DNA from: Escherichia phage vB_EcoM_3HA11 | Sequence record: MN342150 | Reading direction: 5' to 3' (one strand) | DNA: 64,000 nt | In this document: positions 1 through 64,000 of the stretch, in pieces | How the letters are laid out: each line of letters starts with the position of its first letter | Numbering within the stretch: position 1 is the stretch's first letter | Notes under the pieces: model-generated | What the model was told of the DNA's origin: nothing | The model's input: the letters and a program-made list of their open reading frames with translations, nothing else | Databases searched by the model: none | Program-made: the position numbers and the translations under genes

Positions 1-21
1 TCCCGCTTCGACGGGGTTCTT
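1..21 (+). terminator. Truncated rho-independent terminator hairpin at window edge (cccg..cggg followed by ttctt)
   Basis: Same sequence as the complete terminator at 2211..2235; window begins inside the stem. Confidence 0.35.
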
Positions 22-56
22 ATTATACCTTTGTTCATAAATTTTATTAGTTCAGG

Positions 57-64
57 CTAAATAC
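57..64 (+). promoter_or_regulatory. Late-promoter-like box CTAAATAC
   Basis: CTAAATA(C/T) motif recurs 20-40 nt upstream of the start codons of structural genes in this window; resembles the T4 late promoter TATAAATA. Confidence 0.45.
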
Positions 65-92
65 CCCATATTGGTCATCCTTTATGGGGTAT
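61..92 (+). promoter_or_regulatory. 5' leader stem-loop (ATACCCCAT / ATGGGGTAT, 9-bp perfect stem) overlapping the G-run just upstream of the ATG
   Basis: Perfect inverted repeat 61..69 / 84..92 with 14-nt loop, directly downstream of the CTAAATA box and 5 nt before the start codon at 97. Confidence 0.45.
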
Positions 93-96
93 TATC

Positions 97-2193
97 ATGA
101 TTTCTCAATTCAATCAACCACGCGGCTCCACTTCCATAGAAGTTAACAAACAATCTATCGCTCGAAATTTCGGTGTCAAAGAAGACGAAGTCGTTTATTT
201 CACTGTCGGTATTGATCTCAGTGGATTTAAAGTAATTTATGATGAGTCTACCCAACGGGCTTATTCTCTCCCTTCCGGTATTGTTTCAGGGACAACTGCA
301 ATTAGTCTGGATGAAAGAGCTATCCTCACTCATTCCGCTGGCTCTGTTGACCTTGGGGAATTAGCAGTAAGCCGCGAAGAATATGTGACTTTACCTGGTT
401 CTTTTAATTTCGGCCATACCATTAATGTGAAAAATGAACTTCTTGTTCACGATGATGAAAAATATCGATGGGATGGTTCTTTGCCAAAGATAGTTGCCGC
501 TGGTTCTACACCTGAAACATCTGGTGGCGTTGGTATTGGTACATGGCTGAGTGTTGGTGACGCAGCATTTAGACAGGAAGCCAACAAAAAATTCAAATAT
601 TCAGTAAAGTTATCTGATTATTCTACATTACAGGATGCAGCGACAGCAGCCGTAGATGGATTGCTTATTGATGTTGACTACACTTTTACTGCAGATGAGA
701 GTGTAGATTTTAGCGGTAAAGTTTTAATCATTGAATGCAAGGGAAAATTCATTGGCGATGGTATGTTGGTTTGGAATGGTTTGGGTGCGGGTTCAGTAAT
801 TAAGAAACCGCACATGCATACTAAAACTACGCCGTATACTGTTTACCGATTCGATGCAAACGGTAATTGGGTTACAGACCCAACACAAGTTCTGGCATCT
901 GTTCAGCAGCGTTTGGATGTTGGATATAAGCCAAATATTAACGATTTAGATATTTGGGACGACCTTCCTGATAATGTAAAAAATCAGGTTGCTGGTGCTA
1001 CTTTGCGAATAATGAGCGGCGATAATATCATCGTAGAGAACCCAGAAGCTACATTTGGTGGTTATCTATTTACTTTATGTAATAGGATTCTTGTTAAGAA
1101 TCCACGCAATTTTATTGCTTTGGAATCGGGCATTACATTTGAGAACCATCATACAACTGCATGGGGTACTGGCAACTGGGTTGTTGGGGGTGAGATTAAA
1201 TATGGCTCTGGTTCCGCTGTACTGTTCATTCGCAATGATGGTGGTACAGACCATGATGGTGGAGTAAGGGATTTAATATCCTATCGCGTTGGAGAATCTG
1301 GTGTTAAAACCTATCAAAATGAAATAGGTGGTCGTTCAGCCAGGAACTACCGTTTAGTGTTCGACAATATAACTACAATCCAGTGTTACTATGATGGTAT
1401 TGATGTTAATGCTGACACAGGGTCGCCAACTGAACGTGTGGATGACTACTCACTCGCAGAGTATCCATGGTTCCACCTACCTACTCAACATATCATCCGT
1501 AATATTATTACTCGTGATTGTATGGGGATTGGTGCTTGGTGGGATGGTCAGAAAAATATTATTGATAATGTTGTTACTTATGAGGCCCATAAGGAAGGCG
1601 TCTTCGATAGGGGTACTAACAATGATATTACTAACATTACTGTAGTAGGTGCGAATAAGGATTTAACTAACCTAAATCAGATTACCTGTGAGGGAGGTAG
1701 TAGACTTCGTGGTATTAACATCCATGCATATACTACACAAGGTTACGCTATATACGCTCCGTCTTCAGAAGTAAGTAATGTTTCCTGTGCTGGTTCCGGT
1801 ACTAAGAAATTACTATGTACCTATATAAGCGATATTCAGGGAGGTAATATCAATGTTCAGCATAGTGCCAACCAAATGACACTTGCAATGCAACCTGCTA
1901 TGGGTGGTACTACAAACCCATCTTTGCTTATGACGGCAGATTGCCAGGTTGCTACACCAGGGGGTGAGGCAAGTATTGTCAAGCTTTCGGCAATTCAGGA
2001 GGGTGTACGTGTAGGTGAGTTTCAGCTTAACCGCTTAGGCTTTAAGCATATGAGTATACCTGCTGCCCCTTTACAATTACCAGAGAGCGCTCTGGAACAT
2101 AATTCATCTATAGGATTCTTCTTCGGAAGTGACGGAGCATTGAGGTTGCTTGCTAAAAAACCAGATGGAAGTTATGTAACATACACACTTTAA
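97..2193 (+). CDS. Tailspike / receptor-binding protein 1 (shared N-terminal anchor domain, distinct C-terminal domain)
   Basis: 698-aa ORF; first ~130 aa nearly collinear with the N-terminus of the ORF at 5129 (GSTS..SIAR.FG..EVVY..LSG.KVIYD..TQRAYSLP..GSVDLGELA..YRW.GSLPK) while the C-terminal parts differ: modular tailspike architecture. Confidence 0.6.
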   Translation: MISQFNQPRGSTSIEVNKQSIARNFGVKEDEVVYFTVGIDLSGFKVIYDESTQRAYSLPSGIVSGTTAISLDERAILTHSAGSVDLGELAVSREEYVTLPGSFNFGHTINVKNELLVHDDEKYRWDGSLPKIVAAGSTPETSGGVGIGTWLSVGDAAFRQEANKKFKYSVKLSDYSTLQDAATAAVDGLLIDVDYTFTADESVDFSGKVLIIECKGKFIGDGMLVWNGLGAGSVIKKPHMHTKTTPYTVYRFDANGNWVTDPTQVLASVQQRLDVGYKPNINDLDIWDDLPDNVKNQVAGATLRIMSGDNIIVENPEATFGGYLFTLCNRILVKNPRNFIALESGITFENHHTTAWGTGNWVVGGEIKYGSGSAVLFIRNDGGTDHDGGVRDLISYRVGESGVKTYQNEIGGRSARNYRLVFDNITTIQCYYDGIDVNADTGSPTERVDDYSLAEYPWFHLPTQHIIRNIITRDCMGIGAWWDGQKNIIDNVVTYEAHKEGVFDRGTNNDITNITVVGANKDLTNLNQITCEGGSRLRGINIHAYTTQGYAIYAPSSEVSNVSCAGSGTKKLLCTYISDIQGGNINVQHSANQMTLAMQPAMGGTTNPSLLMTADCQVATPGGEASIVKLSAIQEGVRVGEFQLNRLGFKHMSIPAAPLQLPESALEHNSSIGFFFGSDGALRLLAKKPDGSYVTYTL

Positions 2194-2210
2194 TTTATCT
2201 TGAGCAAAAA

Positions 2211-2235
2211 CCCCGCTTTGGCGGGGTTCTTATTA
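2211..2235 (+). terminator. Rho-independent terminator (ccccgc-tttg-gcgggg + T-rich tail)
   Basis: 6-bp GC stem, 4-nt loop, followed by ttcttatta; 18 nt after stop of ORF 97..2193. Confidence 0.6.
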
Positions 2236-2266
2236 TACCTTTGTTCATAAATTTTATTAGTTCAGA

Positions 2267-2274
2267 CTAAATAC
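2267..2274 (+). promoter_or_regulatory. Late-promoter-like box CTAAATAC
   Basis: Part of a ~95-bp intergenic cassette nearly identical to 1..96. Confidence 0.45.
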
Positions 2275-2302
2275 CCCATATTGGCAAATCCTTATGGGGT
2301 AT
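2271..2302 (+). promoter_or_regulatory. 5' leader stem-loop (ATACCCCAT / ATGGGGTAT), second copy
   Basis: Same inverted repeat as 61..92, upstream of the ATG at 2309. Confidence 0.4.
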
Positions 2303-2308
2303 TTTCAA

Positions 2309-5074
2309 ATGACCAGAAATGTAGAAGAATTATTCGGCGGCGTAATCACAGCTCCCCACCAGATTCCTTTCACGTATAAATCAAATGTCGGTGGAGAAAC
2401 TTTCCTTTCCTTGCCGTTCTATCCTGTCACTGGCGTAGTCACAATTAACGGCGGCATGCAAGTTCCGTTAGACAACTTCGAGATAGACGGGAATACGTTG
2501 AATCTCGGGCGCGCATTGTCCAAAGGCGATGTTGTGTATTGCTTATTCGATAAAATTCTTTCACCAGAAGACACTGCCAAAGGCATCCGCATATACAAAT
2601 TTCAAGCCGTGGGTGGAGAAACTGAATTCACGCCTGACTTTACTTCTTATGGTGTACAGTCTCTTTATATCGGTGGCGAGTACAAAACTCCTGATATAGA
2701 ATATTCGTACAACAGTACGACTGGGAAAGTGTCTTTGCAAACTGCATTGACTGCAGGCGTTTGGGTAGTCGCTGAAATCTCTGTTAAACAACCGAATATC
2801 AGTCCGGCGTTTGACCGCAGTATTCAAGAAATTGCCCGTTCTGCTAATGTGAAAGACTCTGAAGTCATCGTTAGTACGGACACCATATCTTTGTTGGATG
2901 GGAAGAAAGTTGTTTATGACATAGCGGCACAAACCAGTTATGGTTTACCAACCATTCCTGATGGTTCTGTCATTTCTACGATCTCAGACGGGAAATTGAA
3001 TTACAACCCAGGTGATGTGCAGGTTGATTTGTTGCCTTTAGAAGATTCATTTATTAATGTGATAAACACTCTGGGGCGCAATGATGGTGCCAAGTATATC
3101 GGAGAATGCCATTCTGTTGCTGATCTCAGGAATACTGAACCCACTATGGATGGACAACGCATTATTCTTAAGCAACACACTGCGGGTACTCTTCTTGGTG
3201 GAGGGGTATTCCGTGCGTTAATTGATGGTACAGGAAAGACTGATGATAACGGTACTGTGATCAAAACTGTTGGCGGCGCAGCCTGGTTACGTGTTAATGC
3301 TGATAGAGTTAACCCATTCATGTTTGGTGCTTTGGGTGGTTCTAATGATGATACTATTCCAGTACAATCTTGTGTGGACAGTGGTAAGGCCACACAATTA
3401 ACTGGTATACATTACGTTAGCAATATCCAGTTAAAATATAATACGTCGTCTATTTATGGGTCTGGATTACATTACTCCAGGTTGCATCAGTTGCCTTCTG
3501 CTACTGGGAATTGTATTACCATAAAAGATACATGCTCCCTTATTGTATTAGACTCCTTTGGGGTATATGGCACAGGTGCACAACAAGGCACATCATTTAC
3601 TGCGGGTACAACAGGTATCTATATAGAAACTCCTTCAGGTCTCTCAGCCGATTATCCGTTCCACACTACCGCAGACCCAAGACGCGACTTGTGTATTTCT
3701 AAGGTCCATATAGCAGGTTTTGATGAATATGGGTTAAATATTGATAGTGGTAACTTTAGTGTTACTACAGATTCTCTTTTAGTCAACCACATCAATCAGG
3801 TGGGCGTCCGTTGTGCTACTACTGATTGGACTTGGACAAATATCCAGGTTAATACCTGCGGTAAACAATGTCTGGTTCTTGATGGTTGTGGTAATGGTCG
3901 TATTATTGGTGGTAAATTCATTTGGGCTAACTGGCAACCTTATGGTACAGTAGGACAGTTCCCAGGCATTACTATTAATAATAGCCAGAATATGGTTATT
4001 AATGGTATTGAGGTACAAGATTGTGGCGGGAATGGCATTGAGATTAGCGATTCATATTCAATTTCCATGAACGGATTGAACACCAATCGTAACGGCATCA
4101 ACGCTAACAACACTTTCTACAACATCGTATTTAACAAAAGTGATGCAGTTATCAACGGATTCGTAGGACTCAATTATGCCGCGAATAGTGGTTCAGGTGC
4201 TAACTCTAGTGCGGGCAATTTTCAGTTCCTGTCTAATGATTGCAGCGTCACCATTAATGGTGTGGTTGAGACTGGTTATATGGGCATTAACTTTATTGGT
4301 GATAACAATATTATCAACCCCACAAATTCCGACCTGAGCATTAACGGATTGGTTAATTATTCCAAGACTGGTTTGCAAACCATGAACGAGACCCCTACAT
4401 TTGATGGTGTTAGCACTACACCTGTTTATGTAAGTGTCCCATCTTCTGTAGGGCAAGTAAATGGTCTGAGACTATCACAAGCCAACAAAGATAAATTACT
4501 GTACTCAAGAACAGCAGGTCCAGAAGGTATTACCATGGCTGCTGTTGTAGTACCTACCATATCTGGAGCTGAAGTATTTAACTTCATGGCCATTGGTTCA
4601 GGGTTTAGTGATACATCCAACAGTCTTCATCTTCAATTAGTTATAGACGCTTCCGGAAAACAAACAATTGCTTTGCTATTGGGGGGCGATGGTACAACCC
4701 AAATTTTATCTGGGGATTTACCTAACGACCTTAAACTACAAAGTGGTGTGCCATATCATATAGCTATTGGTGCTAAACCTGGATATTTCTGGTGGAGTAT
4801 TCTTAATATTCAGACGGGTAAGAGAATCAGACGGTCATTCCGAGGCGCTTATTTAGCTGTACCATTTAATTCTATATTCGGATTAACTTCTTCATTAACA
4901 TTCTTCTCGGATAGCAATGCTGGTGGGGATGCCTGTTCTGGTGTAGGTGCTAAAGTGTATGTTGGTATGTTCTCTTCTGAGAATGATTATGTAGCTTCAC
5001 GGTACTACAACCTGATTAATCCTGTAGACCCTAATAAGTTAATTAGTTACCGTATATTGGATTCTTCTATTTAA
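2309..5074 (+). CDS. Tailspike / tail fibre protein 2 with parallel beta-helix-like repeats
   Basis: 921 aa counted from the ATG at 2309 (ORF track opens at 2294; start chosen by analogy with the first cassette copy where the ATG inside the hairpin is not the start); Gly/Asn-rich repetitive segments (..VINGIEVQDCGGNGIEISD..NGLNTNRNGINANN..) typical of pectate-lyase-like beta-helices. Confidence 0.55.
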   Translation: MTRNVEELFGGVITAPHQIPFTYKSNVGGETFLSLPFYPVTGVVTINGGMQVPLDNFEIDGNTLNLGRALSKGDVVYCLFDKILSPEDTAKGIRIYKFQAVGGETEFTPDFTSYGVQSLYIGGEYKTPDIEYSYNSTTGKVSLQTALTAGVWVVAEISVKQPNISPAFDRSIQEIARSANVKDSEVIVSTDTISLLDGKKVVYDIAAQTSYGLPTIPDGSVISTISDGKLNYNPGDVQVDLLPLEDSFINVINTLGRNDGAKYIGECHSVADLRNTEPTMDGQRIILKQHTAGTLLGGGVFRALIDGTGKTDDNGTVIKTVGGAAWLRVNADRVNPFMFGALGGSNDDTIPVQSCVDSGKATQLTGIHYVSNIQLKYNTSSIYGSGLHYSRLHQLPSATGNCITIKDTCSLIVLDSFGVYGTGAQQGTSFTAGTTGIYIETPSGLSADYPFHTTADPRRDLCISKVHIAGFDEYGLNIDSGNFSVTTDSLLVNHINQVGVRCATTDWTWTNIQVNTCGKQCLVLDGCGNGRIIGGKFIWANWQPYGTVGQFPGITINNSQNMVINGIEVQDCGGNGIEISDSYSISMNGLNTNRNGINANNTFYNIVFNKSDAVINGFVGLNYAANSGSGANSSAGNFQFLSNDCSVTINGVVETGYMGINFIGDNNIINPTNSDLSINGLVNYSKTGLQTMNETPTFDGVSTTPVYVSVPSSVGQVNGLRLSQANKDKLLYSRTAGPEGITMAAVVVPTISGAEVFNFMAIGSGFSDTSNSLHLQLVIDASGKQTIALLLGGDGTTQILSGDLPNDLKLQSGVPYHIAIGAKPGYFWWSILNIQTGKRIRRSFRGAYLAVPFNSIFGLTSSLTFFSDSNAGGDACSGVGAKVYVGMFSSENDYVASRYYNLINPVDPNKLISYRILDSSI

Positions 5075-5082
5075 AAATATAC

Positions 5083-5100
5083 CCCTCTTCGGAGGGTATT
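5083..5100 (+). terminator. Terminator-like hairpin (ccctc-ttcg-gaggg) after tailspike 2
   Basis: 5-bp stem with ttcg tetraloop followed by tatttac; weak T-tract. Confidence 0.3.
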
Positions 5101-5128
5101 TACTAGAGAAAAACAGGAGATTCTTATT

Positions 5129-7363
5129 ATGAATCCGCAATTTGCTCAACCAAAAGGTTCTACTTCAAAAGAATCGAACAAAGACAGTATTGCTCGTAAA
5201 TTTGGGTGTAAAAAGTCGGAAGTCGTTTATGCGAAATCAGGACAGTCCTTGTCTGGATATAAGGTTATTTATGACAAGGAAACACAGAGAGCGTATTCCT
5301 TGCCTGTAGATATTCCAGCAGGAACCACGGCTATTAGCCTTAGCGCCAGTGCTCTGCTTGTACACTCTGGGGGTTCTGTAGACCTGGGCGAACTAGCTTC
5401 CCAACGCAATGAATATAATGTATTACCTGGTTCTTTTACTACTGGTGCAATAGTATCCACAAAGAATGATGTACTTACCCACAATGGTATCCAGTATCGT
5501 TGGAATGGTTCATTACCTAAAGTTGTACCTCAGAACTCTTTACCATCCAGTGATGATAATTGGATTGGCTTGGGTGCTTCTTATCTGAAGGAACAGCTTA
5601 ACAGTACCAGTGGTGCATCCATGGTAGTACTGGCTAATGGCAAAACCATTGAAGAAGAATTTGCCGAAGAAGCTGCATGGCAGAACCAAGAGAATATGGT
5701 GAGAACCGTTATTCCTAATGTTTATCACCATATCCGTGGCGTTCAGCGTCACTCTGGTAAAAACTTAGCATGGTCTGCTCCAGACGTTGCTATTGATAAA
5801 CTTAACCCTACGGATACCGTCTTCTACCGTATGCCCCAGATTGTTAAAACTGGTGATGGTACTCTGATGATTTTCTGTAATGAGTTGCATGGTAACAATA
5901 CAGATATTGGTGCTACTCCAGATCAGCAATGTAATATCGTTATGAAATACTCCATTGATAATGGGTGGTCTTGGTCGGCTAAGGTAGTGGTAGCTAACTT
6001 TGGGGCTACGTATCAGAACGGTGAGATTGCTGCTGTGTATAACCCAGTAGATGGTCGGGTATACTGTTACTTTACTTCCTGCAAAGGCCAGTTGGGTTGG
6101 GGATACTCACAGCCAGGCAATGACCCTAATACATCATCCCAGATATATGTTACCTACTGTGATGCGGAAGCTCCTACTATATGGCGTACACCAGCTAACA
6201 TTACTGCTACCCTTAAGCCAGCAACGGCAGATTTTATCTGGACTTCACCAACTAAACCAGTTGTTTTACCGGATGGTAAGATGGCAATGATTGTGTCTAC
6301 CGTCACTGGTTCACGGGTTGATTCTTTCCTTACCATCATGAAGTATGACATTAAGTACAGCATGGACTACGTACTTAGTTCCGAAGAATCTGGTGGGGAA
6401 GTCGGACTGAACCTTTTGCCGGATGGTCGTATGGTGATGAACTCTCGTGCTTACCACACCACAGACCTTAAAGGGCTTCAGAAATTCTATATCAGTGATC
6501 ATCAGTTTAAGAACTGGCAGCACTTATCTGATTTAGTTACATCGGATAGTAAGGGTGACCTGGTTCCTATTTTTGATGGGGTTAATGGTGTTCTTACTTG
6601 GGCGTTTACTTGTGCTAATGGTGTAGGTGATAATTCTATTGGTCGTACTAACTACCGAGTATGGATTAGTCGTGACCTAGTTACTTGGGGGTTAGCTCCT
6701 ACTGGGGATATCAACACAAGTGATTCTGTTGGGTACATCGCATCAATGCCTGGTGGTGATGATGGTTATGTAATCTCTACATCTGAATCAGGTGGTTTTG
6801 GTGGTATTTGGTTTACTCAATGGAATGCTAAGTATATCCAGAACAGAAACTACAACCGCTATCACAAAGAGTTGCGAGAATTAGAGTCAGTAGATGAAAC
6901 AGCAATGCTCGCATCCGGCGCTATTCCTAACTACTCTTTTTACGTAAACAAAGACTCCAACCTAATTAACTTCAACCGCAACGGTACTCCAGTTAAGATT
7001 CAGCAATTGGGGGTTAGTCAGAATGCTGTTGATAAGTACACTACAACTCAGACCCTAGCATCTATTCCTGTAGATGGTGTTGATATTGTATTAGTCACTG
7101 GTTCCGGTATTACTCTTACCCTTAGTGGGTTTAGCGGTGGATATATGGGCCAGCGTGTGACAGTTATCTCTGATTCATCTGGTGGTGGGGTAGTGCTTAA
7201 ACGTGCTGATACAACATTGCCTACTGTAACGGACAGATTCCACTTTAATGTGGCAGGAGCCTTTACTGCTTTGAGGGTAGACTATGCAACTAAGATGATG
7301 GTTACTTTAGTTAAGACTCCATCTGGTTGGTTCACGGAAAGTATTGCTAACGTAACAATCTAA
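5129..7363 (+). CDS. Tailspike protein 3 with sialidase-like (Asp-box) domain
   Basis: 744 aa; N-terminus homologous to ORF 97..2193; Asp-box-like motifs SIDNGWSW and SRDLVTW as in BNR/sialidase beta-propellers. Confidence 0.55.
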   Translation: MNPQFAQPKGSTSKESNKDSIARKFGCKKSEVVYAKSGQSLSGYKVIYDKETQRAYSLPVDIPAGTTAISLSASALLVHSGGSVDLGELASQRNEYNVLPGSFTTGAIVSTKNDVLTHNGIQYRWNGSLPKVVPQNSLPSSDDNWIGLGASYLKEQLNSTSGASMVVLANGKTIEEEFAEEAAWQNQENMVRTVIPNVYHHIRGVQRHSGKNLAWSAPDVAIDKLNPTDTVFYRMPQIVKTGDGTLMIFCNELHGNNTDIGATPDQQCNIVMKYSIDNGWSWSAKVVVANFGATYQNGEIAAVYNPVDGRVYCYFTSCKGQLGWGYSQPGNDPNTSSQIYVTYCDAEAPTIWRTPANITATLKPATADFIWTSPTKPVVLPDGKMAMIVSTVTGSRVDSFLTIMKYDIKYSMDYVLSSEESGGEVGLNLLPDGRMVMNSRAYHTTDLKGLQKFYISDHQFKNWQHLSDLVTSDSKGDLVPIFDGVNGVLTWAFTCANGVGDNSIGRTNYRVWISRDLVTWGLAPTGDINTSDSVGYIASMPGGDDGYVISTSESGGFGGIWFTQWNAKYIQNRNYNRYHKELRELESVDETAMLASGAIPNYSFYVNKDSNLINFNRNGTPVKIQQLGVSQNAVDKYTTTQTLASIPVDGVDIVLVTGSGITLTLSGFSGGYMGQRVTVISDSSGGGVVLKRADTTLPTVTDRFHFNVAGAFTALRVDYATKMMVTLVKTPSGWFTESIANVTI

Positions 7364-7370
7364 AATACAA

Positions 7371-7396
7371 GCCCCCAATAAGGGGGCTTTCTTTTG
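7371..7396 (+). terminator. Rho-independent terminator (gccccc-aataa-gggggc + tttcttttg)
   Basis: Perfect 6-bp GC stem followed by T-tract, 8 nt after stop of tailspike 3. Confidence 0.7.
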
Positions 7397-7487
7397 CTAT
7401 GTCTCGTTAACCTGACAGGAACTGGAAGTTCAAAACTATCAGGTGGAGGAACTGGGTTTTTATTTCTATCTGTTTGTTGGCTGTATA

Positions 7488-7495
7488 CTAAATAT
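7488..7495 (+). promoter_or_regulatory. Late-promoter-like box CTAAATAT
   Basis: 33 nt upstream of the ATG at 7528. Confidence 0.4.
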
Positions 7496-7527
7496 CTCTA
7501 TAAAATGGCACTAGATGGAGCATCAAA

Positions 7528-10500
7528 ATGCAATCTACAAATTTAAACCGTCGCCCGTATTGGGATGACTGGAATCCTGGGAAACGTTTTTCACGGATTC
7601 TTTTTCGTCCGATGCCTATCAAGGTTCAGACTCGCGAACTGAACCAGATGCAGACTATTCTTCAGGATCAAATTGAAAAACTGGGCAACCATCTGTTCAA
7701 AGATGGTTCTATGGTTATCCCTGGCGGTCTGACGATCACCAATGCCGCAGTCTCTTTGAAATTCACTTTGGCGGGTGGTACTGAATTCACCGATCTGGAA
7801 GGTATTTCTGAACTCTACGTTTTGGGGAAAGACAATAACGCCAAAGCGCGTGTGTTGTCTCTTGAACGTGATCTGTCTGCTCCTGATACGATGTTGGCCA
7901 TCCTTGAGATGACTGAAGCGGGTAATGCTGACGGATTCCATGTTAACGATAATCTGTATTTCCAGACTTACGACGTGAATGATAATTTCATTCGTATTGG
8001 TTATGGGATCGCGGCTGCTGTAACTGGTTCTATCGTTGCTCGTATGACGAAAGGCGTTTACTTCATTCGTGGAATGTTTCTAGACGTTGATGACGCGACT
8101 CTCATCGTCGATAAAACTTCAAACACTTCTTCCCACCGTGTCGGATTTAAAGTCACTGAAACCATCGTGACTGAATCTGAAGACGAATCCCTTTATTCAA
8201 ATGCTCAGGGAACGATTAACTCCAAAGCCCCAGGCGCTCATCGTCTTCGAATAGATCTGGTTTTGTCTCGATTTGATTATGATGCTGTGGTTGAAGACTT
8301 TGTTGAACTGGCCAAAGTTCGTGATGGTAAAATCCAGTCTATGGTGACTCAGTCCACCTATAATATTCTGGAAGACACGTTGGCTCAACGGACGTATGAA
8401 ACCAACGGCGATTACAACGTTTCAACGCATCAGATCGACATCCGCGAACACCTGAAAGTCAATAACAATGGTGGTGTATTCAATGCTGCTGATGGCGGCG
8501 ACGAAAGTAAATTCGTGTCTGTAATGAAACCAGGTATTTCCTATGTTCGCGGTCGTCGTATCGAAAACGTCGGGGAAGAGTTGGTGATCGTTGACAAGGC
8601 ACGGGATACCGATGTCCTGAATAACACGCCTGTTGCAGTCGCTACAGGGAATTATCTGGTCACCAAGAACTCCAAAGGTGTTCCAGTAATATCTCGCACT
8701 GTGCGATACAAGTTATTGAACGCGTCCGGCGCTGCTCAAGCCACGGCGTTGTGTATATCCGCTGAACGCAATTCAACTGAATTCCGTCTGTACATGCGTG
8801 ATTTGGTTGTGACTGGGGACGCGTCCACTATCACCAAAGTATCTTATGAAGAAAGTGGTATCACCATGTTCTCTGCTGAACTGGAATCCAACCAGTTTAA
8901 CCAGAGTTCTATGGTAGACCTGATCTTCTCTCTTCCGGTCTTCGGTGTTAAAACATTAGCGCCAACAGGTTCCGTGGATATCAACTACACCGTTCTCCGA
9001 ACTTACAAAGTCACTCTGGACAATAGCGGTTCTGGTTCTATTTCAGCCCCACTGGGATATAGTTTCTCTCCTGAATTTTCGTTGTATTCTTCTGCGAAAT
9101 CCGATGGTTCAGAAGCGCAATTTGATATCTCTGGCTCTTTGTCACTGACTGGTTCTCCGGTGGGATCGGCTTTGCAGATTTCCCTGGGTAGCGGTAATGC
9201 TAACCAGTCAATCAATTTGCTGGCACTGATGATCCGCACTACGGCCACGATCAAAACGAAGACGATAACTGAAACCACAGAGTCTGTGACTTTTACTTCC
9301 CAAACCAGTAGACCTCTGGCAAATCACGATGGCTGGAAATTGGTATCTGTCAAAAATGATACCGGCGCGGACGTGACTTCGAGCTTCACCCTCGACGGTG
9401 GTCAACGCGATGCGGGATATTACAAGGCTAATCTGTTATCCACCGCTGGAGCCATTTCAGGGACGTATACGGTGGTGTATCAATACTTCGCGCATAGTTC
9501 GGGAGATTTCTTCTCAGCGGATTCGTATACTTCGATGGATTATAAAGATATCCCGAATTATACATCTTCTACATCAGGCGCGGTGTACGGCCTGGCAGAT
9601 AGTTTAGATTTCCGTCCGAAAATCACCAACGGAACTTCTGACACAGATATGGTTCGTCCAAACACTGCAGTTATTCTGGACACAGAATATTATCTGCCGC
9701 GTATCGACGCGATTTATCTGGCAGACAACGGTGTGTTTGGTGTGGCTCGAGGCATCAGTTCTAATAATCTGGCTTCTCCAGCAATCCCAGCGAACGCCAT
9801 GCGTTTGTATGAATTGTTGATCCCGCCGTATACACCGAATATTGATGATATCCAAATTCGAACTATTGATAATCGTCGTTATACAATGCGCGATATCGGT
9901 AAACTGGAAACCCGTATTTCCAATGTTGAATACTATACCTCTCTGTCACAGCTGGAATCTTCAGCGATGACACAGCAAGTGTTTGACCCCATCACGGGTA
10001 ATCCTCGTTTCAAAAATGGTATTGCAGCTGATCCGTTCAAAGACTTCCGGTTGATTGATGACTTGTCTGAAGATTGGATGGGTTCTATCGATACCGAAAA
10101 CGGACGTCTACGCCCGTTTGTACAACAGAACGTTGTTGACATGACTCCGGTTGGCTGGAACAAAGTGATGGATGGGATGGTGGTTTGTAATTACACACCT
10201 GAAATCTCAGTGAACCAAGAATATGCGACGACGACGATCAACGTTAACCCGTATGCAGTATTCAATTGGGAAGGTTTCTTGAAGATTAACCCGACCACAG
10301 ACTACTGGTTCGAAAACTATTATGTTGCCCCGCGTATTATTAATGAAACGATCAACACCCGTGGTACTGTACAAGAAGGTTCAGTGTACGGAACATGGCG
10401 GACTGTTTCTGTTTCTGATCGTGTTTGGGAGCCGCATGGTGCTGGTGGTGTGTGGTGGGGATATCGTTACCGCACGACTGTTTCTGCCCGTGATGTCACC

Positions 10501-12366
10501 ACATATACATACACGGACAAAACAACCACGACCATGACTGGTGAACAGATTGTGGAGACGCAAGTTATCCCATACATGCGCGAGATCGATATTTCTTTCG
10601 ACGCATCTGGACTGCGACCTTTCACTCGTATGTATGCGTTCTTCTCTGGTCGTGACGTCAATCTGTATTGCAAACCGAATGGTGGTAATTTCGGTGACCC
10701 AATCACCACTGATGCCAATGGTGCTGTTAAAGGTGTATTCCGCGTTCCACAGAACGATACAATCAAGTTCAACACAGGCGACAACGTGTTCCGCTTAACG
10801 GATAGCCCTGTTGACAGTAAATCTGCGGATGATACACTGACCAATGCAGAAATTGTTCATAAATCTTTCGGTAAGAAACAAGGTATTCAAAAGACCTTTG
10901 TCAACACTCGTGTCCTGGGTTACACTGCCAGTACTCGCACCGAAACCAGCACTTCTGAAGTTGTGGTCGACCAATGGCGTGATCCGATTGCCCAATCGTT
11001 TATGGTAGCGACTAAGAATGGCGGCGAGTATATCGAAGGCGTGGAAGTATTCTTCTCTACCAAGTCACGTGATGTTCCGATCACTCTGGAAATTCGCGAG
11101 ATGGAGAATGGCTTACCTTCTCATACAGTCATTACTCGTAAAACTTTGAACCCGTCTGAAGTGACGATCTCTACAGACTCTTCCGGCGGTACGAAGTTCA
11201 CCTTTGATTATCCGGTGTATCTGCAAGCATCGACTGAGTTTGCTATCGTTTTGTTGGCGAATACCCAGGATTACAACGCGTATATCGCGGAAATGGGCAA
11301 GAAAAACCTTCTGTCCAACGAATATATCGCCAAACAACCGTATACAGGGGTGTTCTTCACTTCTTCAAACGGTTCTACATGGTCTCCAAACCAAATGGCT
11401 GATATGAAATTCCGCATATATCGTTGTAACTTCGCTGCGGGACAGAACGTTGTAACATTTGATTCGAAGCTCGGGCCAAAACAACGTCCGTTGGGATTGA
11501 ATACTCTGAACTGCGTGAGTGGGTCTTCTGTTGTGACTGTGTTTGCACCTGGTCATGGTTTGGTTGCTGGGAACAATGTTACTCTTTCTGAATTGACAGG
11601 TGGTTGTGGCTTTACTCCTGAACAACTTAACAAAACGTTTACTGTGACAGATGCGAGCTATACTTCATTCAAGATTGATGTTGGCGCAGCAGCAGACAGC
11701 AACGGTCAGATTGGTGGCGACAACGCATCTTTCTTGGGAAATTATCTGGTTGATATGTTCTATGCCAGCGTTACCAATTCGGCTCTGGAAGGTTCAATAT
11801 TGAAACTGGAATATCGTTACCGCGATGCCACTTCAAACTCCATGTCGGATTGGGCTGAATTTGAAACTGATACTGATGTTGCTCTGCCGACTGAAGGTAT
11901 CTATCGCCAGGTTGGTGACTTCCAGATTCGTGCTACTATGACTCGTAGTGAAAACAACGTGTACACAGCACCGATGATTGATGGTGATGACCTAAGTGTA
12001 ATCTTCAACTCTTATGGCGTAGATCCTTTTGAAGACGTTTTCAAATATGTCACAAAGGACATTGGTTTCGATAACCCATGTTCGACTGTGAAACTGTTCT
12101 TCGGGGCGATGCTGCCTTCTCAATCCTCCATGAAGGTGCAGGTAAAACTGCTCCGAGCAGGGCAAGAGATGGATAGCGTGGATTGGGAAGACGTTACTCC
12201 AACTTCGCCTCTGGTTAACGACGGTTCTACATTCTTTGAATATGAGTATGATAAGACTGTGGCAAGCAACAATCCGTTCGTTGGACTGAAAGTCAGAGCA
12301 CTTGTAAGGGGGAACCGAGTTGCTCCTCCTTCATTCAAAGACTTCCGTCTTATTGCTCTGGCATAA
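7528..12366 (+). CDS. Large virion structural protein (1612 aa), probably tail fibre or baseplate associated
   Basis: Long uninterrupted ORF between the tailspike genes and the neck genes; Ser/Thr/Gly-rich; internal repeat of motif FKDFRLI (mid-protein and C-terminus); no enzymatic motif recognised. Confidence 0.4.
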   Translation: MQSTNLNRRPYWDDWNPGKRFSRILFRPMPIKVQTRELNQMQTILQDQIEKLGNHLFKDGSMVIPGGLTITNAAVSLKFTLAGGTEFTDLEGISELYVLGKDNNAKARVLSLERDLSAPDTMLAILEMTEAGNADGFHVNDNLYFQTYDVNDNFIRIGYGIAAAVTGSIVARMTKGVYFIRGMFLDVDDATLIVDKTSNTSSHRVGFKVTETIVTESEDESLYSNAQGTINSKAPGAHRLRIDLVLSRFDYDAVVEDFVELAKVRDGKIQSMVTQSTYNILEDTLAQRTYETNGDYNVSTHQIDIREHLKVNNNGGVFNAADGGDESKFVSVMKPGISYVRGRRIENVGEELVIVDKARDTDVLNNTPVAVATGNYLVTKNSKGVPVISRTVRYKLLNASGAAQATALCISAERNSTEFRLYMRDLVVTGDASTITKVSYEESGITMFSAELESNQFNQSSMVDLIFSLPVFGVKTLAPTGSVDINYTVLRTYKVTLDNSGSGSISAPLGYSFSPEFSLYSSAKSDGSEAQFDISGSLSLTGSPVGSALQISLGSGNANQSINLLALMIRTTATIKTKTITETTESVTFTSQTSRPLANHDGWKLVSVKNDTGADVTSSFTLDGGQRDAGYYKANLLSTAGAISGTYTVVYQYFAHSSGDFFSADSYTSMDYKDIPNYTSSTSGAVYGLADSLDFRPKITNGTSDTDMVRPNTAVILDTEYYLPRIDAIYLADNGVFGVARGISSNNLASPAIPANAMRLYELLIPPYTPNIDDIQIRTIDNRRYTMRDIGKLETRISNVEYYTSLSQLESSAMTQQVFDPITGNPRFKNGIAADPFKDFRLIDDLSEDWMGSIDTENGRLRPFVQQNVVDMTPVGWNKVMDGMVVCNYTPEISVNQEYATTTINVNPYAVFNWEGFLKINPTTDYWFENYYVAPRIINETINTRGTVQEGSVYGTWRTVSVSDRVWEPHGAGGVWWGYRYRTTVSARDVTTYTYTDKTTTTMTGEQIVETQVIPYMREIDISFDASGLRPFTRMYAFFSGRDVNLYCKPNGGNFGDPITTDANGAVKGVFRVPQNDTIKFNTGDNVFRLTDSPVDSKSADDTLTNAEIVHKSFGKKQGIQKTFVNTRVLGYTASTRTETSTSEVVVDQWRDPIAQSFMVATKNGGEYIEGVEVFFSTKSRDVPITLEIREMENGLPSHTVITRKTLNPSEVTISTDSSGGTKFTFDYPVYLQASTEFAIVLLANTQDYNAYIAEMGKKNLLSNEYIAKQPYTGVFFTSSNGSTWSPNQMADMKFRIYRCNFAAGQNVVTFDSKLGPKQRPLGLNTLNCVSGSSVVTVFAPGHGLVAGNNVTLSELTGGCGFTPEQLNKTFTVTDASYTSFKIDVGAAADSNGQIGGDNASFLGNYLVDMFYASVTNSALEGSILKLEYRYRDATSNSMSDWAEFETDTDVALPTEGIYRQVGDFQIRATMTRSENNVYTAPMIDGDDLSVIFNSYGVDPFEDVFKYVTKDIGFDNPCSTVKLFFGAMLPSQSSMKVQVKLLRAGQEMDSVDWEDVTPTSPLVNDGSTFFEYEYDKTVASNNPFVGLKVRALVRGNRVAPPSFKDFRLIALA

Positions 12367-12418
12367 ATAATGTTGAAAGGTGGGCGTAAAGCCCACCAAA
12401 CCAATAGAGGATAAAAAT

Positions 12419-12667
12419 ATGCGTGGAATGAAAGTACAGGGGCACGCATCCATGTTGAGAAGCAGTTCTTGCCCTGGCGCGATTATTTGCACCGATCACG
12501 CCGCTGGTATGGCTGCATTGCAAGCCCGTCAACGCAATGAAACCCGTGAAGCCACCATTGTTGAACAATCAAACCAGATATCTAATCTGGAGGCAACAAT
12601 CAAAATGATGGCCGAAAAGTTGGGGATTGAAATCCCCGAAGGAGGTCAGAATGGCGACGCAAGCTGA
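12419..12667 (+). CDS. Hypothetical protein
   Basis: Small ORF, start placed at internal ATG after an AGAGGA ribosome-binding site. Confidence 0.3.
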   Translation: MRGMKVQGHASMLRSSSCPGAIICTDHAAGMAALQARQRNETREATIVEQSNQISNLEATIKMMAEKLGIEIPEGGQNGDAS

Positions 12668-12992
12668 AAGAACGGGGCTTGACATCCGTGGTATCTTAAC
12701 CGCTGTCGTGGCTTCTGCATTGGTCTCTGCGGCATCATTCCTTTGGTTCATGGGCGGGATGGAAACGCGCGTGAATGTATTGGAACGAGATTCCAACAAG
12801 ATGGATCAAGTTCTTCAGAAAGTGAATGACATGAGTGAACGTATGGCGATCATGAATACTGACCTCGCATATGTCAAACAAAACATGGCTGAGTTAAAAC
12901 TCAATAGTAGCAGTCTTTCAGATGATGTTCGCACACTGCGGATTACTGTATCTGATTTGCAGCAAAAGGGGAATAACAATGGCCGTCAATAA
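12651..12992 (+). CDS. Hypothetical membrane-anchored coiled-coil protein
   Basis: Start after GGAGG; hydrophobic segment ILTAVVASALVSAASFLWF followed by heptad-like region. Confidence 0.35.
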   Translation: MATQAERTGLDIRGILTAVVASALVSAASFLWFMGGMETRVNVLERDSNKMDQVLQKVNDMSERMAIMNTDLAYVKQNMAELKLNSSSLSDDVRTLRITVSDLQQKGNNNGRQ

Positions 12993-13731
12993 GATTCGAG
13001 ACAAAAAATCTTTTATGAATTATGTCTTGCGTAAATTGGGCGCTCCTGTGATCCAAATTAACCTTGACAGTTCACAAGTCGAAGATGCAGTCGATGATGC
13101 TCTGCAGAAATTTTGGGAATATCATCGTGATGGTAGCCAAGATGCGTTCTTCCTGTACCAAGTTAAACAAGAAGATATCGACAAAGGATATATAGAATTT
13201 CCCGATGATATTGACGATGTGATTGAAGTTATCCCTGGACCTCCTATTGAGTCAATCGGAAACTGGGCAACTCCTCAATGGCAAATGGCTCAAGCAATGC
13301 TTGTCCCCAAAGCAGCGCTGGTTTCTATTCGTCTCATTGATTATGTTTCCATGCAACAACGCCTGTCGGATATCACAAGCGTCTTAAATGTTCGCCGTAA
13401 TTTTGTGTACAAGAAGTTCCAGCGACGCCTTTACCCGCAGTTTGCTGCCATTGTTGATGAAACCCTGGCTTTTCGTTGTTATCAAAATATCGATCCTGAA
13501 TCAGAAGAAAACGCTGAAGCATGGAATGATATGTGGCTGAAAGCATATGCAACCGCTCTCGTCAAACGGCGTTGGGCAGAAGTGCTTAAGAAGGCAAGAG
13601 GCATCCGTCTCCCAGGTGGTATCGAATTGGATGGTGATAGTATGTTCAGTGAGGCCGAGACCGAGATAGAGCGGTTGGAGGAAGAATTGCGTACTGGTCA
13701 GCAATACCCCATTGATTTCATGATGGGATAA
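12979..13731 (+). CDS. Neck protein, T4 gp13-like
   Basis: N-terminus (..VLRKLGAPVIQINLD..Q.EDAVDDALQKFWEYHRDG) resembles recalled T4 gp13 N-terminus (..[35 protein letters not shown]); position upstream of gp14/gp15/terminase as in T4. Confidence 0.65.
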   Translation: MAVNKIRDKKSFMNYVLRKLGAPVIQINLDSSQVEDAVDDALQKFWEYHRDGSQDAFFLYQVKQEDIDKGYIEFPDDIDDVIEVIPGPPIESIGNWATPQWQMAQAMLVPKAALVSIRLIDYVSMQQRLSDITSVLNVRRNFVYKKFQRRLYPQFAAIVDETLAFRCYQNIDPESEENAEAWNDMWLKAYATALVKRRWAEVLKKARGIRLPGGIELDGDSMFSEAETEIERLEEELRTGQQYPIDFMMG

Positions 13732-13734
13732 GAG

Positions 13735-13762
13735 AAGGCGGGATAACCCGCCTTTCTTTTTA
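13735..13762. terminator. Bidirectional-looking terminator hairpin (aaggcggg-ataa-cccgcctt + tcttttt)
   Basis: 8-bp stem, 4-nt loop, T-tract; lies between the + gene ending 13731 and the - ORF ending 13760. Confidence 0.6.
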
Positions 13763-13972
13763 TAACTTGATGTCGCGTCCGGAAGGATCTGAATTTGCTA
13801 GAATATAACCATCAACCACGTTCTTTTCGTCCCACCATTCAATAAAATCATTTCCCTTTTCGCCTTTGATAAGACCCACAATGTTATATGAATCATCGGC
13901 GATTTTAGCGTCTACACAGATAATTCTCACACGCCTTCCGTCACGAGTTTCTTTAATATCTTCAACCTTCAT
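13760..13972 (-). CDS. Hypothetical small protein on the opposite strand
   Basis: 70-aa ORF filling a 300-bp gap between gp13 and gp14; no recognisable motif. Confidence 0.3.
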   Translation of the reverse strand: MKVEDIKETRDGRRVRIICVDAKIADDSYNIVGLIKGEKGNDFIEWWDEKNVVDGYILANSDPSGRDIKL

Positions 13973-14003
13973 TTATCAATTCCTCAAAAGAATTAATGAT
14001 TGA

Positions 14004-14011
14004 CTAAATAC
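14004..14011 (+). promoter_or_regulatory. Late-promoter-like box CTAAATAC
   Basis: 23 nt upstream of the ATG at 14034; followed by imperfect inverted repeat taccttc..gagggta. Confidence 0.4.
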
Positions 14012-14033
14012 CTTCAAAATTGAGGGTAAAGTC

Positions 14034-14675
14034 ATGGCTACTTCAAAATATTTCAACTATACAGCACACCAAGGTACTCAGAAATTAATTGACGACTTGG
14101 TGGTCGAGATGATACAACTACGTGGGATTGACGTCAAGTATATTCCACGTTCCATCGTTGAAAAATACCCAATTTTAAACGAGGCTGAACATAAATTCGA
14201 CCAGGCGTTCGATATCGAAGTATACATGCAAGATTACCAAGGCTTTAACACCCAAATGTGGGAGAAGTTTGGCGGTATTCAATTACAAGATGAAGTGACG
14301 TTCACCATTGCTCGTCGCCGTTTTTCGGAAGTGATTGGTAATGGGCCAGGACTTGAGCAGATGCCTCAAGAAGGTGATTTGATATACCTCCCAATGGCGA
14401 ACAAGATATTCAAAGTGAATAACCCGAATAACGACGAAGAATTTATGCAATTCGGTAAATGGTACACATATTCCTTACCGTGCACGTTGTTTCAATATGG
14501 TAATGAAGATTTTGATACTGGTGTATCTGAAATTGACGACATCGATAAACGTTTACAAGATCTAGACGGCGATGGTGTCTATAAAGATGCCAGTCTACAG
14601 ACAGATAACCAATTTGCGGACGAAATAGAGAAAGATCTTTCGCCCAATAAAATGAAGATAGACTTCGGGGAATAA
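14034..14675 (+). CDS. Neck protein, T4 gp14-like
   Basis: 213 aa; segment ..DDLVVEMIQLRGIDVKYIPR.. resembles recalled T4 gp14 (..[21 protein letters not shown]..); gene order. Confidence 0.6.
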   Translation: MATSKYFNYTAHQGTQKLIDDLVVEMIQLRGIDVKYIPRSIVEKYPILNEAEHKFDQAFDIEVYMQDYQGFNTQMWEKFGGIQLQDEVTFTIARRRFSEVIGNGPGLEQMPQEGDLIYLPMANKIFKVNNPNNDEEFMQFGKWYTYSLPCTLFQYGNEDFDTGVSEIDDIDKRLQDLDGDGVYKDASLQTDNQFADEIEKDLSPNKMKIDFGE

Positions 14676-14677
14676 TC

Positions 14678-15376
14678 ATGGCCAGACCATTTGAAAAATA
14701 TTTCTACCATGAATCGTTGTTGAAATACATTCATGTCTTCAACGCTATCATGTCAGATTTAAAAGTCAAAACCGAACGTGGCTTGATGGAAATCCCGCTG
14801 CATATGGCTATTGGCCGTCGCAATGACCTCAACAGGAACGTACCAGCTAATATGCTGCCATTTGCAACAATGTCCTTCGGTCAATTCGAAATTAATAAAC
14901 AAGTGACCAAGTCGTATCATAATCAGATATCGACTGCAACTGCGCGGTCCAAACAACGAATTCCGATCATTATAGATTTTGAATATAACATCAGAACGAA
15001 GAAACTGGTCGAAATGCTACAGGTGTTGGAACAAATTTATTCTGTGTTCACTCCTTCCATTGATTGTCAGATAAAAGACAACGATACGTTATCTCAAGAT
15101 CAAAACGTAAAGATCATGTTGACATCCCATACCATTTCCGATAACTGGGAAGGGGATGCCGCTGAATCACCCCATATAGATTGCACCTTTAATTTTCAAT
15201 TACATGGACACATTTATGGCGAAGATTATTGGGTCGATGATGGCTCTGGCGGTGGTGATCCGAACGTTATCAAAGAGATAATTATTGAAATGTCTAATGA
15301 TTTGAACATGCCATGGTCGGAACTTCCTGAGTGGTTCCGAGTTGATAAAGACGGCATACATCATCCGGAGGATTGA
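14678..15376 (+). CDS. Tail sheath stabiliser / tail completion protein, gp15-like
   Basis: 232 aa; position between gp14 and terminase small subunit as in T4; assignment mainly by synteny. Confidence 0.5.
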   Translation: MARPFEKYFYHESLLKYIHVFNAIMSDLKVKTERGLMEIPLHMAIGRRNDLNRNVPANMLPFATMSFGQFEINKQVTKSYHNQISTATARSKQRIPIIIDFEYNIRTKKLVEMLQVLEQIYSVFTPSIDCQIKDNDTLSQDQNVKIMLTSHTISDNWEGDAAESPHIDCTFNFQLHGHIYGEDYWVDDGSGGGDPNVIKEIIIEMSNDLNMPWSELPEWFRVDKDGIHHPED

Positions 15377-15378
15377 TC

Positions 15379-16059
15379 ATGAGCAATATGTCAGAAAGGT
15401 TACTCGCTACGCTTGATGCGGTGACCGCCCGAGACGAAGTTGGGAAGGAGGCGATGGAGGCTGTCGCCCCTCGTCCAGGTATTGACTTCGATGAAAATAC
15501 AGGTGAATGGTTTGGTGAACGTCCGGAAGGGTATCAGCCGATTCCTGAACCGCCTTCATTGGAGGATATTGCTTCCAAGGAATCCAAAGTACCTGAGTTT
15601 GCGGATACTGATGCTACAACGGATTACAAACGGATACGCGACACAACATATGCCATGCAAGAAGCCACAATGTTCATGATGGGACAAGCCGCTAAATTGG
15701 CTGCATCCACAGAAGCTCCGCGAGCATTTTCCGTGTTTCGTGAATTGGGCGAACTCATGCGCGGCCTGAACAAAGACCTGATGGAAAACCAAAAAACCAT
15801 CAAAGCTGTGACAGGGGATAAAGAACCGCCGACTGATGACACGACAGTGGATGTTACCACTTCACCCGACGGGACCACAACAGTATCTGTTGGGAAAAAG
15901 GCGAGATCTTCGCGCGATTTATTGAAGACGATCGAAGATGCACGCCGCCGCGCTGAAGAAAGAGCACAAGCAAAGGCCGCACAACAACCAGAAGATGAAA
16001 TCATTGATGGTGAAACAGTTGACGTGAAGGAAGAAGACGATGGCGTATCAGAAGCGTGA
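15379..16059 (+). CDS. Terminase small subunit (gp16-like)
   Basis: ATG after GGAGGA; immediately upstream of and overlapping the large terminase gene; assignment by synteny. Confidence 0.5.
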   Translation: MSNMSERLLATLDAVTARDEVGKEAMEAVAPRPGIDFDENTGEWFGERPEGYQPIPEPPSLEDIASKESKVPEFADTDATTDYKRIRDTTYAMQEATMFMMGQAAKLAASTEAPRAFSVFRELGELMRGLNKDLMENQKTIKAVTGDKEPPTDDTTVDVTTSPDGTTTVSVGKKARSSRDLLKTIEDARRRAEERAQAKAAQQPEDEIIDGETVDVKEEDDGVSEA

Positions 16060-18250
16060 TATAGAATATGCCCCAATTAAAACGGGGTTCAAAATAGACG
16101 ATGTGAAATTGCGTATGGACCAAACGTTCATGCGCAAACCTTCTGTGCGTGCTCCTCGAGTCGAGTTAATGCTGACAGATGAACAAGAAGACGAATTCGT
16201 TGAATGTTCTATGGATGCACACTACTTCGCCGCCAACTATTACAAGATAACCACGATCGATAAAGGCTTTATCCTTTTCGATATGCATGATTATCAGAAA
16301 CAATTGTTCCATGACTTTCAGGACTATCGATTCAATGCGGTCGTCCAGGCTCGTCAGTCCGGTAAATGCGTCCGTGGTGATACTCTTGTTTATGTCTATG
16401 ATACAATCAGTCAACAAGAGTTGCATCTCACCATAGAAGAGCTTCACAAGCGCTTCGAAGGACCGAACCATGCTGTGCCACTGAATACCATTGGCAACCA
16501 CAATAAGTTTGTAGACAGCCGTTTCGGGAAACGATATTTTGTTGAGTCCGACACTGGCTGGGTTCCGGTTATTGCCGCTCATAAAACGAAAGAATACGCT
16601 GAATACGTGGTCAGGACTGAAACCGGACGCACAATTCATGTCGCAGATGAGCACATGTTCTTCAATGAATATGGGCGCGAAGTATTTGCTAAAGACATGG
16701 AGGCTGGAGATGCCATAATGACCCAGGAGGGAATAGAATTCATCTCTGAGATCTGGGAGACTGGTGAGTACCACCACATGTATGACTTGCAAGTCAAGTC
16801 CAGCGATCAACGTTATTACACGAATGGGTTCCTCAGCCATAATACCACGGTCGTGGCTGCGTTTCTTCTTTGGTATGCGATGTTCCACTCAGACAAAGAA
16901 ATCGCGGTACTGGCAAACAAAGAGAAACAAGCGATTGAAATTCTTGACCGTATCAGGAAGGCGTATCAGGACCTCCCATTCTTCCTTCAGCAGGGTTGTG
17001 AGAAGTTTGGTTCTACACTGATAGAGTTTGAGAACGGCTCTAAGATATATGCTTATGCAACGTCTTCGGACTCTATTCGTGGTCGTTCTGTATCTCTCTT
17101 GTACGTGGACGAAGTCGCATTCATCGAAAATGACTTTGAATTTTGGGAATCAACATTCCCAGCGATCGCATCTGCTGATACTTCACGTTGTATTCTGACC
17201 AGTACTCCGAAAGGCCAGCGAGGGTTGTTCTATGATATCGTCACCAAAGCAGACCCGCGCCATCCACAATACAACGATTTCCATCTTACCGAAGTCCCTT
17301 GGTACAAGGTTCCGGCGTACACCAAAGACCCTGATTGGGAAACCAAACAACGCGCTCGTCTGGGGGATGCCCGTTTTGACCAGGAATTTGGAATCAAGTT
17401 CCGTGGTTCTGTAGGTTCATTGATACCAGCCAAATGCTTGGATAAAATGACATCCAAGTTATATCGAGAGCCTAATGAGTTCACCAAAATTTACAAGGAA
17501 TATGACCCGCAACGCATCTACTTCGGGATCGCAGATACGGGGAAAGGTGTTGAAGGAGATTATTCGGTTCTGACAATTCTGGATATAACGGAATACCCGC
17601 ATGTCATAGCGGCCAAGTACAGGAACAATACAATACCTCCGATGATGTATGCATACACGATAGCTGATATGTGTACTGAATACGGGGAGTGTCCAGTCCT
17701 TGTAGAAACCAACAACGACGTTGGTGGACAGGTTATTACAATCTTGTATCAAGAAATTGAGTATCCAGAGATTATATTCACGTCGACGGATAACAAAGGG
17801 ACAGGGAAACGGATTGGTGGTCGTAAACCAGAGCCAGGCATTAACACCAACAGGAAAGTGCGATCTATTGGTTGTGCTAACCTGAAAGCGCTTATTGAGA
17901 AAGAAATGTTGGTGATTGAAGATCAAGACACGATAGATGAACTCAGCACATTCGTGTTCCGTGGTGCGCGTTATGAAGCAGATGATGGTTGTCACGACGA
18001 CTGCGTTATGCCGTTGGTATTATATTCTTGGGCAGTTAAACAAGAATGGTTCAGTGATCTGACTTCTACCAGTATTTCTCAAGACATGAGAAATAGAATG
18101 TCTTCGACTGAGTCACAACAAGTATTCCCATTTGGTGGTTTAGTCGTGGGAGACACTCCATCTGGAACTGAGCATCTCCCTGGGTTCGGTGGTGTTCAAG
18201 TCTTCGACGAACGTTCAGGGATGACAATGGACGAGTGGTTTAAGAATTGA
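16040..18250 (+). CDS. Terminase large subunit (gp17-like), intein-containing
   Basis: Walker A split as ..ARQSGK | intein | TTVVAAFLLWY..; joined extein gives QSGKTT P-loop like T4 gp17; ~577 aa after excision. Confidence 0.9.
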   Translation: MAYQKRDIEYAPIKTGFKIDDVKLRMDQTFMRKPSVRAPRVELMLTDEQEDEFVECSMDAHYFAANYYKITTIDKGFILFDMHDYQKQLFHDFQDYRFNAVVQARQSGKCVRGDTLVYVYDTISQQELHLTIEELHKRFEGPNHAVPLNTIGNHNKFVDSRFGKRYFVESDTGWVPVIAAHKTKEYAEYVVRTETGRTIHVADEHMFFNEYGREVFAKDMEAGDAIMTQEGIEFISEIWETGEYHHMYDLQVKSSDQRYYTNGFLSHNTTVVAAFLLWYAMFHSDKEIAVLANKEKQAIEILDRIRKAYQDLPFFLQQGCEKFGSTLIEFENGSKIYAYATSSDSIRGRSVSLLYVDEVAFIENDFEFWESTFPAIASADTSRCILTSTPKGQRGLFYDIVTKADPRHPQYNDFHLTEVPWYKVPAYTKDPDWETKQRARLGDARFDQEFGIKFRGSVGSLIPAKCLDKMTSKLYREPNEFTKIYKEYDPQRIYFGIADTGKGVEGDYSVLTILDITEYPHVIAAKYRNNTIPPMMYAYTIADMCTEYGECPVLVETNNDVGGQVITILYQEIEYPEIIFTSTDNKGTGKRIGGRKPEPGINTNRKVRSIGCANLKALIEKEMLVIEDQDTIDELSTFVFRGARYEADDGCHDDCVMPLVLYSWAVKQEWFSDLTSTSISQDMRNRMSSTESQQVFPFGGLVVGDTPSGTEHLPGFGGVQVFDERSGMTMDEWFKN
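16367..16843 (+). mobile_element. Mini-intein (159 aa) inserted in the terminase P-loop
   Basis: Begins with Cys (CVRGDTLV), contains block-B-like TIHV, ends ..YDLQV....NGFLSHN followed by +1 Thr; no homing endonuclease domain. Confidence 0.8.
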
Positions 18251-18253
18251 TCA

Positions 18254-18261
18254 CTAAATAT
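18254..18261 (+). promoter_or_regulatory. Late-promoter-like box CTAAATAT
   Basis: 42 nt upstream of the tail sheath ATG at 18303. Confidence 0.4.
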
Positions 18262-18302
18262 CTTTCAAATTGAGCGAAACTCTACCGAGAAGGAATAACA
18301 TT

Positions 18303-20198
18303 ATGGCAACTCAAAGCTTCAGCGTTGCGCCGTCCGTACAGTGGACTGAGCGTGATGCCACGCTTCAGACTTCTCCGTCCGTGGTTGTTCAGGGCGCGAC
18401 AGTCGGCAAATTTCAATGGGGTGAAGTCGAACTCCCAGTGCTGGTGACTGGTGGTGAGACGGGTTTGGTGAAGAAATTCTTCAAACCTAATGACAGCACT
18501 GCGACAGATTTCCTTGTGATTGCAGACTTTTTGTCTTACAGCTCTATGGCATGGGTCACTCGTGTTGTTGGTCCTCTGGCCAAGAACTCTGTCACCAAAG
18601 GCCAGACAGCCATCACGATCAAAAACAAGCTGGATTTTGAAACAGCAAGTCCGTCAGCGTCTATCACTTGGGCTGGTCGTTATCCAGGATCTCTGGGGAA
18701 TGACATCGCCATCAATGTTTGTGACTCCGCTGGATTCCCGACATGGGAATTCCGTAACAACTTTGCGTACGCACCTCAGTCTGGTGAATTCCATGTTGTG
18801 GTTGTAGACAAAGTTGGGCGCATTACTGACTCTGCTGGTGCGGTTGGTCAGGTTGACCGTATCTCTGTTTCTGGCACGGCAACCGCAGCTGGCACCATCA
18901 GTGTGGCGGGTGAAGATATCGCATATCTGGATACTGATACTCCGGCCACTTTGGCGACCAAAATTGGCGCGGCGCTGACGGCGCTGACAGATGTTTATTC
19001 TTCTGTCGTTGTTAAGTCTAACACTGTCATCGTGACCCATAAAGCCATTGGTCCCCAGACAGTTACTGCTATTGTTCCAGATGATAAGGGGCTGACTGCA
19101 ACCGCCGTGATTACCACTGTTGGCGCATCTGGTTCTATTATCGAAAAATACGAACTCATGCAGAACACACAGGGTTCCAAAAAGTCCGATGGCGCGAATG
19201 CGTACTTCAAAGATGTCATCAATGATACATCAAATTGGGTGTACACCTTCGCCACCGCTCTGGCCGCAGGTGTTGTTGAATTAGAAGGCGGCGTAGACGA
19301 CTACAATATCAACCGTGTCGCGGCTATCCAAGTTCTGAACAACGCCGAAGCATATGATGCGAAGCCAGTATTTGCATACTGTGAAGAGTTGATTGAACAA
19401 CAGGCATTAATCGACTTGTCTACCGAGCGAAAAGACACCGTTTCCTTCGTGTCGCCTTTGCGTGATACTGTGGTCGGCAACCGTGGCCGTGAGATGGACG
19501 ATGTGGTCGCTTGGCGTGAAAGTCTGGTGCGCGACTCCTCCTATTTCTTCATGGACGACAACTGGGCATACGTGTACGATAAATACAACGATAAGATGCG
19601 CTGGATCCCTGCTTGCGGCGGTACAGCGGGTGTTTGGGCACGTAGTATTGAAATCGCGGGTATCTACAAATCTCCTGCGTTCCACAACCGTGGCAAATAC
19701 AACAACTACAATCGAATGGCGTGGTCTGCGTCTTCCGATGAACGTGCCGTGTTGTACCGCAACCAGATTAACAGCATCGTGACCTTCTCCAATGAAGGTA
19801 TCGTGTTGTATGGTGACAAAACTGGCCTGACTCGTCCGTCTGCTTTCGATCGTATCAATGTTCGCGGTCTGTTTATTATGGCAGAACAGAACATCGCTGC
19901 AATCGCCAAATATTACCTTGGTGAGAACAATGATGCGTTCACTCGCAGCCTGTTCAGCAACGCTGTTCGTCCTTATATTCGCCAACTGGCAAATATGGGT
20001 GCGATCTACGATGGTAAAGTCAAGTGTGACGAAGATAACAACACTGCTGATGTTATCGCAGCCAACACCATGGTTGCAGGCATTTGGTTGAAGCCTGAGT
20101 ACAGCATTAATTGGGTATATTTGGATTTTGCTGCAGTTCGACCAGATATGGAATTCTCCGAGATCGAATCAGGCGGCGGCATCGTTGCTGCATCCTAA
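18303..20198 (+). CDS. Tail sheath protein (gp18-like)
   Basis: 631 aa from ATG after GAGAAGGA; position between terminase and tail tube; size close to T4 gp18. Confidence 0.75.
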   Translation: MATQSFSVAPSVQWTERDATLQTSPSVVVQGATVGKFQWGEVELPVLVTGGETGLVKKFFKPNDSTATDFLVIADFLSYSSMAWVTRVVGPLAKNSVTKGQTAITIKNKLDFETASPSASITWAGRYPGSLGNDIAINVCDSAGFPTWEFRNNFAYAPQSGEFHVVVVDKVGRITDSAGAVGQVDRISVSGTATAAGTISVAGEDIAYLDTDTPATLATKIGAALTALTDVYSSVVVKSNTVIVTHKAIGPQTVTAIVPDDKGLTATAVITTVGASGSIIEKYELMQNTQGSKKSDGANAYFKDVINDTSNWVYTFATALAAGVVELEGGVDDYNINRVAAIQVLNNAEAYDAKPVFAYCEELIEQQALIDLSTERKDTVSFVSPLRDTVVGNRGREMDDVVAWRESLVRDSSYFFMDDNWAYVYDKYNDKMRWIPACGGTAGVWARSIEIAGIYKSPAFHNRGKYNNYNRMAWSASSDERAVLYRNQINSIVTFSNEGIVLYGDKTGLTRPSAFDRINVRGLFIMAEQNIAAIAKYYLGENNDAFTRSLFSNAVRPYIRQLANMGAIYDGKVKCDEDNNTADVIAANTMVAGIWLKPEYSINWVYLDFAAVRPDMEFSEIESGGGIVAAS

Positions 20199-20206
20199 GA
20201 CAACAA

Positions 20207-20230
20207 CCCCGCTTCGGCGGGGTTTTTATT
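20207..20230. terminator. Rho-independent terminator (ccccgc-ttcg-gcgggg + tttttatttcc)
   Basis: Perfect 6-bp GC stem with T-tract; between convergent sheath gene and - strand endonuclease gene. Confidence 0.7.
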
Positions 20231-21014
20231 TCCTACTGATATGCCATCCTGTGGTATTTGTTCTCTTCAATGAAGATTTCCTGTAAGGTTTAGGGATGGG
20301 ATTCTGCATCCTTCCAGCTAATGCCATGTTGAAAGATTCTATACACAAACATTGTTCTTGACAAAATTTGTTTAGATTCTTGATTTCATATTCTTCACCA
20401 GCTGGTGAAAGAAGTGTAAACCATCTCCCGAGAGATCGATTTATTTTCTCTTGAAATTCAGGATTCATACGCACTTTGTTCATAGCGATACGAAGATTTT
20501 CTTTACATTTTGGATTCTCGTATGCCTTTGTAATTCGCCGGGATTGCAATTCTTTCTTTTCTTCTGTCCACACGACCGCTTGGGATTGGGACATTTTTGT
20601 TTTACTTTCTTCTTTATGTACTAAACCGTATTGTTTTGCCACAAACAAAACATTCCAACCAGCATCATTAACTGGTTTCATTCCGATGAATTCCCTGCTT
20701 TCTATATCATATGCTGCGGCCATACCAGATATGTCTATCTGACCGCCACGGCTGATATTCAGCCCACCTTCAGAGATATGAGTCTTATGCAATTTTATGA
20801 GTTCAATTTCGTTAGAGTTTAGGTCATCGACATGGCATTCCAGCAATATTTCTTGGCTGGTAATTCCATACTTTCGGATATAGTTGTAGAGGATAGTTTT
20901 ATTCCCTCTTCTTGCTTCACCCAAATGTTCATTTACTCGATACTCAACGCCGTTTCTAGTTTGTCCGATATACTTCTTTTTACCGACGGTTAACATGTAG
21001 ATATGACCGATCAT
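20226..21014 (-). CDS. GIY-YIG homing endonuclease
   Basis: N-terminus MIGHIYMLTVGKKKYIGQT..RVNEH matches GIY-YIG motif; start at ATG preceded by GGAGGTG on the - strand. Confidence 0.75.
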   Translation of the reverse strand: MIGHIYMLTVGKKKYIGQTRNGVEYRVNEHLGEARRGNKTILYNYIRKYGITSQEILLECHVDDLNSNEIELIKLHKTHISEGGLNISRGGQIDISGMAAAYDIESREFIGMKPVNDAGWNVLFVAKQYGLVHKEESKTKMSQSQAVVWTEEKKELQSRRITKAYENPKCKENLRIAMNKVRMNPEFQEKINRSLGRWFTLLSPAGEEYEIKNLNKFCQEQCLCIESFNMALAGRMQNPIPKPYRKSSLKRTNTTGWHISRK

Positions 21015-21055
21015 ATAACACCTCCAAGAGCATAATACCCCGAAATTGTTCAACA

Positions 21056-21063
21056 CTAAATAA
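21056..21063 (+). promoter_or_regulatory. Late-promoter-like box CTAAATAA
   Basis: 18 nt upstream of the + strand endonuclease gene. Confidence 0.3.
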
Positions 21064-21081
21064 AATAGAGGTGAATTTGAA

Positions 21082-21540
21082 ATGATATACGCATACAAAA
21101 TTGAAATGGTTTGTAATGGAAAGGTCTACATCGGTGTGACCAATGACCCACAACGAAGATATGATCAGCATTTTGCGAATGCCTTTCATTATGGAGTCCA
21201 AAGTGAATTGTATGACGCCATGCGTAAGTATGGAACATCTGGATTTACTTTCGTTGTAATTGCTCAGACCGATGAAGTCCATAAATGGGAATTAGAGAAG
21301 CAACTCATCGCTCAATATAATTCTTATGAGATGGGTTACAACATGAATAAAGGCGGTAATGATGGAAGTCATATGCTGGGTAAAACTGCAGCAAAATTGA
21401 CATCCACAGGTGAACACATTGGTCTTGTTTCTCTCATAGATCCCCGTTGGGAATTGTGTGAAATCGAACCTGTTTCAAGTAATGTTCACCATGGTTTCGA
21501 TCTTTCTTCTATGAAGATTAAAAGATTGACGACTAATTAG
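21082..21540 (+). CDS. GIY-YIG homing endonuclease (short, Seg-like)
   Basis: MIYAYKIE..GKVYIGVT..RRYDQH GIY-YIG motif; RBS GAGGTG. Confidence 0.75.
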   Translation: MIYAYKIEMVCNGKVYIGVTNDPQRRYDQHFANAFHYGVQSELYDAMRKYGTSGFTFVVIAQTDEVHKWELEKQLIAQYNSYEMGYNMNKGGNDGSHMLGKTAAKLTSTGEHIGLVSLIDPRWELCEIEPVSSNVHHGFDLSSMKIKRLTTN

Positions 21541-21570
21541 AATTGTGTACTCTTATTTGGAGATATAAAA

Positions 21571-22104
21571 ATGGCGACAGTCAATGAGTTTCGCGCAGCC
21601 ATGTCACGAGGGGGCGGCGTACAACGCCAACACCGCTGGCGTGTGACTGTAAACTTTCCTTCTTTTGTTGCTGGTTCCGACACAATTCGCGACGTGTCAT
21701 TGCTGGCTGTAACTACCAACACCCCGACAGGTCAGCTGGGTGAAATTCTGGTGCCCTGGGGTGGTCGTGAACTTCCATTCCCAGGCGACCGTCGTTTCGA
21801 AGCACTGCCTGTAACATTCATTAACGTTGTGAACAACGCGCCGTACAACGCATTTGAAGTGTGGCAGCAATTCATCAATGGTAGTGAAAACAACCGCGCC
21901 AGCGCGAATCCAGATGATTATTTCCGTGATATCATCATGGAGCTTCTGGATGCGAATGACAATGTCACCAAGACATGGACTTTGCAGGGTGGCTGGCCTC
22001 AAAACCTCGGCCAATTGGAACTCGATATGTCTGCGATGGACTCTTATACACAGTTCACCGTCGATCTGCGTTATTTCCAAGCCGTGTCAGACAAATCTTT
22101 ATAA
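21571..22104 (+). CDS. Tail tube protein (gp19-like)
   Basis: 177 aa; C-terminal segment GGWPQNLGQLELDMSAMDSYTQFTVDLRYFQ resembles recalled T4 gp19 GLWPTNVGELQLDWDSNNEIQTFEVTLALDYW. Confidence 0.8.
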   Translation: MATVNEFRAAMSRGGGVQRQHRWRVTVNFPSFVAGSDTIRDVSLLAVTTNTPTGQLGEILVPWGGRELPFPGDRRFEALPVTFINVVNNAPYNAFEVWQQFINGSENNRASANPDDYFRDIIMELLDANDNVTKTWTLQGGWPQNLGQLELDMSAMDSYTQFTVDLRYFQAVSDKSL

Positions 22105-22171
22105 TGTCCTCGGTGCTGGGGGAATCATATTCCCCCTCACTAATTACAAGAAAATGTTGAGGACTTAGATC

Positions 22172-23854
22172 ATGGCTGGATACGGCAGAGGGTTCTTCGG
22201 TTTGTTTGGCGGCGGCGGTTTGGTGAACGCTAAAGTCGACACCGATAAGTTAGCCCAAAAACAAGATGAACGGTTGCTAACCAAAGCGACAGTTGTTGCT
22301 CTGGACGACGCTCAAGACGGTTCTATAATCCTTCAGGGTGGTGCGAACACCTACAACTATGTTGGCGTTGAAAGTGAACTTCTCAGCGTTAAAACAGTTG
22401 TGGAAGAATATCAGTCCATGGCTCAACAGCCTGAAATTCGCAAAGCGGTGGACATTATTGTCAATGATGTTGTCACCTGTGAGGAAGATGAAACTCCAGT
22501 GACAGTAAACCTTGACAAAGTTGAAGGGATATCTGATACTGTTAAAGAATCTATCACTGAATGCTTCAAAGAAGTTATGCACTTGATGGACTTTGACAAT
22601 ACGGCATATCAGAAGATCCGGAAATGGTATGTTGACGGTCGACAAGCATATCATGTCATCGTTGATCCCACGAATAAAAAAGGCGGGATCAAGAAATTAG
22701 TTATGCTTGATTCTCGTTGCATTCGTCCTGTCTATATCGTTGAGAAGGCGATGCGTGAAGGCGGTATTGAAGCAATAGAATCCGTAACATTGAAGTATTA
22801 TTACAACCCGAATTATAATCGAAACCAATTCACTGGCCAATCTGGTACTTCCCAGAACTTCCAGCCTTCACAGCAAGAACTCGTATTCGATGACGAAAGC
22901 ATTGTTTACATCGATAGTGGTGAAGAGCCATTGGCCAATGGTATTGTCCCAGGCCTTTTAAATCCTGCTATCCGTCCGTTGAACAACCTGGTTACGACTG
23001 AAGATGCGACTGTAATTTATGCCATCACTCGCGCCCCTGAGAAACGCGCATTCTATCTTGACGTCGGTACTCTCGGTAAGAAATCTGCTGAAGAATACAT
23101 GACCATGATGATGGGTAAATTCAAAAACCGCAACGCATATGACCGCACCACTGGTAAGATAACAGGTAATGCCCATCTTATGGGTATTGCAGAGGATTAT
23201 TGGTTGCCGCGCCGCGAAGGTCAGAATGCTACAGAGATCGCGACTGTTGGGGGTGGGAATCAATTGGGTGAAATGGATCACGTGAACTATTTCCGTGAAA
23301 AACTCTATGATGCTCTAATGATCCCTAAGAGCCGCCTCCAAGAGGAAGGATCTATTAACATTGGGGGTTCTAACCTTGCGGAGATTACACAGGAAGAGCT
23401 GCGTTTCAGCAAGTTCTGTGCTGGGTTACGTCGTCGTTACTCCCATTTCTTTATGGAGTTTTTACGTCGCCAATTAATTTTGAAAGGCGTGACTGACGAA
23501 AAAGATTGGAATGAAAAAATCAAGCCGTTTATTAAGTTTGAATTCACTTCTGATAGCTATATTCGTGAGCAACAAGAAAACGCCATATTAAATGATCGCC
23601 TGGCTTCTCTGAACACTGTTGAGCCTTTTGTTGGTTCTATATTCTCCATCGATTATGTCATGCGGAATGTTCTGCGTATGTCAGACGAAGAAGTTAAAGA
23701 ACAACAGGCTAAGATCGCGGAAGAGAAGAAGAAAGGTCTCTATCCGAAGGTTCAAGCAGATGAAACTGGCAATTATAGTGGTTCAGATGTTAGTCCGTTG
23801 AAGTTTAAACCTGAGACTCTCCCATTCTCCGGTTCAACAGACGATAGTATTTAA
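22172..23854 (+). CDS. Portal vertex protein (gp20-like)
   Basis: 560 aa; segments IYAITRAPEKRAFYLDVG, EDYWLPRREGQNATE and C-terminal MSDEEVKEQQAKIAEE resemble recalled T4 gp20. Confidence 0.85.
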   Translation: MAGYGRGFFGLFGGGGLVNAKVDTDKLAQKQDERLLTKATVVALDDAQDGSIILQGGANTYNYVGVESELLSVKTVVEEYQSMAQQPEIRKAVDIIVNDVVTCEEDETPVTVNLDKVEGISDTVKESITECFKEVMHLMDFDNTAYQKIRKWYVDGRQAYHVIVDPTNKKGGIKKLVMLDSRCIRPVYIVEKAMREGGIEAIESVTLKYYYNPNYNRNQFTGQSGTSQNFQPSQQELVFDDESIVYIDSGEEPLANGIVPGLLNPAIRPLNNLVTTEDATVIYAITRAPEKRAFYLDVGTLGKKSAEEYMTMMMGKFKNRNAYDRTTGKITGNAHLMGIAEDYWLPRREGQNATEIATVGGGNQLGEMDHVNYFREKLYDALMIPKSRLQEEGSINIGGSNLAEITQEELRFSKFCAGLRRRYSHFFMEFLRRQLILKGVTDEKDWNEKIKPFIKFEFTSDSYIREQQENAILNDRLASLNTVEPFVGSIFSIDYVMRNVLRMSDEEVKEQQAKIAEEKKKGLYPKVQADETGNYSGSDVSPLKFKPETLPFSGSTDDSI

Positions 23855-23861
23855 AGTTCAA

Positions 23862-23869
23862 CTAAATAT
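23862..23869 (+). promoter_or_regulatory. Late-promoter-like box CTAAATAT
   Basis: 27 nt upstream of the ATG at 23896. Confidence 0.4.
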
Positions 23870-23895
23870 AGAAAATTAATTCGGAGATCAAAATC

Positions 23896-24066
23896 ATGAG
23901 CGCAATTGATATCGTTCGTGCAGTAATTGACGGTGACACTGAAACTGCTGTTGCAGAATGCAACATGGAACTTGATGCACGTAGTCAAGAACTATTGAAC
24001 CAAGGCACAGCATATGTTCTGGATTCTATCGCAGCCGATATGAATTCAAACAACAACGGCCAGTAA
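23896..24066 (+). CDS. Small prohead core protein candidate (position of T4 gene 67)
   Basis: 56-aa ORF (below the ORF-track cutoff) between portal and protease genes; acidic; assignment by position only. Confidence 0.3.
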   Translation: MSAIDIVRAVIDGDTETAVAECNMELDARSQELLNQGTAYVLDSIAADMNSNNNGQ

Positions 24067-24074
24067 GGAGATGC

Positions 24075-24392
24075 ATGATGGAAATCACAGAGATCGCCAC
24101 GTTCGCTGATTTCCTGGCCTCTCGTATGGACGAGCAGCGAGTCATCGATAAAGTGAACGCTCGTGGTAAACGCCGCCGCCGCTTGAAATGTGCCCCTGGG
24201 TTCAAATTGTCGGCTGATGGTTCACGTTGTGAAGTTATGGACGCCAGCGAACGTCGTGTTCGCAAGATCGGCAACCGCAAAGCCCTCCGCTCTAAAAAGC
24301 GTATGGGAATGGGCTATCAACGTAAAATCGAGCGCCGCAAGAAAAAGGCTATGAAGTTCCGCAAAATGATGGGACTGAGTAAGAACAAGTAA
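24075..24392 (+). CDS. Basic prohead core / internal head protein candidate (position of T4 gene 68)
   Basis: 105 aa, Arg/Lys-rich C-terminal half (KRRRRLK, RKKKAMKFRK); between portal and prohead protease. Confidence 0.4.
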   Translation: MMEITEIATFADFLASRMDEQRVIDKVNARGKRRRRLKCAPGFKLSADGSRCEVMDASERRVRKIGNRKALRSKKRMGMGYQRKIERRKKKAMKFRKMMGLSKNK

Positions 24393-24399
24393 GGAGTTT

Positions 24400-25068
24400 A
24401 TGATGAAACTGTTGCGTGAGATCACAGCGATAGGGAAGGATCTTCAAATCGGTGAGGCCACAACCTCAACTGGTGGGAAGGCCATGTTCATCGAAGGTCC
24501 GTTTGTGATGTGTAACCAAGTCAACCGTAACGGGCGTAACTATGATCTGCAGAAAGTGGGTATTCCTGCTGTCGAAGCATACGACAAAGAGTATATCCAA
24601 GATCGTCGCGCAATCGGTGAAGTCACACATCCTGACTATCCTTTCCCTAATTTAGTGGAAGCTGCGCTCAAAACCGAATCCCTTCGCTGGGAAGGCACTA
24701 ATGCCATCGGTCGGGCGCGAATTTTAAACACACCAAAAGGCCAAATCATCCGTGCATTGGCCGAAGCAGACTTCAATCTGGCCGTATCTACTCGTGGCCT
24801 GGGTGAGACTAAGTCGGTAAGCGGTTATGATGATGTTCAGCCTGGCTTTATGCTTACCGCCGTTGACGCAGTTGACCGTCCTTCTGGACAAGTTTGTTAT
24901 GTTAAGGCTGTGAGTGAATCTGTTGAATGGCAGCTGGACGAGGCTTCGGGTATTTGGATGCCTCGTGATGTTAAAGGGAAAGTTGTAGACCAGTTGGTGA
25001 AAGCCAATATCCAGGTTGAAGACGATTTCCTGCGCCGCCTTGATGCAGCATTGAATCATCTGGGCTGA
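24400..25068 (+). CDS. Prohead core protease (gp21-like)
   Basis: 222 aa, size and position as T4 gp21 directly upstream of scaffold and major capsid genes. Confidence 0.6.
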   Translation: MMKLLREITAIGKDLQIGEATTSTGGKAMFIEGPFVMCNQVNRNGRNYDLQKVGIPAVEAYDKEYIQDRRAIGEVTHPDYPFPNLVEAALKTESLRWEGTNAIGRARILNTPKGQIIRALAEADFNLAVSTRGLGETKSVSGYDDVQPGFMLTAVDAVDRPSGQVCYVKAVSESVEWQLDEASGIWMPRDVKGKVVDQLVKANIQVEDDFLRRLDAALNHLG

Positions 25069-25079
25069 ATTTCAGCTCA

Positions 25080-25087
25080 CTAAATAC
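25080..25087 (+). promoter_or_regulatory. Late-promoter-like box CTAAATAC
   Basis: 28 nt upstream of the scaffold gene ATG at 25115. Confidence 0.4.
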
Positions 25088-25114
25088 TGAAAAATCGTTC
25101 AGAAGGAAACTATC

Positions 25115-25954
25115 ATGAAACCTGAATTGCAAAATCTGTTTGAAGGCGTTAACGGCATCAGCCCAGATTTCCTGGATAAAGTATCCAATTTGCTGGAATC
25201 GAAAGTTGAAGCGGCTCGTCTGAAAGCTATCCAAGAAACCGAAGCAGCTGGCAACGTCGAGCGCCTGAATCTGGTAGAATCTCACCAGAAAGAAATCGCC
25301 GACCTGAAAGAAAATTTCATTCTGCAATTGGCTGGGAAAGTTGACTCATTCCTCAACGCGGTGGTTGAAGAATGGGCTAACAAAAATGCCCCAGCTATTG
25401 ACGCTCAGATCAAAACTGAAGCTGCTGAACGCTTCCTTACTGGTTTCTCCAACGTGCTGAAAGAAGCAGGTGTGAGTTTCGCTACTGACCCAGACGGTCA
25501 GATTGCCGCCCTCACCAGTCGCCTTGCTGAAGCAGAACAACGCGCCAACATGGCTAATACAGAGTTGAGCCAACTCAAAGAAAGCGAGACTAAACGCCAG
25601 CGCACCGACGTAATTGATCGCATTTGTGAAGGCATGGTTGACACCAAGAAAGACACTGTTGTCAACCTGCTGGAAGGTATTGAATTCCAGACCGAGTCTG
25701 AATTCGAATCGCGTGTTCGCACCTTCCGTAATCTGGTAGAAGGTAAAGATGACTTCTCTGACAAAGTCGGTAAAGACAATGAAAAGGGTAAGCCGGATGG
25801 CGACAAGGCTGAAAAAGACATCAAAGAAGGTAAGAAACAGAAAAAAGAAGGTGATGATGTTGACGACGACAAAGACGACGACGACAAAGACGAAGTTGGC
25901 AAAGAAGTCAACGAAGCCGTCCGTCGCCAGATCAGCGCCATTCTGAACGGCTAA
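25115..25954 (+). CDS. Prohead scaffolding protein (gp22-like)
   Basis: 279 aa, helical, strongly acidic C-terminus (DDVDDDKDDDDKDE); position before major capsid gene. Confidence 0.6.
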   Translation: MKPELQNLFEGVNGISPDFLDKVSNLLESKVEAARLKAIQETEAAGNVERLNLVESHQKEIADLKENFILQLAGKVDSFLNAVVEEWANKNAPAIDAQIKTEAAERFLTGFSNVLKEAGVSFATDPDGQIAALTSRLAEAEQRANMANTELSQLKESETKRQRTDVIDRICEGMVDTKKDTVVNLLEGIEFQTESEFESRVRTFRNLVEGKDDFSDKVGKDNEKGKPDGDKAEKDIKEGKKQKKEGDDVDDDKDDDDKDEVGKEVNEAVRRQISAILNG

Positions 25955-26045
25955 TTTTAGCAGCCACAGCCCTCGAAAGGGGGCTTGATTTTGAACTACT
26001 AAGTAATTTCAACTTAACTGAATATCAATGTAAGGAACGAGCATC

Positions 26046-27368
26046 ATGACTAAGAAACTTGTAACCGAAGAAATGCGCAAACAGTGGCTGCCAGTTCTCC
26101 AAAAAGAATCTGAAGCCATCCAACCTCTGTCTGCCGAAAACGTAACCATCCGTCTGATGCAAAACCAGGCCGAGTGGAACGCTAAAAACCTGGGCGAATC
26201 CGACGCTCCTGGTTCTGTAAACAGCACTGTCGGTAAATGGCAGCCAGTCCTGATCGACATGGCAAAACGTCTGGCGCCGATCAACATCGCAATGGACTTC
26301 TTCGGCGTTCAGCCGCTGTCTGGTCCTGATGGTCAGATCTTCGCACTGCGTGCTCGCCAAGGCGTTGGTGACGGTTCTACTACCGCTCAGGCGCGTAAAG
26401 AACTGTTCATGAACGAAGCCGATTCCGGCTACTCTGGTGATGGCACTGTACAGGCTGGTGACCCGTCAGGCTTCAGTCAGGCTGAGATCGAAGGTTCCGG
26501 CTCTGTCGTGACCACTATCGGTAAAGGTATGCCGTCAACCGACGCGGAACTGCTGGGTACTACCACCAATCCGTGGGCGCGTGTTGGTATTACCGTTCAG
26601 AAAGCGACCGTTACTGCCAAGTCTCGCGGCCTGTATGCTGATTACAGCCATGAACTGCGTCAGGATATGATGGCAATTCACGGCGAAGACGTGGACAATA
26701 TCCTGTCTGACGTGATGGTAACTGAAATTCAGGCGGAAATGAACCGTGAATTCATCCGCACCATGAACTTCAGTGCTGTTCGTTTCAAAAAATTCGGCAC
26801 CAACGGTGTTGTTGATATCGCGCAGGACATCTCCGGTCGTTGGGCGCTGGAAAAATGGAAATTCCTGACTTTCATGCTGGAAGTCGAAGCGAATGGTATC
26901 GGCGTTGACACCCGTCGTGGTAAAGGCAACCGTGTTCTGTGTTCTCCGAACGTGGCGTCTGCTCTGGCGATGTCCGGCATGCTGGACTATGCTCCGGTTC
27001 TGCAGGAAAACACCAAACTGGCTGTTGACCCGACTGGTCAGACCTTCGCGGGTGTTCTGTCCAACGGTATGCGCGTCTATGTTGACCCGTATGCTGTAGC
27101 AGAATATATCACCCTGGCGTACAAAGGCGCGACTGCGCTGGATGCTGGTATCTTCTTCGCACCGTATGTGCCGCTGGAAATGTACCGCACCCAGGGTGAA
27201 ACCACCTTCGCTCCGCGTATGGCGTTCAAAACCCGTTACGGCATCTGTGCTAACCCGTTCGTTCAGATTCCGGCTAACCAAGACCCGCAGGTTTACGTGA
27301 CTGCTGACGGTATTGCTCAAGACAGCAACCCATACTTCCGTAAAGGTCTCATCAAATCTCTGTTCTAA
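26046..27368 (+). CDS. Major capsid protein (gp23-like)
   Basis: 440 aa; segment MDFFGVQPLSGPDGQIFALRA resembles recalled T4 gp23 FDICGVQPMNSPTGQVFALRA; followed by strong terminator. Confidence 0.85.
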   Translation: MTKKLVTEEMRKQWLPVLQKESEAIQPLSAENVTIRLMQNQAEWNAKNLGESDAPGSVNSTVGKWQPVLIDMAKRLAPINIAMDFFGVQPLSGPDGQIFALRARQGVGDGSTTAQARKELFMNEADSGYSGDGTVQAGDPSGFSQAEIEGSGSVVTTIGKGMPSTDAELLGTTTNPWARVGITVQKATVTAKSRGLYADYSHELRQDMMAIHGEDVDNILSDVMVTEIQAEMNREFIRTMNFSAVRFKKFGTNGVVDIAQDISGRWALEKWKFLTFMLEVEANGIGVDTRRGKGNRVLCSPNVASALAMSGMLDYAPVLQENTKLAVDPTGQTFAGVLSNGMRVYVDPYAVAEYITLAYKGATALDAGIFFAPYVPLEMYRTQGETTFAPRMAFKTRYGICANPFVQIPANQDPQVYVTADGIAQDSNPYFRKGLIKSLF

Positions 27369-27390
27369 TCAACAGATTTTGATAAACAAA

Positions 27391-27416
27391 CCCCGCCATG
27401 TGCGGGGTTTTTCTTT
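27391..27416 (+). terminator. Rho-independent terminator (ccccgc-catgt-gcgggg + tttttcttt)
   Basis: Perfect GC stem and T-tract 23 nt after capsid gene stop. Confidence 0.75.
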
Positions 27417-27462
27417 ATAGGGATTCACTATAAGACCGCTAATAGTTTTCAATAAGTGGGCA

Positions 27463-27699
27463 ATGAACGATCATTACCTAACTTTCACAACTGGAACGCT
27501 ACTCATGGCTAAAGAAACTCTGACTAAAGAAAACTCTAACTTCGCAGAATGGCATGCAGAATTAGAGCGTGTCGCTCGTTCTCAACATGGCTCTGCCGCC
27601 GATGCTATGGCGTGGCATGAAGATTATGAGTCTGGCAAAACCCCGCGTCAGGCTTGGGAAGATGAATGGGGGTGGAATGATGCAGACTCTAATTCGTAA
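27463..27699 (+). CDS. Hypothetical protein (Trp/acidic-rich)
   Basis: ORF only; start uncertain. Confidence 0.3.
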   Translation: MNDHYLTFTTGTLLMAKETLTKENSNFAEWHAELERVARSQHGSAADAMAWHEDYESGKTPRQAWEDEWGWNDADSNS

Positions 27700-27910
27700 G
27701 ATATATCTGGATAAGAACTATTTGGAATCCAAAATCGAAGTTTTCTCGGCTCAAAAAATAATTGAAGACGGTGAAACGAGATATTATCTGAAACCTGACC
27801 TTTATCTTCCAGGAAGTAGTTTGAATCGCGATATAATTCAGTCGGACGGTATTACTGTTCGTTGGGAAATGGCGTCACAGGAAGACAACTGTCATAGCAT
27901 AACACTTTGA
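27677..27910 (+). CDS. Hypothetical protein
   Basis: ATG after GGGGGTGGA; overlaps previous ORF by 23 nt. Confidence 0.3.
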   Translation: MMQTLIRKIYLDKNYLESKIEVFSAQKIIEDGETRYYLKPDLYLPGSSLNRDIIQSDGITVRWEMASQEDNCHSITL

Positions 27911-27925
27911 AGAGAGATCTATATT

Positions 27926-28366
27926 ATGTCAAAAGAAAAATACATATTCATCAGCCCCGCTACGAAGGAGTTCTTCATCTCCGACGTGAAAGATCGTGTT
28001 GAGAAGTTCCGCTACATGCGCAGCTATGGTCTGGCATCCGGTGATATTGATTATCAGTCACTGGACAATGATCGCCAAGATCTGATCGACGATGGTTGGC
28101 GTTTAGTTCCGTCCCCTCAGTACATTCATATCACGTTGTACTATATGAAGGACAGCGGGAAGTTCTATTCCGAAGGTGAACTCGTACTCAATCGAGGAGA
28201 AGCAGAAGCCGAACCTGCCAAAACCTGGATGTTGGCAATGGATCAGATCCGTGAATTGCTGGACTCCGGTAATCTGCCTGGCCTGATCAAGGGTTCAAAA
28301 TTCGACGTGTTCGTTACTGGCCAGGGTCATCCTGGTGGATACCCACATCTGTTCCGTATTAACTGA
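27926..28366 (+). CDS. Hypothetical protein
   Basis: 146-aa ORF; no motif recognised. Confidence 0.35.
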   Translation: MSKEKYIFISPATKEFFISDVKDRVEKFRYMRSYGLASGDIDYQSLDNDRQDLIDDGWRLVPSPQYIHITLYYMKDSGKFYSEGELVLNRGEAEAEPAKTWMLAMDQIRELLDSGNLPGLIKGSKFDVFVTGQGHPGGYPHLFRIN

Positions 28367-28374
28367 GGTCAATT

Positions 28375-28749
28375 ATGAGCAATTTACCACTGCTTCAAGT
28401 CGGTGACGTATTCATTCTCACGGCAGAAATGACCGTTGAAACTCAGGTGCCAAAGCATTTCTTGTATTCTAATTGCAAGGGTGATTGGCAAATGGACTCT
28501 GGTTATATCACCCCTGAGGGATTCTTCGGTTACATGCAAGGACATTACGTCGTTACCAAAACAGCCCTACAAGGCGGTAGCACTGGTCATGATCCATACC
28601 CTGACGGCCATCATGTTTGGGCGCAGCATACCGAAAATGAACGCATCAGAATCTGTTTCTATCAGACAGGTAGTTTCAGGAATATGCACCGGAATGTTCC
28701 AGTAGTCGGAAAGGCTAAGGCGCAAACATGGACTTGGGAGAAATTATGA
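28375..28749 (+). CDS. Hypothetical protein
   Basis: 124-aa ORF. Confidence 0.35.
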   Translation: MSNLPLLQVGDVFILTAEMTVETQVPKHFLYSNCKGDWQMDSGYITPEGFFGYMQGHYVVTKTALQGGSTGHDPYPDGHHVWAQHTENERIRICFYQTGSFRNMHRNVPVVGKAKAQTWTWEKL

Positions 28750-28982
28750 AAATCAAAAAGATAGGCGCAAGCCCATTGACGGGAACAATCTTCCAGGGTA
28801 CTTTGAACACCAAGACCAGTATGTGGGTCGGTGAGAAGACTGATGTGACTAACGACTGTGTAGCGGCTACGGCTGAACACATGCGTCACATCAAGAAAGA
28901 CTACTGCTTCCCTACTAAAGACGGCAAGTTCCTGGTGCTGAGCGCTGAGGTTCACGATACCCTTCCTGATCGCTTCAAATAA
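28746..28982 (+). CDS. Hypothetical protein
   Basis: ATGA start/stop overlap with the previous gene. Confidence 0.3.
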   Translation: MKIKKIGASPLTGTIFQGTLNTKTSMWVGEKTDVTNDCVAATAEHMRHIKKDYCFPTKDGKFLVLSAEVHDTLPDRFK

Positions 28983-29007
28983 ATTTAAAATTTATTCAAT
29001 AAACGGG

Positions 29008-29036
29008 GTTTACTTCTTCAATAAACCCCGTATACT
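29008..29036 (+). promoter_or_regulatory. Sigma70-type early-promoter candidate (-35 GTTTAC, 17-bp spacer, -10 TATACT)
   Basis: GTTTAC matches the -35 consensus recalled for T4 early promoters; 50 nt upstream of the ATG at 29086. Confidence 0.35.
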
Positions 29037-29085
29037 TCATTCCATAAGCAGCACAATACTGACTCTGAAATGAAGGAAATATATC

Positions 29086-29352
29086 ATGGCACGTTCAATC
29101 CACGATTTTAAAGACTCCGATATCCTGGCTTTCATTATGGATGGTCGCATGGTAGTTGTAAATGACGGTAACGACCGCCACAACACTACTCTGGTGATGA
29201 ACAACGAAGTTGTTTACAGCAACACCCGCGAAGGCATGATTAAGATGCTTCAGAATCCTCATCGCTTCGGCGACAAAATGCACAAAGATTACAAAAGCCG
29301 CTGCCCAATGCTGGCACAACGCCTGGCCTGGGCAATGCAAAACGCCGCCTGA
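29086..29352 (+). CDS. Hypothetical protein
   Basis: 88-aa ORF. Confidence 0.35.
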   Translation: MARSIHDFKDSDILAFIMDGRMVVVNDGNDRHNTTLVMNNEVVYSNTREGMIKMLQNPHRFGDKMHKDYKSRCPMLAQRLAWAMQNAA

Positions 29353-29399
29353 TCAACAAGCCCCTGCAGGGGCTTCCCCAAATTTGAAGGAACTATATC

Positions 29400-29729
29400 A
29401 TGACTTTTAAAGGCTTCGTGGCATTTGACGCCACCAAAACAAACGTACTCAGCAACCCACAGCTGGAAACCATCACTGAAATGCGCCAGTGGGTGATGAA
29501 AATCACTGGCCACCAAACTCGCAAAGACCTGGAGGCCGAGTTCTATATCGAACCTGCCGAGGTTTACTTCAACCGTCCTGTTGACGAACCGTTCATTCGT
29601 CAAGATCTTGACGATAACGATATCACGCTGTCTGTGTTCTCTGAAGCCAAGGCTGATATGATCGTAGACGGTCTGTGTGACGAGTCCTTCACATACGATG
29701 AATACTGTGATCAGTGCCAAGACCTGTGA
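29400..29729 (+). CDS. Hypothetical acidic protein
   Basis: 109-aa ORF. Confidence 0.35.
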   Translation: MTFKGFVAFDATKTNVLSNPQLETITEMRQWVMKITGHQTRKDLEAEFYIEPAEVYFNRPVDEPFIRQDLDDNDITLSVFSEAKADMIVDGLCDESFTYDEYCDQCQDL

Positions 29730-29798
29730 TTTGTTCTAAACCTTTGAACGAGGTATGTTAAGCGCATACCCTATCCCTTACAAATAGAGGACTTTATC

Positions 29799-30119
29799 AT
29801 GGCAGTAAGATCGGTTGAAATCTCGAAGGTGGTGCGTCGCGGAACCCGTAAACCCCGCGCGGGGCGTCATCTGAACACCAAACTGGATCTTCTGAAACAG
29901 AAGTTCGGCGGCCACAGTGTGTTTACCCGTATCCGCAACGCATTAAAGGAAGGGCGAACCGAGTTGGAGCTATATCGTCCGAACGGTTCGACTCGAGCGT
30001 ATCAGACCACCGACGGTTTGCTGGAACTGATCCGCCTATCAGGGATGAACATAGAACCCCGTTCATCAGGAACCCCGCTATGCAGCCTGTACGTCATCAG
30101 CAATCTTGGGGCGCTGTGA
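29799..30119 (+). CDS. Hypothetical basic protein
   Basis: 106-aa ORF. Confidence 0.3.
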   Translation: MAVRSVEISKVVRRGTRKPRAGRHLNTKLDLLKQKFGGHSVFTRIRNALKEGRTELELYRPNGSTRAYQTTDGLLELIRLSGMNIEPRSSGTPLCSLYVISNLGAL

Positions 30120-30124
30120 GTTCT

Positions 30125-30547
30125 ATGAAGAAGTATATCGTTCTTATAACGGGTTCCCGTTCTATAACTGAGCGGGACAAAATATTTGCCAAATTAGATG
30201 AACTCTTAATCCCTCACGAGATAGAGACGTTTATTGAAGGTGAAGCAGTGGGTGTGGATCTGATATCCCGTGATTGGTGTGAAATCAATTATGTGCATAT
30301 CACACCAATGCCGATTCCTCAAAATTACCATACGTTATATGGGAAAGGTGCGGGCAATCAACGTAACAAAGATATGCTGGACAAGGCTCTAACATTGGCG
30401 AAGCAAAAAGATCTTGAGGTCTTTGGAATTGCATTATGGGATGGTTCGTCTACTGGGACGCAAGACATGATCAAGCGCATGAAGAAAGCGGGAATAAATG
30501 TCAATATCACTCTCATGGGCAAACCCAAAACCAAACGATTGTTATAA
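30125..30547 (+). CDS. SLOG/DUF2493-like Rossmann-fold protein (tentative)
   Basis: N-terminal KKYIVLITGSRSI and later GEAVGVD resemble the GSR..GxD signature of LOG/DprA-like SLOG domains. Confidence 0.3.
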   Translation: MKKYIVLITGSRSITERDKIFAKLDELLIPHEIETFIEGEAVGVDLISRDWCEINYVHITPMPIPQNYHTLYGKGAGNQRNKDMLDKALTLAKQKDLEVFGIALWDGSSTGTQDMIKRMKKAGINVNITLMGKPKTKRLL

Positions 30548-30577
30548 ATAAATTTGCCACCCATGAGGAGTTATACC

Positions 30578-30748
30578 ATGTTACAAATACTGTTGGTGCT
30601 TTGTGTCGCATTTACCATGTACTTCATGGCACGCATCGGTTTTATTACTTTAGATGACATGAAGGGTATCCCACGTGAACCCAAATTCATCTTTCTGAAG
30701 AAGTTTGCCAAAAAGTTCTCAGAAAACTTTATTTATCATCTACCATGA
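30578..30748 (+). CDS. Small membrane protein
   Basis: Start after GAGGAG; hydrophobic helix LQILLVLCVAFTMYFMARIGFI. Confidence 0.3.
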   Translation: MLQILLVLCVAFTMYFMARIGFITLDDMKGIPREPKFIFLKKFAKKFSENFIYHLP

Positions 30749-30773
30749 TTAAATACCCCCAAAATTGGGGGTA
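30749..30773 (+). promoter_or_regulatory. Late-promoter-like box TTAAATAC with downstream hairpin taccccc-aaaatt-gggggta
   Basis: Same promoter-plus-leader-hairpin architecture as upstream of the tailspike genes; ATG at 30779. Confidence 0.35.
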
Positions 30774-30778
30774 TTTTT

Positions 30779-31507
30779 ATGAACGCACAAATCTATGATG
30801 TCCTTTCCTCGGGCAATGCATTTAGCAATCCGCTTCCATCCCTCTCCGGTCCTTCTCAGGATTTAATAACCAGTGGCATCACCAATATACCATTGATAAC
30901 TGCCAACGCTACTCCGGAGATGCAGGCGGCTATGGCAGCTGGTGGACTAACACCAGAAAAACTCACAGCAGCCAGCACCATGTATAGCACCGCCAACACA
31001 GGGATAACAACTCTGAACACATATGGCGACCAAAGTATCAATGACGCGTATTCTCGCATCGGTACTTCCGTGTCATACAAATCAGGTCTAAAGGGTATAT
31101 CACGAGAGCCAAACAATTGTGATTTGATCAACAAGGCTTTTGGCGTTGTTCAGGATTTAGGACGCCAATGGCTGAATGCTATGGAAGGCGCTCTACAGAC
31201 CGTAACAAACAAGATATCGGAATTGTATGAGATGATCATGGAAGGTGCCTCAGAAGGAATGGCAAAGCTGCAAGAATTGGCTGCAGAAGTAACGGGACAC
31301 ATCAATACTGCGATAACCGCAGTCAACGGGGTTATAAGTGATATTACAGATGGTATAGCCGCAGAACTTGCTCACATTGAAAGTATGATCAAAGAGTGCT
31401 TGAATTTCTCTTTTGCTAACGTGCTCGGGGAATGGGCTAAAGATCTGTGCGCCGGAGGTGTTATTGACAAAATAGGGACTCCAGCATTAAAAGAATCCCT
31501 GAAATAA
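30779..31507 (+). CDS. Hypothetical protein (Ala/Thr/Gly-rich)
   Basis: 242-aa ORF; no motif recognised. Confidence 0.4.
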   Translation: MNAQIYDVLSSGNAFSNPLPSLSGPSQDLITSGITNIPLITANATPEMQAAMAAGGLTPEKLTAASTMYSTANTGITTLNTYGDQSINDAYSRIGTSVSYKSGLKGISREPNNCDLINKAFGVVQDLGRQWLNAMEGALQTVTNKISELYEMIMEGASEGMAKLQELAAEVTGHINTAITAVNGVISDITDGIAAELAHIESMIKECLNFSFANVLGEWAKDLCAGGVIDKIGTPALKESLK

Positions 31508-31508
31508 A

Positions 31509-32129
31509 TCAATGACGAGCAGGGAGGACTCCCACTGGTTCGATGCCTTCGATCATCAGGGAGTCCACTCCAACATCGCTCAGGCGAATCCAAACCTTAC
31601 CCCCTGGCCTTATCTCATATATGTTCATCTCGTTTCCAACAGCAGACCCATTCACAAAAACGCCTTGAGTAGCAATCCGAATAGGCGTTTTGGTGTTGTT
31701 GATTATCTGAAAAGATATCGTGATATCCCTTGTCAATTCCACATTTCTTGCTGTTGTATATCTCCTCAATTTTTCAAAGAAAGATGGATTGAATGTGGCT
31801 ATGATGCTGTTGTTTTGTGAGTAGTAAATACTGGCAGACAGATAAGGGATTTTTCCCTCATCACCTTTCCTCAATAGAGGGATCGTGGTTTTCCAGTACG
31901 GTCTCAACGCCTGGTTGTTATCATCAAAACAACCGACGGCTTGTATGGTTTGGAAATTCTGGAAGTCTACCACAACTTGATCCAGTAACTTTTTATTACA
32001 TTTGTCGACATCAGCAGAAATATTGACTGGTATAGTTCTGATTTCAGGATCCCAAAGATCGGTGACAGAAATCACGGACGTGACAAAGATACGGCAGCTT
32101 GTAAGTACAAGCACCATTATCATCGTCAT
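31509..32129 (-). CDS. Putative lipoprotein on the opposite strand
   Basis: Minus-strand ORF spanning a region where the + strand has only three short abutting ORFs; start placed at MTMIMVLVLTSC, giving a signal peptide with lipobox-like LTSC. Confidence 0.45.
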   Translation of the reverse strand: MTMIMVLVLTSCRIFVTSVISVTDLWDPEIRTIPVNISADVDKCNKKLLDQVVVDFQNFQTIQAVGCFDDNNQALRPYWKTTIPLLRKGDEGKIPYLSASIYYSQNNSIIATFNPSFFEKLRRYTTARNVELTRDITISFQIINNTKTPIRIATQGVFVNGSAVGNEMNIYEIRPGGKVWIRLSDVGVDSLMIEGIEPVGVLPARH

Positions 32130-32192
32130 GATCCATTTTCTGAATCCGCGTATCAGGAACACTAAAACGTTCTCCACAGCAAAGGTGCTAAC

Positions 32193-32690
32193 ATGACAGG
32201 TGTACAATTCAAAAACGAAAATCCTAATTTCGCGGCTTCCGATAAATGGCGCTTAACCATCGGAGACCTGGTGCTGCTAACCCGTTCGATACATGACTTC
32301 AGTATCCCTGGCGTGTATTCCGAAGGTATCGAAGGCCCATCCCCTGGCGATGTCCTAAACTCTATACCTTCAGAACGTCTCACGTATGACCCCATCGTAT
32401 TTACGTTCGTTATCGATGAGAGTTGGTACAACTGGGAACAGATTTACAATTGGATCGCTTCGAACGCGGGTTCAGATTTAGCCGTCAGTAGAGATATTAC
32501 GATTGAACTTTTAGACAACATGAACCGTCCTGTTGGGCTTCAGTTGCTTCTAGAAGAAGGGCGACCAACAGCGCTAGACAACGTGTTGGTTGACGTGGAT
32601 GCATCGGTTCCTCAGTTGGTCACAACGGTGACATTCAAATATCTGAAACTGACTCCGACCCGCGTAACCCGCGAAATTGATAAACAATAA
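32193..32690 (+). CDS. Hypothetical protein
   Basis: 165-aa ORF. Confidence 0.4.
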   Translation: MTGVQFKNENPNFAASDKWRLTIGDLVLLTRSIHDFSIPGVYSEGIEGPSPGDVLNSIPSERLTYDPIVFTFVIDESWYNWEQIYNWIASNAGSDLAVSRDITIELLDNMNRPVGLQLLLEEGRPTALDNVLVDVDASVPQLVTTVTFKYLKLTPTRVTREIDKQ

Positions 32691-32728
32691 GTTATAATAC
32701 AGAGAGTTGAAACAGCAGGAAATAAATC

Positions 32729-33184
32729 ATGAGTGAAACAAAATTTGAAACAATGAAGACCGAAGATATAATCGCGGAATTAGATCCTCTTATTTCGGTG
32801 AATCCTGAAGACATGAATTTAGACCAAATATCATTGAAAATTGGTCGTTCATGGATGGCTGTCCAGCGCCATTACATTCGTGAAGGGCGTTATCTAGAAT
32901 TTTTGACAGGAAAATTCCGTCAAATCGATCTTTATTTACGTCGGTATTATGCAGGGGAATTACCACCCAATATTTATGTCGAACGTCCCCTGAAAGTTCG
33001 CCCCCTGAAATCTGATATAGACGTTTGGGTAAAGGCTGATGACGATTACATTGAGTTATCGAGCATGTTGCAAGAACAAAAAGCCAAAGTAAAATTAATC
33101 GAAAGTAGTTTAGAACGTTTGAATAAACTCGGCTATGAAGTGAAAAATGCGATTGATTGGCGAAAATATTTGGACGGTATGTGA
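32729..33184 (+). CDS. uvsY: Recombination mediator, UvsY-like (tentative)
   Basis: 151 aa; segments YLRRYYAGE and LGYEVKNAIDWRKY resemble recalled T4 UvsY (RLDYYSG ... SRGFAIKHIQDMRAF); lies next to uvsW as in T4. Confidence 0.4.
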   Translation: MSETKFETMKTEDIIAELDPLISVNPEDMNLDQISLKIGRSWMAVQRHYIREGRYLEFLTGKFRQIDLYLRRYYAGELPPNIYVERPLKVRPLKSDIDVWVKADDDYIELSSMLQEQKAKVKLIESSLERLNKLGYEVKNAIDWRKYLDGM

Positions 33185-33930
33185 TGGTTTCCCTGCAGGC
33201 TTTGCGTAAACTCAATGATTTTGAGAACCGCCATTACACATTTCAGCAGTATGCCTTGCCCTTTAAGGAACTGACTTGTGTAACAACGGAAAACGGTCGC
33301 CATTATGTGTCTCCAACAGGCGTCAAACTCACATCTGTAACAACGATGTTGGGGCGTACCGGAGATCATACATGGTTAGAAGCCTGGCGGGACAAGTTGG
33401 GACACGAAGCCGCCGATATCGAAACAGAGCGTTGCGCAGACCGTGGGGAAAAACTTCATTTGGCCTGTGAATTATATCTCAAAAACAGGCCGATGAAGGA
33501 AGTGTTAGAAGCCGCAGGGGAATACGTGTTTATGTTTAAACAGGTCTTCCCCTACCTGAACAAAATGAGCAAGATATACGCACAGGAGATTCCGTTATAT
33601 AGCGAAGTCCTTGGTCTTGCTGGTCGTGTTGATCTCATCGGCGTTTACGAGGGAATCCCTAGCATTATCGATTTCAAAACATCCAACACCCTGAAAACTC
33701 GGAGCATGATAGAAGATTACAGCATTCAACTATGCCTGTACTCAGTCATGTTTCAACAGATGTTTAATGTTAAGATCGAACGTTTGGTCAATATTATATC
33801 TAACGAAAATTCTCTTGTCCCGACTATAATCGAATTTAATCGAAAAGACGTTATTTCTAAAATGTTTGATCGTGTTCGCCTGTATCATAAAATGGATAAA
33901 GAACAGAACGGGATCTGGGCGGATCGCTAA
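33184..33930 (+). CDS. PD-(D/E)XK superfamily nuclease
   Basis: Motif RVDLIGVY..(8 aa)..IIDFKTS fits the D..(D/E)XK catalytic core (YqaJ/RecB-like); TGATG start/stop overlap with upstream gene. Confidence 0.5.
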   Translation: MVSLQALRKLNDFENRHYTFQQYALPFKELTCVTTENGRHYVSPTGVKLTSVTTMLGRTGDHTWLEAWRDKLGHEAADIETERCADRGEKLHLACELYLKNRPMKEVLEAAGEYVFMFKQVFPYLNKMSKIYAQEIPLYSEVLGLAGRVDLIGVYEGIPSIIDFKTSNTLKTRSMIEDYSIQLCLYSVMFQQMFNVKIERLVNIISNENSLVPTIIEFNRKDVISKMFDRVRLYHKMDKEQNGIWADR

Positions 33931-33958
33931 ATACTCCATAATATTGGGGGAATTAGTG

Positions 33959-35464
33959 ATGTCAGAAATTCAAATAATCAAAGTTAACGAAGTTAGAATG
34001 CGGATCCTTGCCGAGGACTATATCCGTGAAGAACTCAACGATTATTTCAAATTTGAAGATCCTAATTTCCAACCAAATCCATTCAGTAAATGGGACGGCG
34101 TGGTACGCTTGTTCACAAAGAGTTCTGGTCTTATAGACATCGGTCTGTTGTTTGAGGTGTTTAAGTTCTGTAAGATGAATGGTTACACCATCAAATTAGA
34201 TCCCGCCTTAAAATATATCCAAGATATACCAGACGAAGAGATACATACATTTATCAATTCCCTGAACGCTGTTTACCGTGATGAAAACAAGCAATACCAA
34301 ATCGCAACAGTGCGTGACTATCAATTCGACTCAGTGGCCACAGCAATACGCCAATCCAGATGCGTGCTAGAAGCGGCTACGAGCGCGGGTAAATCGTTTA
34401 TTTTGTACATCATGGCGCGTTACTACAGGCAACGCAGAGAGGCACTGGAAAGCAATCTCAAGACGTTGATCGTTGTACCTTCCATTCACTTGGTGACTCA
34501 GTTGTATGACAACTTTGAGGAATACAGCCACGGGACAGATTGGAATCCGATGATGAATGTCCAGATGATATGTGAAGGTGCAACAAAGGATATATTCAAG
34601 CCCATAGTGATTTCCACTTGGCAGGGAATTCAGGATCAGCCCAAAGAATGGTTCCATCAATTTGGGGATATTGTTGTCGACGAAGTACACACATCTAAAT
34701 CTGAAAAGCTATCTTATATCCTGAACAACTGCATTAATGCTGACCAAAGATTGGGTGTAACCGGAACCCTCGCGAATACAAAGGTTGCAGGGTTGCAGGT
34801 CGTTGCCCATTTTGGAGCATACCATAAAATTATTACAGCACGTGATTTAATAAATCTTGGTTATGCCGCAGATATCCATGTCAACATGATTGAAGTCATA
34901 CATCCCATGGCGGATTGTATAGAAATGCATGGTGCTGAGTACCAAAAGGAAATAGAATTCCTCATAGCGAATGAACGTCGAAACGAGTTAATAGCCAGAA
35001 TGGCATTGTCTTTGAAAGGTAACGTGGCCGTTATGTTCGAACGCATTGACGCCCATATGATGATTGTTTATGAAATGCTTTCAGCCGTTAAGAAAAACGT
35101 ATTTGTCATTAACGGCGAAGTTAAGACAGAAGTTCGTAAACAAATTCAGGCAGCGATGGAAGAGGGTGAAGATATAACACTGCTGGCATCTTATGGGACC
35201 ATGCAACAGGGAGTGTCGATCAAAAAACTTCATCATTTGATATTGGCACACCCGAGTAAATCCTATATCCGTGTCATACAGACTTTAGGGCGTCTCATGC
35301 GCCAGCACTCTTCAAAGGATGTCGCCAAGATCTGGGATTTAGTAGACAACTTGCGTTACAATGGATTCTCGTACAACCATGCTCTCAGACATTCGCATGA
35401 GAGATATAAATTTTATCTTATGGAGCGACACCCTGTACAAATGAAGAAAGTGTCGCTCCAGTAA
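33959..35464 (+). CDS. uvsW: UvsW-like SF2 DNA helicase
   Basis: Walker A ATSAGKS, DEVH-like VVDEVH, and segment WQGIQDQPKEWFHQFG matching recalled T4 UvsW WQTVVKQPKEWFSQFG. Confidence 0.85.
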   Translation: MSEIQIIKVNEVRMRILAEDYIREELNDYFKFEDPNFQPNPFSKWDGVVRLFTKSSGLIDIGLLFEVFKFCKMNGYTIKLDPALKYIQDIPDEEIHTFINSLNAVYRDENKQYQIATVRDYQFDSVATAIRQSRCVLEAATSAGKSFILYIMARYYRQRREALESNLKTLIVVPSIHLVTQLYDNFEEYSHGTDWNPMMNVQMICEGATKDIFKPIVISTWQGIQDQPKEWFHQFGDIVVDEVHTSKSEKLSYILNNCINADQRLGVTGTLANTKVAGLQVVAHFGAYHKIITARDLINLGYAADIHVNMIEVIHPMADCIEMHGAEYQKEIEFLIANERRNELIARMALSLKGNVAVMFERIDAHMMIVYEMLSAVKKNVFVINGEVKTEVRKQIQAAMEEGEDITLLASYGTMQQGVSIKKLHHLILAHPSKSYIRVIQTLGRLMRQHSSKDVAKIWDLVDNLRYNGFSYNHALRHSHERYKFYLMERHPVQMKKVSLQ

Positions 35465-35465
35465 T

Positions 35466-35810
35466 TCATTTGTCTTGGTTCACATAGGCGGGGGTCGCCT
35501 CGCCTTCTTTGTCAGAACCGAATAAACAACCCATCGTGCTGATGCATTGTTGTAGAACTTCTGGATCCAGAATCTGGCACAACAGTTGTTCATTACATTC
35601 CAGCAATGGGACAACTTTCACTTCCCGCGCCTGTCCTTGTTGAATAATGCCGACATATAGACCTTTGGTGTCTGGCAGTAACGGGATCACCATCATTGGT
35701 GTCACAACAAACTTAGAAGTGCAATAGAGGCTGTGTAAGTAAACACCTTTCAATGCCGGACATGCTTCTTGTTCTTCCCCTACTGCATATAAACCCACGA
35801 ATTGTTTCAT
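35466..35810 (-). CDS. Hypothetical Cys-rich protein
   Basis: 114-aa ORF convergent with uvsW with no terminator between; may be spurious. Confidence 0.3.
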   Translation of the reverse strand: MKQFVGLYAVGEEQEACPALKGVYLHSLYCTSKFVVTPMMVIPLLPDTKGLYVGIIQQGQAREVKVVPLLECNEQLLCQILDPEVLQQCISTMGCLFGSDKEGEATPAYVNQDK

Positions 35811-36145
35811 ATATTACTCTCTTGTTAGTAAACATGACTACATAATAATTTCATGCTGTGTTTAGACCAAATAAATTATTTTGCTAGTTGAATAAAAATC
35901 GCTTTCTTGTTGAACAAACCGTGCGTAATATACGAGTTGTGAGCTTTGCGAGCAACGAGTATTATCACGAGCGAAGCGAGTAGACTAATAAAGAAAGGTT
36001 TATTAAAACAGAATACTATAAATGCCGTCAGGCATTTATTTATCGCGCGTAGGGCATTTTAACACTTGTTCTATAACTGCAAACACGCGATACTAATTTG
36101 CGTCAAACATGACTTGAACCCCACTATATTTTGAGGATATAAACA
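35811..36145. promoter_or_regulatory. 335-bp AT-rich non-coding control region upstream of the sliding clamp gene
   Basis: Contains TATAAAT box near 36016, hairpin aaatgcc-gtca-ggcattt (36021..36037) and several CGAG-containing repeats (tacgag, gcgag, aacgag, cacgag, gcgaagcgag). Confidence 0.4.
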
Positions 36146-36814
36146 ATGCAAGAGATCACTCTCTCCGAACGCACTTTACAACTGCTGGCTAACTTTGAAA
36201 CCATCTGCCCCTCTATCGTTCTGGCACCTGGTAAAAAGCTGCGCACCGTTAACGATTCCAGTACAGTTATCGCTATCGCTGATATCGACGAAGACTTCCC
36301 GTTCGAATTCCCGATTCTGGATCTCACCAAACTGCTGGCAATCCAGCGTCTTCCGAGTTTCAAAGGCGGTAAAATTGAAATGTCAGAAGACCACATTTTG
36401 CTGAAAGGTGAAAACTCCCAACTGCAATTCTGGCGTTCCGCTAAAGAATTGACGGTCGTTCCAGCAGACAGCATTGATCTCCCGTCCGTTGAATTCGAAG
36501 CGACGGTCACTCCTGAAAAAATGAAAGAGCTAACCCGCGCCTGTTCTACTCTGGGACACAAAACTGTTCGTCTGGTTGCCAGCGGCGGTAAAACCCGTCT
36601 GGTCGGTACGACTACGACTATCGATAATTCCAACGATTACACCGTTGAATTGGGTGAAACTGCTCTGGCTGATTTCGCTATGCCTGTCGACGTTGTTAAC
36701 CTGAAAATGATCGAAGGCAACTATGTGATCCGCGCCTGTGCTGAAATGCAGCTTGTTAACTTCCAGTCGGCTGACGGCACCATCAACTACTACGTTGGCA
36801 TGCAGCTGGATTAA
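36146..36814 (+). CDS. Sliding clamp (gp45-like)
   Basis: 222 aa; size and position directly upstream of AAA+ clamp loader; acidic. Confidence 0.7.
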   Translation: MQEITLSERTLQLLANFETICPSIVLAPGKKLRTVNDSSTVIAIADIDEDFPFEFPILDLTKLLAIQRLPSFKGGKIEMSEDHILLKGENSQLQFWRSAKELTVVPADSIDLPSVEFEATVTPEKMKELTRACSTLGHKTVRLVASGGKTRLVGTTTTIDNSNDYTVELGETALADFAMPVDVVNLKMIEGNYVIRACAEMQLVNFQSADGTINYYVGMQLD

Positions 36815-36844
36815 TCAATATCGCTTCGGCGCTTTATTATCGGT

Positions 36845-36870
36845 GGCGGGGTTATTATCCCGCCCTTTGA
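36845..36870 (+). terminator. Terminator-like hairpin (ggcggg-gttattat-cccgcc + ctttg)
   Basis: 6-bp GC stem after clamp gene; weak T-tract, possibly an attenuator. Confidence 0.4.
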
Positions 36871-36894
36871 AATGTTTTATCTAAAGAGGCTGCA

Positions 36895-37884
36895 ATGTCC
36901 AACATTACTATCGTTACAGACCAATACGCGTGGGAAAACAAATATCGTCCTGATAATTTAGATGAGATCGTTCTCCCCTCAGACGTCCGTGCCAAGATCC
37001 ATGGTTATGTTACCTCTGGCAACGGAAACATCCCCTCTATGCTGTTCTACTCCCCTCAGCCTGGTACGGGTAAAACTACTTCTGCTCTGGCCGTGTGCAA
37101 TGAAATCGGTTGTGTGAAACCTCTGATGATCAACGCATCGCTTGACAACAGCATTGATGTGATTCGCGATCGTGTCATTCAATATGCTACTGGCGTCAGC
37201 GTTTTCGGCGGTCGGAAAGTCGTCATCCTCGACGAAGTTGAGCGTCTTTCTATGGCGGCTCAGGAATCATTGAAAGGTATCGTGGAAAAGGTTTCCAAGA
37301 ACTGCTCGTTTATCCTGACCACCAACGCCAAACAGCGTGTCAATGAGCCTCTGCGTTCTCGTTGCCGTGAAATTGATTTCATCTGGTCCGAAAAAGAAGC
37401 CGACGAAGTTAAACTTCAATTTATGCGTCGTTGTGCCACTATCCTGACAGAAGAAGGCATTCCATACGAAGCTGGTGTTATTGCGTCGATTGTCAAGTCG
37501 TATTTCCCCGACAACCGTAAGATTATGGGCACCCTTCAGGATAATGCCACCACGTTTGGTAAAATCGATGAACGTGCTTTAGCTCAGGTGAAAGCGGGTG
37601 AATTCCAGGCGTTGGTCGATTTCTTAAAGGCCAATGATTGGGCTGGTATGAAGCAATGGGTGACCGACAACCAAAACTACATCACAGAGGACTTCTACTC
37701 TCGTTTCTTCCATTTCTGTGTTCCACAGAACAAAGAGAAGAATCCTTTGATCCAGAACGAATCTATCCCAGATTTGGTCTGTGTTTGTGGTCAGTCACAG
37801 ATTGAACATCGTTCAGTTGGAGACGTCTGGTTACACGGCGTTTACTTCCTGACCAACGTCATGCTCAACATCAAGTGGAAGTGA
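36895..37884 (+). CDS. Clamp loader large subunit (gp44-like AAA+ ATPase)
   Basis: Walker A PQPGTGKTT; Walker B VVILDEV; 329 aa. Confidence 0.85.
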   Translation: MSNITIVTDQYAWENKYRPDNLDEIVLPSDVRAKIHGYVTSGNGNIPSMLFYSPQPGTGKTTSALAVCNEIGCVKPLMINASLDNSIDVIRDRVIQYATGVSVFGGRKVVILDEVERLSMAAQESLKGIVEKVSKNCSFILTTNAKQRVNEPLRSRCREIDFIWSEKEADEVKLQFMRRCATILTEEGIPYEAGVIASIVKSYFPDNRKIMGTLQDNATTFGKIDERALAQVKAGEFQALVDFLKANDWAGMKQWVTDNQNYITEDFYSRFFHFCVPQNKEKNPLIQNESIPDLVCVCGQSQIEHRSVGDVWLHGVYFLTNVMLNIKWK

Positions 37885-37888
37885 TATT

Positions 37889-38311
37889 ATGGCCGCTCCG
37901 TCACTGTTCGATTACCTGGGTGCTCTGAACAGCACCAAAGAGAATCTGTTGTTGACCGAAGACCCCGAAATCAGAAAGGCTTTTGATCCTTTCATGACTC
38001 GGCGCGGCCTTGCTCAGAGTAAAGACACGTTGGTGGTTGCAGAACGAATGAACCGCTTCCATGCCATTACTCCTTGGATGCAATGGAACCTTGCGTTTCA
38101 TAGTATTCCAGCAAAACGCCGTTATGACAAATGGTCTAAGAAAGGAGCCATGGACCCTGATGTAAAATTGATTTCTGAGTATTACTACATCAGTCCTGAA
38201 AAGGCTTCTGAGTATGTTCGATTCCTGCCGAAAGAAGTCCTGGCTGAAATCAAGGCGAAGGTCGAACGTTCCAACAGCAACGAAAAAGCTAAACCGCGCA
38301 AGGCTAAGTAA
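37889..38311 (+). CDS. Clamp loader small subunit (gp62-like), by position
   Basis: 140-aa ORF between gp44-like and regA-like genes as in T4. Confidence 0.45.
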   Translation: MAAPSLFDYLGALNSTKENLLLTEDPEIRKAFDPFMTRRGLAQSKDTLVVAERMNRFHAITPWMQWNLAFHSIPAKRRYDKWSKKGAMDPDVKLISEYYYISPEKASEYVRFLPKEVLAEIKAKVERSNSNEKAKPRKAK

Positions 38312-38340
38312 TTCAAATTATTGTTAAAGGGGTACGAGTC

Positions 38341-38805
38341 ATGGCGCGTAATACGCTGGACATCTTGAAACTTTCAGCTGTTAACGATGAGGCCAGCATC
38401 GTTGATTGTATGGTTGAAGTTCAATTGAACCAAGATAAACCAGGAATTTTCCTGGGTATCAAGGAAACGCTGAGCCGCATCGGGGTGAACACTCGTCAAG
38501 AGCCGAATACCCTGTACCAAACATGTCATATTCTGCATAAATTTGGCAGATATCACATCGTGCACTTCAAGCATCTTTTCATGCTGGATGGGCATTACAA
38601 CGGCTTTACGCGTGAAGATGTCCTGCGTATGAATCGGATTATTCGGCTTTTGGAGCAGTGGAATATGGTTAAAATACTGCATCCGGAACAGATTACCGAA
38701 GTTGCTGATATGTCTCGAATCAAAGTTGTAAAACATGACCAAGTTTCTGATTGGAAACTGGTTCCAAAATATACCATCCGCCCGAGTCGGGCGAAAAGCG
38801 AATAA
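38341..38805 (+). CDS. regA: Translational repressor RegA-like
   Basis: Segments LYQTCHILHKFGRYHIVHFKHLFMLDGH and C-terminal WKLVPKYTI match recalled T4 RegA; N-terminal extension may reflect an upstream start. Confidence 0.7.
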   Translation: MARNTLDILKLSAVNDEASIVDCMVEVQLNQDKPGIFLGIKETLSRIGVNTRQEPNTLYQTCHILHKFGRYHIVHFKHLFMLDGHYNGFTREDVLRMNRIIRLLEQWNMVKILHPEQITEVADMSRIKVVKHDQVSDWKLVPKYTIRPSRAKSE

Positions 38806-38821
38806 CTGGAGTCGCTATATT

Positions 38822-39685
38822 ATGACAACTACATTTAATAAAAACGTGAGACTGAATCTGGCTTTTGGTAATGCTGCAGGGGACGTGACCGACCCCGACT
38901 TTAGCAAAATTCGCAATCAGGCAAAACTCGTGCTGGAAGAGACCCGCGAACTTCTGGAAGCGGCTTATTACGATCATCAAGTGGTTCTAACATTAGAATT
39001 GAATCCTCGAGAAAGCGAGACGCCGACCACTACCGAAGATCTGATGAAAGCCATCATGGACGCGCAGGGTGATATCACTACTGTTAACGACGGTGTGGCC
39101 CATATCGCGGGTTTCAATGGCGATGAGTGTTTACAGCGCGTGTTTGCTTCCAACATGAGCAAGTTTATCCGCTCTGAAGATGAAGTCGGTCCGGCTCTGG
39201 ACTATTACTATTCTCGCGGTTTCCCTGATGGGCAATTGCGTGTGGAAGGCGAATTCCCTCAGGCATGTATTAAAGTTAATGAAACTGTCGTTTGGAATGG
39301 TAAAGAATATCCTAAAGGGAAATTCCTTAAAAACATGGCCGTTTTCCAAGAGCCTGATTTTTCTGACATGCTGACCAAAACTCCTTCCCGCCAGATCAAC
39401 GATATCGTTGCCAGCATGGCGATTGAAGAAGGTCAGGTGTTTATCGATGATCTCAATGGCGTGGCGTTGGTATCCCCGAACACATTGGGTGTAATCCTTT
39501 CCATGGCTGTTGAAAAAACTTCTCAACCTGTAGAGATCGACGGGCAAATCGAAAGTTATGTGCCAGCGTTCATCGTGGATGACACCAATATGCCTAAGCT
39601 GTGTGGGGTGTGGGGTTCTAATGTTCGTGTTTATGCGAGCACTCCAGTGCAGAACACGGTAACACACCTCTCCCGTATCGATTAA
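38822..39685 (+). CDS. Hypothetical protein, possibly MazG-like N-terminal region
   Basis: 289 aa from internal ATG; N-terminal LVLEETRELLEAA resembles the ExxEL.EA motif of all-alpha NTP pyrophosphatases; weak. Confidence 0.3.
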   Translation: MTTTFNKNVRLNLAFGNAAGDVTDPDFSKIRNQAKLVLEETRELLEAAYYDHQVVLTLELNPRESETPTTTEDLMKAIMDAQGDITTVNDGVAHIAGFNGDECLQRVFASNMSKFIRSEDEVGPALDYYYSRGFPDGQLRVEGEFPQACIKVNETVVWNGKEYPKGKFLKNMAVFQEPDFSDMLTKTPSRQINDIVASMAIEEGQVFIDDLNGVALVSPNTLGVILSMAVEKTSQPVEIDGQIESYVPAFIVDDTNMPKLCGVWGSNVRVYASTPVQNTVTHLSRID

Positions 39686-39751
39686 TATAAACCGTTATTC
39701 ATTAAACAACAGAGGCTATAATGGCCTCTGTTTTTGTATTGAGAGGATACC

Positions 39752-40975
39752 ATGAAAGATAAACCGTGTGACATTCCTTATTGCGGTGTTCGGGAAGCTA
39801 AAATTAAATCTGCACATCCCATGTTAAGCCCATTCCATAAACAACTCGCATACGAATGGATGAGCGAGCGCTATAAGATCCACGTGAGAAAGGACGTCCA
39901 GCGTCTTCCTGCTCCTTGGACGGATAATCCCATACTACGGCAGGTCAAGTTCTGTAACGTCCGGAGAGAGCACGACAGGCAGTCTCTTAACCTGATCAAT
40001 AATATTGTCAAGAACGATGCTCTGGGCATGGCAGACAAGATGTTCAACTGCGTGTTGTTCCGCATGTTCAACCTCTGGGATCCTATCAAGGCTATCGGCG
40101 GTGCTCGCACGATCAAAGAGTTCGCAAACATCGATCTTGATGTAACCCGCAATCAACTTCAGGAATTTGAGGCCAATGGTGGTAAAGTGTTCACCAATGC
40201 ATTCAACACAGGCGGTCTAAAACAATGTCTGGCGTTCCCTGAACTTGTTGTCAACCACAAGGAGCAGCGCTTCGGTGGGATGATGGTTAAGGTACACCGT
40301 GTTGGCCAGGGTGTCGTGGATGAATTGGATTACAAGGTCGCCAAGAAGCTGGTTGAAGAGAATCCTGGGGAGTACACGATTGAGGGTTGGGAGCCGTACA
40401 TGCCAATGCGTGTCATCCGCTCTTTGAAGGCATTCGTCAACAAGTACCCCGATTACTTCAATGATCTTTTACGTCTTGACTCTCCGCTGAAAGTTTACCA
40501 GCGCATGTATGACGACATTGAAGGGCTTGGGCCATTCCTGGCATATCAGATCTGGGTGGACTTCACATACATCCCTGAGTATCCATTCAGTGAGAATCAT
40601 TTCACTATTGCTGGTCCAGGTTGCCGTGCGGGTATTGACCTGATGTTCCTGGATAAGGACGGCATGACTCATGAAGAATGCATCTTCTGGATTCGAGATC
40701 ACCAGTATCAAATGTTTGCTCAGTATGGTTATGTCCGAGAGCAGTTCTGGTCAGCCGAAGCGCCGGAAGATCAGTGCATGAACGTCATGCAGCTGGAGAA
40801 CATGTTCTGTGAATTGAGCAAGTACACCCGCTGTGTTGAGGCCATCGAGAGAGGAGAAAAGCCACGCGGCAAGGTCGGTTATGATGGAGGCGGGGAATAC
40901 AAAAAGCGATGCGATGAAGTTGTCCTCAATCGCGGATCGGTCAATTTGTTAGATCGTTTGAAGAAACCTGAATAA
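39752..40975 (+). CDS. HhH-GPD (DNA glycosylase-like) superfamily protein with Cys cluster
   Basis: Helix-hairpin-helix IEGLGPFLAYQI followed ~25 aa later by Gly/Pro loop and Asp (TIAGPGCRAGID); four C-terminal Cys (C-x10-C-x7-C-x25-C) possibly a metal/Fe-S site. Confidence 0.4.
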   Translation: MKDKPCDIPYCGVREAKIKSAHPMLSPFHKQLAYEWMSERYKIHVRKDVQRLPAPWTDNPILRQVKFCNVRREHDRQSLNLINNIVKNDALGMADKMFNCVLFRMFNLWDPIKAIGGARTIKEFANIDLDVTRNQLQEFEANGGKVFTNAFNTGGLKQCLAFPELVVNHKEQRFGGMMVKVHRVGQGVVDELDYKVAKKLVEENPGEYTIEGWEPYMPMRVIRSLKAFVNKYPDYFNDLLRLDSPLKVYQRMYDDIEGLGPFLAYQIWVDFTYIPEYPFSENHFTIAGPGCRAGIDLMFLDKDGMTHEECIFWIRDHQYQMFAQYGYVREQFWSAEAPEDQCMNVMQLENMFCELSKYTRCVEAIERGEKPRGKVGYDGGGEYKKRCDEVVLNRGSVNLLDRLKKPE

Positions 40976-41039
40976 AGAATCGCTTTACTTCGTTCTTCAA
41001 TAACCCCCTTTCAGCGTATATTGACCTCACTTTAACGAC

Positions 41040-41057
41040 GCGCCCCGATAAGGGCGC
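41040..41057 (+). promoter_or_regulatory. GC hairpin gcgccc-cgataa-gggcgc in intergenic region
   Basis: Perfect 6-bp stem; possible terminator or RNA processing site between the glycosylase-like and 673-aa genes. Confidence 0.3.
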
Positions 41058-41088
41058 TCACTTTGAACTGAAACAGGAAGACTATACC

Positions 41089-43110
41089 ATGGCAGAATTC
41101 AAACCCTTCGCAACAGCAGTTAATAACAACGTTCTGGCGATGTCCGCAACTGGTCTGTTCATGACCAATATCGATAAAGATGCTCTTTGGGATCTGTATC
41201 TGGCATCTTTCCCTGCTGGTACTAACCCGCTGTACCGCGAACGTACTGAACACGATTGCACCTGCTGTAAACAATTCATCCGTAACATCGGCGGTGTTGT
41301 CACCATCGATTCAGAACTGAACGTAATTTCTATCTGGGACAACATTGATCTGGGTAATGAATATGACGTGGTGGCTGCGGCTCTTTCCGCGTATGTTAAA
41401 CAACACGCAATCGTCGATGTTTATTTTAACGATTCTGCCAAAGTCGGCCTGTCTCACAATCACGAATCTGGTGAAGATGGCAAAATCCGTACTTACAATC
41501 ATTTCCATACCCAATTACTTGGTAGCTATGTTCTGCGTCCGGACGCAATCGCTTCGAAAAAAGGTGAAATCCGCCAGGCTATTGAATTGTTTGAACGCGG
41601 TCTGCGTGAAATTACTCTGGAATCAGCTGAAATCGTTCTGGAACTGATTGACCAGAATTCTCTGTATCGCGGCGCAGAACACAAAGCAGCAGTGAAGGGA
41701 TTCGTTGAAACCAAAAAGGCATATGAACAAATCCCCGAATCAGCCCGTTCTCTGTGGACATGGCATACTGGATACCGTTCAAACAATCATGTTCCACACG
41801 GCATCCGTAACACAGTTATCGGCACTCTGCTGACAGATATCAGCGAAGGCGTGGAACTGGAAAAGGCTGTTAAGTCGTTTGAATCCAAAGTTGCTCCGGC
41901 GAACTACAAACGTCCGACAGCGCTGGTTTCAAAATCCATGATCGAAAACGCTCAGAAAGAAGTTATTGCTCTGGGTTTGGAAGACTCACTGGCGCGTCGT
42001 TATGCGGTTTATGATGACCTGACGATCAACAACGTTTTGTTCGCAGATCTGGCCGCTCAGAAAGCGATGGATCCGTTTGCACAGCTGGCCGCAGAAGTGA
42101 AAACTCCGACTAAGTCCTTAGAAAAAGTTGAAGAGATCAGCGTTGATGATTTCCTGAGCAATGTTCTACCAAAAGCGCATTCAATGGAAGTGCTGGTAGA
42201 GAATTCTCATACCAGCAACCTGATGTCCCTGGTTGCTCCGGCGAACCCAGATGCACCTAACCTGTTCAAGTGGAACAACGGTTTCTCCTGGTCTTACAAC
42301 GGTGAAGTGACCGATTCCATTAAAGAACGTGTAAAAGCTGCTGGTGGTAAAGTTGACGGGTATCTGCGCGTTTCCTTGGCGTGGCACAATAACGACGACC
42401 TCGATCTGCATATGTTCTTTAACAATATGGAGCACGTTTACTTCCGTGATCGTCGCTCTATGACAGGTGCCCATCTGGATATCGATATGAACGGTATGGA
42501 TGGTATCGATCCAAACCGCGCTCCGGTGGAAAATATCATCTTTACAGATGAAAGCAAGCTGCGCGATGGTGAATACCGTTTCGAAATCCACAACTACAAT
42601 CAACGTGAAAAGATCGACGAAGGGTTTGAAGTCGAAGTAGAATACAAAGGCGCAACGCATCGTTTCAGCCATCCCGGCCTGAAAGATCAGGGGCGTATCA
42701 CTGCAGTCATCCTGACTGTTAAAGACAAACAAGTTGTTGGCATTAAGTCCGAACTGGCTAATGTTGATAAGTCTAAAGAAGTTTGGGGTATCAAGACTGC
42801 GACCTTCCAGAAAGTACAGCTGGTCCTGAATTCACCAAACCATTGGGATGGGGAGCAAACTGGTAACAAGCATGTGTTCTTCATTCTTGAAGGTTGTGCT
42901 AATCCTGAAGGTACTCGTGGTTTCTACAACGAATATCTGAAGCCAGAACTGGATAAACATCGTAAGGTTTTTGAAATGTTGGGTAGTAAAATGAAAGTCC
43001 AGCCGAATGAAAACCAACTGTCCGGTCTGGGATTCTCGACGACGCAACGCAACCACGTGTTCGTCAAAGTGTCCGGCGCGTTTAACCGTACTGTAAAAGT
43101 CATTTTCTAA
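41089..43110 (+). CDS. Hypothetical large protein (673 aa)
   Basis: Long ORF with RBS-like GGAAG; no confident motif (N-terminal HDCTCCKQF Cys cluster). Confidence 0.5.
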   Translation: MAEFKPFATAVNNNVLAMSATGLFMTNIDKDALWDLYLASFPAGTNPLYRERTEHDCTCCKQFIRNIGGVVTIDSELNVISIWDNIDLGNEYDVVAAALSAYVKQHAIVDVYFNDSAKVGLSHNHESGEDGKIRTYNHFHTQLLGSYVLRPDAIASKKGEIRQAIELFERGLREITLESAEIVLELIDQNSLYRGAEHKAAVKGFVETKKAYEQIPESARSLWTWHTGYRSNNHVPHGIRNTVIGTLLTDISEGVELEKAVKSFESKVAPANYKRPTALVSKSMIENAQKEVIALGLEDSLARRYAVYDDLTINNVLFADLAAQKAMDPFAQLAAEVKTPTKSLEKVEEISVDDFLSNVLPKAHSMEVLVENSHTSNLMSLVAPANPDAPNLFKWNNGFSWSYNGEVTDSIKERVKAAGGKVDGYLRVSLAWHNNDDLDLHMFFNNMEHVYFRDRRSMTGAHLDIDMNGMDGIDPNRAPVENIIFTDESKLRDGEYRFEIHNYNQREKIDEGFEVEVEYKGATHRFSHPGLKDQGRITAVILTVKDKQVVGIKSELANVDKSKEVWGIKTATFQKVQLVLNSPNHWDGEQTGNKHVFFILEGCANPEGTRGFYNEYLKPELDKHRKVFEMLGSKMKVQPNENQLSGLGFSTTQRNHVFVKVSGAFNRTVKVIF

Positions 43111-43147
43111 TTGATTTTACCACAAATTCGTAATAAGGAACAATGAA

Positions 43148-43519
43148 ATGTTTGATCAAGCAACCCGTTTAAAACTGCGTTTCAACTCTAACAAAGGTCT
43201 GCTGTCTGTTGAGCAGGTTTGGGATCTGAACCTGAATGCCCTAAACGAACTGGCGAAAGACCTCAGCCGTCAGGTGAAGGAAGCCGCCAGCGATGAAGAA
43301 GATTTCATCGGCGTGAAAAGCGCAGTCGACTCTCAGTTACAACTGCGTTTCGATATCGTGAAAGCGATCATCGGTGTTAAACTGAAAGAACGTGACGAAA
43401 GCGCAACCGCCGCCGAACGTAAAGCGAATAACCAGGCGATCATGGAACTGATCCAGCGTAAGAAACAGCAGGAACTGGAAGGCCTCTCTGTTGAAGAACT
43501 GGAAAAACTCCTGAAATAA
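43148..43519 (+). CDS. Hypothetical coiled-coil protein
   Basis: 123 aa, charged helical repeats. Confidence 0.35.
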   Translation: MFDQATRLKLRFNSNKGLLSVEQVWDLNLNALNELAKDLSRQVKEAASDEEDFIGVKSAVDSQLQLRFDIVKAIIGVKLKERDESATAAERKANNQAIMELIQRKKQQELEGLSVEELEKLLK

Positions 43520-43578
43520 TCTGTCGGCTCCGGCCTGAGCAACCCCGCTATGTGCGGGGTTTCTTTTGGAGAAATATT

Positions 43579-43815
43579 ATGAAACAAATTACTAAGACAG
43601 TACAAATCACCCAATATCAAACGGATGACGGCAGAGTGTTCGATACTCTTGGTCAGGCCGAACATTATGAGAAGATGAAGTCCGGTATTCGCAAGGTATG
43701 CTCTTCTTGTGATGGCAAAGGTCGCGACTCTCCGTCGGGCGACGGGCGTGATATGACGACTTGTCATTATTGTGGTGGTAAAGGCTGGGTAGAAAAGAAA
43801 GAGATATGGGGTTAA
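43579..43815 (+). CDS. Small zinc-finger protein (CxxC..CxxC)
   Basis: CSSCDGKG ... CHYCGGKGW motifs. Confidence 0.4.
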   Translation: MKQITKTVQITQYQTDDGRVFDTLGQAEHYEKMKSGIRKVCSSCDGKGRDSPSGDGRDMTTCHYCGGKGWVEKKEIWG

Positions 43816-44225
43816 TGAAACCTGTCATCTGTGATTACTGCGGTCAACCTGCCCAATACGTCGGGGGCGATGCTGTATACCCCCACCGCCCCGACCTCCG
43901 CAATCTGAAGTTCTGGGTATGCTCGCCATGCGACGCTCGTGTGGGTTGCCATACCCATGGGGATGGTAGACAACCTCTGGGAAGGATGGCGAATGCCGCT
44001 CTCCGTGCTGCTAAGCAGGAAGCTCATAGGTCGTTTGACCCTATCTGGAAAAGTGGGCAGAGGAGCAGGAGTGATGCTTACAGCTGGCTGGCTCATAATC
44101 TGGGGATCAAGAAGCGCGATTGCCATATCGGCTTGTTCGATATCGATATGTGCCGTAAAGTAGTCGCTGTGTGTAATCAACTAAAGGCACAAGATAATGT
44201 CAAAGGAAATACAAGAAGCATTTGA
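43806..44225 (+). CDS. Zinc-ribbon protein
   Basis: CDYCG ... CSPCDARVGCH. Confidence 0.4.
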   Translation: MGLMKPVICDYCGQPAQYVGGDAVYPHRPDLRNLKFWVCSPCDARVGCHTHGDGRQPLGRMANAALRAAKQEAHRSFDPIWKSGQRSRSDAYSWLAHNLGIKKRDCHIGLFDIDMCRKVVAVCNQLKAQDNVKGNTRSI

Positions 44226-44448
44226 AAAATTATCTCAGGTAATGACCGACTGCAACCGCCGGAATTATTGTGATGAAGCGTATACCAAATTGAAAACTGC
44301 TGTTGAAACCGAGCTGGCAGGTCTTTCCGTTTTCAAAGATATTCAGACCGAAGTGCTATATCTGTCGGATGAAGATTTAAGGCGTTGCCCCCGCAAGATT
44401 TACCAATTACTGGATCGTTTGGTGAAAGTGGGGGTGAATAATGGGTAA
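44197..44448 (+). CDS. Hypothetical protein
   Basis: 83-aa ORF. Confidence 0.3.
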   Translation: MSKEIQEAFEKLSQVMTDCNRRNYCDEAYTKLKTAVETELAGLSVFKDIQTEVLYLSDEDLRRCPRKIYQLLDRLVKVGVNNG

Positions 44449-45166
44449 TCGTGAAGGGATTAAACTCACACCAGAACTTCTGAAGTCACATATTGCTGAA
44501 GTGATTTATGAAGACCGTGAAGTTGGTGGTCACCGCGTCATTACATGCCATTTCAAGATGGACAATGGGTTCGTTGTGTGGGGTAAGAATAGTTCCACAT
44601 CGGTAGACCCTGCCAACTTCGATGAAGAAATAGGCAAGCAGCTGGCCTATGAAAAGACCCTTTCTCAACTGTGGGAACTGGAAGCATATCGCGCGATGGT
44701 AGAAAAGCAGATCATCGATGTGTCTGCCGAAGATGCTAAGATCAACATTGATGAATATGTGTCAGAAAGGGAAGCGATACATGAGATGGGTGGTTCTGAA
44801 TTTCTTAAGGGTAAAGGACAATCCATCGTGTTTCGTCATCCCAAAGATCCAAGTCGGGGATTTCGCGTTGAATTTGTTCGCACCGATAATGAACGTTATA
44901 ACGAACGACGCAATGGTGAGGCACGATCTTTGGTGGAAGCGTATCTTCGCTCGTTCATGACTTCTGAAGAACTAAATTCTGAACTTGTCTTGCGTTTGGC
45001 GAAAACGTGTAATGCTGCTTCAGGGGATTATCCGTGGTGTGACCTGTCAGAAGACAAACGCCAAGCAGCCTGTGATCGTGTTAAGAAATTCTTGTTAGAT
45101 CCGAAAGCCCAACCTGGTGATTCCGTAGGGGCACTGTATAGAGCCATTGTGGTGTCCTACTTGTAA
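44441..45166 (+). CDS. Hypothetical protein
   Basis: 241-aa ORF. Confidence 0.4.
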   Translation: MGNREGIKLTPELLKSHIAEVIYEDREVGGHRVITCHFKMDNGFVVWGKNSSTSVDPANFDEEIGKQLAYEKTLSQLWELEAYRAMVEKQIIDVSAEDAKINIDEYVSEREAIHEMGGSEFLKGKGQSIVFRHPKDPSRGFRVEFVRTDNERYNERRNGEARSLVEAYLRSFMTSEELNSELVLRLAKTCNAASGDYPWCDLSEDKRQAACDRVKKFLLDPKAQPGDSVGALYRAIVVSYL

Positions 45167-45235
45167 TTCTTCAAAAGTCTTTCAAAATCAATAACGTCCG
45201 GCAAAATGCTGGGCGTTTCAATTAATAAGCCAAGG

Positions 45236-45241
45236 TATAAT
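45236..45241 (+). promoter_or_regulatory. Possible sigma70 -10 element TATAAT
   Basis: Exact TATAAT in a 267-bp intergenic region; no good -35. Confidence 0.25.
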
Positions 45242-45433
45242 GGCCCAACTGAAAACGCGGGGGAATTTCTTTGTCCAAGCCATTCATTCGTTCCGGAGTT
45301 GATTCTCTAGACTCCCAATTTAAGCCGAGCGAAGTTTTAATCCAACAAATTGAAACCAATCGTGAATTCATAGAACACATGTTGGCAAAGCCGGAAGGTG
45401 AAGCCGCTCAAACCACCAAAGAAGGTAATAACG

Positions 45434-47650
45434 ATGATTGAATCATTAACATTTAAAAATGCGGTAGCAACCGTCGCGCCGTCTAACCATGTAATCGTTG
45501 TGGATATCTCCGGTTCCATGTACCGTTCACTTCCTGAAGTTCGCAAGCATCTGAAGGAAAATCTCCCGTCTCTGGTTAAACCAGAAGATACCGTCAGCAT
45601 TCTTTACTTTTCATCCCGTGGTGATTTCGGTACGGTATTCGCTGGCCGTCAGATCAATAGCGCGACCGATCTCAGTGAAATCAATAAACTGATTGACCGC
45701 TTCCTGCAACCGTCCGGTTGTACGGGATTTGTAGAACCTCTGAAGTTGGCTGCTGAAACCGCGTTGAGCCTGAACAAACCTGGTTATGTCAATAACCTGG
45801 CGTTCATGACCGACGGCTATGACAACTGCTGGCGCTCTAATGAAATTCTGGCAGCAGCTGAAGTACTGCCCAAGGCGTTCGATAATATTACATTCATCGA
45901 ATATGGCTGGTACTGTAACCGCGAACTTCTGGCCCTGATGTCCGAGCGTTCTGGCGCGACTCACGTGTTTGCCGAAGGTCAGACTGAATATCAGACCGAA
46001 CTGGAAAACGTACTGAAATCATCTACGCCGAAAGTGGTTGTTGATGTTCCCCTGGTTTACACTCATGCCATCTACGTTGAAAACGGCGTGGCAACTGTGC
46101 TAGCCGTACAACCAGATGAAGAACACCCGATTGGCCACGTCAGCATCCCTGAAAGCGTTTCTCAGCTGTGGGTTGTAAACCCCGACATGATCGACCAGCT
46201 GGATAATCTGGCAGACACCCAGGCGGCATACGTGCTGGCATTCTATGGCGTGTACACCATGGACGCCGATCTGGTCTGGGCCGCGCTGAAGAAGACGGGT
46301 GACGTCCGCTTCATCAAACAATACAGCAACTGTTTCACCAAGCAGGACTATTCCAACATCAAAGTCGATCTGACCCAGGCTATCGTGGATGAAACTCTGC
46401 GCGGCGTAGATGGCATCGATTACAATATGGTTCCAGCTGAAGATGCAACAACCATTGTTGATGTCTTGACCTACCTGGCCGAAGCCGATGTCTCTGTTGT
46501 CACTAAGCATCCACTGTTCTCTTACAACAGTATTGGGCGCGGTACTGTACAGAAAGTTGACGACACCGAAGACAAATTGGCCGAAGAGATTGCGAATGCG
46601 ACTTCTAAAGAAGAGCGTAAAGCCCTGGCGCTCAAACTGGCCGAGCACGAAGATTGGACGCCGGAATTTACTCCGGTTGATGACAAAGGGATTGTCCCAA
46701 TTAGCAATCTGGTCTATAATTCAGAACGTCCTAACATCAGTGTACAAACAGTTCAACACGGAACGGTTGTTGTACCCGAGTTCGTACAGAAGAAATATGA
46801 ACTTCCTGAAGAGTTGGGAACCTGGCGTTATCGCAATTACACCATTGTCAAGGATGGTATCATCAACCTGAAAACAATGCCTATTACTGCGGATTCTCCG
46901 ATTGTTCGGGCTAAGGTGGCACAGGATTTGACTGCCATGGGTGTTCATGTGTTTGGTGGACCGGAAGTCTTCATTGTAAATCTGGAAAGTGTCCCAATGG
47001 TTAACCGCGCTATGACAAAGAATATCAGTGCTGCTGAATTCTTTGCAGACAATGTGCGCCGTGAAGCATTGAAGGCGAAACAAAAAGTTCTGAAATTCTA
47101 TCGTGATGAGCTGGTTGGTAAAGGCAATGCTGCTGGTTTGGCTTCAAAATATGGCAAAGAAGCGGCTGATTTCCTGTCAGCAAACGGCATTCGCGACTAT
47201 GGATTTTCACCGAAGACTTCTTCTGTAGAATCAACTGATGTCTATATGAGTCGTGAATTGAATGTGAAAATCAAAGGCGCATCTTCACTGCCGAGCATCG
47301 CGTCTGTTATCAAAAAACAGACGGACGGTAAAAAACTGAATGTCGCTGATCAGCTGATCGCTAATGCCCTGGCTGAATACAATGCATTCGTTAAATCACC
47401 GATGATCACCAGCGTACCGGAAGAGACTCAGAAAAAGCTGATCGAAAGTTGGATTGGTGATGCAGCAAAAGCAGCTATCAACGAAGTTCGCGCTCTGAAC
47501 AAAACGCTGTCCAAGGTAGTTTATGGGATTGTTGCAGGCCATGGTTGGTTTACCGACCTGGATTTGGAAGAATCCACTATGGATGTGGAAGTTGATGGGG
47601 TGAAATACACCGTCACTGCCGAACTGGCCGAAAAAGAAGTCAAAATCTAA
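45434..47650 (+). CDS. von Willebrand factor A (vWA) domain protein with MIDAS motif
   Basis: N-terminal VIVVDISGSMY (DxSxS) followed by hydrophobic strands typical of vWA; 738 aa from ATG after AAGAAGG. Confidence 0.6.
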   Translation: MIESLTFKNAVATVAPSNHVIVVDISGSMYRSLPEVRKHLKENLPSLVKPEDTVSILYFSSRGDFGTVFAGRQINSATDLSEINKLIDRFLQPSGCTGFVEPLKLAAETALSLNKPGYVNNLAFMTDGYDNCWRSNEILAAAEVLPKAFDNITFIEYGWYCNRELLALMSERSGATHVFAEGQTEYQTELENVLKSSTPKVVVDVPLVYTHAIYVENGVATVLAVQPDEEHPIGHVSIPESVSQLWVVNPDMIDQLDNLADTQAAYVLAFYGVYTMDADLVWAALKKTGDVRFIKQYSNCFTKQDYSNIKVDLTQAIVDETLRGVDGIDYNMVPAEDATTIVDVLTYLAEADVSVVTKHPLFSYNSIGRGTVQKVDDTEDKLAEEIANATSKEERKALALKLAEHEDWTPEFTPVDDKGIVPISNLVYNSERPNISVQTVQHGTVVVPEFVQKKYELPEELGTWRYRNYTIVKDGIINLKTMPITADSPIVRAKVAQDLTAMGVHVFGGPEVFIVNLESVPMVNRAMTKNISAAEFFADNVRREALKAKQKVLKFYRDELVGKGNAAGLASKYGKEAADFLSANGIRDYGFSPKTSSVESTDVYMSRELNVKIKGASSLPSIASVIKKQTDGKKLNVADQLIANALAEYNAFVKSPMITSVPEETQKKLIESWIGDAAKAAINEVRALNKTLSKVVYGIVAGHGWFTDLDLEESTMDVEVDGVKYTVTAELAEKEVKI

Positions 47651-47693
47651 ATTCATCTGGCGGGGAAACCCGCCTTCATTTTGAGATATGCTT

Positions 47694-48005
47694 ATGTCAA
47701 ACAAACCAACTTATGTTGAAGTAATGCGTGTTCTGGCTCAGTACGCTTGTGACAACCTGAACATGGAAACTTGGCGCGACGGTGACCATAAAGAAAAGTT
47801 CGATAATATCGACGACAACATCGATGCGTTGGCTCCTCTTCGGGCCAAGAGCGATCTCGGCGGTGATGATCTTGACATGATTGAACTCATCATGGAAGTT
47901 GAAGAACAATATGATGTTGAAATCAGTGATGAATGGGTAGGCAAACATGGTGATGATCCCACGCTCGGCGAATTAGCTGAATTGGTAGTTGCCCTCCGCA
48001 AATAG
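47694..48005 (+). CDS. Acyl-carrier-protein-like protein lacking the phosphopantetheinyl Ser
   Basis: DLGGDDLDMIELIMEVEEQYDVEISDE aligns with E. coli ACP [27 protein letters not shown], but the conserved Ser of DSL is Asp. Confidence 0.5.
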   Translation: MSNKPTYVEVMRVLAQYACDNLNMETWRDGDHKEKFDNIDDNIDALAPLRAKSDLGGDDLDMIELIMEVEEQYDVEISDEWVGKHGDDPTLGELAELVVALRK

Positions 48006-48012
48006 CAGAAGT

Positions 48013-48045
48013 CCCCAACGGTTTGTTGGGGATTTTTACTTTTAG
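48013..48045 (+). terminator. Rho-independent terminator (ccccaac-ggttt-gttgggg + atttttactttt)
   Basis: Perfect 7-bp stem with T-tract, 8 nt after ACP-like gene stop. Confidence 0.65.
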
Positions 48046-48048
48046 GGG

Positions 48049-48078
48049 GTTTACTTGAATAAACATTTGCCGTATTAT
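48049..48078 (+). promoter_or_regulatory. Sigma70-type early-promoter candidate (-35 GTTTAC, 18-bp spacer, -10 TATTAT)
   Basis: Same GTTTAC -35-like element as at 29008; 54 nt upstream of the ATG at 48132. Confidence 0.35.
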
Positions 48079-48131
48079 TCAATAACTGGCTAACGTGGGG
48101 TTGGTCAGACATTGAATAGGTTGGTTATAAC

Positions 48132-48371
48132 ATGTCAAATAAAAAAGTAGAAACGACAGTAGAAATTGATCGTAATTGGGGATTACTCCGCGCTAAAGGT
48201 TTTCGTCGTGTTTATATGACCAAGGAAGTTTATGTTCAGCGTCGCGACGTTATTATCAGCAAGAAAGGTAAAGAGTGGGTTGCTGAAGAAGTTGACATTG
48301 AAACGGGTGTCGTGGGCAAAGTAAAAGCGAAGGCGGCTATTTTGTTTGCTCTTCTGAAGCATATCAATTAA
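48132..48371 (+). CDS. Hypothetical protein
   Basis: 79-aa ORF. Confidence 0.35.
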   Translation: MSNKKVETTVEIDRNWGLLRAKGFRRVYMTKEVYVQRRDVIISKKGKEWVAEEVDIETGVVGKVKAKAAILFALLKHIN

Positions 48372-48431
48372 TTCTATAATTTACGGCGGGGTAATCATAC
48401 CCCGCCTATTTGAAATTGCAGGAACTATATC

Positions 48432-48710
48432 ATGACAGATCAAAGAAGTATTGCTCGTTCGGAAATCAAAGATATTATACAGAGCAAGACCAACGAAACT
48501 CATGCTCAATCCAGAATGTTATCTCGATTTGTTGAAATTAAGTTTGACATTGAAGAGAATAACAATCAGAGAGCGCTGGAGGGGATGTTGGCAATTATCT
48601 TGCGCCATTTCACCGATTCAGCATATGACATGGATGATTTAACTCGTTTGTTGAACGCCCAGAATATCGTTGGGACTTCTGTTCGTGAATTGCTGTTTAA
48701 GTCTGAATGA
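48432..48710 (+). CDS. Hypothetical protein
   Basis: 92-aa ORF. Confidence 0.35.
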   Translation: MTDQRSIARSEIKDIIQSKTNETHAQSRMLSRFVEIKFDIEENNNQRALEGMLAIILRHFTDSAYDMDDLTRLLNAQNIVGTSVRELLFKSE

Positions 48711-48747
48711 ACTAACTAAGGGATAACCCTATATCCCGAGGTGTGTC

Positions 48748-49197
48748 ATGTTTCTTACATCCTTTATTGACTGGATGAATATCATAAATGGCCTGAGGAT
48801 TCCTGTTGGGAATCTCGGGCTTTCTCGTTCTTCTATGCCGCAAATCGATGCCGACAAACAAGAAGATTTTCACAAATATCTTGAAGACAACGGCGTGTCC
48901 ATAGATGCTGCGCAAGTGCCCATCAAAATGCTTCGTCTTACCCAGAACGAAATCAATAAAATGAAGGTCTGGAAGATCATGAAGCAAATCAGAAATAAGA
49001 AACCTATGGGTCGAGTTTGGGTGTCTTCTGACAATTACGTTGTTGACGGTTCTCACCGATTTGTCGCTGCGTTGAACATGGATGGTAAACAGCGCATGAA
49101 GGTCTACAAAGTTGATTTGCCTGCGATGGAATTCGTAAAACTCGCCAAACAATTTCAGGGTGTGCGGTACAGAACGGTCAGCGATACCCGTTTCTGA
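48748..49197 (+). CDS. ParB/Srx-like nuclease domain protein (tentative)
   Basis: Motif YVVDGSHRFVAA resembles the DG.HR..A signature of ParB N-terminal-like domains. Confidence 0.35.
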   Translation: MFLTSFIDWMNIINGLRIPVGNLGLSRSSMPQIDADKQEDFHKYLEDNGVSIDAAQVPIKMLRLTQNEINKMKVWKIMKQIRNKKPMGRVWVSSDNYVVDGSHRFVAALNMDGKQRMKVYKVDLPAMEFVKLAKQFQGVRYRTVSDTRF

Positions 49198-49276
49198 ATA
49201 CGATAGTTTATTGAAACCCTTTACTCAACATGGTGAGCCGACTATCATTTTATCCAATGAAATAAGGAGAATCACC

Positions 49277-49966
49277 ATGAAACGTTTAATCCTCGGGGTT
49301 GTGCTGGCAGGTCTGGCATTACCCGCCACCGCCAAGCTGAACTCCACAGGTGACAAACTGTGGTCTGATCTTTCCTACTGTGCTGGGTTCTCCCAGGCGG
49401 TCGCTATCGACAAGTCCGGTTCCATAGAGAATTTCGCTGAACTTTGGAACACGGGTAACGTCTCCACTGCTGTTGTTAATGCTGGGATTGAGTTCAACCG
49501 TTACAAACAGGGAGCCTACAACTTGAAAGGCTACCTGAATGACGATGAATTTAACCGAGGAGGCATGGAGGCTGGCGATCTCATCATGACTGGCCGTATG
49601 GGCACACAAGGCCGTATGACTGTAAGGCAATGCCGTTCTCTCCCCTCTCCGGCATTACAGAAGGGTGTGCAAATCGGGCGTCGACATTTGGATCTGATCA
49701 ATGATGGCAACCAATGCATCAAGGTGTTTGAATATAGTGCCGACCAAGAATCAGATCGACGTTTGAAAAAGGAATGGCGGACACGTGCCCTTGGATTGAG
49801 AGCATGGCTCGTAGAAAATGATTATTACTATGAGGATCGTGTTCAGAACGGATTGAAAGATCTTTCCACTAATTTGTCTGTCAATCTAGACGACCCAAGG
49901 CTTTCGCGTGAACTCAAGCAAACACGGATTGACTGCGACAATATGATGAAGGAGAACGAAAGATGA
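49277..49966 (+). CDS. Secreted protein with N-terminal signal peptide
   Basis: MKRLILGVVLAGLALPATA signal-like N-terminus after GGAGAA. Confidence 0.45.
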   Translation: MKRLILGVVLAGLALPATAKLNSTGDKLWSDLSYCAGFSQAVAIDKSGSIENFAELWNTGNVSTAVVNAGIEFNRYKQGAYNLKGYLNDDEFNRGGMEAGDLIMTGRMGTQGRMTVRQCRSLPSPALQKGVQIGRRHLDLINDGNQCIKVFEYSADQESDRRLKKEWRTRALGLRAWLVENDYYYEDRVQNGLKDLSTNLSVNLDDPRLSRELKQTRIDCDNMMKENER

Positions 49967-50283
49967 GAAACATAATATTCTTGTTATTCTTTTCTATGTT
50001 GGCATCATTCCAAGTTATGGCAACTCCGGCTAGCAAATTGAATATCTGTGCGGCCTGGTTGTCTACTTATCAACAATTTCACCCTGATGATAAAGATACA
50101 TCCATCCTTTTATCAGATTATGAAGGTGAGTTGAAACGCCTTGATCTCTACAGCGTGGATCAAATAGAGAATGCTTTGGATTTGCCAATGATGGAGTCCG
50201 CTGCCGACAATAGCAAACAGACGATCAAAGATCTGACTATGTGTCGGGAAATAGCGACTAATTTCGTTGGAAATCAAAGATAA
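49963..50283 (+). CDS. Small secreted protein
   Basis: MRNIIFLLFFSMLASFQVMA signal-like N-terminus; start/stop overlap. Confidence 0.4.
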   Translation: MRNIIFLLFFSMLASFQVMATPASKLNICAAWLSTYQQFHPDDKDTSILLSDYEGELKRLDLYSVDQIENALDLPMMESAADNSKQTIKDLTMCREIATNFVGNQR

Positions 50284-50330
50284 TTTTCAGGTTAAAATTT
50301 AACTTCCATTGAACTGAAAGGAAATACTTC

Positions 50331-51296
50331 GTGATGATTATTACTAAAAAGATCGCCGAGTCGATCGTTGAAAAGAATAAGATGTTCGCGCCCAACAAAG
50401 CAAAGGTCATTCTGATTCACGAAGACGGGCGCGTCATCTTCGCTGAGAAGTTTGAGCAGGGTTGTGCTTTCTGGTTCGCAGACACTATGCGCGAAAGCAA
50501 GCTGCAGGGCATCATCTATAAATTGACTCTGGTTGCCAAGCGCAATGATCAGGGTGATTGGGTTACGGTCTGCGATTTCAGCTCTAAGGTTGAAACTAAA
50601 CCCAAAACCCGCCAAGAAAGGATTTTAGAGGCTCAAGAAAAACTTCGAGTCGCTCGCACATCATCCACAGAGAAGCCGGAAATCAAACCAGCCGTTATGC
50701 CTGTCACCAAACTGCCTCCAGTGAGTGAAAAATCTGTTGAGCAGTACGCCGAGAAGCGCAAGGGTGACGGCATGTCTGTTTCAAAGATGTGTAAGATTGT
50801 TGAGCCTTTTAAGGGCGATTCTCCACATGAGCCGAATCCAGTATCTGAATCCCAGCGTTTGGTGAAACTGGAAGACGGCTATGTTGTGGAGAAGTCTGTT
50901 TCGACAGTAGAACCGTTCTGTCCAGATACAGCAAAAGTCAAATCGCTGGCTGAAAAAGTTCACGGTTCAGAATTCATCTCCCTGCGCGAACTCGAACCAC
51001 CTACCCGCCGCCGGATCGCAAATGAGTTATTTGTGTCCTTCAGACCTGACGGGAAGATCATCCTGTGTAAAGCCCTGCGGGATTCTCTACCTTGGACAAC
51101 CTTGAACATGGTAGTGACACGCGACTTCAATAGATTCGGTATCATGCAAGGCAAGGATTACAACGTTAACCAGAGCGGCACTTACGTCAATCGTGCCATG
51201 TGTTCCAAATTGGTCTTCCCTGAAGATACCGGAACCATACGTGTTCGTTTAGAATGGGATGAAACCCTGAACATGTATGTTGGTGATATAAAATAA
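50331..51296 (+). CDS. Hypothetical protein
   Basis: 321-aa ORF. Confidence 0.4.
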   Translation: MMIITKKIAESIVEKNKMFAPNKAKVILIHEDGRVIFAEKFEQGCAFWFADTMRESKLQGIIYKLTLVAKRNDQGDWVTVCDFSSKVETKPKTRQERILEAQEKLRVARTSSTEKPEIKPAVMPVTKLPPVSEKSVEQYAEKRKGDGMSVSKMCKIVEPFKGDSPHEPNPVSESQRLVKLEDGYVVEKSVSTVEPFCPDTAKVKSLAEKVHGSEFISLRELEPPTRRRIANELFVSFRPDGKIILCKALRDSLPWTTLNMVVTRDFNRFGIMQGKDYNVNQSGTYVNRAMCSKLVFPEDTGTIRVRLEWDETLNMYVGDIK

Positions 51297-51353
51297 TTCA
51301 ATAACATTAGGGCGGTTATTATTAAACCGCCTTTTATTTGAGAGATCTATATT

Positions 51354-52022
51354 ATGAATAAGAAGAGTCGTATCATCATCGGCGCGGATCAGGGAAATCT
51401 GTATTTTGATACAACTGGTGCTATTGCCCACGCCATCCTTCCAACAGGTATTTCTGTTTATTGCGTCGAACATCCAGATCCAGCGATCAAACGACTTTGT
51501 TACATCCATCGTGAAAAGGGATTGATCGTATTACCGGAAGGCGCAATTATGCGCGCTCGTTCTTGGCCGATCGATTTTAATTCCATGAGCAATAGGGAGA
51601 TCGACGCCCGTTTCTTCGCATATAATATGAACCGGACTCTAAAAAATGAAACTCAGAGAGTTGTTAGTTTCGACAATGAAACTCATGGAGTGACGTTAGA
51701 ATTCAGAATTCGTGGTGAAGCTATTCAGGTGAAGAAATCAAGCTGGAAAACTGAAGGGATGTTCACATATGATTATGCGTTAACCGACAAATTGTGCAAT
51801 CAGTTTCGCATTAGTCTGACTGCCAACGACGATTTAGGTCAGTATGTTGTATGGACAGCCCGTTCACCACATATGAACGGTATCATGATGGAGAGTGAAA
51901 CTCGTAATCGCGCTGTGCTCCAACTGCTGCTGTTAGACGCGTATTCTCGCAATCCTCTGGAATATTTGTCTCGAGAGCAAATCGACAACGCTCTTTCCCA
52001 TTGCAATCGTCTGGAGGTGTAA
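51354..52022 (+). CDS. Hypothetical protein
   Basis: 222-aa ORF. Confidence 0.4.
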   Translation: MNKKSRIIIGADQGNLYFDTTGAIAHAILPTGISVYCVEHPDPAIKRLCYIHREKGLIVLPEGAIMRARSWPIDFNSMSNREIDARFFAYNMNRTLKNETQRVVSFDNETHGVTLEFRIRGEAIQVKKSSWKTEGMFTYDYALTDKLCNQFRISLTANDDLGQYVVWTARSPHMNGIMMESETRNRAVLQLLLLDAYSRNPLEYLSREQIDNALSHCNRLEV

Positions 52023-52023
52023 T

Positions 52024-52311
52024 ATGTCCGGCGTATGGTGTGATGTATTATTAGTGAGATTTTCAAACGGGATGGATAATCAGATCATTTCATTCTTTTA
52101 TCCTGTCCCTTTTTCTTCGATGGGCCTGACCGTCAAGCGCGTTCTTGACATAGAAGAAAAACTCAACGCCATGCCGTATATGGCGCGACCACACGTGCTG
52201 GGTTGTGAACTGTTAAACGAAATGATGATCGATGAGAATCTTGTTGAAACAATTATCACGCGTGAACAGATGAAAACCATACTGGCTCAGGGAGAACCCC
52301 ATGTCGAATAA
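52024..52311 (+). CDS. Hypothetical protein
   Basis: 95-aa ORF. Confidence 0.3.
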   Translation: MSGVWCDVLLVRFSNGMDNQIISFFYPVPFSSMGLTVKRVLDIEEKLNAMPYMARPHVLGCELLNEMMIDENLVETIITREQMKTILAQGEPHVE

Positions 52312-52621
52312 ACCGTTTGAACTTAAATTTCGCGTTTGGCATATTCCCCAGGTTCCTGGGATCGCTTTTCATGTTGAGGTTCCAACATTTGAAGAAGCGC
52401 AGCGCCTGAAGAATGCTCTGGGCGATTATGATTTGTTCCAGTTCAACAACAATATCAAGCCGGATTATTGCAATGCTTCGGGCATTCAGATTTATCAACA
52501 TGATCTGACCGATGATGATCTTAATGATATGGGTCTGGATGATCGTTGGGTTGATATGGAAGATGTTGACGAACTTAACGATTATTTCGAGCATCTGCGC
52601 AGTACAGGGTGGGAAATATGA
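52301..52621 (+). CDS. Hypothetical highly acidic protein
   Basis: C-terminal DDDLNDMGLDDRWVDMEDVDELNDYFE. Confidence 0.35.
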   Translation: MSNKPFELKFRVWHIPQVPGIAFHVEVPTFEEAQRLKNALGDYDLFQFNNNIKPDYCNASGIQIYQHDLTDDDLNDMGLDDRWVDMEDVDELNDYFEHLRSTGWEI

Positions 52622-52926
52622 TTTCAAAATATATTGTAAAGCCTGGGGATACTCTGTCCAGCATCGCTCTAAAATTATATGGGGATGCCCAACAGTATAT
52701 CAAATTAGCCAGATTCAACAATATCCAAAACCCAGGCCATATCACGGTTGGTCAGGTTATTTGTTTACCCACACCTGTCGAAGACAAAGAACACATTATG
52801 ATTCCGGTTCAACCGACACAGAAGTGTTTGGATGCGATAGCTGGTTTATTTCGACCAGGTTTTTGTGATGGAACTATTGAACGTCACATTTATCAAGCGA
52901 TTGTGGAAAACGCAGGTGTAAAATGA
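52618..52926 (+). CDS. LysM domain protein
   Basis: YIVKPGDTLSSIALKLYGDAQQYIKLARFNNIQNPGHITVGQVICLP fits the LysM peptidoglycan-binding motif. Confidence 0.6.
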   Translation: MISKYIVKPGDTLSSIALKLYGDAQQYIKLARFNNIQNPGHITVGQVICLPTPVEDKEHIMIPVQPTQKCLDAIAGLFRPGFCDGTIERHIYQAIVENAGVK

Positions 52927-53132
52927 ACGGATTAATTCGTTACCTGTTCATATTCGTAATTTCAACATTCATTTTATTTTTCTTTTTCAAATACTTGAAA
53001 GAGACTAAAATCTACCGAAGTAAACGTTGGCGCAAACGGGTGAGGGTAACTTTCCTGCTGCTGATTTCTTCGGTTACAATAACCGCACTCACATTGGGTG
53101 CATATATCTACATTTTTGAAGGGGTACATTGA
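52923..53132 (+). CDS. Small two-helix membrane protein (holin-like topology)
   Basis: Two hydrophobic segments (LFIFVISTFILFFFF, LLLISSVTITALTLGAYIYIF) separated by basic loop. Confidence 0.4.
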   Translation: MNGLIRYLFIFVISTFILFFFFKYLKETKIYRSKRWRKRVRVTFLLLISSVTITALTLGAYIYIFEGVH

Positions 53133-53923
53133 TGTTCAAGAAATTGGTGTTCGGTGCAATTATGGTTCTGGCTGCAAGTCTACTTTCTGGTTGTGGTGGC
53201 GTTATCGATGAAGGTAATGTCGGCGTTCGCACCCAATGGGGTGAAGTAGACATGAACCCTGTAACAGCGGGGATCTACACCAGCTTTGTTTCAAGCGTGG
53301 ATGTTTACACGACCAAAGAAGCCGTTGTGAGTCTGACTAAAATGACGCCAAAGGCCAAAGACAACCTGACTCTGGAAGACTTGGATGTGGATGTTTATTA
53401 CACACCCAATGTCGCAAAGGTTCCGTGGTTCCATACCAAATTTGCTGGCCAGAGCGCTGAACTCGATGATGGCACGATAGCGGTGGGTTTCAATCTAGTT
53501 AAAACTGCTGCAGCATCTTCTTCGATGGACGCCGTTTCTTCTCTTGATTCTATGACAATTCACACCCAACGTGCTGAATTAGAGAAGATGATTAAAGACC
53601 GCACTCAGCAACAATTAGAGACTGCTGCGCCTGGCATGTTCACAATCACACGCGTGTTGGTCAAAAAGGCGCTGACGGATCCTTCTATTGAGCAGTCTAT
53701 CCGTGATAATGTTATGGCGGACAAACGATTGGATACGGCAAGAAAGAACGTTGAAATTCGCGAGCAAGAAGCCCAAGCGAACCAGAAACTGACCACTTCG
53801 CTGACGCCTGAATATCTTCAACATGAATATAACATGGTATTACAATCATGTGCCAATAGTGGAAAATGTACTCTGATCGTTGACGGATCCGGCTCAGGTA
53901 AAATGCTGAACGTCGGCAAATAA
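53129..53923 (+). CDS. SPFH (band-7/prohibitin-like) domain lipoprotein
   Basis: Signal peptide with lipobox LLSGC; central region resembles HflK/C-stomatin band-7 domains. Confidence 0.45.
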   Translation: MMFKKLVFGAIMVLAASLLSGCGGVIDEGNVGVRTQWGEVDMNPVTAGIYTSFVSSVDVYTTKEAVVSLTKMTPKAKDNLTLEDLDVDVYYTPNVAKVPWFHTKFAGQSAELDDGTIAVGFNLVKTAAASSSMDAVSSLDSMTIHTQRAELEKMIKDRTQQQLETAAPGMFTITRVLVKKALTDPSIEQSIRDNVMADKRLDTARKNVEIREQEAQANQKLTTSLTPEYLQHEYNMVLQSCANSGKCTLIVDGSGSGKMLNVGK

Positions 53924-54006
53924 ACGCTTTATTCAATAATATTTGTTAGGTAAGCTGTAGTCCTCTTGTAGTGAAACATTGTAAACAACTAACTGGAGTA
54001 ATCCGA

Positions 54007-54285
54007 ATGAACCGTACTGATTTTATCGCTCACATCGCCCAGACTCAGGGTATGACCAAAGGCGAAGCAGAGAAGATCGTGGCATCTTTTATCAACGGCG
54101 TAAAAACTGCAGTCGCAGCTGGCCAATCTGTCCAATTCGTCGGCTTCGGCGCGTTTGAAGTTAAACATCAGGAAGCGCGCACTGGCCGCAACCCGCTGAA
54201 CGGGCAAGCGATTCAGATCGAAGCGAAAAATGTTGTTAAATTCAAAGTCGGCGAAGGTCTGAAAGCTGCCGCCAACGGCCAGTAA
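54007..54285 (+). CDS. HU/IHF-family DNA-binding protein
   Basis: VGFGAFEVKHQEARTGRNPLNGQAIQI matches bacterial HU signature GFG.F.V..R.ARTGRNP.TG. Confidence 0.85.
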   Translation: MNRTDFIAHIAQTQGMTKGEAEKIVASFINGVKTAVAAGQSVQFVGFGAFEVKHQEARTGRNPLNGQAIQIEAKNVVKFKVGEGLKAAANGQ

Positions 54286-54336
54286 TCACATTCAGAGCGG
54301 TCGTGCCTAGCACAGCGTGTTAGGCTAAAAGAGAAA

Positions 54337-54362
54337 GCCGAGGTTAATGCCTCGGCTTTTTC
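54337..54362 (+). terminator. Rho-independent terminator (gccgagg-ttaatg-cctcggc + tttttcg)
   Basis: Perfect 7-bp stem plus T-tract; preceded by a second imperfect hairpin at 54305..54325. Confidence 0.7.
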
Positions 54363-54410
54363 GTTGTTGGAATTCGGGTAAACTATAACAGAACCCAAAG
54401 GAGGAACAAC

Positions 54411-56132
54411 GTGACAGCATTTAATCAATACCGAAAGGCAATTGACGCCATAGGCCGTAAGGTTCCTATAGAAGAAATACAAAGCCTTGCCAAAAACGAA
54501 TTTCCATATGACAAGGCGAACCAAGGCCAGATGGAATGTATCGTCGAAGCCGTTGATGCCTTGGTCAACAAAAAGGTCAAACACGTGATCATTGAAGCCC
54601 CAACTGGCGTGGGGAAATCTTTGATCGGGACAACAATTCATAAAGTGATTCGCCATTTGGTTTTACAGGCCGATCCTTATGGGCAATTCCGCACGTCTAT
54701 CAGTACGCCCACCAAAGGTCTACAAGATCAGTATGCTGCTGAAAAGGCGGTGGCGATAGACATCCTGAAAGGCAAGAAGAACTATCGTTGCCACGTACAC
54801 CCAGATGTGTATTACAACGCCGTGCAATGCCGTATAGCATGCCGTGACGGGCATTGTAGCAAACGCCGTTGTCCTTATGTACAGGCGCGCAATTTATGGA
54901 CTGATATTTCGTCATTGCGTTGCACTAATGCAGCTATGATGATTGAGATGTGCACCACCATCTGTATGAAGCCTGAAAACCGTTCCGATATGCTGATCTT
55001 AGACGAGTGTCATAAGATGCCCTCTACGCTCCTAGAGCACACGATAATGGAATACAATACAAAGGCTGTGGATGGGCTGCGAACTATCCCCGAAGGGAAG
55101 GAGATAGTCTCTATCATTGCCGATATCGTAGAACGCACCAAGGACTATGTCTTGGGCAAGTTGTATTCCTTGTCCGGTGAAATGCATTCGATGTTTGAAG
55201 ACCTCCATCTTAAAGTGGAGTCTTTGTTGGAAGTTCTTGAAGAATTGGTTGAAGATGACCGCCTGAGTGAAAGCCAGGTGATGAAACTCGCCGACATTAT
55301 CGATGTACTACACAATCTGAGTGATTATTGTGGTATTATGTCTCAGACAAAGGCCAGCACCTTTATCGTACAGGAAAAGGGAGATGACTTTATTCGGTTT
55401 AAACCCGTCATGCCTTCTGATGTAAGTGAATTTGGATTGTTCAGGAAAGCCGATTACCATGTTCATATGTCGGCAACAATCTGCGGAATCGATTCATATG
55501 CCCGTTCCTTGGGTATCCGCCAGGGGGATTATCATTCAATACAGATTGGAAATCCAATCCCAATTGAAAATCGGAAAGTCAACTATATGCCCATCGTTAA
55601 GATGACCAACAACATGGGCGATTATGAAATGAAAAGGCTGACGGAATACATTGATGAAATAATCGCATTCCATCCAGGGCAATCTGGCATCATACATACA
55701 GTGAGCTATGATCGCGCATTAGCAATACAAAAATTCAGCAAATACCAGAACTTTATCCATGTGCCACGCACTCGAAAGGCGTTGATGGATATTATGGAAA
55801 ATGCCTTCAGGACAAAAACACCTTGTGTTATTGCCAGTCCGGCCATGGAAGAAGGATATGACTTCAAAGGTGATTACAGCCGATTCCAAATACTGATCAA
55901 AGTTCCTTATGATTATTTGGGCGATCCATTGATCGCACATATCAATTCAGTGGATCCGTCTGCGTACTTCCGCAACGCAGTATTGCGCATTGTTCAGATG
56001 TGCGGACGTTCGGTCAGGGGTGTGGATGACTGGGCTGCAACATACATAATCGATTCTTCCTTTGAATCTCTTATGATGCGCAACCCAGAGTTCTTCCCAA
56101 CCTGGTTCACCGATGCAGTATTTGAAGTTTAA
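54411..56132 (+). CDS. DinG/Rad3-family (XPD-like) helicase
   Basis: Walker A EAPTGVGKS, DEAH-like LILDECHK, four-Cys insertion (C-x14-C-x3-C-x5-C) typical of the Fe-S domain of DinG/XPD helicases. Confidence 0.7.
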   Translation: MTAFNQYRKAIDAIGRKVPIEEIQSLAKNEFPYDKANQGQMECIVEAVDALVNKKVKHVIIEAPTGVGKSLIGTTIHKVIRHLVLQADPYGQFRTSISTPTKGLQDQYAAEKAVAIDILKGKKNYRCHVHPDVYYNAVQCRIACRDGHCSKRRCPYVQARNLWTDISSLRCTNAAMMIEMCTTICMKPENRSDMLILDECHKMPSTLLEHTIMEYNTKAVDGLRTIPEGKEIVSIIADIVERTKDYVLGKLYSLSGEMHSMFEDLHLKVESLLEVLEELVEDDRLSESQVMKLADIIDVLHNLSDYCGIMSQTKASTFIVQEKGDDFIRFKPVMPSDVSEFGLFRKADYHVHMSATICGIDSYARSLGIRQGDYHSIQIGNPIPIENRKVNYMPIVKMTNNMGDYEMKRLTEYIDEIIAFHPGQSGIIHTVSYDRALAIQKFSKYQNFIHVPRTRKALMDIMENAFRTKTPCVIASPAMEEGYDFKGDYSRFQILIKVPYDYLGDPLIAHINSVDPSAYFRNAVLRIVQMCGRSVRGVDDWAATYIIDSSFESLMMRNPEFFPTWFTDAVFEV

Positions 56133-56896
56133 TAACCTGCAATAAACGATAAATGGCACTTGATATTTGGTTCAAGTGTCGTTATCGTGATGATCATATT
56201 ATCCACATCTTGGCTGAAAGATATATTTGCGATCGGTTTGGTCTGAACGTGGTTGTACAGGCTGTATATCAAATCTTCACCACGGTATCCGACTTTACCA
56301 TCAGTATCCTGCCAATGGCCTAACGTGGATTCATGAGCATGTACTCGGAATTCTATCATATGGAACAATGCTTTTGGGATTGTTTTCAGTATGCTGGTTC
56401 CGACAACAGGGATATCAATAGAAGAGTCGTTGGAGTTTCCTTCATAAACTGACGCCCAACCAAATGTTGGATCTCCTCCCGCTACTGGAGTTCTCTTCCA
56501 ATATTGGAATTCCGGATTTCCAGCAGCATTCTTTTGTAGAAGGATAACTTCACCGCCTTCAAAATTAGAAGTGTCTATATCATCACGTGCTAATAAATCA
56601 GCTGGAGAACCAATAAATTTCCAGGTTTCGCGATCTAAAATAGACTTATAATAATCGGTGAATACGTTGCTGTCGTTAGCTGCATTGATTGCGTCTTTAA
56701 GACCTTCACCTGTGACCATCTCATTGAGTTTTAGCCACATGTTTTTGACAGCTGACGCAGCTGCGACCTGACCTTCAGTCCCACCCGCCGTGTAGTCATA
56801 TACGATGTCCAGCTTTTGGATGGAGTCGTTTATGGACAAGAGCAAACGCTCAATTTCTGGGGCGGTCAGACTGAAACGATATGCGCGTTCTGACAT
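56129..56896 (-). CDS. Hypothetical protein on the opposite strand
   Basis: 255-aa ORF, the only clear - strand gene in this block; divergent from the RNase H gene. Confidence 0.45.
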   Translation of the reverse strand: MSERAYRFSLTAPEIERLLLSINDSIQKLDIVYDYTAGGTEGQVAAASAVKNMWLKLNEMVTGEGLKDAINAANDSNVFTDYYKSILDRETWKFIGSPADLLARDDIDTSNFEGGEVILLQKNAAGNPEFQYWKRTPVAGGDPTFGWASVYEGNSNDSSIDIPVVGTSILKTIPKALFHMIEFRVHAHESTLGHWQDTDGKVGYRGEDLIYSLYNHVQTKPIANISFSQDVDNMIITITTLEPNIKCHLSFIAGY

Positions 56897-56938
56897 GATT
56901 CGTTCCTCATCGATAAAACCAGTTTGGGATACTTATAC

Positions 56939-57466
56939 ATGATTGAAATATACACTGACGGGGCATCTTCCCCGCAGAAGACACAAGCCGCAGGTTGGGC
57001 ATTTGCTATCAGTCCAATCACTGGAGAGCAATGGAAAGTGTTTTATGGGTATTTACCCCCACCGTCAACGAATAATATCGCTGAGTTGCTTGGGGTTATA
57101 AACGCCTTGAAGATTCTATGGAAATTCTCTAATTGCGGGGAACGCTGTATTCCCTCAGCCCGTATTATATCCGACAGCCAATATGTTATCAATAGTGTTT
57201 TGGAGTGGCGTAGAAAATGGGAATATGAAGGGATGCCGCCTAAGAACACAGAACTTCTGCTCGAGTTGTTCGATTATTATGACAAAGTTTGTTCAATTTG
57301 TGAACTTGAATTAAAATGGGTGAAAGGTCATGCGGGGAATATCGGCAACGAAATCGCAGATCAGTGGAGCGTCAGAGCCAAAGAAAATAGCTCGATGGTT
57401 CTTGAAAATAATCGTTTTCTGGTCAGAAAGGTTGTTGGTTCTTTCAATGAATTCATTGGTATTTGA
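56939..57466 (+). CDS. rnhA: Ribonuclease HI (bacterial type)
   Basis: IYTDGAS ... TNNIAEL ... ISDSQYV ... WVKGHAG..NE.AD motifs of RNase HI catalytic core. Confidence 0.8.
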   Translation: MIEIYTDGASSPQKTQAAGWAFAISPITGEQWKVFYGYLPPPSTNNIAELLGVINALKILWKFSNCGERCIPSARIISDSQYVINSVLEWRRKWEYEGMPPKNTELLLELFDYYDKVCSICELELKWVKGHAGNIGNEIADQWSVRAKENSSMVLENNRFLVRKVVGSFNEFIGI

Positions 57467-58248
57467 GGATTATCACAATGGGTATGAATTTTGTAGACAG
57501 AGGTGATAACGTCACCAAATATTTCACAGACGAAGATAACGATCGAGTTGTGGGGATATTGCGTGATTGGATCCCTGCTCGTAAAAAGGCATTAGCCGAA
57601 GGAACACCCCTACCAAGAATCCCCAATTATGTGGCCATGAATGTTCAGATGATTATTAAGAACATGAGTATGCGCTACAACTATCGTGATTATCCATACC
57701 GCGAAGACATGGTCAGTGAGGCCGTTGTCAACATCCTTCGTTACCTCCATACATTTGATGTCAGTCATATTGGCAAGAAAGGAAAAATCAATTTTTTCTC
57801 TTGGGTAACGATGTGCGCCGACCGTTCATTCGCCAAGAAACTCACCAGTGAAGAAGAACACAATTATATCAAGTTGCGTTCCTTTGAAGAAGCAGGTGGG
57901 TTCGCTGCATTATCGGATGACCCAGACTTCCAACAACAAACCTTCGTTGATAGCACTGGGATAACGATGGACTTTCGTGAGCGTATCGGAAATTTTGAAA
58001 CTAAGAAAGAAGCCCAGCGCGAAAAGGAACGCCAAAAGCAAATCGCCATCAAAGAAGAGGAAAAGAATAAGAAAATTCCTCGCGGTATACTTCAATGTCT
58101 CACAAAGAGTGAAAATACCATTACCGCCGACGCCGAAGATAATTCAGACCATGACTTCGGCTCTACTCAATTTAGTCTTGAAGATATAATGGACAGCCCC
58201 ACATTGTTAGCCGAATCAGTTGGAGAAAAGAATAATGGCGATTGCTAA
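57463..58248 (+). CDS. Late-transcription sigma factor gp55-like (tentative)
   Basis: 261 aa; adjacent to gp47/gp46-like genes (T4 gene 55 neighbours 47); acidic C-terminal tail; assignment mainly positional. Confidence 0.35.
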   Translation: MRIITMGMNFVDRGDNVTKYFTDEDNDRVVGILRDWIPARKKALAEGTPLPRIPNYVAMNVQMIIKNMSMRYNYRDYPYREDMVSEAVVNILRYLHTFDVSHIGKKGKINFFSWVTMCADRSFAKKLTSEEEHNYIKLRSFEEAGGFAALSDDPDFQQQTFVDSTGITMDFRERIGNFETKKEAQREKERQKQIAIKEEEKNKKIPRGILQCLTKSENTITADAEDNSDHDFGSTQFSLEDIMDSPTLLAESVGEKNNGDC

Positions 58249-58487
58249 AATTGGCGATTTACACATCGGGAGCCGCAATGGTTCCCGTTACGTTCGTGAA
58301 TTCATAAAGAATTATCTCATCAACTATTTTATTCCCGAATTGGTAGATGCAGACATTAAAGAAGTTTGGCAATTCGGCGACACATTTGATGTTCGTAAAT
58401 TTATGTACGGGCGCGACAAAGATTGGTTGAAAGATGAACTGACGCCAGCCCTGAGAAAGGCGGGTATCAAATGGAATGGCATCGTTG

Positions 58488-59001
58488 GAAACCATGATAT
58501 CACCTTAGAAGAATCTAACCGTATCAACTGGCCATCCTATCTGAATGAATTAGCGCCAGACGTCTATCATTATTACAGTGAACCCACTGAAGTTTCGATT
58601 GAAGGCGAAAAGGTATTGCTTCTCCCATGGATCAATAAAGAGAATTATGATGCATCTGTTAAAGCGATACAAGATACAGACGCCAAGTACTGTTTTGCGC
58701 ATCTGGAGTTGGCAGGGTTCAAAATGTACCAGTCCTCTGTATGTGATAAAGGTCAGATCGACGTGGCGCTCCTTTCCAAGTTCGAACGCGTGGATACCGG
58801 ACATTTCCATACCCGTTCGATGGAAGGTAACATTCAGTATATTGGGACTCCTTATCACCTTACCTGGGAAGACCATAAAGACGGGACGAACCGAGGATTC
58901 TATGTAGACGATATGAAAGGTGGGGAATTGTTTATTCCCAACAGCGAGCAACAAACGTTGTTCCGATTCATAGAATACGATTACACCCAAATGTCTTCCG
59001 A
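58488..59001 (+). repeat. Tandem direct repeat, copy 1 (514 bp)
   Basis: Identical to 59002..59515; ORF pairs 58550..59041 / 59064..59504 and 58578..58907 / 59092..59421 are offset by exactly 514 bp. Confidence 0.85.
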
Positions 59002-59515
59002 GAAACCATGATATCACCTTAGAAGAATCTAACCGTATCAACTGGCCATCCTATCTGAATGAATTAGCGCCAGACGTCTATCATTATTACAGTGAACCCA
59101 CTGAAGTTTCGATTGAAGGCGAAAAGGTATTGCTTCTCCCATGGATCAATAAAGAGAATTATGATGCATCTGTTAAAGCGATACAAGATACAGACGCCAA
59201 GTACTGTTTTGCGCATCTGGAGTTGGCAGGGTTCAAAATGTACCAGTCCTCTGTATGTGATAAAGGTCAGATCGACGTGGCGCTCCTTTCCAAGTTCGAA
59301 CGCGTGGATACCGGACATTTCCATACCCGTTCGATGGAAGGTAACATTCAGTATATTGGGACTCCTTATCACCTTACCTGGGAAGACCATAAAGACGGGA
59401 CGAACCGAGGATTCTATGTAGACGATATGAAAGGTGGGGAATTGTTTATTCCCAACAGCGAGCAACAAACGTTGTTCCGATTCATAGAATACGATTACAC
59501 CCAAATGTCTTCCGA
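59002..59515 (+). repeat. Tandem direct repeat, copy 2 (514 bp)
   Basis: See copy 1. Confidence 0.85.
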
Positions 59516-59866
59516 CACCGAAGGAAATTGGATAGACCCAGATTGGTTAAACAATGATTTGGGTATTGAAGGACAAATCGTTAAGGTGATTGTACAGAAC
59601 CGTGATAATGCTAAGCATTATGAAAAGTTCTGCGACGCGCTGAAGCGTTGTAAATGCATCGATTATAACTTTATAGACCGGACTATCACAGTTGCGTCTG
59701 AGAAGGTAGAAGTCACTGAAGAGATGGTGGCGACTGATGCTGTGGAAGTCCTGAAGAAAGATATCCGCGCCGCCAATAATATCCAGCGCCCTGAAAATGT
59801 TTGCAAATTAGCAGAACAATTCTATAATGCTGCCCAACAACGCCTGAACACATTGGATGCATAATA

Positions 59867-62200
59867 ATGAGCAATGTAGATCTATTATCAAAATTTGGTT
59901 CGCTGTTGAAAGAAGCGGACACCCCTGTTACTGTTGAAGCTCCATTTGAGATCCGTGGGGATATTACTCACAAACTGACTTTCCATCGTGGTCGCGCTAA
60001 GAACTTTCGTTCTATCGGTAATGAATTCATGGAAATTGATTACCAACGCAATTCGGCAACCTTGGTTACATCCGATGACAATGGCGCTGGTAAATCTACC
60101 ATGCTTGTCTGGCTGCTGTTCTTCGTGCTGTACAACGACACATACAGCAAGAAAGAAAAGAAAGCCGGATTGGTTAACTCTCAAAACAAAAAGGAATGCG
60201 TGGGTGAAGTTGAGTTCTCCACTCGCGGAAGTGAATGGAAAGTCCGTCGTGGTATCAAACCTGATTTCGTAGAAGTCTATCAGATGGTAGACGGTGAGTG
60301 GAAGCAGGTCGTGAATGATGCGGCCAAAGCCGACATGAACAAATATATTGTGAATCTCATCGGCGTGGACCAGAAGATGTTCGAGAACTCTTTGGTTCTG
60401 GGCAAGGAGAAGTTTATTCCTTTCACAGAGATGTATACTGCTGACCGCCGCGCCATGGTTGAAACAATTTGGGACTTGGGTTTCTTCAGCCTGATGAATG
60501 AGGATGTTAAAGCATCTATCAAGGCGGTAACGAACGAACTCACGACGGTCACCAATGATTACGCCTTTCATGATGTGAATCTAAAAGGCCAGCAAGCGCA
60601 GTTGGAACAGATCAATAATTCCAATGCGATGATCCAGCAACAATCTGCGGATATCCTTGTCCAAGAGAAGGACCGTCTGAATAGCCTGAATTCAGATATC
60701 GGCGCAGTGCAGGAACAACTGACAGAGTCCCGTGCTCAAGACTCTAAATTGGAATCAGAATTATCAGAAGTCCGTAATCGCCTGAACGCTGAAATGAAGG
60801 TGGATATCGATTCCATCAATGACGAGTATTTTGCCAAAATTCAAGCGGTTCAGGATGAGGCTGATACCAAGGCTGAAGACTATGAACGTATCGAGGTGTC
60901 TGATGGCGAACGTTCATTACAAGAAATTCGGGAGAGAATGGCGGTAGTCGCGGAACGTAAAAATGATCTGGTCAGCCAACGGAATGCTAACCTGGATGAA
61001 CTGAACAAAGCATTAGCGCGGCGTCAGCAGGGTGAGAACTTCCGTATCAAATTCGTAACAGAAATGGAAGGACATGAATCTGCCATCAAACGTTTCCACG
61101 ATATGGGCACTTGCCCTACGTGTACGCAATTAGTGTCGGACGATACCAAATCACGCATTGAAAGTCAATATTATCCACAAATCAGTGAACTGACTGACAA
61201 GATTCTTCAGGTTGATACAGCCCTAGAAGAAGTGAATTCCCTGATTGAGAATTACAATGTCAGAGATTCAGAATTATCTTCTCAGATTTCGGTTATTGAC
61301 AAAGAACTGGATGCTTTGCGCAATGAAATCCGAGAAGCGGAATCAGCGATCGCTGCATTAAAACGCGACATCCAAGGATTCTATGATGTCGCTGCTGTTG
61401 AGAAAACATCTTTACAGCGGGAACAACAGTCCAAAATTAACGACGTCCTCAAGGCCGTAGACACCCGTTACGAAGATATCACGACGTCAATCCGTCAAGC
61501 GCGTGAGCAGCTCTCTAAGAGCATCAACGACACGGCTGATAAACTCACCAGCCTGAAATCACGCCGTGCCCCTCTGGAGGCATCCATTGCCGATTTAGAG
61601 CGTAAATTGGCGGTTAAGCCGACACCAACTGACGCCCTGGAAGAAGAGATCGCTCGCATCACGGCATTAATGGAAGATCTGAATGCGCGGCGCGTAAAGT
61701 TGGATGAGAAATTGCAAGACCTGAACCATCTTCTGTTCTTCCTAAAAGATGATCAGACCAAGGCTCGAATTATCAGCCTGTATTTGCCTTTCCTCAATAG
61801 TAAAATAAACGAGTATCTTGAAGCACTCAATATGTTCTTGGATATTGCTGTTGATGATACATTTGAAATCACCATGAGCGCTGCAGGTCGTAAAGGGCAA
61901 AGCATCTTCTCGTTATCTACTGGTCAGCGTAGTCGCCTGAACCTGGCTGTGACATTAGCTTTACGAGATGTTGCAAACCTCAAGGCGTCGGTGCAATGTA
62001 ACCTGTTTGTGTTAGATGAAATCCTTGAGAACATGAGCGAGCGCGGCGTACAAGAATCGGTTGAGATGCTGAAGCATAAATTTGGCGGGAACAATCTGTT
62101 CGTTATCAGTCAACGCGAGCAGGAATTCCAAGAGTATTTCCAACACAACATCCGTTATGGTCTGCGTAATGGCATGACTGAAGTGATTAAGAAGGATTGA
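59867..62200 (+). CDS. Rad50/SbcC-like recombination ATPase (gp46-like)
   Basis: Walker A DDNGAGKST, long coiled coil with CPTC zinc hook, ABC signature LSTGQRS, Walker B LFVLDE. Confidence 0.85.
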   Translation: MSNVDLLSKFGSLLKEADTPVTVEAPFEIRGDITHKLTFHRGRAKNFRSIGNEFMEIDYQRNSATLVTSDDNGAGKSTMLVWLLFFVLYNDTYSKKEKKAGLVNSQNKKECVGEVEFSTRGSEWKVRRGIKPDFVEVYQMVDGEWKQVVNDAAKADMNKYIVNLIGVDQKMFENSLVLGKEKFIPFTEMYTADRRAMVETIWDLGFFSLMNEDVKASIKAVTNELTTVTNDYAFHDVNLKGQQAQLEQINNSNAMIQQQSADILVQEKDRLNSLNSDIGAVQEQLTESRAQDSKLESELSEVRNRLNAEMKVDIDSINDEYFAKIQAVQDEADTKAEDYERIEVSDGERSLQEIRERMAVVAERKNDLVSQRNANLDELNKALARRQQGENFRIKFVTEMEGHESAIKRFHDMGTCPTCTQLVSDDTKSRIESQYYPQISELTDKILQVDTALEEVNSLIENYNVRDSELSSQISVIDKELDALRNEIREAESAIAALKRDIQGFYDVAAVEKTSLQREQQSKINDVLKAVDTRYEDITTSIRQAREQLSKSINDTADKLTSLKSRRAPLEASIADLERKLAVKPTPTDALEEEIARITALMEDLNARRVKLDEKLQDLNHLLFFLKDDQTKARIISLYLPFLNSKINEYLEALNMFLDIAVDDTFEITMSAAGRKGQSIFSLSTGQRSRLNLAVTLALRDVANLKASVQCNLFVLDEILENMSERGVQESVEMLKHKFGGNNLFVISQREQEFQEYFQHNIRYGLRNGMTEVIKKD

Positions 62201-62511
62201 TCATGGGAAGTCTGATTCGTGTATCAAAGAAATCCAAGGGCGCTGAAAAGCGCCTGTACAAAGCCGTTCGCCTGATGATCCTCTACAAGTACAAAGCGGA
62301 GAATCAATGCTGGCGCAAGAAGACACGCGCCCGATATCAGTTGGCTCAGTACAATATGAGGCGTCATGTCGTCCGGCTAGCATTGAAGATCGCAGGGAAT
62401 TACAGTTATTGGACATGTGAGGCTGTGGGCAGTCGCAAGGCAATTGATCTTGTCGAAGACCGGAATCTGTCCTTCCTGATCAATCTATCTAATTATGAGG
62501 ATATGTCATGA
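62197..62511 (+). CDS. Hypothetical basic protein
   Basis: 104-aa ORF overlapping the stop of the upstream gene. Confidence 0.3.
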   Translation: MIMGSLIRVSKKSKGAEKRLYKAVRLMILYKYKAENQCWRKKTRARYQLAQYNMRRHVVRLALKIAGNYSYWTCEAVGSRKAIDLVEDRNLSFLINLSNYEDMS

Positions 62512-62668
62512 TACCTGAACCATACAAAACAGCAATTTTGATATTTGCCACCATATTGGATGTCGTATTGTTTAACCGCCATATATGTGAAAAGAATTGG
62601 GGTAATGCCTCAATATATTTGGGGTTGGCGTTATTTTTCTGTTATCTCCTGGCAGAAAAAATTATCGC

Positions 62669-62998
62669 ATGAAAGTCGTCCACTTCAAGAAGGAGCCATA
62701 CGACGTCTACATTGGGCGGCCTGGCAAATGGGGTAATGACTTCGAAGTCAAAGACCATGGGCGCGGCGTTTGTATCGAGTTGTTTGAAGACGACTTGTAT
62801 GTGCGTCTAATTGAAGGGGCAATCACCGAGGATGAACTCCTTGAACTGGACGGGAAGATTCTAGGGTGCTGGTGTAAACCACGCCCCTGCCACGGGGATG
62901 TTTACGTCAAAGTGATCGGTCGTATTAAACTATTCCGTAAGTTGGGTAAATCTTTTACTGAATATTTGAGACAAACATATGTCAGAAGAGAAAGATGA
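62669..62998 (+). CDS. Conserved phage protein, possibly DUF4326-like
   Basis: Motif YIGRPGKWGNDF resembles the GRP.KWGNP signature recalled for DUF4326; weak. Confidence 0.3.
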   Translation: MKVVHFKKEPYDVYIGRPGKWGNDFEVKDHGRGVCIELFEDDLYVRLIEGAITEDELLELDGKILGCWCKPRPCHGDVYVKVIGRIKLFRKLGKSFTEYLRQTYVRRER

Positions 62999-63263
62999 AA
63001 TACAGATTGCTTGTGATATCGCTGTGGAATTATGGAATCAGCGAAATAAACATCATCAGGTAGCATTGACACCAAAACGTTACCTAGAGCAAGGTGGGTT
63101 GATCGTTGTTGACGCCGTCTTGGGTTTCAACAAGTACACAGATATGCAAATCCTCCAAGGGGATTTCATAGTGGCATCAAAATCAGCATGGGACGATCCT
63201 ATGGAGTTTGTCTACGGCTGGTTAGAGTGCATTGAGGAATCATACCATCTGATCTACGAATAA
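62979..63263 (+). CDS. Hypothetical protein
   Basis: 94-aa ORF. Confidence 0.3.
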   Translation: MSEEKDEIQIACDIAVELWNQRNKHHQVALTPKRYLEQGGLIVVDAVLGFNKYTDMQILQGDFIVASKSAWDDPMEFVYGWLECIEESYHLIYE

Positions 63264-63269
63264 GGTGAA

Positions 63270-63300
63270 GGGCACTAAATATCAAGTGCCCTTTATCTTT
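63270..63300 (+). terminator. Rho-independent terminator (gggcact-aaatatca-agtgccc + tttatctttt)
   Basis: Perfect 7-bp stem and T-tract. Confidence 0.6.
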
Positions 63301-63359
63301 TAACCCTGTCAGGAGGCTCAATCGAGCTGCAAGTCGACAAACACATAAGGAACGCCATC

Positions 63360-63977
63360 ATGACGATGACAACGTTGAAGGCCATGGCCTTGTCCGTGAC
63401 CTTTACCATTGCCAGCGGGAGTGTGCACGCTTCCCAAAGTACCACCCAATGTGATTACGAATTTTCTGATCAGCAACTTTCAACTATGGCCACTGCCTAT
63501 CACATAGGCAAACAGCAAGACCTTGGTTTCACCCTCGCCGCAATATCATGGAGGGAAAGCCGCGCCGGAGAAGATGTTGTATCCATGCGGAATAACCTGA
63601 AATCGGCTAATATGGGGGCATTTCAAAATCGCGTCCAAACCGTCGGGAAACGGGAGGGATGCAAAACACAGAAGTGTTACGCCAATGTCGCGATCAAATT
63701 ACTGGTCAATCAAGAATATGCTGCCAATGCTGCCCTTGATGAAATGAATTTCTGGCTAGAATATCATAACCAAAACATCCGCAAATCGCTCTCCTCTTAC
63801 AATGCCGGTTTCAGTCGTAACCAAAAATCCAATTCATACGCTGCTGATGTCGTGAAGAAGGCTAAATATCTTCAACGATGTGTGTCTTTCAAAGGCATGG
63901 CAATAAACCCAAAGGTCGACCCAGGAGTGATCGCCATGAATAAGCGCACGATTGAGAAACTCAAGAGGACCCGATAA
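63360..63977 (+). CDS. Secreted lytic transglycosylase-like (SLT domain) protein
   Basis: Signal peptide (..ASGSVHA); AISWRESR ... ANMGAFQ resembles the SLT catalytic E-S and GxMQ motifs. Confidence 0.4.
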   Translation: MTMTTLKAMALSVTFTIASGSVHASQSTTQCDYEFSDQQLSTMATAYHIGKQQDLGFTLAAISWRESRAGEDVVSMRNNLKSANMGAFQNRVQTVGKREGCKTQKCYANVAIKLLVNQEYAANAALDEMNFWLEYHNQNIRKSLSSYNAGFSRNQKSNSYAADVVKKAKYLQRCVSFKGMAINPKVDPGVIAMNKRTIEKLKRTR

Positions 63978-64000
63978 TGAATATCACTCCATCTCAGACC

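Follow-up and report, generated by a model that had tools for sequence, protein, structure and literature searches.

The two tailspike genes at the start of the sequence analysed here are each preceded by a short cassette that is probably made up of a terminator and a T4-type late promoter set inside a hairpin masking the Shine-Dalgarno (SD) sequence, with the effect that read-through RNA is silenced and RNA from the cassette's own promoter is translated. Predicted folds, together with the analogy to T4, indicate that only RNA begun at the cassette's own late promoter is most likely translated. This promoter-in-hairpin device is known from T4 and has not previously been pointed out in the Ackermannviridae. 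The window (the whole stretch analysed, 64,000 nt of Escherichia phage vB_EcoM_3HA11, record MN342150) is from a Kuttervirus (Ackermannviridae; a Salmonella phage genus), and its positions 1-2400 are 100% identical to phage Guerrero.

The tailspike cassettes

The intergenic stretches at about 1..96 and 2210..2308 had been called near-identical in a sequence-only reading of this DNA. They form a direct repeat of 96 nt within the window (2-97 versus 2212-2307; 91% identity), and the parts listed in that reading (terminator, promoter box and hairpin over the SD) are correct in both copies. The parts and their genes are as follows:

1..16, + strand: terminator-like GC hairpin of 5 pairs, 4 of them G-C, with the tail TTCTTATTAT; 5' side cut by the window start
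17..56, + strand: AT-rich spacer of copy 1, matching 2229-2266 except for the base preceding the box
57..63, + strand: CTAAATA box of tailspike 1, at -12..-6 relative to a predicted start at ~69 (range 68-70)
60..93, + strand: hairpin of copy 1, AATACCCCATA (60-70) with TATGGGGTATT (83-93), and an inner GG (73-74) with CC (79-80)
97..2193, + strand: tailspike 1 gene, with a P22-type tailspike domain (PF09251, E 1e-106) and a TSP1/Gp66 N-terminal domain (PF18668, E 5e-27)
2209..2228, + strand: terminator-like hairpin 3' of tailspike 1, of 8 pairs, 6 of them G-C
2267..2273, + strand: CTAAATA box of tailspike 2, predicted start ~2279; box unchanged in 18 sequences, some of them from other genera
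2269..2304, + strand: hairpin of copy 2, AAATACCCCATA (2269-2280) with TATGGGGTATTT (2293-2304), and an inner GG (2283-2284) with CC (2290-2291)
2309..5074, + strand: tailspike 2 ("tail fiber") gene, from ATG 2309; the in-frame ATG 2294, which lies within the 3' arm, is not its start

Each cassette opens with a hairpin that resembles a rho-independent terminator in its GC stem, its loop of 4-6 nt and its T-rich tail (1-16 and 2209-2228). The first, which sits 3' of the upstream tail-fibre gene, is truncated by the window start; the full terminator in phage Guerrero is AAAAATCCCGCTTCGACGGGGTT. The second reads AACCCCGC TTTG GCGGGGTT, then CTTATTAT, has the same T-rich tail as the hairpin at 1-16, and is labelled "terminator" in OR122688. 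The spacer that follows (~39 nt) is conserved within Kuttervirus and not in other genera, and no conserved -35-like element was found in it at 17..56. Most records carry two to three copies of the cassette.

The inverted repeat beyond the spacer, previously described as a perfect one of 9 bp, is present and spans 11-12 bp. Its 3' arms contain the SD sequence GGGGT, at 86-90 in copy 1 and 2296-2300 in copy 2. The G runs (86-89 and 2296-2299) thus lie in the 3' arm as had been claimed; they are separated from the ATGs at 97 and 2309 by 7 and 9 nt rather than by 5-8 nt. Start-codon calls are corrected in the process, for example that of tailspike 2 to 2309 rather than 2294, and in LIMEstone1 the counterpart of the upstream ATG (2294) meets an in-frame TAA.

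The predicted RNA fold has an energy of -20.5 kcal/mol for copy 1 (z -4.7) and -18.9 kcal/mol for copy 2 (z -3.3), with 0 of 200 shuffles as stable in either case. Leaders that begin at the predicted start fold no better than shuffled sequence (z +0.1 for copy 1, from 69; z +1.2 for copy 2). In the predicted folds of both cassettes, the probability that the SD is unpaired is 0.00-0.01 in the long RNA versus ~0.45 in the leader from +1. Across 18 sequences from several genera the box, the two stems and the GG/CC pair do not change; the loop and the upstream sequence vary. With stems invariant in all 18 sequences, no covariation is possible within the tailspike cassette, and because the cassette stems never vary, the covariation evidence comes from paralogous promoters and other orthologous sets. 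A search of Rfam 15 with the whole window gave no match at gathering score, and positions 1-2400 gave only chance-level matches (E ~0.1).

The CTAAATA box and the start of late transcription

Judged by its placement across genomes, the CTAAATA box is the -10-type element of a T4-type late promoter in the Ackermannviridae. TAAATA boxes lie 19-42 nt upstream of ~23 gene starts, chiefly those of virion-protein genes; the boxed genes include the tailspikes, tail fibre, wedge, neck, sheath, scaffold, gp5 and endolysin. TAAATA is invariant in the 23 and 29 promoter candidates of two genomes, and in this promoter comparison there is no conservation upstream of -12 and no -35 element, positions -5..-2 are G-poor and positions -1..+3 are A-rich. 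The authors of the LIMEstone1 record (HE600015) annotate the same boxes as late -10 signals. As a string, CTAAATAC is marginally enriched, with 5 exact occurrences on the + strand versus 1.45 expected (5 of 100 shuffles reach 5), and with one mismatch allowed there is no enrichment in the window. The box is informative solely through its position ahead of genes.

A gene for the expected reader of the CTAAATA boxes lies in the window:

57463..58248, + strand: gp55-type late sigma factor gene (phrog_234 "late sigma transcription factor", E 3.8e-53)

The gp33 coactivator is also encoded (PF16805, E 4.6e-19), and the C-terminal domain of a gp45-type clamp gives a weak match (E 3e-4, 21.2 bits) that is below the Pfam cut-off of 25 bits. 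In Aeh1 the late promoter CTAAATA begins at -12, and in T4 the box TATAAATA occupies -13..-6 (PMC1524935). Placed by this T4/Aeh1 geometry, transcription would start about 6 nt past the box, at ~69 and ~2279. The CBA120 paper records that the late promoter of this group was not identified at that time, and our literature search found no transcriptome or start-site map for Ackermannviridae or Kuttervirus. A second family motif, TTCAAT-N14-TATAAT, could give rise to early read-through transcription; with 13 matches versus 11 expected, it shows no enrichment in the window.

We propose that the cassettes are self-contained units of expression, each lying between a pair of late genes. The upstream transcript would be stopped by the GC hairpin and the T-rich tail that follows it, and ~40 nt further on CTAAATA would serve as the sole promoter element for host RNA polymerase with the gp55-type sigma, assisted by gp33 and the sliding clamp. 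The predicted start falls at the 3' end of the 5' arm, and the last bases of the box together with the next 6-7 nt would complement the 11-12 nt that hold the SD GGGGT before the ATG. RNA that enters from upstream, either by terminator read-through or from earlier promoters, would carry both arms, fold at about -19 to -20 kcal/mol, hide the ribosome-binding site and be poorly translated. With its predicted start among the last bases of the 5' arm, the late mRNA most likely lacks this arm and has an open SD, and the hairpin would therefore form only in RNA from upstream. Own-promoter RNA, which cannot make the hairpin, would be freely translated, and the synthesis of each tailspike would thereby be bound to its own late promoter. 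Where transcription starts, whether and how much read-through RNA is made, and how translation responds are inferences from the sequence. In both tailspike cassettes the terminator lies 40 nt upstream and the upstream genes are also late, which counts against a need for silencing.

Pairing with the Shine-Dalgarno sequence at other late genes

Further late genes in the window have leaders of related layout:

30749..30781, + strand: structural gene leader; box TTAAATA (30749-30755), stem AAATACCCCCA / TGGGGGTATTT (30751-30761 / 30766-30776), ATG 30779
14004..14036, + strand: neck protein gene leader; box 14004-14010, stem TACCTTCA / TGAGGGTA (14009-14016 / 14021-14028) with one G·U, ATG 14034
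25080..25117, + strand: scaffold gene leader; late box, weak 5-bp stem CTGAA (25087-25091) / TTCAG (25098-25102)
33927..33961, + strand: UvsW-type helicase gene leader; late box, stem CTCCA (33934-33938) / TGGGG (33945-33949)

The recurrences that the sequence-only reading saw at 30749..30781 and, more weakly, at 14004..14034 are both real, the former with 11 bp (-19.8 kcal/mol, z -5.0) and the latter with 8 bp including the one G·U (-14.3 kcal/mol, z -3.75). In some other Kutterviruses the box at the 30749 site is the canonical TATAAATA. The neck hairpin is kept in most genera and absent in LIMEstone1, in which the gp5 and G186 hairpins are likewise absent or weak. Weaker versions of the layout occur at 33927, 25080 and 7488; the scaffold stem lies beside the SD, not over it, and the same stem is found in LIMEstone1. 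The wedge stem in two Klebsiella-type phages gives a mixed signal (+1 pair, -2 pairs).

The arrangement is present at ~40% of late promoters in two genera, and the genes that have it include the endolysin, a RuvC-like nuclease and an intron endonuclease. Genome-wide counts cover Guerrero outside 50-63 kb (~13 kb) and, from within that part, the endolysin leader, which was read manually. The 5' arms begin at -10..-6, only the last 3-5 bases of the box join the stems, and the 3' arms lie over or directly beside the SD, ending 0-5 nt before the start codon (18 start-flanking stems); loops range from 4 to >20 nt across promoters. Most hairpin-bearing genes follow co-directional genes. Two observations count against a gate: (i) a convincing hairpin is lacking at about half of the boxes and (ii) the baseplate wedge promoter has a strong hairpin after a divergent gene, where read-through is not obvious.

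In two genomes the pairing is under selection, as judged from permutation (p ~1e-5), compensatory changes and moved G·U pairs. Positions -8..+6 form duplexes with their own SD region of -8.2 kcal/mol on average versus -4.6 kcal/mol with the SDs of other promoters, a result matched in 0 of 100,000 permutations. The repeat on the 29 author-annotated late promoters of LIMEstone1 gave -7.6 versus -4.4 kcal/mol (p ~1e-5). Because the permutations hold composition fixed, base composition is disfavoured as the cause. In an alignment of 19 stems, whose rows were registered by maximising complementarity and are thus biased towards structure, 80% of cells are paired versus 64% in shuffles, double-sided changes number 41 versus 12.6 expected, and the covariation score is 0.49 versus 0.16 in shuffles and <=0.18 in slid registers. 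None of 500 shuffles of this alignment reaches any of the three observed values.

Individual promoters provide examples. The RuvC promoter orthologs show a compensatory change from A-U to U-A, and at the UvsW promoter the LIMEstone1 ortholog has TCCCA / TGGGA, a compensatory change from C-G to U-A. The endolysin 5' arm differs between the two genera, CCTCTGC versus CCTTCGC; each version pairs with GCGGAGG, with the position of the G·U shifted. Stem mismatches comprise 10 G·T versus 2 A·C, a small count that is partly non-independent. ATACCCC is found <=50 nt upstream of GGGGTAT in 10 of the 24 occurrences of the latter (chance probability 0.004).

Predicted folds extend this to accessibility. 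Long leaders range from -14 to -20.5 kcal/mol (z -3.3 to -5), and leaders taken from +1 have z -1 to +1.2. Over 24 promoters the probability that the SD is unpaired is 0.31 in the long versus 0.52 in the short RNA (Wilcoxon p 3e-5), and in the context of -60..+15 it falls below 0.15 for 7 of 23 late-promoter genes versus 3 of 69 other genes (Fisher p 0.002). Sense and antisense folding, compared as an indication of whether RNA or DNA pairs, did not differ (p 0.48), because most stems are perfect Watson-Crick.

Alternative explanations and the T4 precedent

There are several other possibilities for these hairpins. On a model that follows the sequence-only reading, transcription would start upstream of the 5' arm, and a hairpin in the late leader would throttle or time translation, perhaps until a phage factor opens it. 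The hairpin is indeed stable, conserved and over the SD, and a second weak box-like string, CATAAATT, lies in the spacer at 36-43. However, conservation across genera begins exactly at CTAAATA, with unrelated sequence upstream; CTAAATA acts as a -10-type box at >20 genes, with only its last 3-5 bases in stems; and a 12-bp stem over the SD of the main late message would strongly cut the synthesis of abundant virion proteins. We therefore regard this model as quite improbable. The idea of translational control remains sound, the hairpin being under selection, and what is probably wrong is a leader hairpin in the late mRNA, given the box geometry and the z of +0.1 and +1.2 for the short leaders. 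Transcripts starting downstream of the 5' arm, which were held to speak against hairpin control, are the expected state here, as in the T4 mechanism. It also seems unlikely that the hairpin next to the box serves chiefly to stop transcription a second time, or as an insulator, just before the ATG, with SD pairing secondary. T-rich runs follow some 3' arms (GGGGGTATTTTTATG at 30766, GGGTATTTTTATG before RuvC and GGAGGTATTTTCTTATG before the endolysin), and the LIMEstone1 authors label two such hairpins factor-independent terminators, but much of this "U tract" itself pairs with the box AAATA, and many members (wedge, neck, G190, G205) have no T run. The terminator scan passed over 60-93 and 2269-2304, which differ from a rho-independent terminator in their interior of 12-13 nt, A/T-closed stem, interrupted T run and overlap with the SD. 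Moreover, a terminator needs no placing of its 3' arm at the SD, 0-5 nt from the start codon, as is seen in 18 stems.

Phage N4 has DNA hairpin promoters. This precedent, and the fact that the inverted repeat spans the predicted start site, would fit a repeat that acts as DNA, either as a palindromic operator for a dimeric late-promoter regulator or as a cruciform or hairpin promoter. We consider such a role very unlikely, since the arm sequences diverge widely between promoters yet stay complementary, which is the signature of nucleic-acid pairing and not of a protein site, loops vary from 4 to >20 nt, most mismatches read as G·T on the sense strand (10 versus 2) and changes in the endolysin arm are tolerated only as G·U. 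It is scarcely credible that the complementarity is a by-product of composition, in which a pyrimidine-rich stretch after the box meets a purine-rich SD and the two copies reflect one recent duplication. Positions -5..-2 are G-poor in nearly all promoters, SDs are G-rich and the two cassette copies are not independent, but the composition-fixed permutations give p ~1e-5 in two genomes, the stems reach into ATA/TAT and AT/AT flanks, compensatory changes occur, and across genera the stems are invariant and the loops variable. A further explanation is complementary to the promoter in a hairpin and does not exclude it: the 96-nt unit, near-identical on both sides of tailspike 1, may be a homologous-recombination boundary for tailspike exchange or loss between related phages. 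Other Kutterviruses keep the cassette from the terminator stem on and differ in the 3' end of the upstream gene (L014, L016, L019), the ~39-nt spacer is the same in both copies though unconserved in other genera, and there are 2-3 cassette copies in most records. Recent gene conversion or selection for equal tailspike expression would also explain the conservation, and we consider the boundary role quite conceivable while leaning against it.

The promoter in a hairpin has close precedents. At T4 e, soc, 49, I-TevI to III and segB, and at Aeh1 mobE, a late promoter lies in a hairpin that masks the ribosome site of upstream-initiated RNA (PMC3014915, PMC2988022). As at T4 e, soc, 49 and I-TevI, a T4-type late box stands immediately upstream of the SD, the 5' strand lies around or after the box and the 3' strand includes the SD, and the late RNA would start within the helix and leave it open (here by the predicted start). 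The functional counterparts of e, 49 and I-TevI, namely the endolysin, the RuvC-like junction-resolving nuclease and the intron endonuclease, share the layout. The known T4 cases concern late genes that lie within early or middle transcription units. Here the layout also precedes genes for major virion proteins (tailspikes, tail fibre, baseplate wedge, neck) located after other late genes, sometimes just after a terminator; it extends to ~40% of late promoters, and the Ackermannviridae cases are predicted from sequence. The late box of Aeh1 is likewise the variant with C at -12, and the logic of a hairpin that sequesters the SD is shared (PMC1524935; Gibb and Edgell, cited in PMC2988022). Aeh1 belongs to a separate family (T4-like, Straboviridae), and one gene only is described there.

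The box and the first bases of the 5' arm are the same as in CTAAATAcCcc, a motif whose original source is reportedly Adriaenssens et al. 2012 in Arch Virol. It is given as a "unique regulatory motif" for Viunalikevirus/Ackermannviridae, with no mechanism attached, in PMC7283392. Our comparison suggests that the cCcc extension is conserved through pairing with the SD G run, which offers a mechanistic reading for a motif left unexplained in the genome papers of the family. Some "terminators" annotated over gene starts are probably translational gates.

A wider reading is tentative and, taken as a whole, doubtful: late genes of the Ackermannviridae may be built around the promoter in a hairpin as a rule, and not just as a safeguard used now and then. 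Some 40% of late promoters, those of the main receptor-binding proteins among them, would belong to units, each made of terminator, promoter, gate and SD, that are insulated at the level of translation. Output would then be set by a gene's own promoter only, fixing the ratios in the branched tailspike complex, tailspike genes would be swappable between phages as plug-in modules, and the consensus CTAAATAcCcc would have been shaped by pairing with a G-rich SD. The general picture of phage gene control would stay unchanged. The findings suggest that a T4 regulatory device reaches a different phage family, one under development against Salmonella, E. coli O157, Klebsiella and Dickeya. Phage re-targeting swaps tailspike genes, and inserts that keep or lose the 5' arm, or that are driven by read-through, would differ greatly in expression.

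Anatomy, relatives and genomic source of the tailspike cassettes

The first 2.4 kb of the window is 100% identical to Salmonella phage Guerrero (Kuttervirus; OP610151) and ~98-99% identical to many further Kuttervirus genomes (Ackermannviridae), and another tail-fibre gene lies upstream of the window start in the same direction. The sequence-only reading had described a repeated intergenic cassette of terminator, box and hairpin in this region. The repeat is real: positions 2-97 and 2212-2307 form a 96-nt direct repeat with 91% identity, one copy before each of two tailspike genes (copy 1 and copy 2), and both contain all three elements.

1-16, copy 1: terminator-like GC hairpin with T-rich tail, cut by the window edge
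2209-2228, copy 2: terminator-like GC hairpin with T-rich tail
Between terminator and box: AT-rich spacer of 39-40 nt, identical in copies 1 and 2
57-63 (copy 1) and 2267-2273 (copy 2): CTAAATA heptamer (the box)
From within the box onward: inverted repeat, its 5' arm starting within CTAAATA, its 3' arm holding GGGGT
97 and 2309: tailspike ATGs, 7 or 9 nt after the G run
97-2193: ORF of tailspike 1, P22-type, with TSP1/Gp66 N-terminal domain
2309-5074: ORF of tailspike 2, or 'tail fiber'

An inverted repeat had been noted at 9 bp; it exists and is longer. Copy 1 has 11 bp (60-70 paired to 83-93), copy 2 has 12 bp (2269-2280 paired to 2293-2304), and each has a small inner GG/CC pair. Folding energies of the RNA are -20.5 and -18.9 kcal/mol for copies 1 and 2, matched by 0 of 200 dinucleotide shuffles. 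The copies differ in the terminator loop, the base preceding the box, the hairpin loop and the pre-ATG spacer; the stems are free of differences. Folding also bore out the suggested recurrence of this layout at 30749 and 14004.

Matches to the 118-nt region ahead of tailspike 2 come from 280 phage records; those beyond Kuttervirus, in phages of Klebsiella, Dickeya, Shigella and Yersinia, are confined to the 45-50 nt running from box to ATG, with 90-96% identity. In an 18-sequence alignment CTAAATACCCCATATTGG and TATGGGGTAT are invariant, the hairpin loop varies and six sequences are unrelated 5' of the box, a conservation pattern that fits a functional unit starting at the box; the alignment itself shows no covariation. 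Kuttervirus genomes keep the entire unit, starting at the terminator stem, also where they differ in the 3' end of the gene before it, which suggests that the cassette may also be a boundary of exchangeable tailspike modules. The 39-nt spacer (17-55 and 2229-2265) is 100% identical between copies, kept in Kuttervirus and unrelated in other genera. Its conservation exceeds the expected need of a T4-type promoter and may be explained by gene conversion in the recent past, by a recombination boundary or by an upstream element that has escaped recognition.

The start of tailspike 2 differs among records (ATG 2294 in Guerrero, ATG 2309 in OR122688). ATG 2294 sits within the 3' arm of the hairpin and lacks a Shine-Dalgarno sequence (SD), and in the Dickeya phage LIMEstone1 (HE600015) the upstream ATG runs into an in-frame TAA. 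We therefore place the start at 2309; the longer annotation is probably wrong, judging from these sequences. The gap between tailspikes 2 and 3 (5075-5128) is without a clean CTAAATA box. It contains a hairpin at 5079-5099, ATACCCCTC TTCG GAGGGTAT, directly after TTAAAAATA, with ATACCC / GGGTAT arms as in the cassettes, lying upstream of the SD (AGGAG, ~5116) and not over it. Possible identities of this hairpin are a degenerate cassette, a weak terminator and an RNA end-stabiliser.

Between 26000 and 35500, the coordinate offset to Guerrero grows from ~129 nt at the capsid gene to ~302 nt at the helicase gene; thus, the genome of the window is a close relative with several indels and not Guerrero. 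A gene for a gp47/SbcD-type recombination nuclease holds a perfect 300-nt direct repeat (58488-58787 and 59002-59301, 514-nt spacing). A 1201-nt query covering it spans 702 nt in all 8 relatives listed, one of them 100% identical, so the window carries a tandem duplication of ~500 bp. The duplication splits the gene into ORFs 58220-59011 and 59130-59864; this disruption may be genuine or may have arisen in assembly.

The box as a probable T4-type late promoter

Genes of the T4 type for late transcription are present in these phages: one for a gp55-type late sigma factor lies at 57463-58248, and a gp33 coactivator is also encoded. The sliding-clamp gene gives a sub-threshold Pfam match only, to its C-terminal domain; a gp45-type clamp gene is annotated in Guerrero and LIMEstone1. 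We surveyed Kuttervirus sequence for late boxes over ~144 kb, comprising the window, the 30 kb that precede it and 50 kb from Guerrero, and found NTAAATA 19-42 nt ahead of the start codons of tailspikes, tail fibre, baseplate wedge, neck, sheath, scaffold, gp5 and others. Aligned on the box, these promoters are G-poor at -5 to -2 and A-rich at -1 to +3, and no conservation was found upstream of -12 in this survey. By its sequence, the pattern is that of a T4-type late promoter. In the LIMEstone1 record the depositors label the same TAAATA strings '-10 signal, putative late promoter', and in other Kutterviruses the 30749 site has the canonical TATAAATA.

The leaders at 14016-14022, 18267-18272 and 30761-30767 carry AAAATTG or AAATTG at the predicted start site. 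These strings resemble A/U-rich binding sites of the T4 translational repressor RegA, a homolog of which is annotated in these phages; they may simply be a preferred initiating sequence.

The T4 late box spans -13 to -6, and the variant CTAAATA of Aeromonas phage Aeh1 starts at -12 (PMC1524935). Applying this geometry to the cassettes places +1 at 69 and 2279, so that transcripts would begin at the 3' end of the 5' arm. In the Ackermannviridae literature we found no measured start site or read-through RNA.

Pairing between promoter and ribosome-binding region

For 23 candidate promoters, the -8 to +6 segment was paired with the 18-nt pre-ATG region of its own gene or of the others. Duplexes with the own partner averaged -8.2 kcal/mol versus -4.6 with other promoters. 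The own-partner mean was reached by 0 of 100,000 permutations, and in 9 cases the own partner ranked first among the 23 in either direction. The test was replicated on LIMEstone1, from a different subfamily, using the 29 author-annotated late promoters for which both box and start codon were usable. The means were -7.6 versus -4.4, with p as in the Kuttervirus test, and ten promoters lay at or below -9 kcal/mol, compared with 7.6% of mismatched pairs. An SD-unpaired probability below 0.15 (-60 to +15 context) was found for 7 of 23 late-promoter genes versus 3 of 69 others in the same genome (Fisher p 0.002). ATACCCC lies within 50 nt upstream of 10 of the 24 GGGGTAT occurrences (chance, 0.4%).

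In a 19-stem alignment, where the register of every row was picked by complementarity, 80% of cells pair versus 64% in shuffles, double-sided changes number 41 versus 12.6 expected, and the covariation score is 0.49, compared with 0.16 for shuffles and no more than 0.18 when the register is slid. Changes are also seen between orthologous promoters. The RuvC promoter reads CCCATATC / GATATGGG in one phage and CCCATAAC / GTTATGGG in others, and the UvsW promoter CTCCA / TGGGG in Kuttervirus versus TCCCA / TGGGA in LIMEstone1. For the endolysin 5' arm, one genus has CCTCTGC and the other CCTTCGC; GCGGAGG is the partner of both, with the G·U pair shifted in position. Mismatches within stems are G·T (n = 10) or A·C (n = 2), an excess that favours sense-strand pairing, in small numbers.

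Long and short RNAs, rival readings and precedents

RNA that includes the box, as in a transcript entering from upstream, folds better than shuffled sequence (z -4.7 for copy 1, -3.3 for copy 2). RNA from +1 shows no such advantage over shuffles (z +0.12 and +1.21). The interpretation proposed from the sequence is thus partly supported: control of translation is likely, but a hairpin within the late leader is probably not its means. The same contrast between long and short RNA is seen at 30749 and 14004. With +1 predicted at the end of the 5' arm, transcripts of the cassette promoter most likely lack the hairpin, which would form exclusively in RNA coming from upstream.

There are other readings of the hairpin. 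It may have a role in stopping upstream transcription, possibly alongside a role as a translational gate: T-rich runs follow several of the hairpins and two are annotated as terminators in LIMEstone1, but a simple terminator scan did not flag those of the cassettes. A palindrome acting at the DNA level is unlikely because the arms vary between promoters while remaining complementary. The best explanation, which we consider fairly probable, is a T4-type late promoter set inside an SD-masking hairpin, after a terminator, and duplicated before two tailspike genes. As for purpose, we can only guess that silencing of read-through RNA may tie the output of each tailspike to its own promoter, or may serve to block early read-through. 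Some observations weigh against the explanation: each cassette directly follows a terminator, and the genes in front of it are themselves late; the baseplate wedge promoter has a strong hairpin although the preceding gene is divergent, and about half of the boxes are without a clear hairpin.

In T4 (e, soc, 49, I-TevI, I-TevII, I-TevIII and segB) and Aeh1 (mobE), a late promoter lies within or on the 5' side of an SD-sequestering helix; RNA reading through from early or middle transcription is silenced at translation, while late RNA has its start within the helix and yields protein (PMC3014915, PMC2988022). The geometry of this device matches the Kuttervirus layout. Among the best hairpins in Kuttervirus and LIMEstone1 are those of the endolysin (AAATACCTCTGCA / TGCGGAGGTATTT), a RuvC-like junction nuclease (13-15 bp) and the intron-encoded endonuclease I-LimII, which correspond in function to T4 e, 49 and I-TevI. 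In LIMEstone1 a late box is fused to an SD-covering hairpin at 54223-54282 (endolysin), 92858-92923 (ortholog of window gene 30779) and 139325-139360 (I-LimII); the first two hairpins, overlying gene starts, are annotated 'factor-independent terminators'. Two other geometries occur there at ~58521 and ~59383: a terminator-like hairpin with the box as loop, ATCCCCCT AAATAC AGGGGGAT, and a 5' arm CGGGG upstream of the box, the box in the loop and a 3' arm CCCCG abutting the SD.

The mechanism is already textbook for T4; for Ackermannviridae, we found no description of an SD-masking late-promoter hairpin in the accessible literature. A genome paper on a related phage named CTAAATAcCcc a 'unique regulatory motif' of the group, with no mechanism given (PMC7283392). 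The SD-masking layout appears unusually widespread in Ackermannviridae, and its pairing would account for this extended promoter motif.

Follow-up and report, generated by a model that had tools for sequence, protein, structure and literature searches.

Distribution and placement of the CTAAATA box

Which signal turns on the late genes of ViI-like phages, and which factor reads it, is the question raised by a short box, CTAAATA, that recurs upstream of structural genes in the window (the whole stretch of DNA analysed, 64,000 nt). The window belongs to a Kuttervirus (Ackermannviridae, ViI-like) with 98-99% identity to phage ECML-4. The box was confirmed as a real feature of the window, and it almost certainly serves as the promoter of late genes in this ViI-like phage, with a diverged T4-type sigma factor recognising it.

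Exact matches to CTAAATAY numbered 10, all on the plus strand, against a shuffle mean of 3.2; 1 of 100 shuffles attained 10. The CTAAATA core occurred 12 times, 11 of them on the plus strand:

57..63, plus strand: CTAAATA box CTAAATACCCC, 33 nt 5' of the tailspike gene 97-2193; predicted late start near 69
2267..2273, plus strand: CTAAATA box CTAAATACCCC, 35 nt 5' of the second tailspike gene (ATG 2309), in a ~95-nt cassette that repeats 1-96
4850, minus strand: intragenic CTAAATA core, antisense
7488..7494, plus strand: CTAAATA box, 33 nt 5' of the VrlC-like large structural gene 7528-12366
14004..14010, plus strand: CTAAATA box, 23 nt 5' of the neck gene gp14 (14034-14675)
18254..18260, plus strand: CTAAATA box, 42 nt 5' of the tail sheath gene (ATG 18303)
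21056..21062, plus strand: CTAAATA box with A as eighth base, 19 nt 5' of the GIY-YIG homing endonuclease gene 21082-21540
23862..23868, plus strand: CTAAATA box, 27 nt 5' of the small ORF 23896-24066, first gene of the prohead-core/protease cluster
25080..25086, plus strand: CTAAATA box, 28 nt 5' of the scaffold gene 25115-25954
33927..33933, plus strand: CTAAATA box, 25 nt 5' of the UvsW-like helicase gene 33959-35464, overlapping the exonuclease gene stop codon
63275..63281, plus strand: CTAAATA box inside a terminator-type hairpin loop, 78 nt 5' of the gene 63360-63977
63862, plus strand: intragenic CTAAATA core

Nine of the 12 core sites lay within 12-50 nt 5' of a co-oriented start (background 2.3%, binomial p=4e-13), at observed distances of 19-42 nt on the same strand. 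Ten touched non-coding DNA, which makes up 6.1% of the window (p=4e-11); the two intragenic sites were 4850 and 63862. Several late genes, among them those for tail completion gp3 and terminase, lacked a recognisable box.

An earlier, sequence-only reading had listed eight sites 18-42 nt upstream of genes. With start codons transferred from ECML-4, the distance from the 8-mer measured 18-41 nt, and seven coordinates were exact (57, 2267, 7488, 14004, 18254, 23862, and 25080). At 21056 the core 7-mer is present with A in the eighth position (CTAAATAA), outside the C/T that had been taken as a rule and that is a preference only (Y in 17 of 19 sites). The supposed restriction to morphogenesis genes is only partly right because further sites exist at 33927, 63275, 63862, and 4850; boxes also precede the UvsW helicase gene (33927, missing from the list of eight) and the homing endonuclease gene, as late boxes do in T4-type phages.

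Conservation in ECML-4 and across genera

A genome-wide motif search, which the sequence-only reading had proposed, bore out this placement. In ECML-4, 17 of the 24 CTAAATA sites lay 12-50 nt 5' of a co-oriented start (background 2.45%, p=1.3e-22), and four of these 17 were on the minus strand, 5' of minus-strand genes. Of the 24 sites, four were intragenic, and another was an intergenic orphan. Genes downstream of ECML-4 boxes included those for the baseplate tube cap, gp6 wedge, a tail protein, tailspikes, VrlC, gp14, sheath, prohead core, scaffold, UvsW, a RuvC-like resolvase, and a homing endonuclease; no replication enzymes were found among those with known function.

The genera Kuttervirus, Taipeivirus, Agtrevirus, Limestonevirus, Miltonvirus, and Nezavisimistyvirus were compared, together with a Vibrio phage in part. 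CTAAATA was present at orthologous positions in 6-7 genera despite diverged flanks. Its distance was kept 5' of VrlC, gp14, sheath, scaffold, and UvsW, where the box flanks do not align. The box of the VrlC-like gene (7488) was kept in six genera with unrelated flanks, that of the tail sheath gene (18254) in seven lineages including the Vibrio phage, and that at 33927 in six genera; the scaffold box (25080) was invariant in six genera. At the position of 23862, Agtrevirus and Limestonevirus carry CTAAGTA.

Consensus and tolerated variants

The sequence-only reading had named CTAAATA "rather than" the T4 late promoter TATAAATA. The wording was too strong: in the correct register, xCTAAATA is set against TATAAATA, and the two differ by C for A at -12 and a lost T at -13. 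Some conserved late-gene sites, moreover, replace the C at -12 by A or T, or carry G or T as fifth base. The variants CTAAGTA, CTAATTA, TTAAATA, and even TATAAATA itself occur 5' of the capsid, portal, tube, and other genes:

21533..21539, plus strand: variant CTAATTA, 31 nt 5' of the tail tube gene 21571-22104, within the endonuclease gene end; CTAAATA in Serratia and Erwinia phages and some Kutterviruses
22140..22146, plus strand: variant CTAATTA, 25 nt 5' of the portal gene 22172-23854, with a hairpin immediately before; the upstream box is CTAAATA in Serratia and Erwinia phages
25999..26005, plus strand: variant CTAAGTA, 40 nt 5' of the major capsid gene 26046-27368, beginning 8 nt past a terminator-type hairpin; aligned position CTAAATA in Serratia and Erwinia phages
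30543..30550, plus strand: T4-consensus TATAAATA, 27 nt 5' of the small ORF 30578-30748
30749..30755, plus strand: variant TTAAATA (TTAAATACCCCC), 23 nt 5' of the gene 30779-31507; orthologous sites CTAAATA, ATAAATA, or TATAAATA

Among 21 one-mismatch variants tested, with p values uncorrected for that number, most were unenriched (in ECML-4, CAAAATA 0/38, CTAAAGA 0/18, and CTAAATT 0/15). Five were clearly enriched: ATAAATA, TTAAATA, CTAATTA, CTAAGTA, and, more weakly, CTAAAAA (3/18, p=0.009). Enrichment of CTGAATA and CTAAACA was marginal (p=0.02-0.03). The CTAAGTA 5' of regA lies partly on a conserved coding end, K-A-K-stop, and its conservation may therefore reflect coding.

The sequence logo held no information from -27 to -14, and no second conserved element appeared at -35 or downstream at -10 spacing. 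Nothing being conserved 5' of the box, there is no -35 element, and the absence of information 5' of -13 argues for a -10-only promoter, like T4 late promoters. On the downstream side the logo showed Y at -5 (17/19), C at -4 (11/19), and an A-rich stretch from +1 to +3. Sigma-70-like sites were not enriched in the structural block (34 in 1-20000 versus 42 expected). A distinct sigma-70-like motif, TTCAAT-N14-TATAAT, was found in four intergenic regions at 41-54 kb, with looser copies near 29 and 48 kb.

A gp55-type sigma factor and its partners

The sequence-only reading had also put forward a gp55-like sigma factor as the protein that recognises the box. This is supported, since box placement, conservation, the -10-only logo, and the family and fold of the sigma factor all agree; its start, given as TTG 57463, is most likely ATG 57478 instead. 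The genes concerned are as follows:

57478..58248, plus strand: gp55-type late sigma factor gene, 256 aa (PHROG 234, fold match)
36146..36814, plus strand: gp45-type sliding clamp gene (PHROG 223, E=4.8e-65)

A profile search matched the candidate to PHROG 234, "late sigma transcription factor" (E=3.6e-53), which is also the annotation of its ECML-4 orthologue. Its AlphaFold model (pLDDT 74.7) had as top PDB match 7d7c_F, gp55 in the T4 RNA polymerase-promoter open complex (probability 1.00, TM 0.69 on target), with sigma-E region 2 ranking next. Identity to T4 gp55 was 18% (E=0.004), and searches of Pfam, NCBIfam, and PDB sequences gave no match. By profile and predicted fold, the product is a member of the gp55 family. 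The gene adjoins those for gp47 and gp46. T4 has a-gt, mobB, and four small ORFs in the ~3 kb that separate its gene 55 from 47.

The T4 gp45 clamp activates late transcription. The clamp candidate in the window scored 21.2 bits against Pfam gp45-slide_C, under the cut-off. A gp33-like gene was not found within the window; ECML-4 encodes a gp33-like co-activator (PHROG 254).

Leader hairpins at box sites

Several boxes lie in predicted RNA hairpins, listed with folding energies calculated from the box and from the predicted late start:

60..93, plus strand: hairpin in which the box end and CCCC pair with GGGG, the tailspike ribosome-binding site; -19.6 kcal/mol, z=-5.9 from the box; -5.2 kcal/mol, z=-0.7 from the late start, which lies downstream of the 5' arm
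2269..2304, plus strand: leader fold at the second tailspike box; -16.7 kcal/mol, z=-4.5; from the late start -3.8 kcal/mol, z=-0.2
14009-14028, plus strand: hairpin burying GAGGG in the gp14 leader; -9.2 kcal/mol, z=-3.9; from the late start -0.4
[quoted passage not shown]
33927-33956, plus strand: hairpin burying GGGGG in the UvsW leader; -8.0 kcal/mol, z=-2.1; from the late start 0
63264..63297, plus strand: terminator-type hairpin followed by a T-run, box in the loop; -20.8 kcal/mol, z=-6.5; predicted late start (63287) inside the 3' arm

Folded from the box, the five leaders (57, 2267, 14004, 30749, and 33927) thus reach -8 to -19.6 kcal/mol (z=-2.1 to -5.9); folded from the predicted late start, they reach 0 to -5.2 kcal/mol (z near 0). 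The hairpin at 30751-30776, which a simple terminator scan left unflagged, has a 12-pair consensus across genera, with three pairs kept through changes on both sides; a consensus structure for the UvsW leaders was not obtained. The layout at 63264..63297 is identical at ECML-4 155385. In the read-through context of ECML-4, the ribosome-binding region was paired at 9 of 17 box genes versus 37 of 167 (Fisher p=0.009). The genome-wide hairpin effect was modest (Mann-Whitney p=0.016) and concerned about half of the sites only. Hairpin-embedded late promoters have T4-type precedents at e, soc, 49, I-TevI, segB, and Aeh1 mobE, and those at e, soc, 49, and I-TevI likewise hide the ribosome-binding site (PMC3014915; PMC2988022).

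Proposed mechanism and alternatives

From what was seen directly (box sequence, placement, conservation, sigma family and fold, and predicted RNA folding), it is highly probable that CTAAATA is the late promoter element of this Kuttervirus, that the gp55-type sigma factor reads it, and that hairpins accompany it at some sites. By analogy with T4 we infer that the box is active as a promoter, that it acts late, and where +1 lies. CTAAATA would be the -12 to -6 element, with transcription starting ~6 nt past the last A, and the functional consensus would be looser, (C>A/T)TAA(A>G/T)TA and then a pyrimidine. After the onset of DNA replication, host core RNA polymerase carrying the sigma factor would, as in T4, recognise this single -10-like element without -35 contact, helped by the gp33-like co-activator and the gp45 clamp. 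It would drive the tailspike, VrlC-like, neck, sheath, tube, portal, prohead-core, scaffold, and capsid genes and, among non-structural genes, those for UvsW helicase and the homing endonuclease. We also infer a function for the hairpins. At the five leaders, the box and its C-rich bases would form the 5' arm and the ribosome-binding site the 3' arm, so that read-through transcripts from upstream would be untranslatable; late transcripts, starting inside the hairpin and lacking the 5' arm, would have a free ribosome-binding site, as in T4 gene e. With the 63275 box in the terminator loop, late transcripts would therefore escape the terminator.

The same hairpins could mean that the box is mainly an RNA-level element, an arm or loop acting in translation, stability, or termination, and that its conservation is that of RNA structure. 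At the five sites, base pairs do link the box AAATA and C-run to a U-run and the ribosome-binding region, and boxes occupy terminator loops at 63275 and ECML-4 155385. Yet a hairpin is missing at about half of the conserved boxes that are well placed, among them VrlC 7488, gp174 23862, endonuclease 21056, and the capsid and portal variants. Moreover, from genus to genus the 7 nt stay fixed and it is the loop and the pairing partner that change, whereas a structural arm should covary, and orientation and start-codon distance suit a promoter for which the phage encodes a matching sigma factor. This explanation is improbable.

Slightly more improbable still is that the box serves another phage regulator, or forms part of a sigma-70-dependent middle-type promoter, rather than being read by gp55. 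The evidence tying the box to gp55 is indirect, ViI-like phages are without MotA/AsiA, and their early/middle transcription control has been called unclear (PMC3184105). Against this, the logo lacks a second element, the box differs at one main position from the experimentally defined T4 gp55 element in identical register, what lies downstream is orthologous to T4 late genes, and TTCAAT-N14-TATAAT marks other regions, with no intergenic copy in the structural block. Chance, or the composition of A+T-rich intergenic DNA, might be invoked for so short a motif, given the one shuffle in 100 that yielded 10 CTAAATAY matches. It is effectively refuted by the placement statistics (p=4e-13 in the window, 1e-22 in the ECML-4 genome) and by the persistence of the box at orthologous positions in several genera although its flanks have diverged; one-mismatch neighbours of comparable A+T richness were also unenriched.

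Relation to known late promoters

The motif "CTAAATAcCcc" reportedly originates from Adriaenssens et al. 2012, Arch Virol 157:2035. It is cited as one of two regulatory motifs that an Ackermannviridae phage genome contains entire (PMC7283392). It belongs to the same phage group, the ViI-like phages (formerly Viunalikevirus, today Ackermannviridae), has the same sequence including the C-rich extension, lies upstream of structural genes, and shows no essential difference from the window box. CTAAATA is therefore not novel, and the finding is correct but ordinary because the motif was already published for the ViI-like group. What this analysis adds is the set of variants tolerated at positions 1 and 5, the footprint across genera, the box as 5' arm of a hairpin burying the ribosome-binding site at five genes, and, as a proposed reason for the "cCcc" extension, its complementarity to that site. 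The literature searched yielded no transcript-start or time-course data for Ackermannviridae phages.

The T4 late promoter TATAAATA (-13 to -6; gp55, gp33, and the gp45 clamp) is also -10-only with no -35 element. TAAATA and its register are identical, both boxes lie upstream of orthologous late genes, and gp55-, gp45-, and gp33-like proteins are encoded. The window phage differs in preferring C at -12 (A in T4), in lacking the -13 T preference, and in tolerating G/T at the fifth position; its sigma factor is ~70 aa longer than T4 gp55, with a tail predicted to be disordered and acidic.

Against gp55 of Aeromonas phage PX29, which we take to be related to Aeh1 and used as its stand-in, the window sigma factor showed 24% identity (E=6e-8). 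The late promoter derived for Aeh1, a T4-like Aeromonas phage, is CTAAATA from -12, and its gp55 is described as divergent (Nolan et al. 2006, PMC1524935). The 7-mer is thus identical, with C at -12 a strong determinant, although Aeh1 belongs to the Straboviridae, unlike the window phage. The shared preference for C may be inherited or convergent.

Identity and gene map of the window

The window is a Kuttervirus sequence. A 6.2-kb stretch of its structural block was 99.4% identical to Salmonella phages FSL SP-063 and SP-029 and 98 to 99% identical to Guerrero, STML-13-1, and Escherichia phage ECML-4, the last of which is classified in Ackermannviridae, Cvivirinae, Kuttervirus. The alignment with ECML-4 covered nearly the entire window at 92 to 99.6% identity. 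The ECML-4 annotation was carried over by tblastn and differing open reading frames (ORFs) were added, giving a map of 77 genes in which 6.1% of the window is non-coding; for genome-wide tests, the complete ECML-4 genome was joined from five pieces. Differences from ECML-4 included a non-aligning stretch holding the ORFs 43552-43815 and 43806-44225, and gene 51354-52022, which was only 38% identical to its counterpart.

Placement of the CTAAATA box

The heptamer CTAAATA (the box), a candidate late-promoter element, occurred 12 times in the window, with 11 copies on the + strand. Nine of the 12 ended 19 to 42 nt upstream of a co-oriented start codon (P = 4e-13; background for a random position and strand, 2.3%), close to the spacing of 18 to 42 nt given in a sequence-only reading of this DNA, and 10 touched non-coding DNA (P = 4e-11). 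The longer form CTAAATAY had 10 copies, all on the + strand, against 3.2 expected. Seven of the eight coordinates in the sequence-only reading (57, 2267, 7488, 14004, 18254, 23862, and 25080) were exact. The eighth, 21056, listed as CTAAATA(C/T), reads CTAAATAA, and the following sites were missing from the list:

4850, - strand: intragenic CTAAATA
33927, + strand: CTAAATA overlapping the exonuclease stop codon, 25 nt before the UvsW-like helicase gene
63275, + strand: CTAAATA within the loop of a strong hairpin that precedes a T-run; gene 63360-63977 starts 78 nt downstream
63862-63869, + strand: CTAAATAT, intragenic in gene 63360-63977; the next gene begins about 108 nt farther on, close to the end of the window

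The intragenic copy at 63862 is also present in ECML-4, at 151032, and may be an internal promoter or a chance occurrence.

The search of the whole ECML-4 genome gave the same picture: 17 of 24 CTAAATA copies were in promoter position (background, 2.45%; P = 1.3e-22), including 4 on the minus strand ahead of minus-strand genes. T4-type late promoters precede late genes (virion, lysis, and late recombination), and the boxes were likewise found upstream of, and co-oriented with, genes of this late class. The virion genes of known role downstream of ECML-4 boxes encoded the baseplate tube cap, the gp6 wedge, a tail protein, the tailspikes, VrlC, gp14, the sheath, the prohead core, and the scaffold; the other genes of known role encoded UvsW, a RuvC-like resolvase, and a homing endonuclease. 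No replication-enzyme gene was among the known-role genes downstream of boxes in the window or the ECML-4 genome. The proposed restriction to morphogenesis genes is therefore only partly right, since boxes also precede the genes for UvsW, the resolvase, and the homing endonuclease.

Conservation and specificity of the box

Structural regions were compared with those of five other Ackermannviridae genera (Taipeivirus, Agtrevirus, Limestonevirus, Miltonvirus, and Nezavisimistyvirus), one related Vibrio phage, and 23 further viral contigs; in the search for related loci, a single-protein query recovered close relatives only, and an alignment query reached more genera. Upstream of the VrlC, gp14, sheath, scaffold, and UvsW genes, the box was kept across genera at a nearly constant distance from the start codon, and its flanks were often unalignable. 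Several window genes had variant boxes at positions where other lineages have the canonical one: the capsid variant CTAAGTA (25999) and the CTAATTA variants of the portal (22140) and tube (21533) genes all correspond to CTAAATA in Serratia and Erwinia phages, and in place of TTAAATACCCCC at 30749 other lineages carry CTAAATA, ATAAATA, or the T4 late consensus TATAAATA. ATAAATA and TATAAATA were thus found at conserved sites in addition to CTAAATA. One exact T4 consensus was present in the window:

30543-30550, + strand: TATAAATA, 27 nt before the small ORF 30578-30748

This site is conserved and reads ATAAATA in other lineages. Since such variants stand at orthologous CTAAATA positions, the functional consensus, as read from these comparisons, is (C>A/T)TAA(A>G/T)TA. 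CTAAGTA upstream of regA (38304) was also considered and may be a promoter, but a conserved coding end overlaps it.

Specificity was assessed by scoring all 21 one-mismatch neighbors of CTAAATA for promoter placement in ECML-4, with a P value for each variant. Clear enrichment was seen for ATAAATA (5/20), TTAAATA (4/15), CTAATTA (4/9), and CTAAGTA (2/4); that of CTAAAAA was weaker (3/18; P = 0.009 as a per-variant value among 21 variants tested), and that of CTGAATA and CTAAACA was marginal on the same per-variant basis. The T4 consensus TATAAATA itself had four copies in ECML-4, three of them in promoter position. Base composition does not explain this pattern, because the equally A+T-rich neighbors CAAAATA (0/38) and CTAAATT (0/15) showed no enrichment in promoter position in ECML-4.

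Two adjacent GIY-YIG homing-endonuclease ORFs of opposite orientation separate the sheath gene from the tube gene (20199-21540):

20226-21017, - strand: GIY-YIG homing-endonuclease ORF without an ECML-4 counterpart
21082-21540, + strand: GIY-YIG homing-endonuclease ORF whose 3' end contains the variant box of the tube gene

At this interval, ECML-4 has a different endonuclease with its own CTAAATAT box.

Promoter architecture

A logo of 19 sites reproduces the published motif 'CTAAATAcCcc' and shows what appears to be a -10-only promoter. Each position from -27 to -13 held 0.34 bit or less, and no -35 or other upstream element was seen in the 19 sites; Y occurred at -5 in 17 of 19 and C at -4 in 11 of 19, and +1 to +3 were A-rich. 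Sigma-70-like sites were not enriched in the structural block (34 versus 42 expected).

A second conserved motif, of the general form TTCAAT-N13-15-TAnnnT, marks intergenic regions as TTCAAT-N14-TATAAT at 40996, 45217, 51297, and 53932; less exact copies stand near 29000 and 48080. Intergenic copies were absent from the structural block. The motif resembles a sigma-70 promoter, probably an early one, and is the second of the two published for the ViI-like phage group.

Relation to published motifs

CTAAATA, starting from -12, was derived as the late promoter of the T4-like Aeromonas phage Aeh1, which has a divergent gp55 (Nolan et al. 2006, PMC1524935), and the same paper places the T4 late promoter TATAAATA at -13 to -6. 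From these registers, the right alignment is xCTAAATA against TATAAATA, in which CTAAATA agrees with six of the seven T4 positions from -12 to -6. The claim that CTAAATA stands instead of the T4 element is therefore too strong, the main difference being C for A at -12.

In 2011, Kutter et al. still described the late element of ViI-like phages as unidentified (PMC3184105), and Anany 2011 used TATAAATA with up to one mismatch as a search motif. In a 2020 paper on an Ackermannviridae phage, 'CTAAATAcCcc' is one of two listed regulatory motifs that were found whole in the phage genome (PMC7283392); the LIMEstone paper states no motif sequence, and promoters are not covered in a 2024 Ackermannviridae review. 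The window, from an Ackermannviridae genome, matches the published Viunalikevirus motif including its pyrimidine- or C-rich extension, with agreement over the full 11 nt at sites 57 and 2267. The motif reportedly originates from Adriaenssens et al. 2012. The literature search found no transcript-start mapping or RNA-seq for Ackermannviridae. The CTAAATA late-promoter finding is thus correct and already known, and it adds little by itself because the motif is in the literature.

The gp55-type sigma factor and its partners

The sequence-only reading had named a gp55-like sigma as the factor recognizing the box, and the candidate belongs to this family by profile and by fold:

57478 (ATG) to 58248, + strand: gp55-type sigma candidate, PHROG 234 ("late sigma transcription factor")

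The PHROG match (E = 3.6e-53) spanned profile positions 4 to 177 of 181; Pfam, NCBIfam, and PDB sequence searches gave no match. The protein was about 27% identical to annotated gp55 of cyanophages and others and collinear with T4 gp55 in BLASTP at 18% identity (E = 0.004). In Foldseek, the top PDB match of an AlphaFold model built with 19 homologs (pLDDT 74.7) was 7d7c_F (probability 1.00; TM 0.69 on the target), which is gp55 within the T4 RNA polymerase open complex; sigma-E region 2 ranked next. The candidate thus resembles T4 gp55 in both sequence and a sigma region-2-like fold. It is about 70 amino acids longer than T4 gp55, and residues 211 to 256 (58108-58248) form an acidic, low-confidence tail beyond the PHROG profile. 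The C terminus of T4 gp55 binds the sliding clamp, and by analogy this tail may hold a clamp-binding motif. The gp45 clamp is encoded in the window (PHROG 223, E = 4.8e-65), and a gp33-like coactivator was found only outside it, in the near-identical ECML-4 (PHROG 254, E = 4.2e-23), so counterparts of T4 gp55, gp33, and gp45 are all encoded, that of gp33 being known from ECML-4. Comparison with the gp55 of PX29, a presumed relative standing in for Aeh1, is only weakly suggestive of C at -12 deriving from a gp55 lineage shared with Aeh1-type phages. ViI-like phages modify T in their DNA (PMC5889632), and transcription with this sigma may therefore need a thymidine-hypermodified template.

The sigma gene adjoins the gp47 and gp46 genes. 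In T4, genes 55 and 47 share a strand and are about 3 kb apart, separated by a-gt, mobB, and four small ORFs. The neighboring gp47/SbcD-like gene contains a perfect 514-bp tandem duplication (58488-59001 and 59002-59515) that breaks it into two ORFs, 58235-59011 and 59130-59864. The repeated unit occurs only once in ECML-4, and the duplication could be an assembly artifact or a genuine gene disruption.

Overall, the CTAAATA observation is confirmed, and its reading as a late promoter recognized by a gp55-like sigma is supported, with consensus, register, gene set, and site list corrected. On this reading, replication-coupled, gp55-dependent transcripts would start about 6 nt downstream of the boxes at late times. 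The T4-type late-gene switch would thereby extend to ViI-like phages, its promoter specificity shifted by one base, which is useful for annotating or engineering these phages, widely used in biocontrol, and provides natural sigma and promoter variants for studying how gp55 reads position -12.

Hairpins at the boxes

The apparent sole fresh angle is the coupling of the promoter with ribosome-site hairpins and terminators. By the T4 rule, transcription would start 6 nt after the box, and the C-rich bases at -5 to -2 would then lie outside the late mRNA. At 57, 2267, 14004, 30749, and 33927, these bases, together with the last part of the box, form base pairs with the purine-rich ribosome-binding site. 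Folding from the box gave -19.6, -16.7, -9.2, -16.6, and -8.0 kcal/mol, respectively (z = -5.9 to -2.1), and folding from the predicted late start gave -5.2, -3.8, -0.4, 0, and 0 kcal/mol (z near 0); at these five window sites, a stable hairpin in the read-through transcript is thus predicted to pair the Shine-Dalgarno sequence or the start codon. In the read-through context of ECML-4, the ribosome-binding region was paired in 9 of 17 box genes and 37 of 167 others (Fisher P = 0.009), and the accessibility gain at the predicted late start was 0.19 for box genes versus 0.09 for controls. The hairpin before gene 30779 was kept in all genera, with changes on both sides in 3 of 12 pairs (8 sequences). 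In the UvsW leaders, individual lineages form different stems, and RNAalifold found no consensus in an automatic alignment because loop lengths differ. In two cases, 63275 and ECML-4 155385, the box lies within a terminator loop, so that a late transcript would begin in the 3' arm and escape termination. The hairpin at 30751-30776 was considered as a terminator and dropped, the simple terminator scan giving no support, and an Rfam scan of the window gave no matches.

A late promoter in a ribosome-site hairpin is known at T4 e, soc, 49, I-TevI, and segB and at Aeh1 mobE (PMC3014915; PMC2988022). In T4 the device is known from few genes, whereas its use in the window phage is apparently wider. 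By analogy, Ackermannviridae may routinely embed the late promoter either in a terminator loop or in the 5' arm of a hairpin sequestering the ribosome-binding site, and so gate late genes. Read-through transcripts would then yield no protein from the tailspike, neck, UvsW, and other late genes, whose translation would require gp55-initiated mRNAs. In the published motif, the 'cCcc' tail would be an anti-Shine-Dalgarno sequence, not a promoter determinant, and would be explained by the pairing of its C-rich bases with the ribosome-binding site. The chances of this gating are about even, because roughly half of the sites fit and the start site is a predicted one; if it is true, the device of a few T4 genes becomes a family-wide design.

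Both tailspike genes are preceded by a nearly identical cassette of about 95 nt (1-96 and 2211-2308) comprising a terminator hairpin, a CTAAATACCCC box, and a ribosome-site hairpin, and these repeats could be recombination points for swapping of tailspike modules. In ECML-4 (12683, outside the window), a CTAAATACCC box and a ribosome-site hairpin precede the RuvC-like resolvase region, an arrangement reminiscent of T4 gene 49 with its late promoter and hairpin. Downstream of this hairpin, the first ATG comes about 40 nt ahead of the annotated start.

Follow-up and report, generated by a model that had tools for sequence, protein, structure and literature searches.

Kuttervirus tailspike genes in Escherichia phage vB_EcoM_3HA11 and a predicted GH33-type sialidase propeller in TSP1

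Positions 97-7,363 of the analysed DNA (the window, i.e., the whole stretch of 64,000 nucleotides from Escherichia phage vB_EcoM_3HA11) comprise, as judged from the sequence, three of the four genes of a Kuttervirus branched tailspike complex in the order tsp3, tsp2, tsp1, and the C-terminal part of TSP1 is, according to sequence comparison and modelling, a true GH33 six-bladed sialidase propeller. We consider this explanation as a whole, comprising the cluster, its assembly, three enzyme modules and a sialidase-fold TSP1-20 with a putative receptor, to be highly probable. The identities, folds and catalytic-residue conservation are established by the analysis itself, and what it adds on TSP1 is the C-terminal fold together with the catalytic residues. 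Previous publications (PMC10892097, PMC8432352) give no receptor for TSP1-20, and its fold and catalytic residues were not analysed there.

Results

Positions 1-7,600 of the window are 100% identical over the full length to Salmonella phage Guerrero (OP610151; Kuttervirus, Ackermannviridae), for which the annotated gene order is baseplate wedge, TSP4, TSP3, TSP2, TSP1, VrlC. Guerrero gp170-173 were typed as TSP1-20, TSP2-1, TSP3-1 and TSP4-9 (Harris et al. 2024, PMC10892097). Over these 7.6 kb, gp170-172 and the present genes agree in gene order, subtypes and the "exo-alpha sialidase" label, which GenBank gives to the product of ORF 5,129-7,363, and no difference was found. By this identity, the tailspike cluster is not new; it is the multi-tailspike locus of a published phage. 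The three ORFs named in the sequence-only reading are all present on the plus strand (97-2,193, 2,309-5,074 and 5,129-7,363). That reading had proposed a modular cluster in which a common N-terminal anchor bears swapped C-terminal enzymes for several receptors per virion. This is the established Ackermannviridae model, with all four spikes subtyped in the identical Guerrero. The reading is supported, but it missed the fourth spike, TSP4, whose gene lies directly upstream of the window and thus outside it.

TSP3 (Guerrero gp172) and TSP1 (gp170, TSP1-20) start with TD1/TD2 heads (positions 97-561, residues 1-155, and positions 5,129-5,608, residues 1-160, respectively; both on the plus strand), each with GTTAISL at residues 65-71. 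The two proteins align with 88 identities in 163 positions (54%, E = 7e-50); identity amounts to 66% over the first 100 residues and 62% over the first 130, and falls to 18% (background) past residue 165. The common N-terminal module is, on this alignment, homologous far beyond chance, and the shared N-termini are known TD1 docking domains. The ~130-residue shared N-terminus followed by divergence, noticed from the letters only, is therefore real, but "almost residue for residue" overstates the 62%. As the 5' ends of the two genes are only ~56% identical at the DNA level, the heads are diverged paralogues and do not stem from a recent duplication. Residues 1-166 of TSP3 match the CBA120 TSP3 structures 5W6F/6NW9 (E = 3e-96), and the TSP3 head also matches Pfam PF18668 (Tail_spike_N, E = 5e-27). 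The TSP1 head matches PF18668 as well as PDB entries 9D84 (Gp48), 5W6F (CBA120 TSP3), 4OJ5 (CBA120 TSP1) and 4QNL, with E values of 1e-47 to 1e-54, and is 51% identical to residues 348-490 of TSP4.

The receptor-binding/catalytic module of TSP3 (positions 562-2,193, plus strand; residues 156-698) belongs to subtype TSP3-1 and is a right-handed beta-helix of the P22/9NA/Det7 endorhamnosidase type. ORF 97-2,193 matches Pfam PF09251 (PhageP22-tail, E = 1e-106); the module aligns end to end with PDB 3RIQ (1074 bits, ~90% identical), and the structures of Det7 (2V5I) and P22 tailspikes match it as well (E below 1e-90). The hosts of TSP3-1 are Salmonella O:4/O:9 (PMC8432352, PMC10892097), and the enzyme would thus be a P22/9NA-type endorhamnosidase acting on O:4/O:9-type O-antigen. 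The likeness to the P22, Det7 and 9NA tailspikes extends along the full length of the module; however, the module sits here on a Kuttervirus TD1/TD2 head, which takes the place of the P22 gp9 or 9NA head domain.

TSP2 (Guerrero gp171) consists of an N-terminal part for assembly that contains gp10-like XD domains as well as a TD domain (positions 2,309-3,043, plus strand) and the catalytic beta-helix of subtype TSP2-1 (positions 3,044-5,074, plus strand), an E. coli O157 O-antigen glycosidase. Full-length CBA120 TSP2 (PDB 6W4Q) aligns with it from MTRNV on (2052 bits), residues 251-926 match TSP2 without its N-terminus (PDB 5W6P/5W6S, 1512 bits), and residues 23-266 match the structures of Gp10-like Gp49 and a tail fibre (9D83, 9D80); the roles of the XD domains are those described in PMC11414711. 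The "beta-helix-like repeats" that had been read in the middle gene thus correspond to a real, solved beta-helix (6W4Q, 5W6P). As TSP2-1 is specific for E. coli O157 (PMC8432352, PMC10892097), the protein would act as a CBA120-type hydrolase on the O157 O-antigen.

Two copies of a 96-nt direct repeat (family D1; 91% identical, plus strand) precede TSP3 (positions 2-97) and TSP2 (2,212-2,307). The first comprises a terminator-like hairpin (1-16) behind TSP4 and an AT-rich stretch, and another hairpin in it overlaps the ribosome-binding site and start codon. The second holds an in-frame ATG at 2,294, which is probably not the true TSP2 start; position 2,309, where MTRNV corresponds to residue 1 of 6W4Q, is probably a better start than the longest-ORF start (2,294) given in GenBank. 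A hairpin scan further revealed, on the plus strand, a terminator-like hairpin with a T-run after TSP3 (2,209-2,228; 8-bp stem, six GC pairs) and a short GC hairpin after TSP2 (5,083-5,096). A strong bidirectional terminator-like hairpin, found by the scan and by reading the sequence, closes the cluster (7,369-7,389, plus strand) upstream of the next gene, vriC (7,528-12,366), which was identified by its VrlC annotation and Pfam DUF4815.

The propeller of TSP1 occupies positions 5,741-6,847 (plus strand; residues ~205-573). Searches with phmmer returned the sialidases 8GN6/8FEB (E = 1.5e-9), and the family profile matched 4FJ6 (2.6e-20), 6MRV, 4BBW and others in the PDB. In hhalign, the TSP1 family aligned with generic GH33 over 327 columns (probability 99.94%, E = 5e-37), with seven of seven catalytic residues in register. 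These residues, R234, D259, E424, R440, R506, Y536 and E553, reach at least 90% conservation among the 12 aligned family sequences and do not vary in the eight full-length ones; R234 lies in YRMP, the equivalent of the RIP motif, which here reads RMP. The AlphaFold2 model, for which the 12-sequence alignment served as input, is of moderate confidence (mean pLDDT 68; ~80 in the propeller), and in Foldseek it matched 1EUR and 4J9T with a probability of 1.0 and target-normalised TM-scores of 0.77-0.80. SIDNGWSW (residues 275-282) is a canonical Asp-box (S-x-D-x-G-x-x-W), and a six-frame scan of the 64-kb window (~128,000 residues) found no other match to this pattern. SRDLVTW (residues 514-520) deviates from the consensus by one residue, and the profile-profile alignment places it exactly on a generic GH33 Asp-box. 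In total, one Asp-box is canonical and three of the four are degenerate; Pfam BNR models stay below threshold on the TSP1 protein itself. Sequence, profile and fold hence agree with the sialidase-like second ORF with Asp-boxes proposed earlier, and the C-terminal domains did not turn out to be non-enzymatic fibre folds devoid of catalytic residues, since the catalytic set is kept.

TSP1-20 would accordingly be classed as a retaining GH33-fold enzyme with an arginine triad, Tyr536/Glu424 as nucleophile pair and Asp259 as acid/base, and the conservation of its catalytic residues suggests that it is catalytically active. The propeller is followed by a fibre-type beta-sandwich (positions 6,875-7,363, plus strand; residues ~583-744), which is conserved throughout the TSP1 family and may serve in trimerisation or glycan binding. 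The C-terminal module of the Sajous1 "exo-alpha-sialidase" (residues 161-744) is 100% identical to that of TSP1, and 113 spectra of the Sajous1 protein were obtained from purified virions (PMC10892097).

Discussion

The branched tailspike complex of E. coli phage CBA120, made up of TSP1-4, was reportedly described by Plattner et al. in 2019. That complex (4OJ5, 5W6P/6W4Q, 5W6F, 5W6H/7REJ) has the same architecture, an essentially identical TSP2 and homologous TSP1 and TSP3 heads; however, the modules are beta-helices in both CBA120 TSP3 (E. coli O77) and CBA120 TSP1 (Salmonella O:21), whereas here TSP1 has a beta-propeller and TSP3 a module of the 9NA/P22 type. In Ackermannviridae, TSP1 and TSP3 attach by their TD1 heads to gp10-like XD3 domains, which belong to TSP4 and TSP2 (PMC11414711). 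Near-identity suggests that this scheme, known for the family, applies here: TSP4 would be the baseplate anchor, TSP2 and TSP4 would be in contact via the gp10-like XD2 domains of both, and TSP1 and TSP3 would bind through TD1 to XD3 of TSP4 and of TSP2, respectively. The gp63.1/gp66 apparatus of phage G7C has in common the Tail_spike_N (TSP1/Gp66) family and the principle of spike-on-spike docking, but it consists of two proteins rather than four, and its enzyme is an SGNH esterase and not a glycosidase.

TSP1 shares with the GH33 exo-alpha-sialidases (Parabacteroides 4FJ6, B. thetaiotaomicron BTSA 4BBW, P. gingivalis 8FEB/8T1Y, M. viridifaciens 1EUR) the six-bladed propeller, the R-D-E-R-R-Y-E constellation with typical spacing, YR(I/M)P and the Asp-box. 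It differs from them in being only 16-19% identical, in being fused to the TD1/TD2 head of a phage and to a C-terminal domain of the fibre type, in the three degenerate Asp-boxes and in family-specific invariant stretches (FTSCKGQLGWGYSQ, and QN at 296-297). The GH58 endosialidases of phages K1F, K1E and phi92 are also tailspikes built on a sialidase-like beta-propeller and aimed at a sialic-acid polymer. TSP1 gave no sequence match to them and no fold match among the best 50 listed, and a Pfam search showed that the Peptidase_S74 chaperone domain is absent. GH58 enzymes are not known to have the Tyr/Glu nucleophile pair which TSP1 retains.

Homologues of the TSP1 module (34-78% identity) bear other N-terminal anchors, including T7-tail and Tail_spike_N types. 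Those in prophages occur mainly in Enterobacter hormaechei, where one stands at the tailspike position in a podovirus-like prophage, and in S. diarizonae, where a remnant is present; none was found in the complete E. coli genomes searched. Both the E. hormaechei homologue and the S. diarizonae remnant are followed by an Acyl_transf_3 gene, with 64% identity between the two copies, and this conserved gene resembles a seroconversion module. The varied anchors and these gene neighbourhoods support a role of the module as a receptor-binding protein directed at bacteria. We propose that the receptor of TSP1-20 would be a bacterial O-antigen or capsule with sialic or a related nonulosonic acid, candidates being Salmonella O48, E. 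coli O24, O56, O104, O145 and O171, Citrobacter O37 and Enterobacter types. The GH33 enzymes known so far are exo-acting. Neu5Ac-containing O-antigens are present in exactly those host groups (PMC9631793, PMC7685785), but as most of their Neu5Ac lies within the chain and bears substituents at C4 or C7 (PMC9631793), ordinary exo-sialidase chemistry would not depolymerise them.

The GH33-fold enzyme may instead have another 2-keto-3-deoxy-ulosonic acid as substrate (legionaminic, 8-epi-legionaminic or pseudaminic acid, KDN or Kdo, in an O-antigen or a group 2/3 capsule), which we regard as rather unlikely. The arginine triad and the Tyr/Glu pair read only the anomeric carboxylate chemistry that these sugars have in common, KDNases that share the fold (7P1Q, 4M4N) are among the structural matches, and the prophage homologues belong mainly to E. 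hormaechei and S. diarizonae, in whose groups O-antigens with legionaminic-type acids are reported. E. coli O108, O161 and O136 carry 8eLeg, Leg and Pse (PMC7685785). Nevertheless, the best sequence and profile matches are to sialidases specific for Neu5Ac, from Bacteroidales and Porphyromonas.

It is likewise doubtful that TSP1-20 is not a depolymerase but a receptor-modifying or receptor-destroying exo-enzyme, trimming terminal or side-chain sialic acid, after which another spike or a secondary receptor would be needed. Precedents are gp63.1 of phage G7C, which deacetylates the O-antigen, and influenza neuraminidase, which removes sialic acid. The complete canonical exo-sialidase catalytic set and a Pfam head domain in common with G7C gp66, part of such a system, fit this, as does the fact that in most Neu5Ac O-antigens each chain exposes Neu5Ac at its non-reducing end (PMC9631793); however, the homologue in the Enterobacter prophage is apparently the sole tailspike, and a sole podovirus tailspike normally must cut through the O-antigen layer.

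That the propeller is catalytically inactive and binds in the manner of a lectin, or is aimed at animal mucin sialoglycans for mucus adherence rather than at a bacterial receptor, is very improbable: gut bacteria that forage on mucin are the best-known bearers of the fold, and no host has been assigned to the subtype although 15 sequenced phages carry it (none is listed for ECML-4, FEC14 and FSL SP-063 in Sorensen et al. 2021, PMC8432352), but all seven catalytic residues are invariant even in homologues with as little as 34% identity, which points to selection on catalysis, and the tailspike position in temperate phages with linkage to an O-antigen-type acyltransferase argues for a bacterial glycan as target.

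With a putative sialidase-type TSP1, an endorhamnosidase-type TSP3 and an O157-type TSP2, each spike would carry a different polysaccharide-cleaving module, and one virion could therefore use several surface glycans.

Gene order and identity of the tailspike cluster

Four long open reading frames (ORFs) are located on the + strand in the region 1-12,400. These are ORF97 (97-2193, 698 aa), ORF2294/2309 (2294/2309-5074, 926/921 aa, depending on the start codon), ORF5129 (5129-7363, 744 aa) and, as the next gene beyond the tailspike (tsp) cluster, vriC/vrlC (7528-12366, 1612 aa; Pfam DUF4815, E = 7.5e-61). In a megablast search of 50,697 phage records, Salmonella phage Guerrero (OP610151; Ackermannviridae, Cvivirinae, Kuttervirus) was identical (100%, full length) to positions 1-7600. 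The next-best records (FrontPhageNews, Sajous1, AR2819 and others) were 98-99.8% identical, and 371 records, mostly of Salmonella or Escherichia Kuttervirus-like phages, matched partially. In Guerrero, the gene order is baseplate wedge, TSP4 (annotated as tail fiber; 1193 aa, with its end directly ahead of window position 1), tail spike (ORF97), tail fiber (ORF2294), exo-alpha sialidase (ORF5129) and VrlC. This identical record thus contains tsp4-tsp3-tsp2-tsp1 flanked by baseplate-wedge genes and vriC, and the region 97-7363 therefore holds three of the four genes of the canonical Kuttervirus tailspike cluster, with ORF97, ORF2309 and ORF5129 corresponding to TSP3, TSP2 and TSP1. Published work on this exact phage genome already covers the cluster with its modular logic as well as the sialidase annotation. 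VriC/VrlC is among the most abundant virion proteins of phage Sajous1 (311 spectra; PMC10892097).

Shared head domains and assembly

The sequence-only reading proposed that ORF97 and ORF5129 share a ~130-aa N-terminal anchor almost residue for residue and diverge afterwards. The two N-termini are indeed homologous (88/163 identities, E = 7e-50, BLASTP), and the divergence is sharp, with 18% identity beyond residue 165; the degree of likeness was overstated, as the identity over the first 130 aa is 62%. The coding DNA of the two heads is only ~56% identical, so that they are old paralogues and a recent N-terminal duplication is ruled out. Both heads match PF18668 (Tail spike TSP1/Gp66 N-terminal domain) as well as the solved heads of CBA120 TSP1, TSP3 and TSP4, the PDB matches of the heads including 4OJ5, 5W6F and 9D84, and both possess the sequence GTTAISL at residues 65-71. 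The shared anchor is accordingly the TD1/TD2 docking head of Ackermannviridae TSP1 and TSP3 proteins, including its GTTA(V/I)SL motif, which has been proposed as a recombination site (Sorensen et al., PMC8432352). The head module is also found within TSP4 (residues 348-490, 51% identical).

TSP2 matches full-length CBA120 TSP2 (6W4Q) and two gp10-like structures (9D83, 9D80), i.e., it has the linking (XD) domains; TSP4, which lies beyond the window, entered this comparison only through its TD1-like segment (residues 348-490). In the assembly described for this family, TSP4 anchors to the baseplate and its XD2 pairs with XD2 of TSP2, while the TD1 heads of TSP1 and TSP3 are held by XD3 of TSP4 and XD3 of TSP2, respectively (PMC11414711). 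Sajous1 gp139, which shares the C-terminal module of TSP1 (residues 161-744) according to sequence comparison, was detected by mass spectrometry in CsCl-purified virions (PMC10892097).

TSP3 and TSP2

Residues 1-166 of TSP3 match the CBA120 TSP3 head (E = 3e-96), and residues 156-698 span the P22-type tailspike domain over its full length (PF09251, E = 1e-106; 358 bits at a cutoff of 25, profile positions 2-550 of 552). This β-helix module is ~90% identical to PDB 3RIQ, presumably the tailspike of siphovirus 9NA, and is clearly related to the Det7 (2V5I) and P22 tailspikes. On the basis of its sequence, ORF97 is assigned to the P22-type tailspike endorhamnosidase family as TSP3-1, a type for which recognition of Salmonella O:4/O:9 O-antigen has been shown or predicted (PMC8432352, PMC10892097). 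The β-helix-like repeats noticed earlier in the middle gene are borne out by a match of 1512 bits to the β-helix fragment 5W6P; the whole protein is essentially CBA120 TSP2 (2052 bits to 6W4Q). ORF2309 is TSP2-1, the E. coli O157 O-antigen hydrolase.

Intergenic elements and the start of TSP2

The regions upstream of tsp3 (2-97) and tsp2 (2212-2307) contain a 96-nt direct repeat (91% identical), an equivalent of which was not found upstream of tsp1. The repeat comprises a terminator-like hairpin, an AT-rich stretch (TTCATAAATTTTATT) and a second hairpin (ATACCCCATA...TATGGGGTAT) that overlaps the ribosome-binding site and start codon; it may serve both genes as a regulatory cassette or mark a recombination boundary. 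The ATG at 2294 (MGYFQ...), the start of the longest ORF and the GenBank start of gp171, is located inside the repeat in the 3' arm of the hairpin. The corresponding ATG at position 84, ahead of tsp3, is out of frame, and CBA120 TSP2 (6W4Q) begins with MTRNV, which corresponds to position 2309. For these reasons, the deposited TSP2 start is probably five codons too early, and 2309 is the more likely start.

A GC-rich hairpin followed by a T-run is present after each of the four tsp genes (1-16, 2209-2228, 5083-5096, 7369-7389). The region 1-7700 contains 17 terminator-like sites (5.1 ± 2.0 expected from shuffles), and sigma-70-like promoters are under-represented in it (12 vs 20). Within the 64-kb window, neither tRNA/tmRNA genes (ARAGORN) nor Rfam families at gathering threshold were found. 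GC skew is positive nearly throughout the window, consistent with one dominant transcription direction.

TSP1 carries a GH33 sialidase propeller

ORF5129 belongs to type TSP1-20, i.e., the type of ECML-4 gp189 (PMC10892097, Table 10). Its C-terminal module matches no Pfam family up to E = 1, and the Pfam BNR models do not match full-length TSP1 though they match its relatives. Because of that, the kinship with sialidases had to be established by searches against the PDB, profile-profile alignment and fold comparison. Beyond the head, phmmer retrieved GH33 sialidases from the PDB (8GN6/8FEB, E = 1.5e-9; furthermore Sialidase26, 4FJ6, 4Q6K and T. forsythia NanH, among others). A profile of eight family members matched 4FJ6 at E = 2.6e-20 and 49 sialidase sequences below 1e-3. 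The AlphaFold2 model, built from a 12-sequence alignment, has a mean pLDDT of 68 (~80 over residues 210-560). The best 50 Foldseek matches of this model are all sialidases, KDNases or a sialidase-derived design (probability 1.0), with target-normalised TM-scores of 0.77-0.80 to single-domain enzymes such as M. viridifaciens 1EUR. In hhalign, the TSP1 family aligned with generic GH33, represented by 15 sialidases found by searching 1.84 billion proteins, over the whole domain (327 columns, probability 99.94%, E = 5e-37). The model, the fold search and the alignment thus agree on the six-bladed β-propeller of GH33. The C-terminus of TSP1 is a β-sandwich resembling XD domains of phage fibres.

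In the same alignment, all seven catalytic residues of TSP1 fall on the canonical positions of the 15 sialidases: the arginine triad (R234, R440 and R506, the first of them in the sequence YRMP), the acid/base D259, the nucleophile Y536 with its partner E424, and E553, which stabilises the first arginine. Across the 12-sequence alignment they are invariant or nearly so (≥90%), and the eight full-length family sequences, down to 34% identity, share them without exception. Their spacing (+25, +165, +16, +66, +30, +17) agrees with that of S. typhimurium NanH and T. cruzi trans-sialidase. The F/Y-R-I-P motif is YRMP in TSP1 and YRIP or YRLP in the homologues. TSP1 has one canonical Asp-box (S-x-D-x-G-x-T-W; 275-282) and three degenerate ones at the expected positions. 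Of the two Asp-boxes suggested from the sequence, SIDNGWSW is a canonical box with no second one in any of the six reading frames of the entire window; SRDLVTW is one residue shorter than the consensus, yet it occupies an Asp-box position of the GH33 profiles in hhalign.

GH58 (K1F-type) endosialidases did not appear among the PDB sequence matches, the profile matches or the best 50 fold matches, and TSP1 has no C-terminal Peptidase_S74 intramolecular chaperone domain; on these grounds, membership in GH58, with endoNF, is rejected. Our literature search retrieved no biochemistry of sialic acid hydrolysis by TSP1-20, no characterised GH33 tailspike and no work on Kuttervirus sialidases beyond that of Harris et al. 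(PMC10892097).

Two C-terminal modules match solved enzyme structures and the third carries a complete catalytic set, which speaks against non-enzymatic fibre folds lacking catalytic residues. The modular arrangement of distinct receptor-binding enzymes envisaged in the sequence-only reading is supported.

Distribution of the TSP1 module

TSP1-20 is present in at least 15 sequenced Kuttervirus records, corresponding to 13 distinct phages, and its C-terminal module (161-744) is 99-100% conserved in 15 of these records (e.g., ECML-4, FEC14, FSL SP-029/063, BPS3, ST2, KEP4). Several of these phages were isolated on, or proposed to control, Salmonella and E. coli O157. Outside the 15 records, only a few phage tail proteins were found, which are just 26-30% identical to the module. 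One of these is a 1053-aa protein in the TSP4 position of Escherichia phage vB_EcoM-RPN242 (Aglimvirinae; locus L006, 5369-8530), in which a GH33-like segment shares ~30% identity with the first half of the propeller of Guerrero; phages PC3 and PH4 have the same segment. As this segment occurs in another subfamily, Ackermannviridae spikes seem to have acquired sialidase-fold modules on more than one occasion.

The family of the TSP1 module is rare. A word-indexed search of 5.8 billion sequences returned 12 proteins, and an exhaustive HMMER search of 1.84 billion cluster representatives ~30 relatives at E < 1e-10. IMG/VR contains one such locus, and a degenerate-pattern scan of the GTDB species-representative genomes detected no relative. 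Neither the DNA of the Guerrero propeller nor that of the Enterobacter homologue had a match in 5,426 complete E. coli genomes (blastn, distant mode). In PHROGs, the module forms a family of its own (phrog_35653), and the head matches 22 other tail families. The anchors of the homologues vary and include a T7 tail-fibre N-terminus, other Tail_spike_N arrangements and coiled-coil-like heads.

Named bacterial members are found in Enterobacter hormaechei and the E. cloacae complex (many), Salmonella enterica, S. diarizonae, a few E. coli and Alcaligenes faecalis. In E. hormaechei (locus L002, 10001-13503), the homologue takes the tailspike position of a podovirus-like prophage, preceded by T7_gp14-like and SLT internal-virion genes and followed by holin and endolysin genes. 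In S. diarizonae CP078142 (locus L004, 10001-12461), a 377-aa remnant is located behind an IS transposase. Both homologues are directly followed by a 342-aa Acyl_transf_3 gene (64% identity between the two). A spike with an adjacent acyltransferase is a layout typical of O-antigen seroconversion modules, and the pair looks like a conserved module of this kind. In a T7-like phage contig (Logan ERR11172801_6553; locus L005, 10001-11767), a GH33 homologue of 588 aa (35% identical, Pfam BNR_2) is a second tail protein, encoded by a separate gene past holin and lysozyme and in addition to a T7-tail-type fibre gene, an arrangement resembling the dual-spike phages SP6/K1-5. Taken together, the contexts of the homologues speak for the module being a genuine receptor-binding enzyme that targets a glycan on the bacterial surface.

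Candidate receptor and implications

Catalysis by TSP1-20 is likely, because the complete retaining-sialidase machinery is conserved. Its substrate should be an α-ketosidically linked sialic or related nonulosonic acid. Neu5Ac is present in the O-antigens of Salmonella O48 (the sole Salmonella serogroup with this sugar), E. coli O24, O56, O104, O145 and O171, Citrobacter braakii O37 and Hafnia alvei, and 8eLeg, Leg and Pse occur in E. coli O108, O161 and O136 (PMC9631793, PMC7685785). A host for the TSP1-20 subtype is not assigned in the searchable literature. The S. diarizonae remnant is weakly suggestive of O48, since subsp. diarizonae accounts for many of the O48 serovars.

The Neu5Ac of these polymers mostly lies inside the chain, with a substituent at C4 or C7 (PMC9631793), and a classical exo-sialidase would trim just the chain ends. 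TSP1-20 may therefore be either an unusual endo-acting GH33 enzyme or a receptor-modifying enzyme. We know of no endo-type activity described for GH33. It is conceivable, if rather doubtful, that TSP1-20 acts as an O-antigen depolymerase, cleaving at internal C4/C7-substituted Neu5Ac of an enterobacterial O-antigen (e.g., of Salmonella O48, E. coli O145 or O104), and would then be the first virion-borne GH33 sialidase (retaining, with a Tyr nucleophile) of defined function in this role, and that the prophage acyltransferase O-acetylates the same sugar against superinfection.

As the main features of the cluster are already in print for this phage, the discovery value is small, and the remaining interest is limited to the specificity of the GH33 spike and its possible endo-activity. 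Should the target of TSP1-20 be a Neu5Ac-containing O-antigen, it could serve as a tailspike module in phages engineered for detection or therapy; according to the developers of such phages, none is available for E. coli O145 (PMC12737597). Endo-activity, if true, would extend GH33 chemistry to the endo-cleavage of bacterial polysaccharides.
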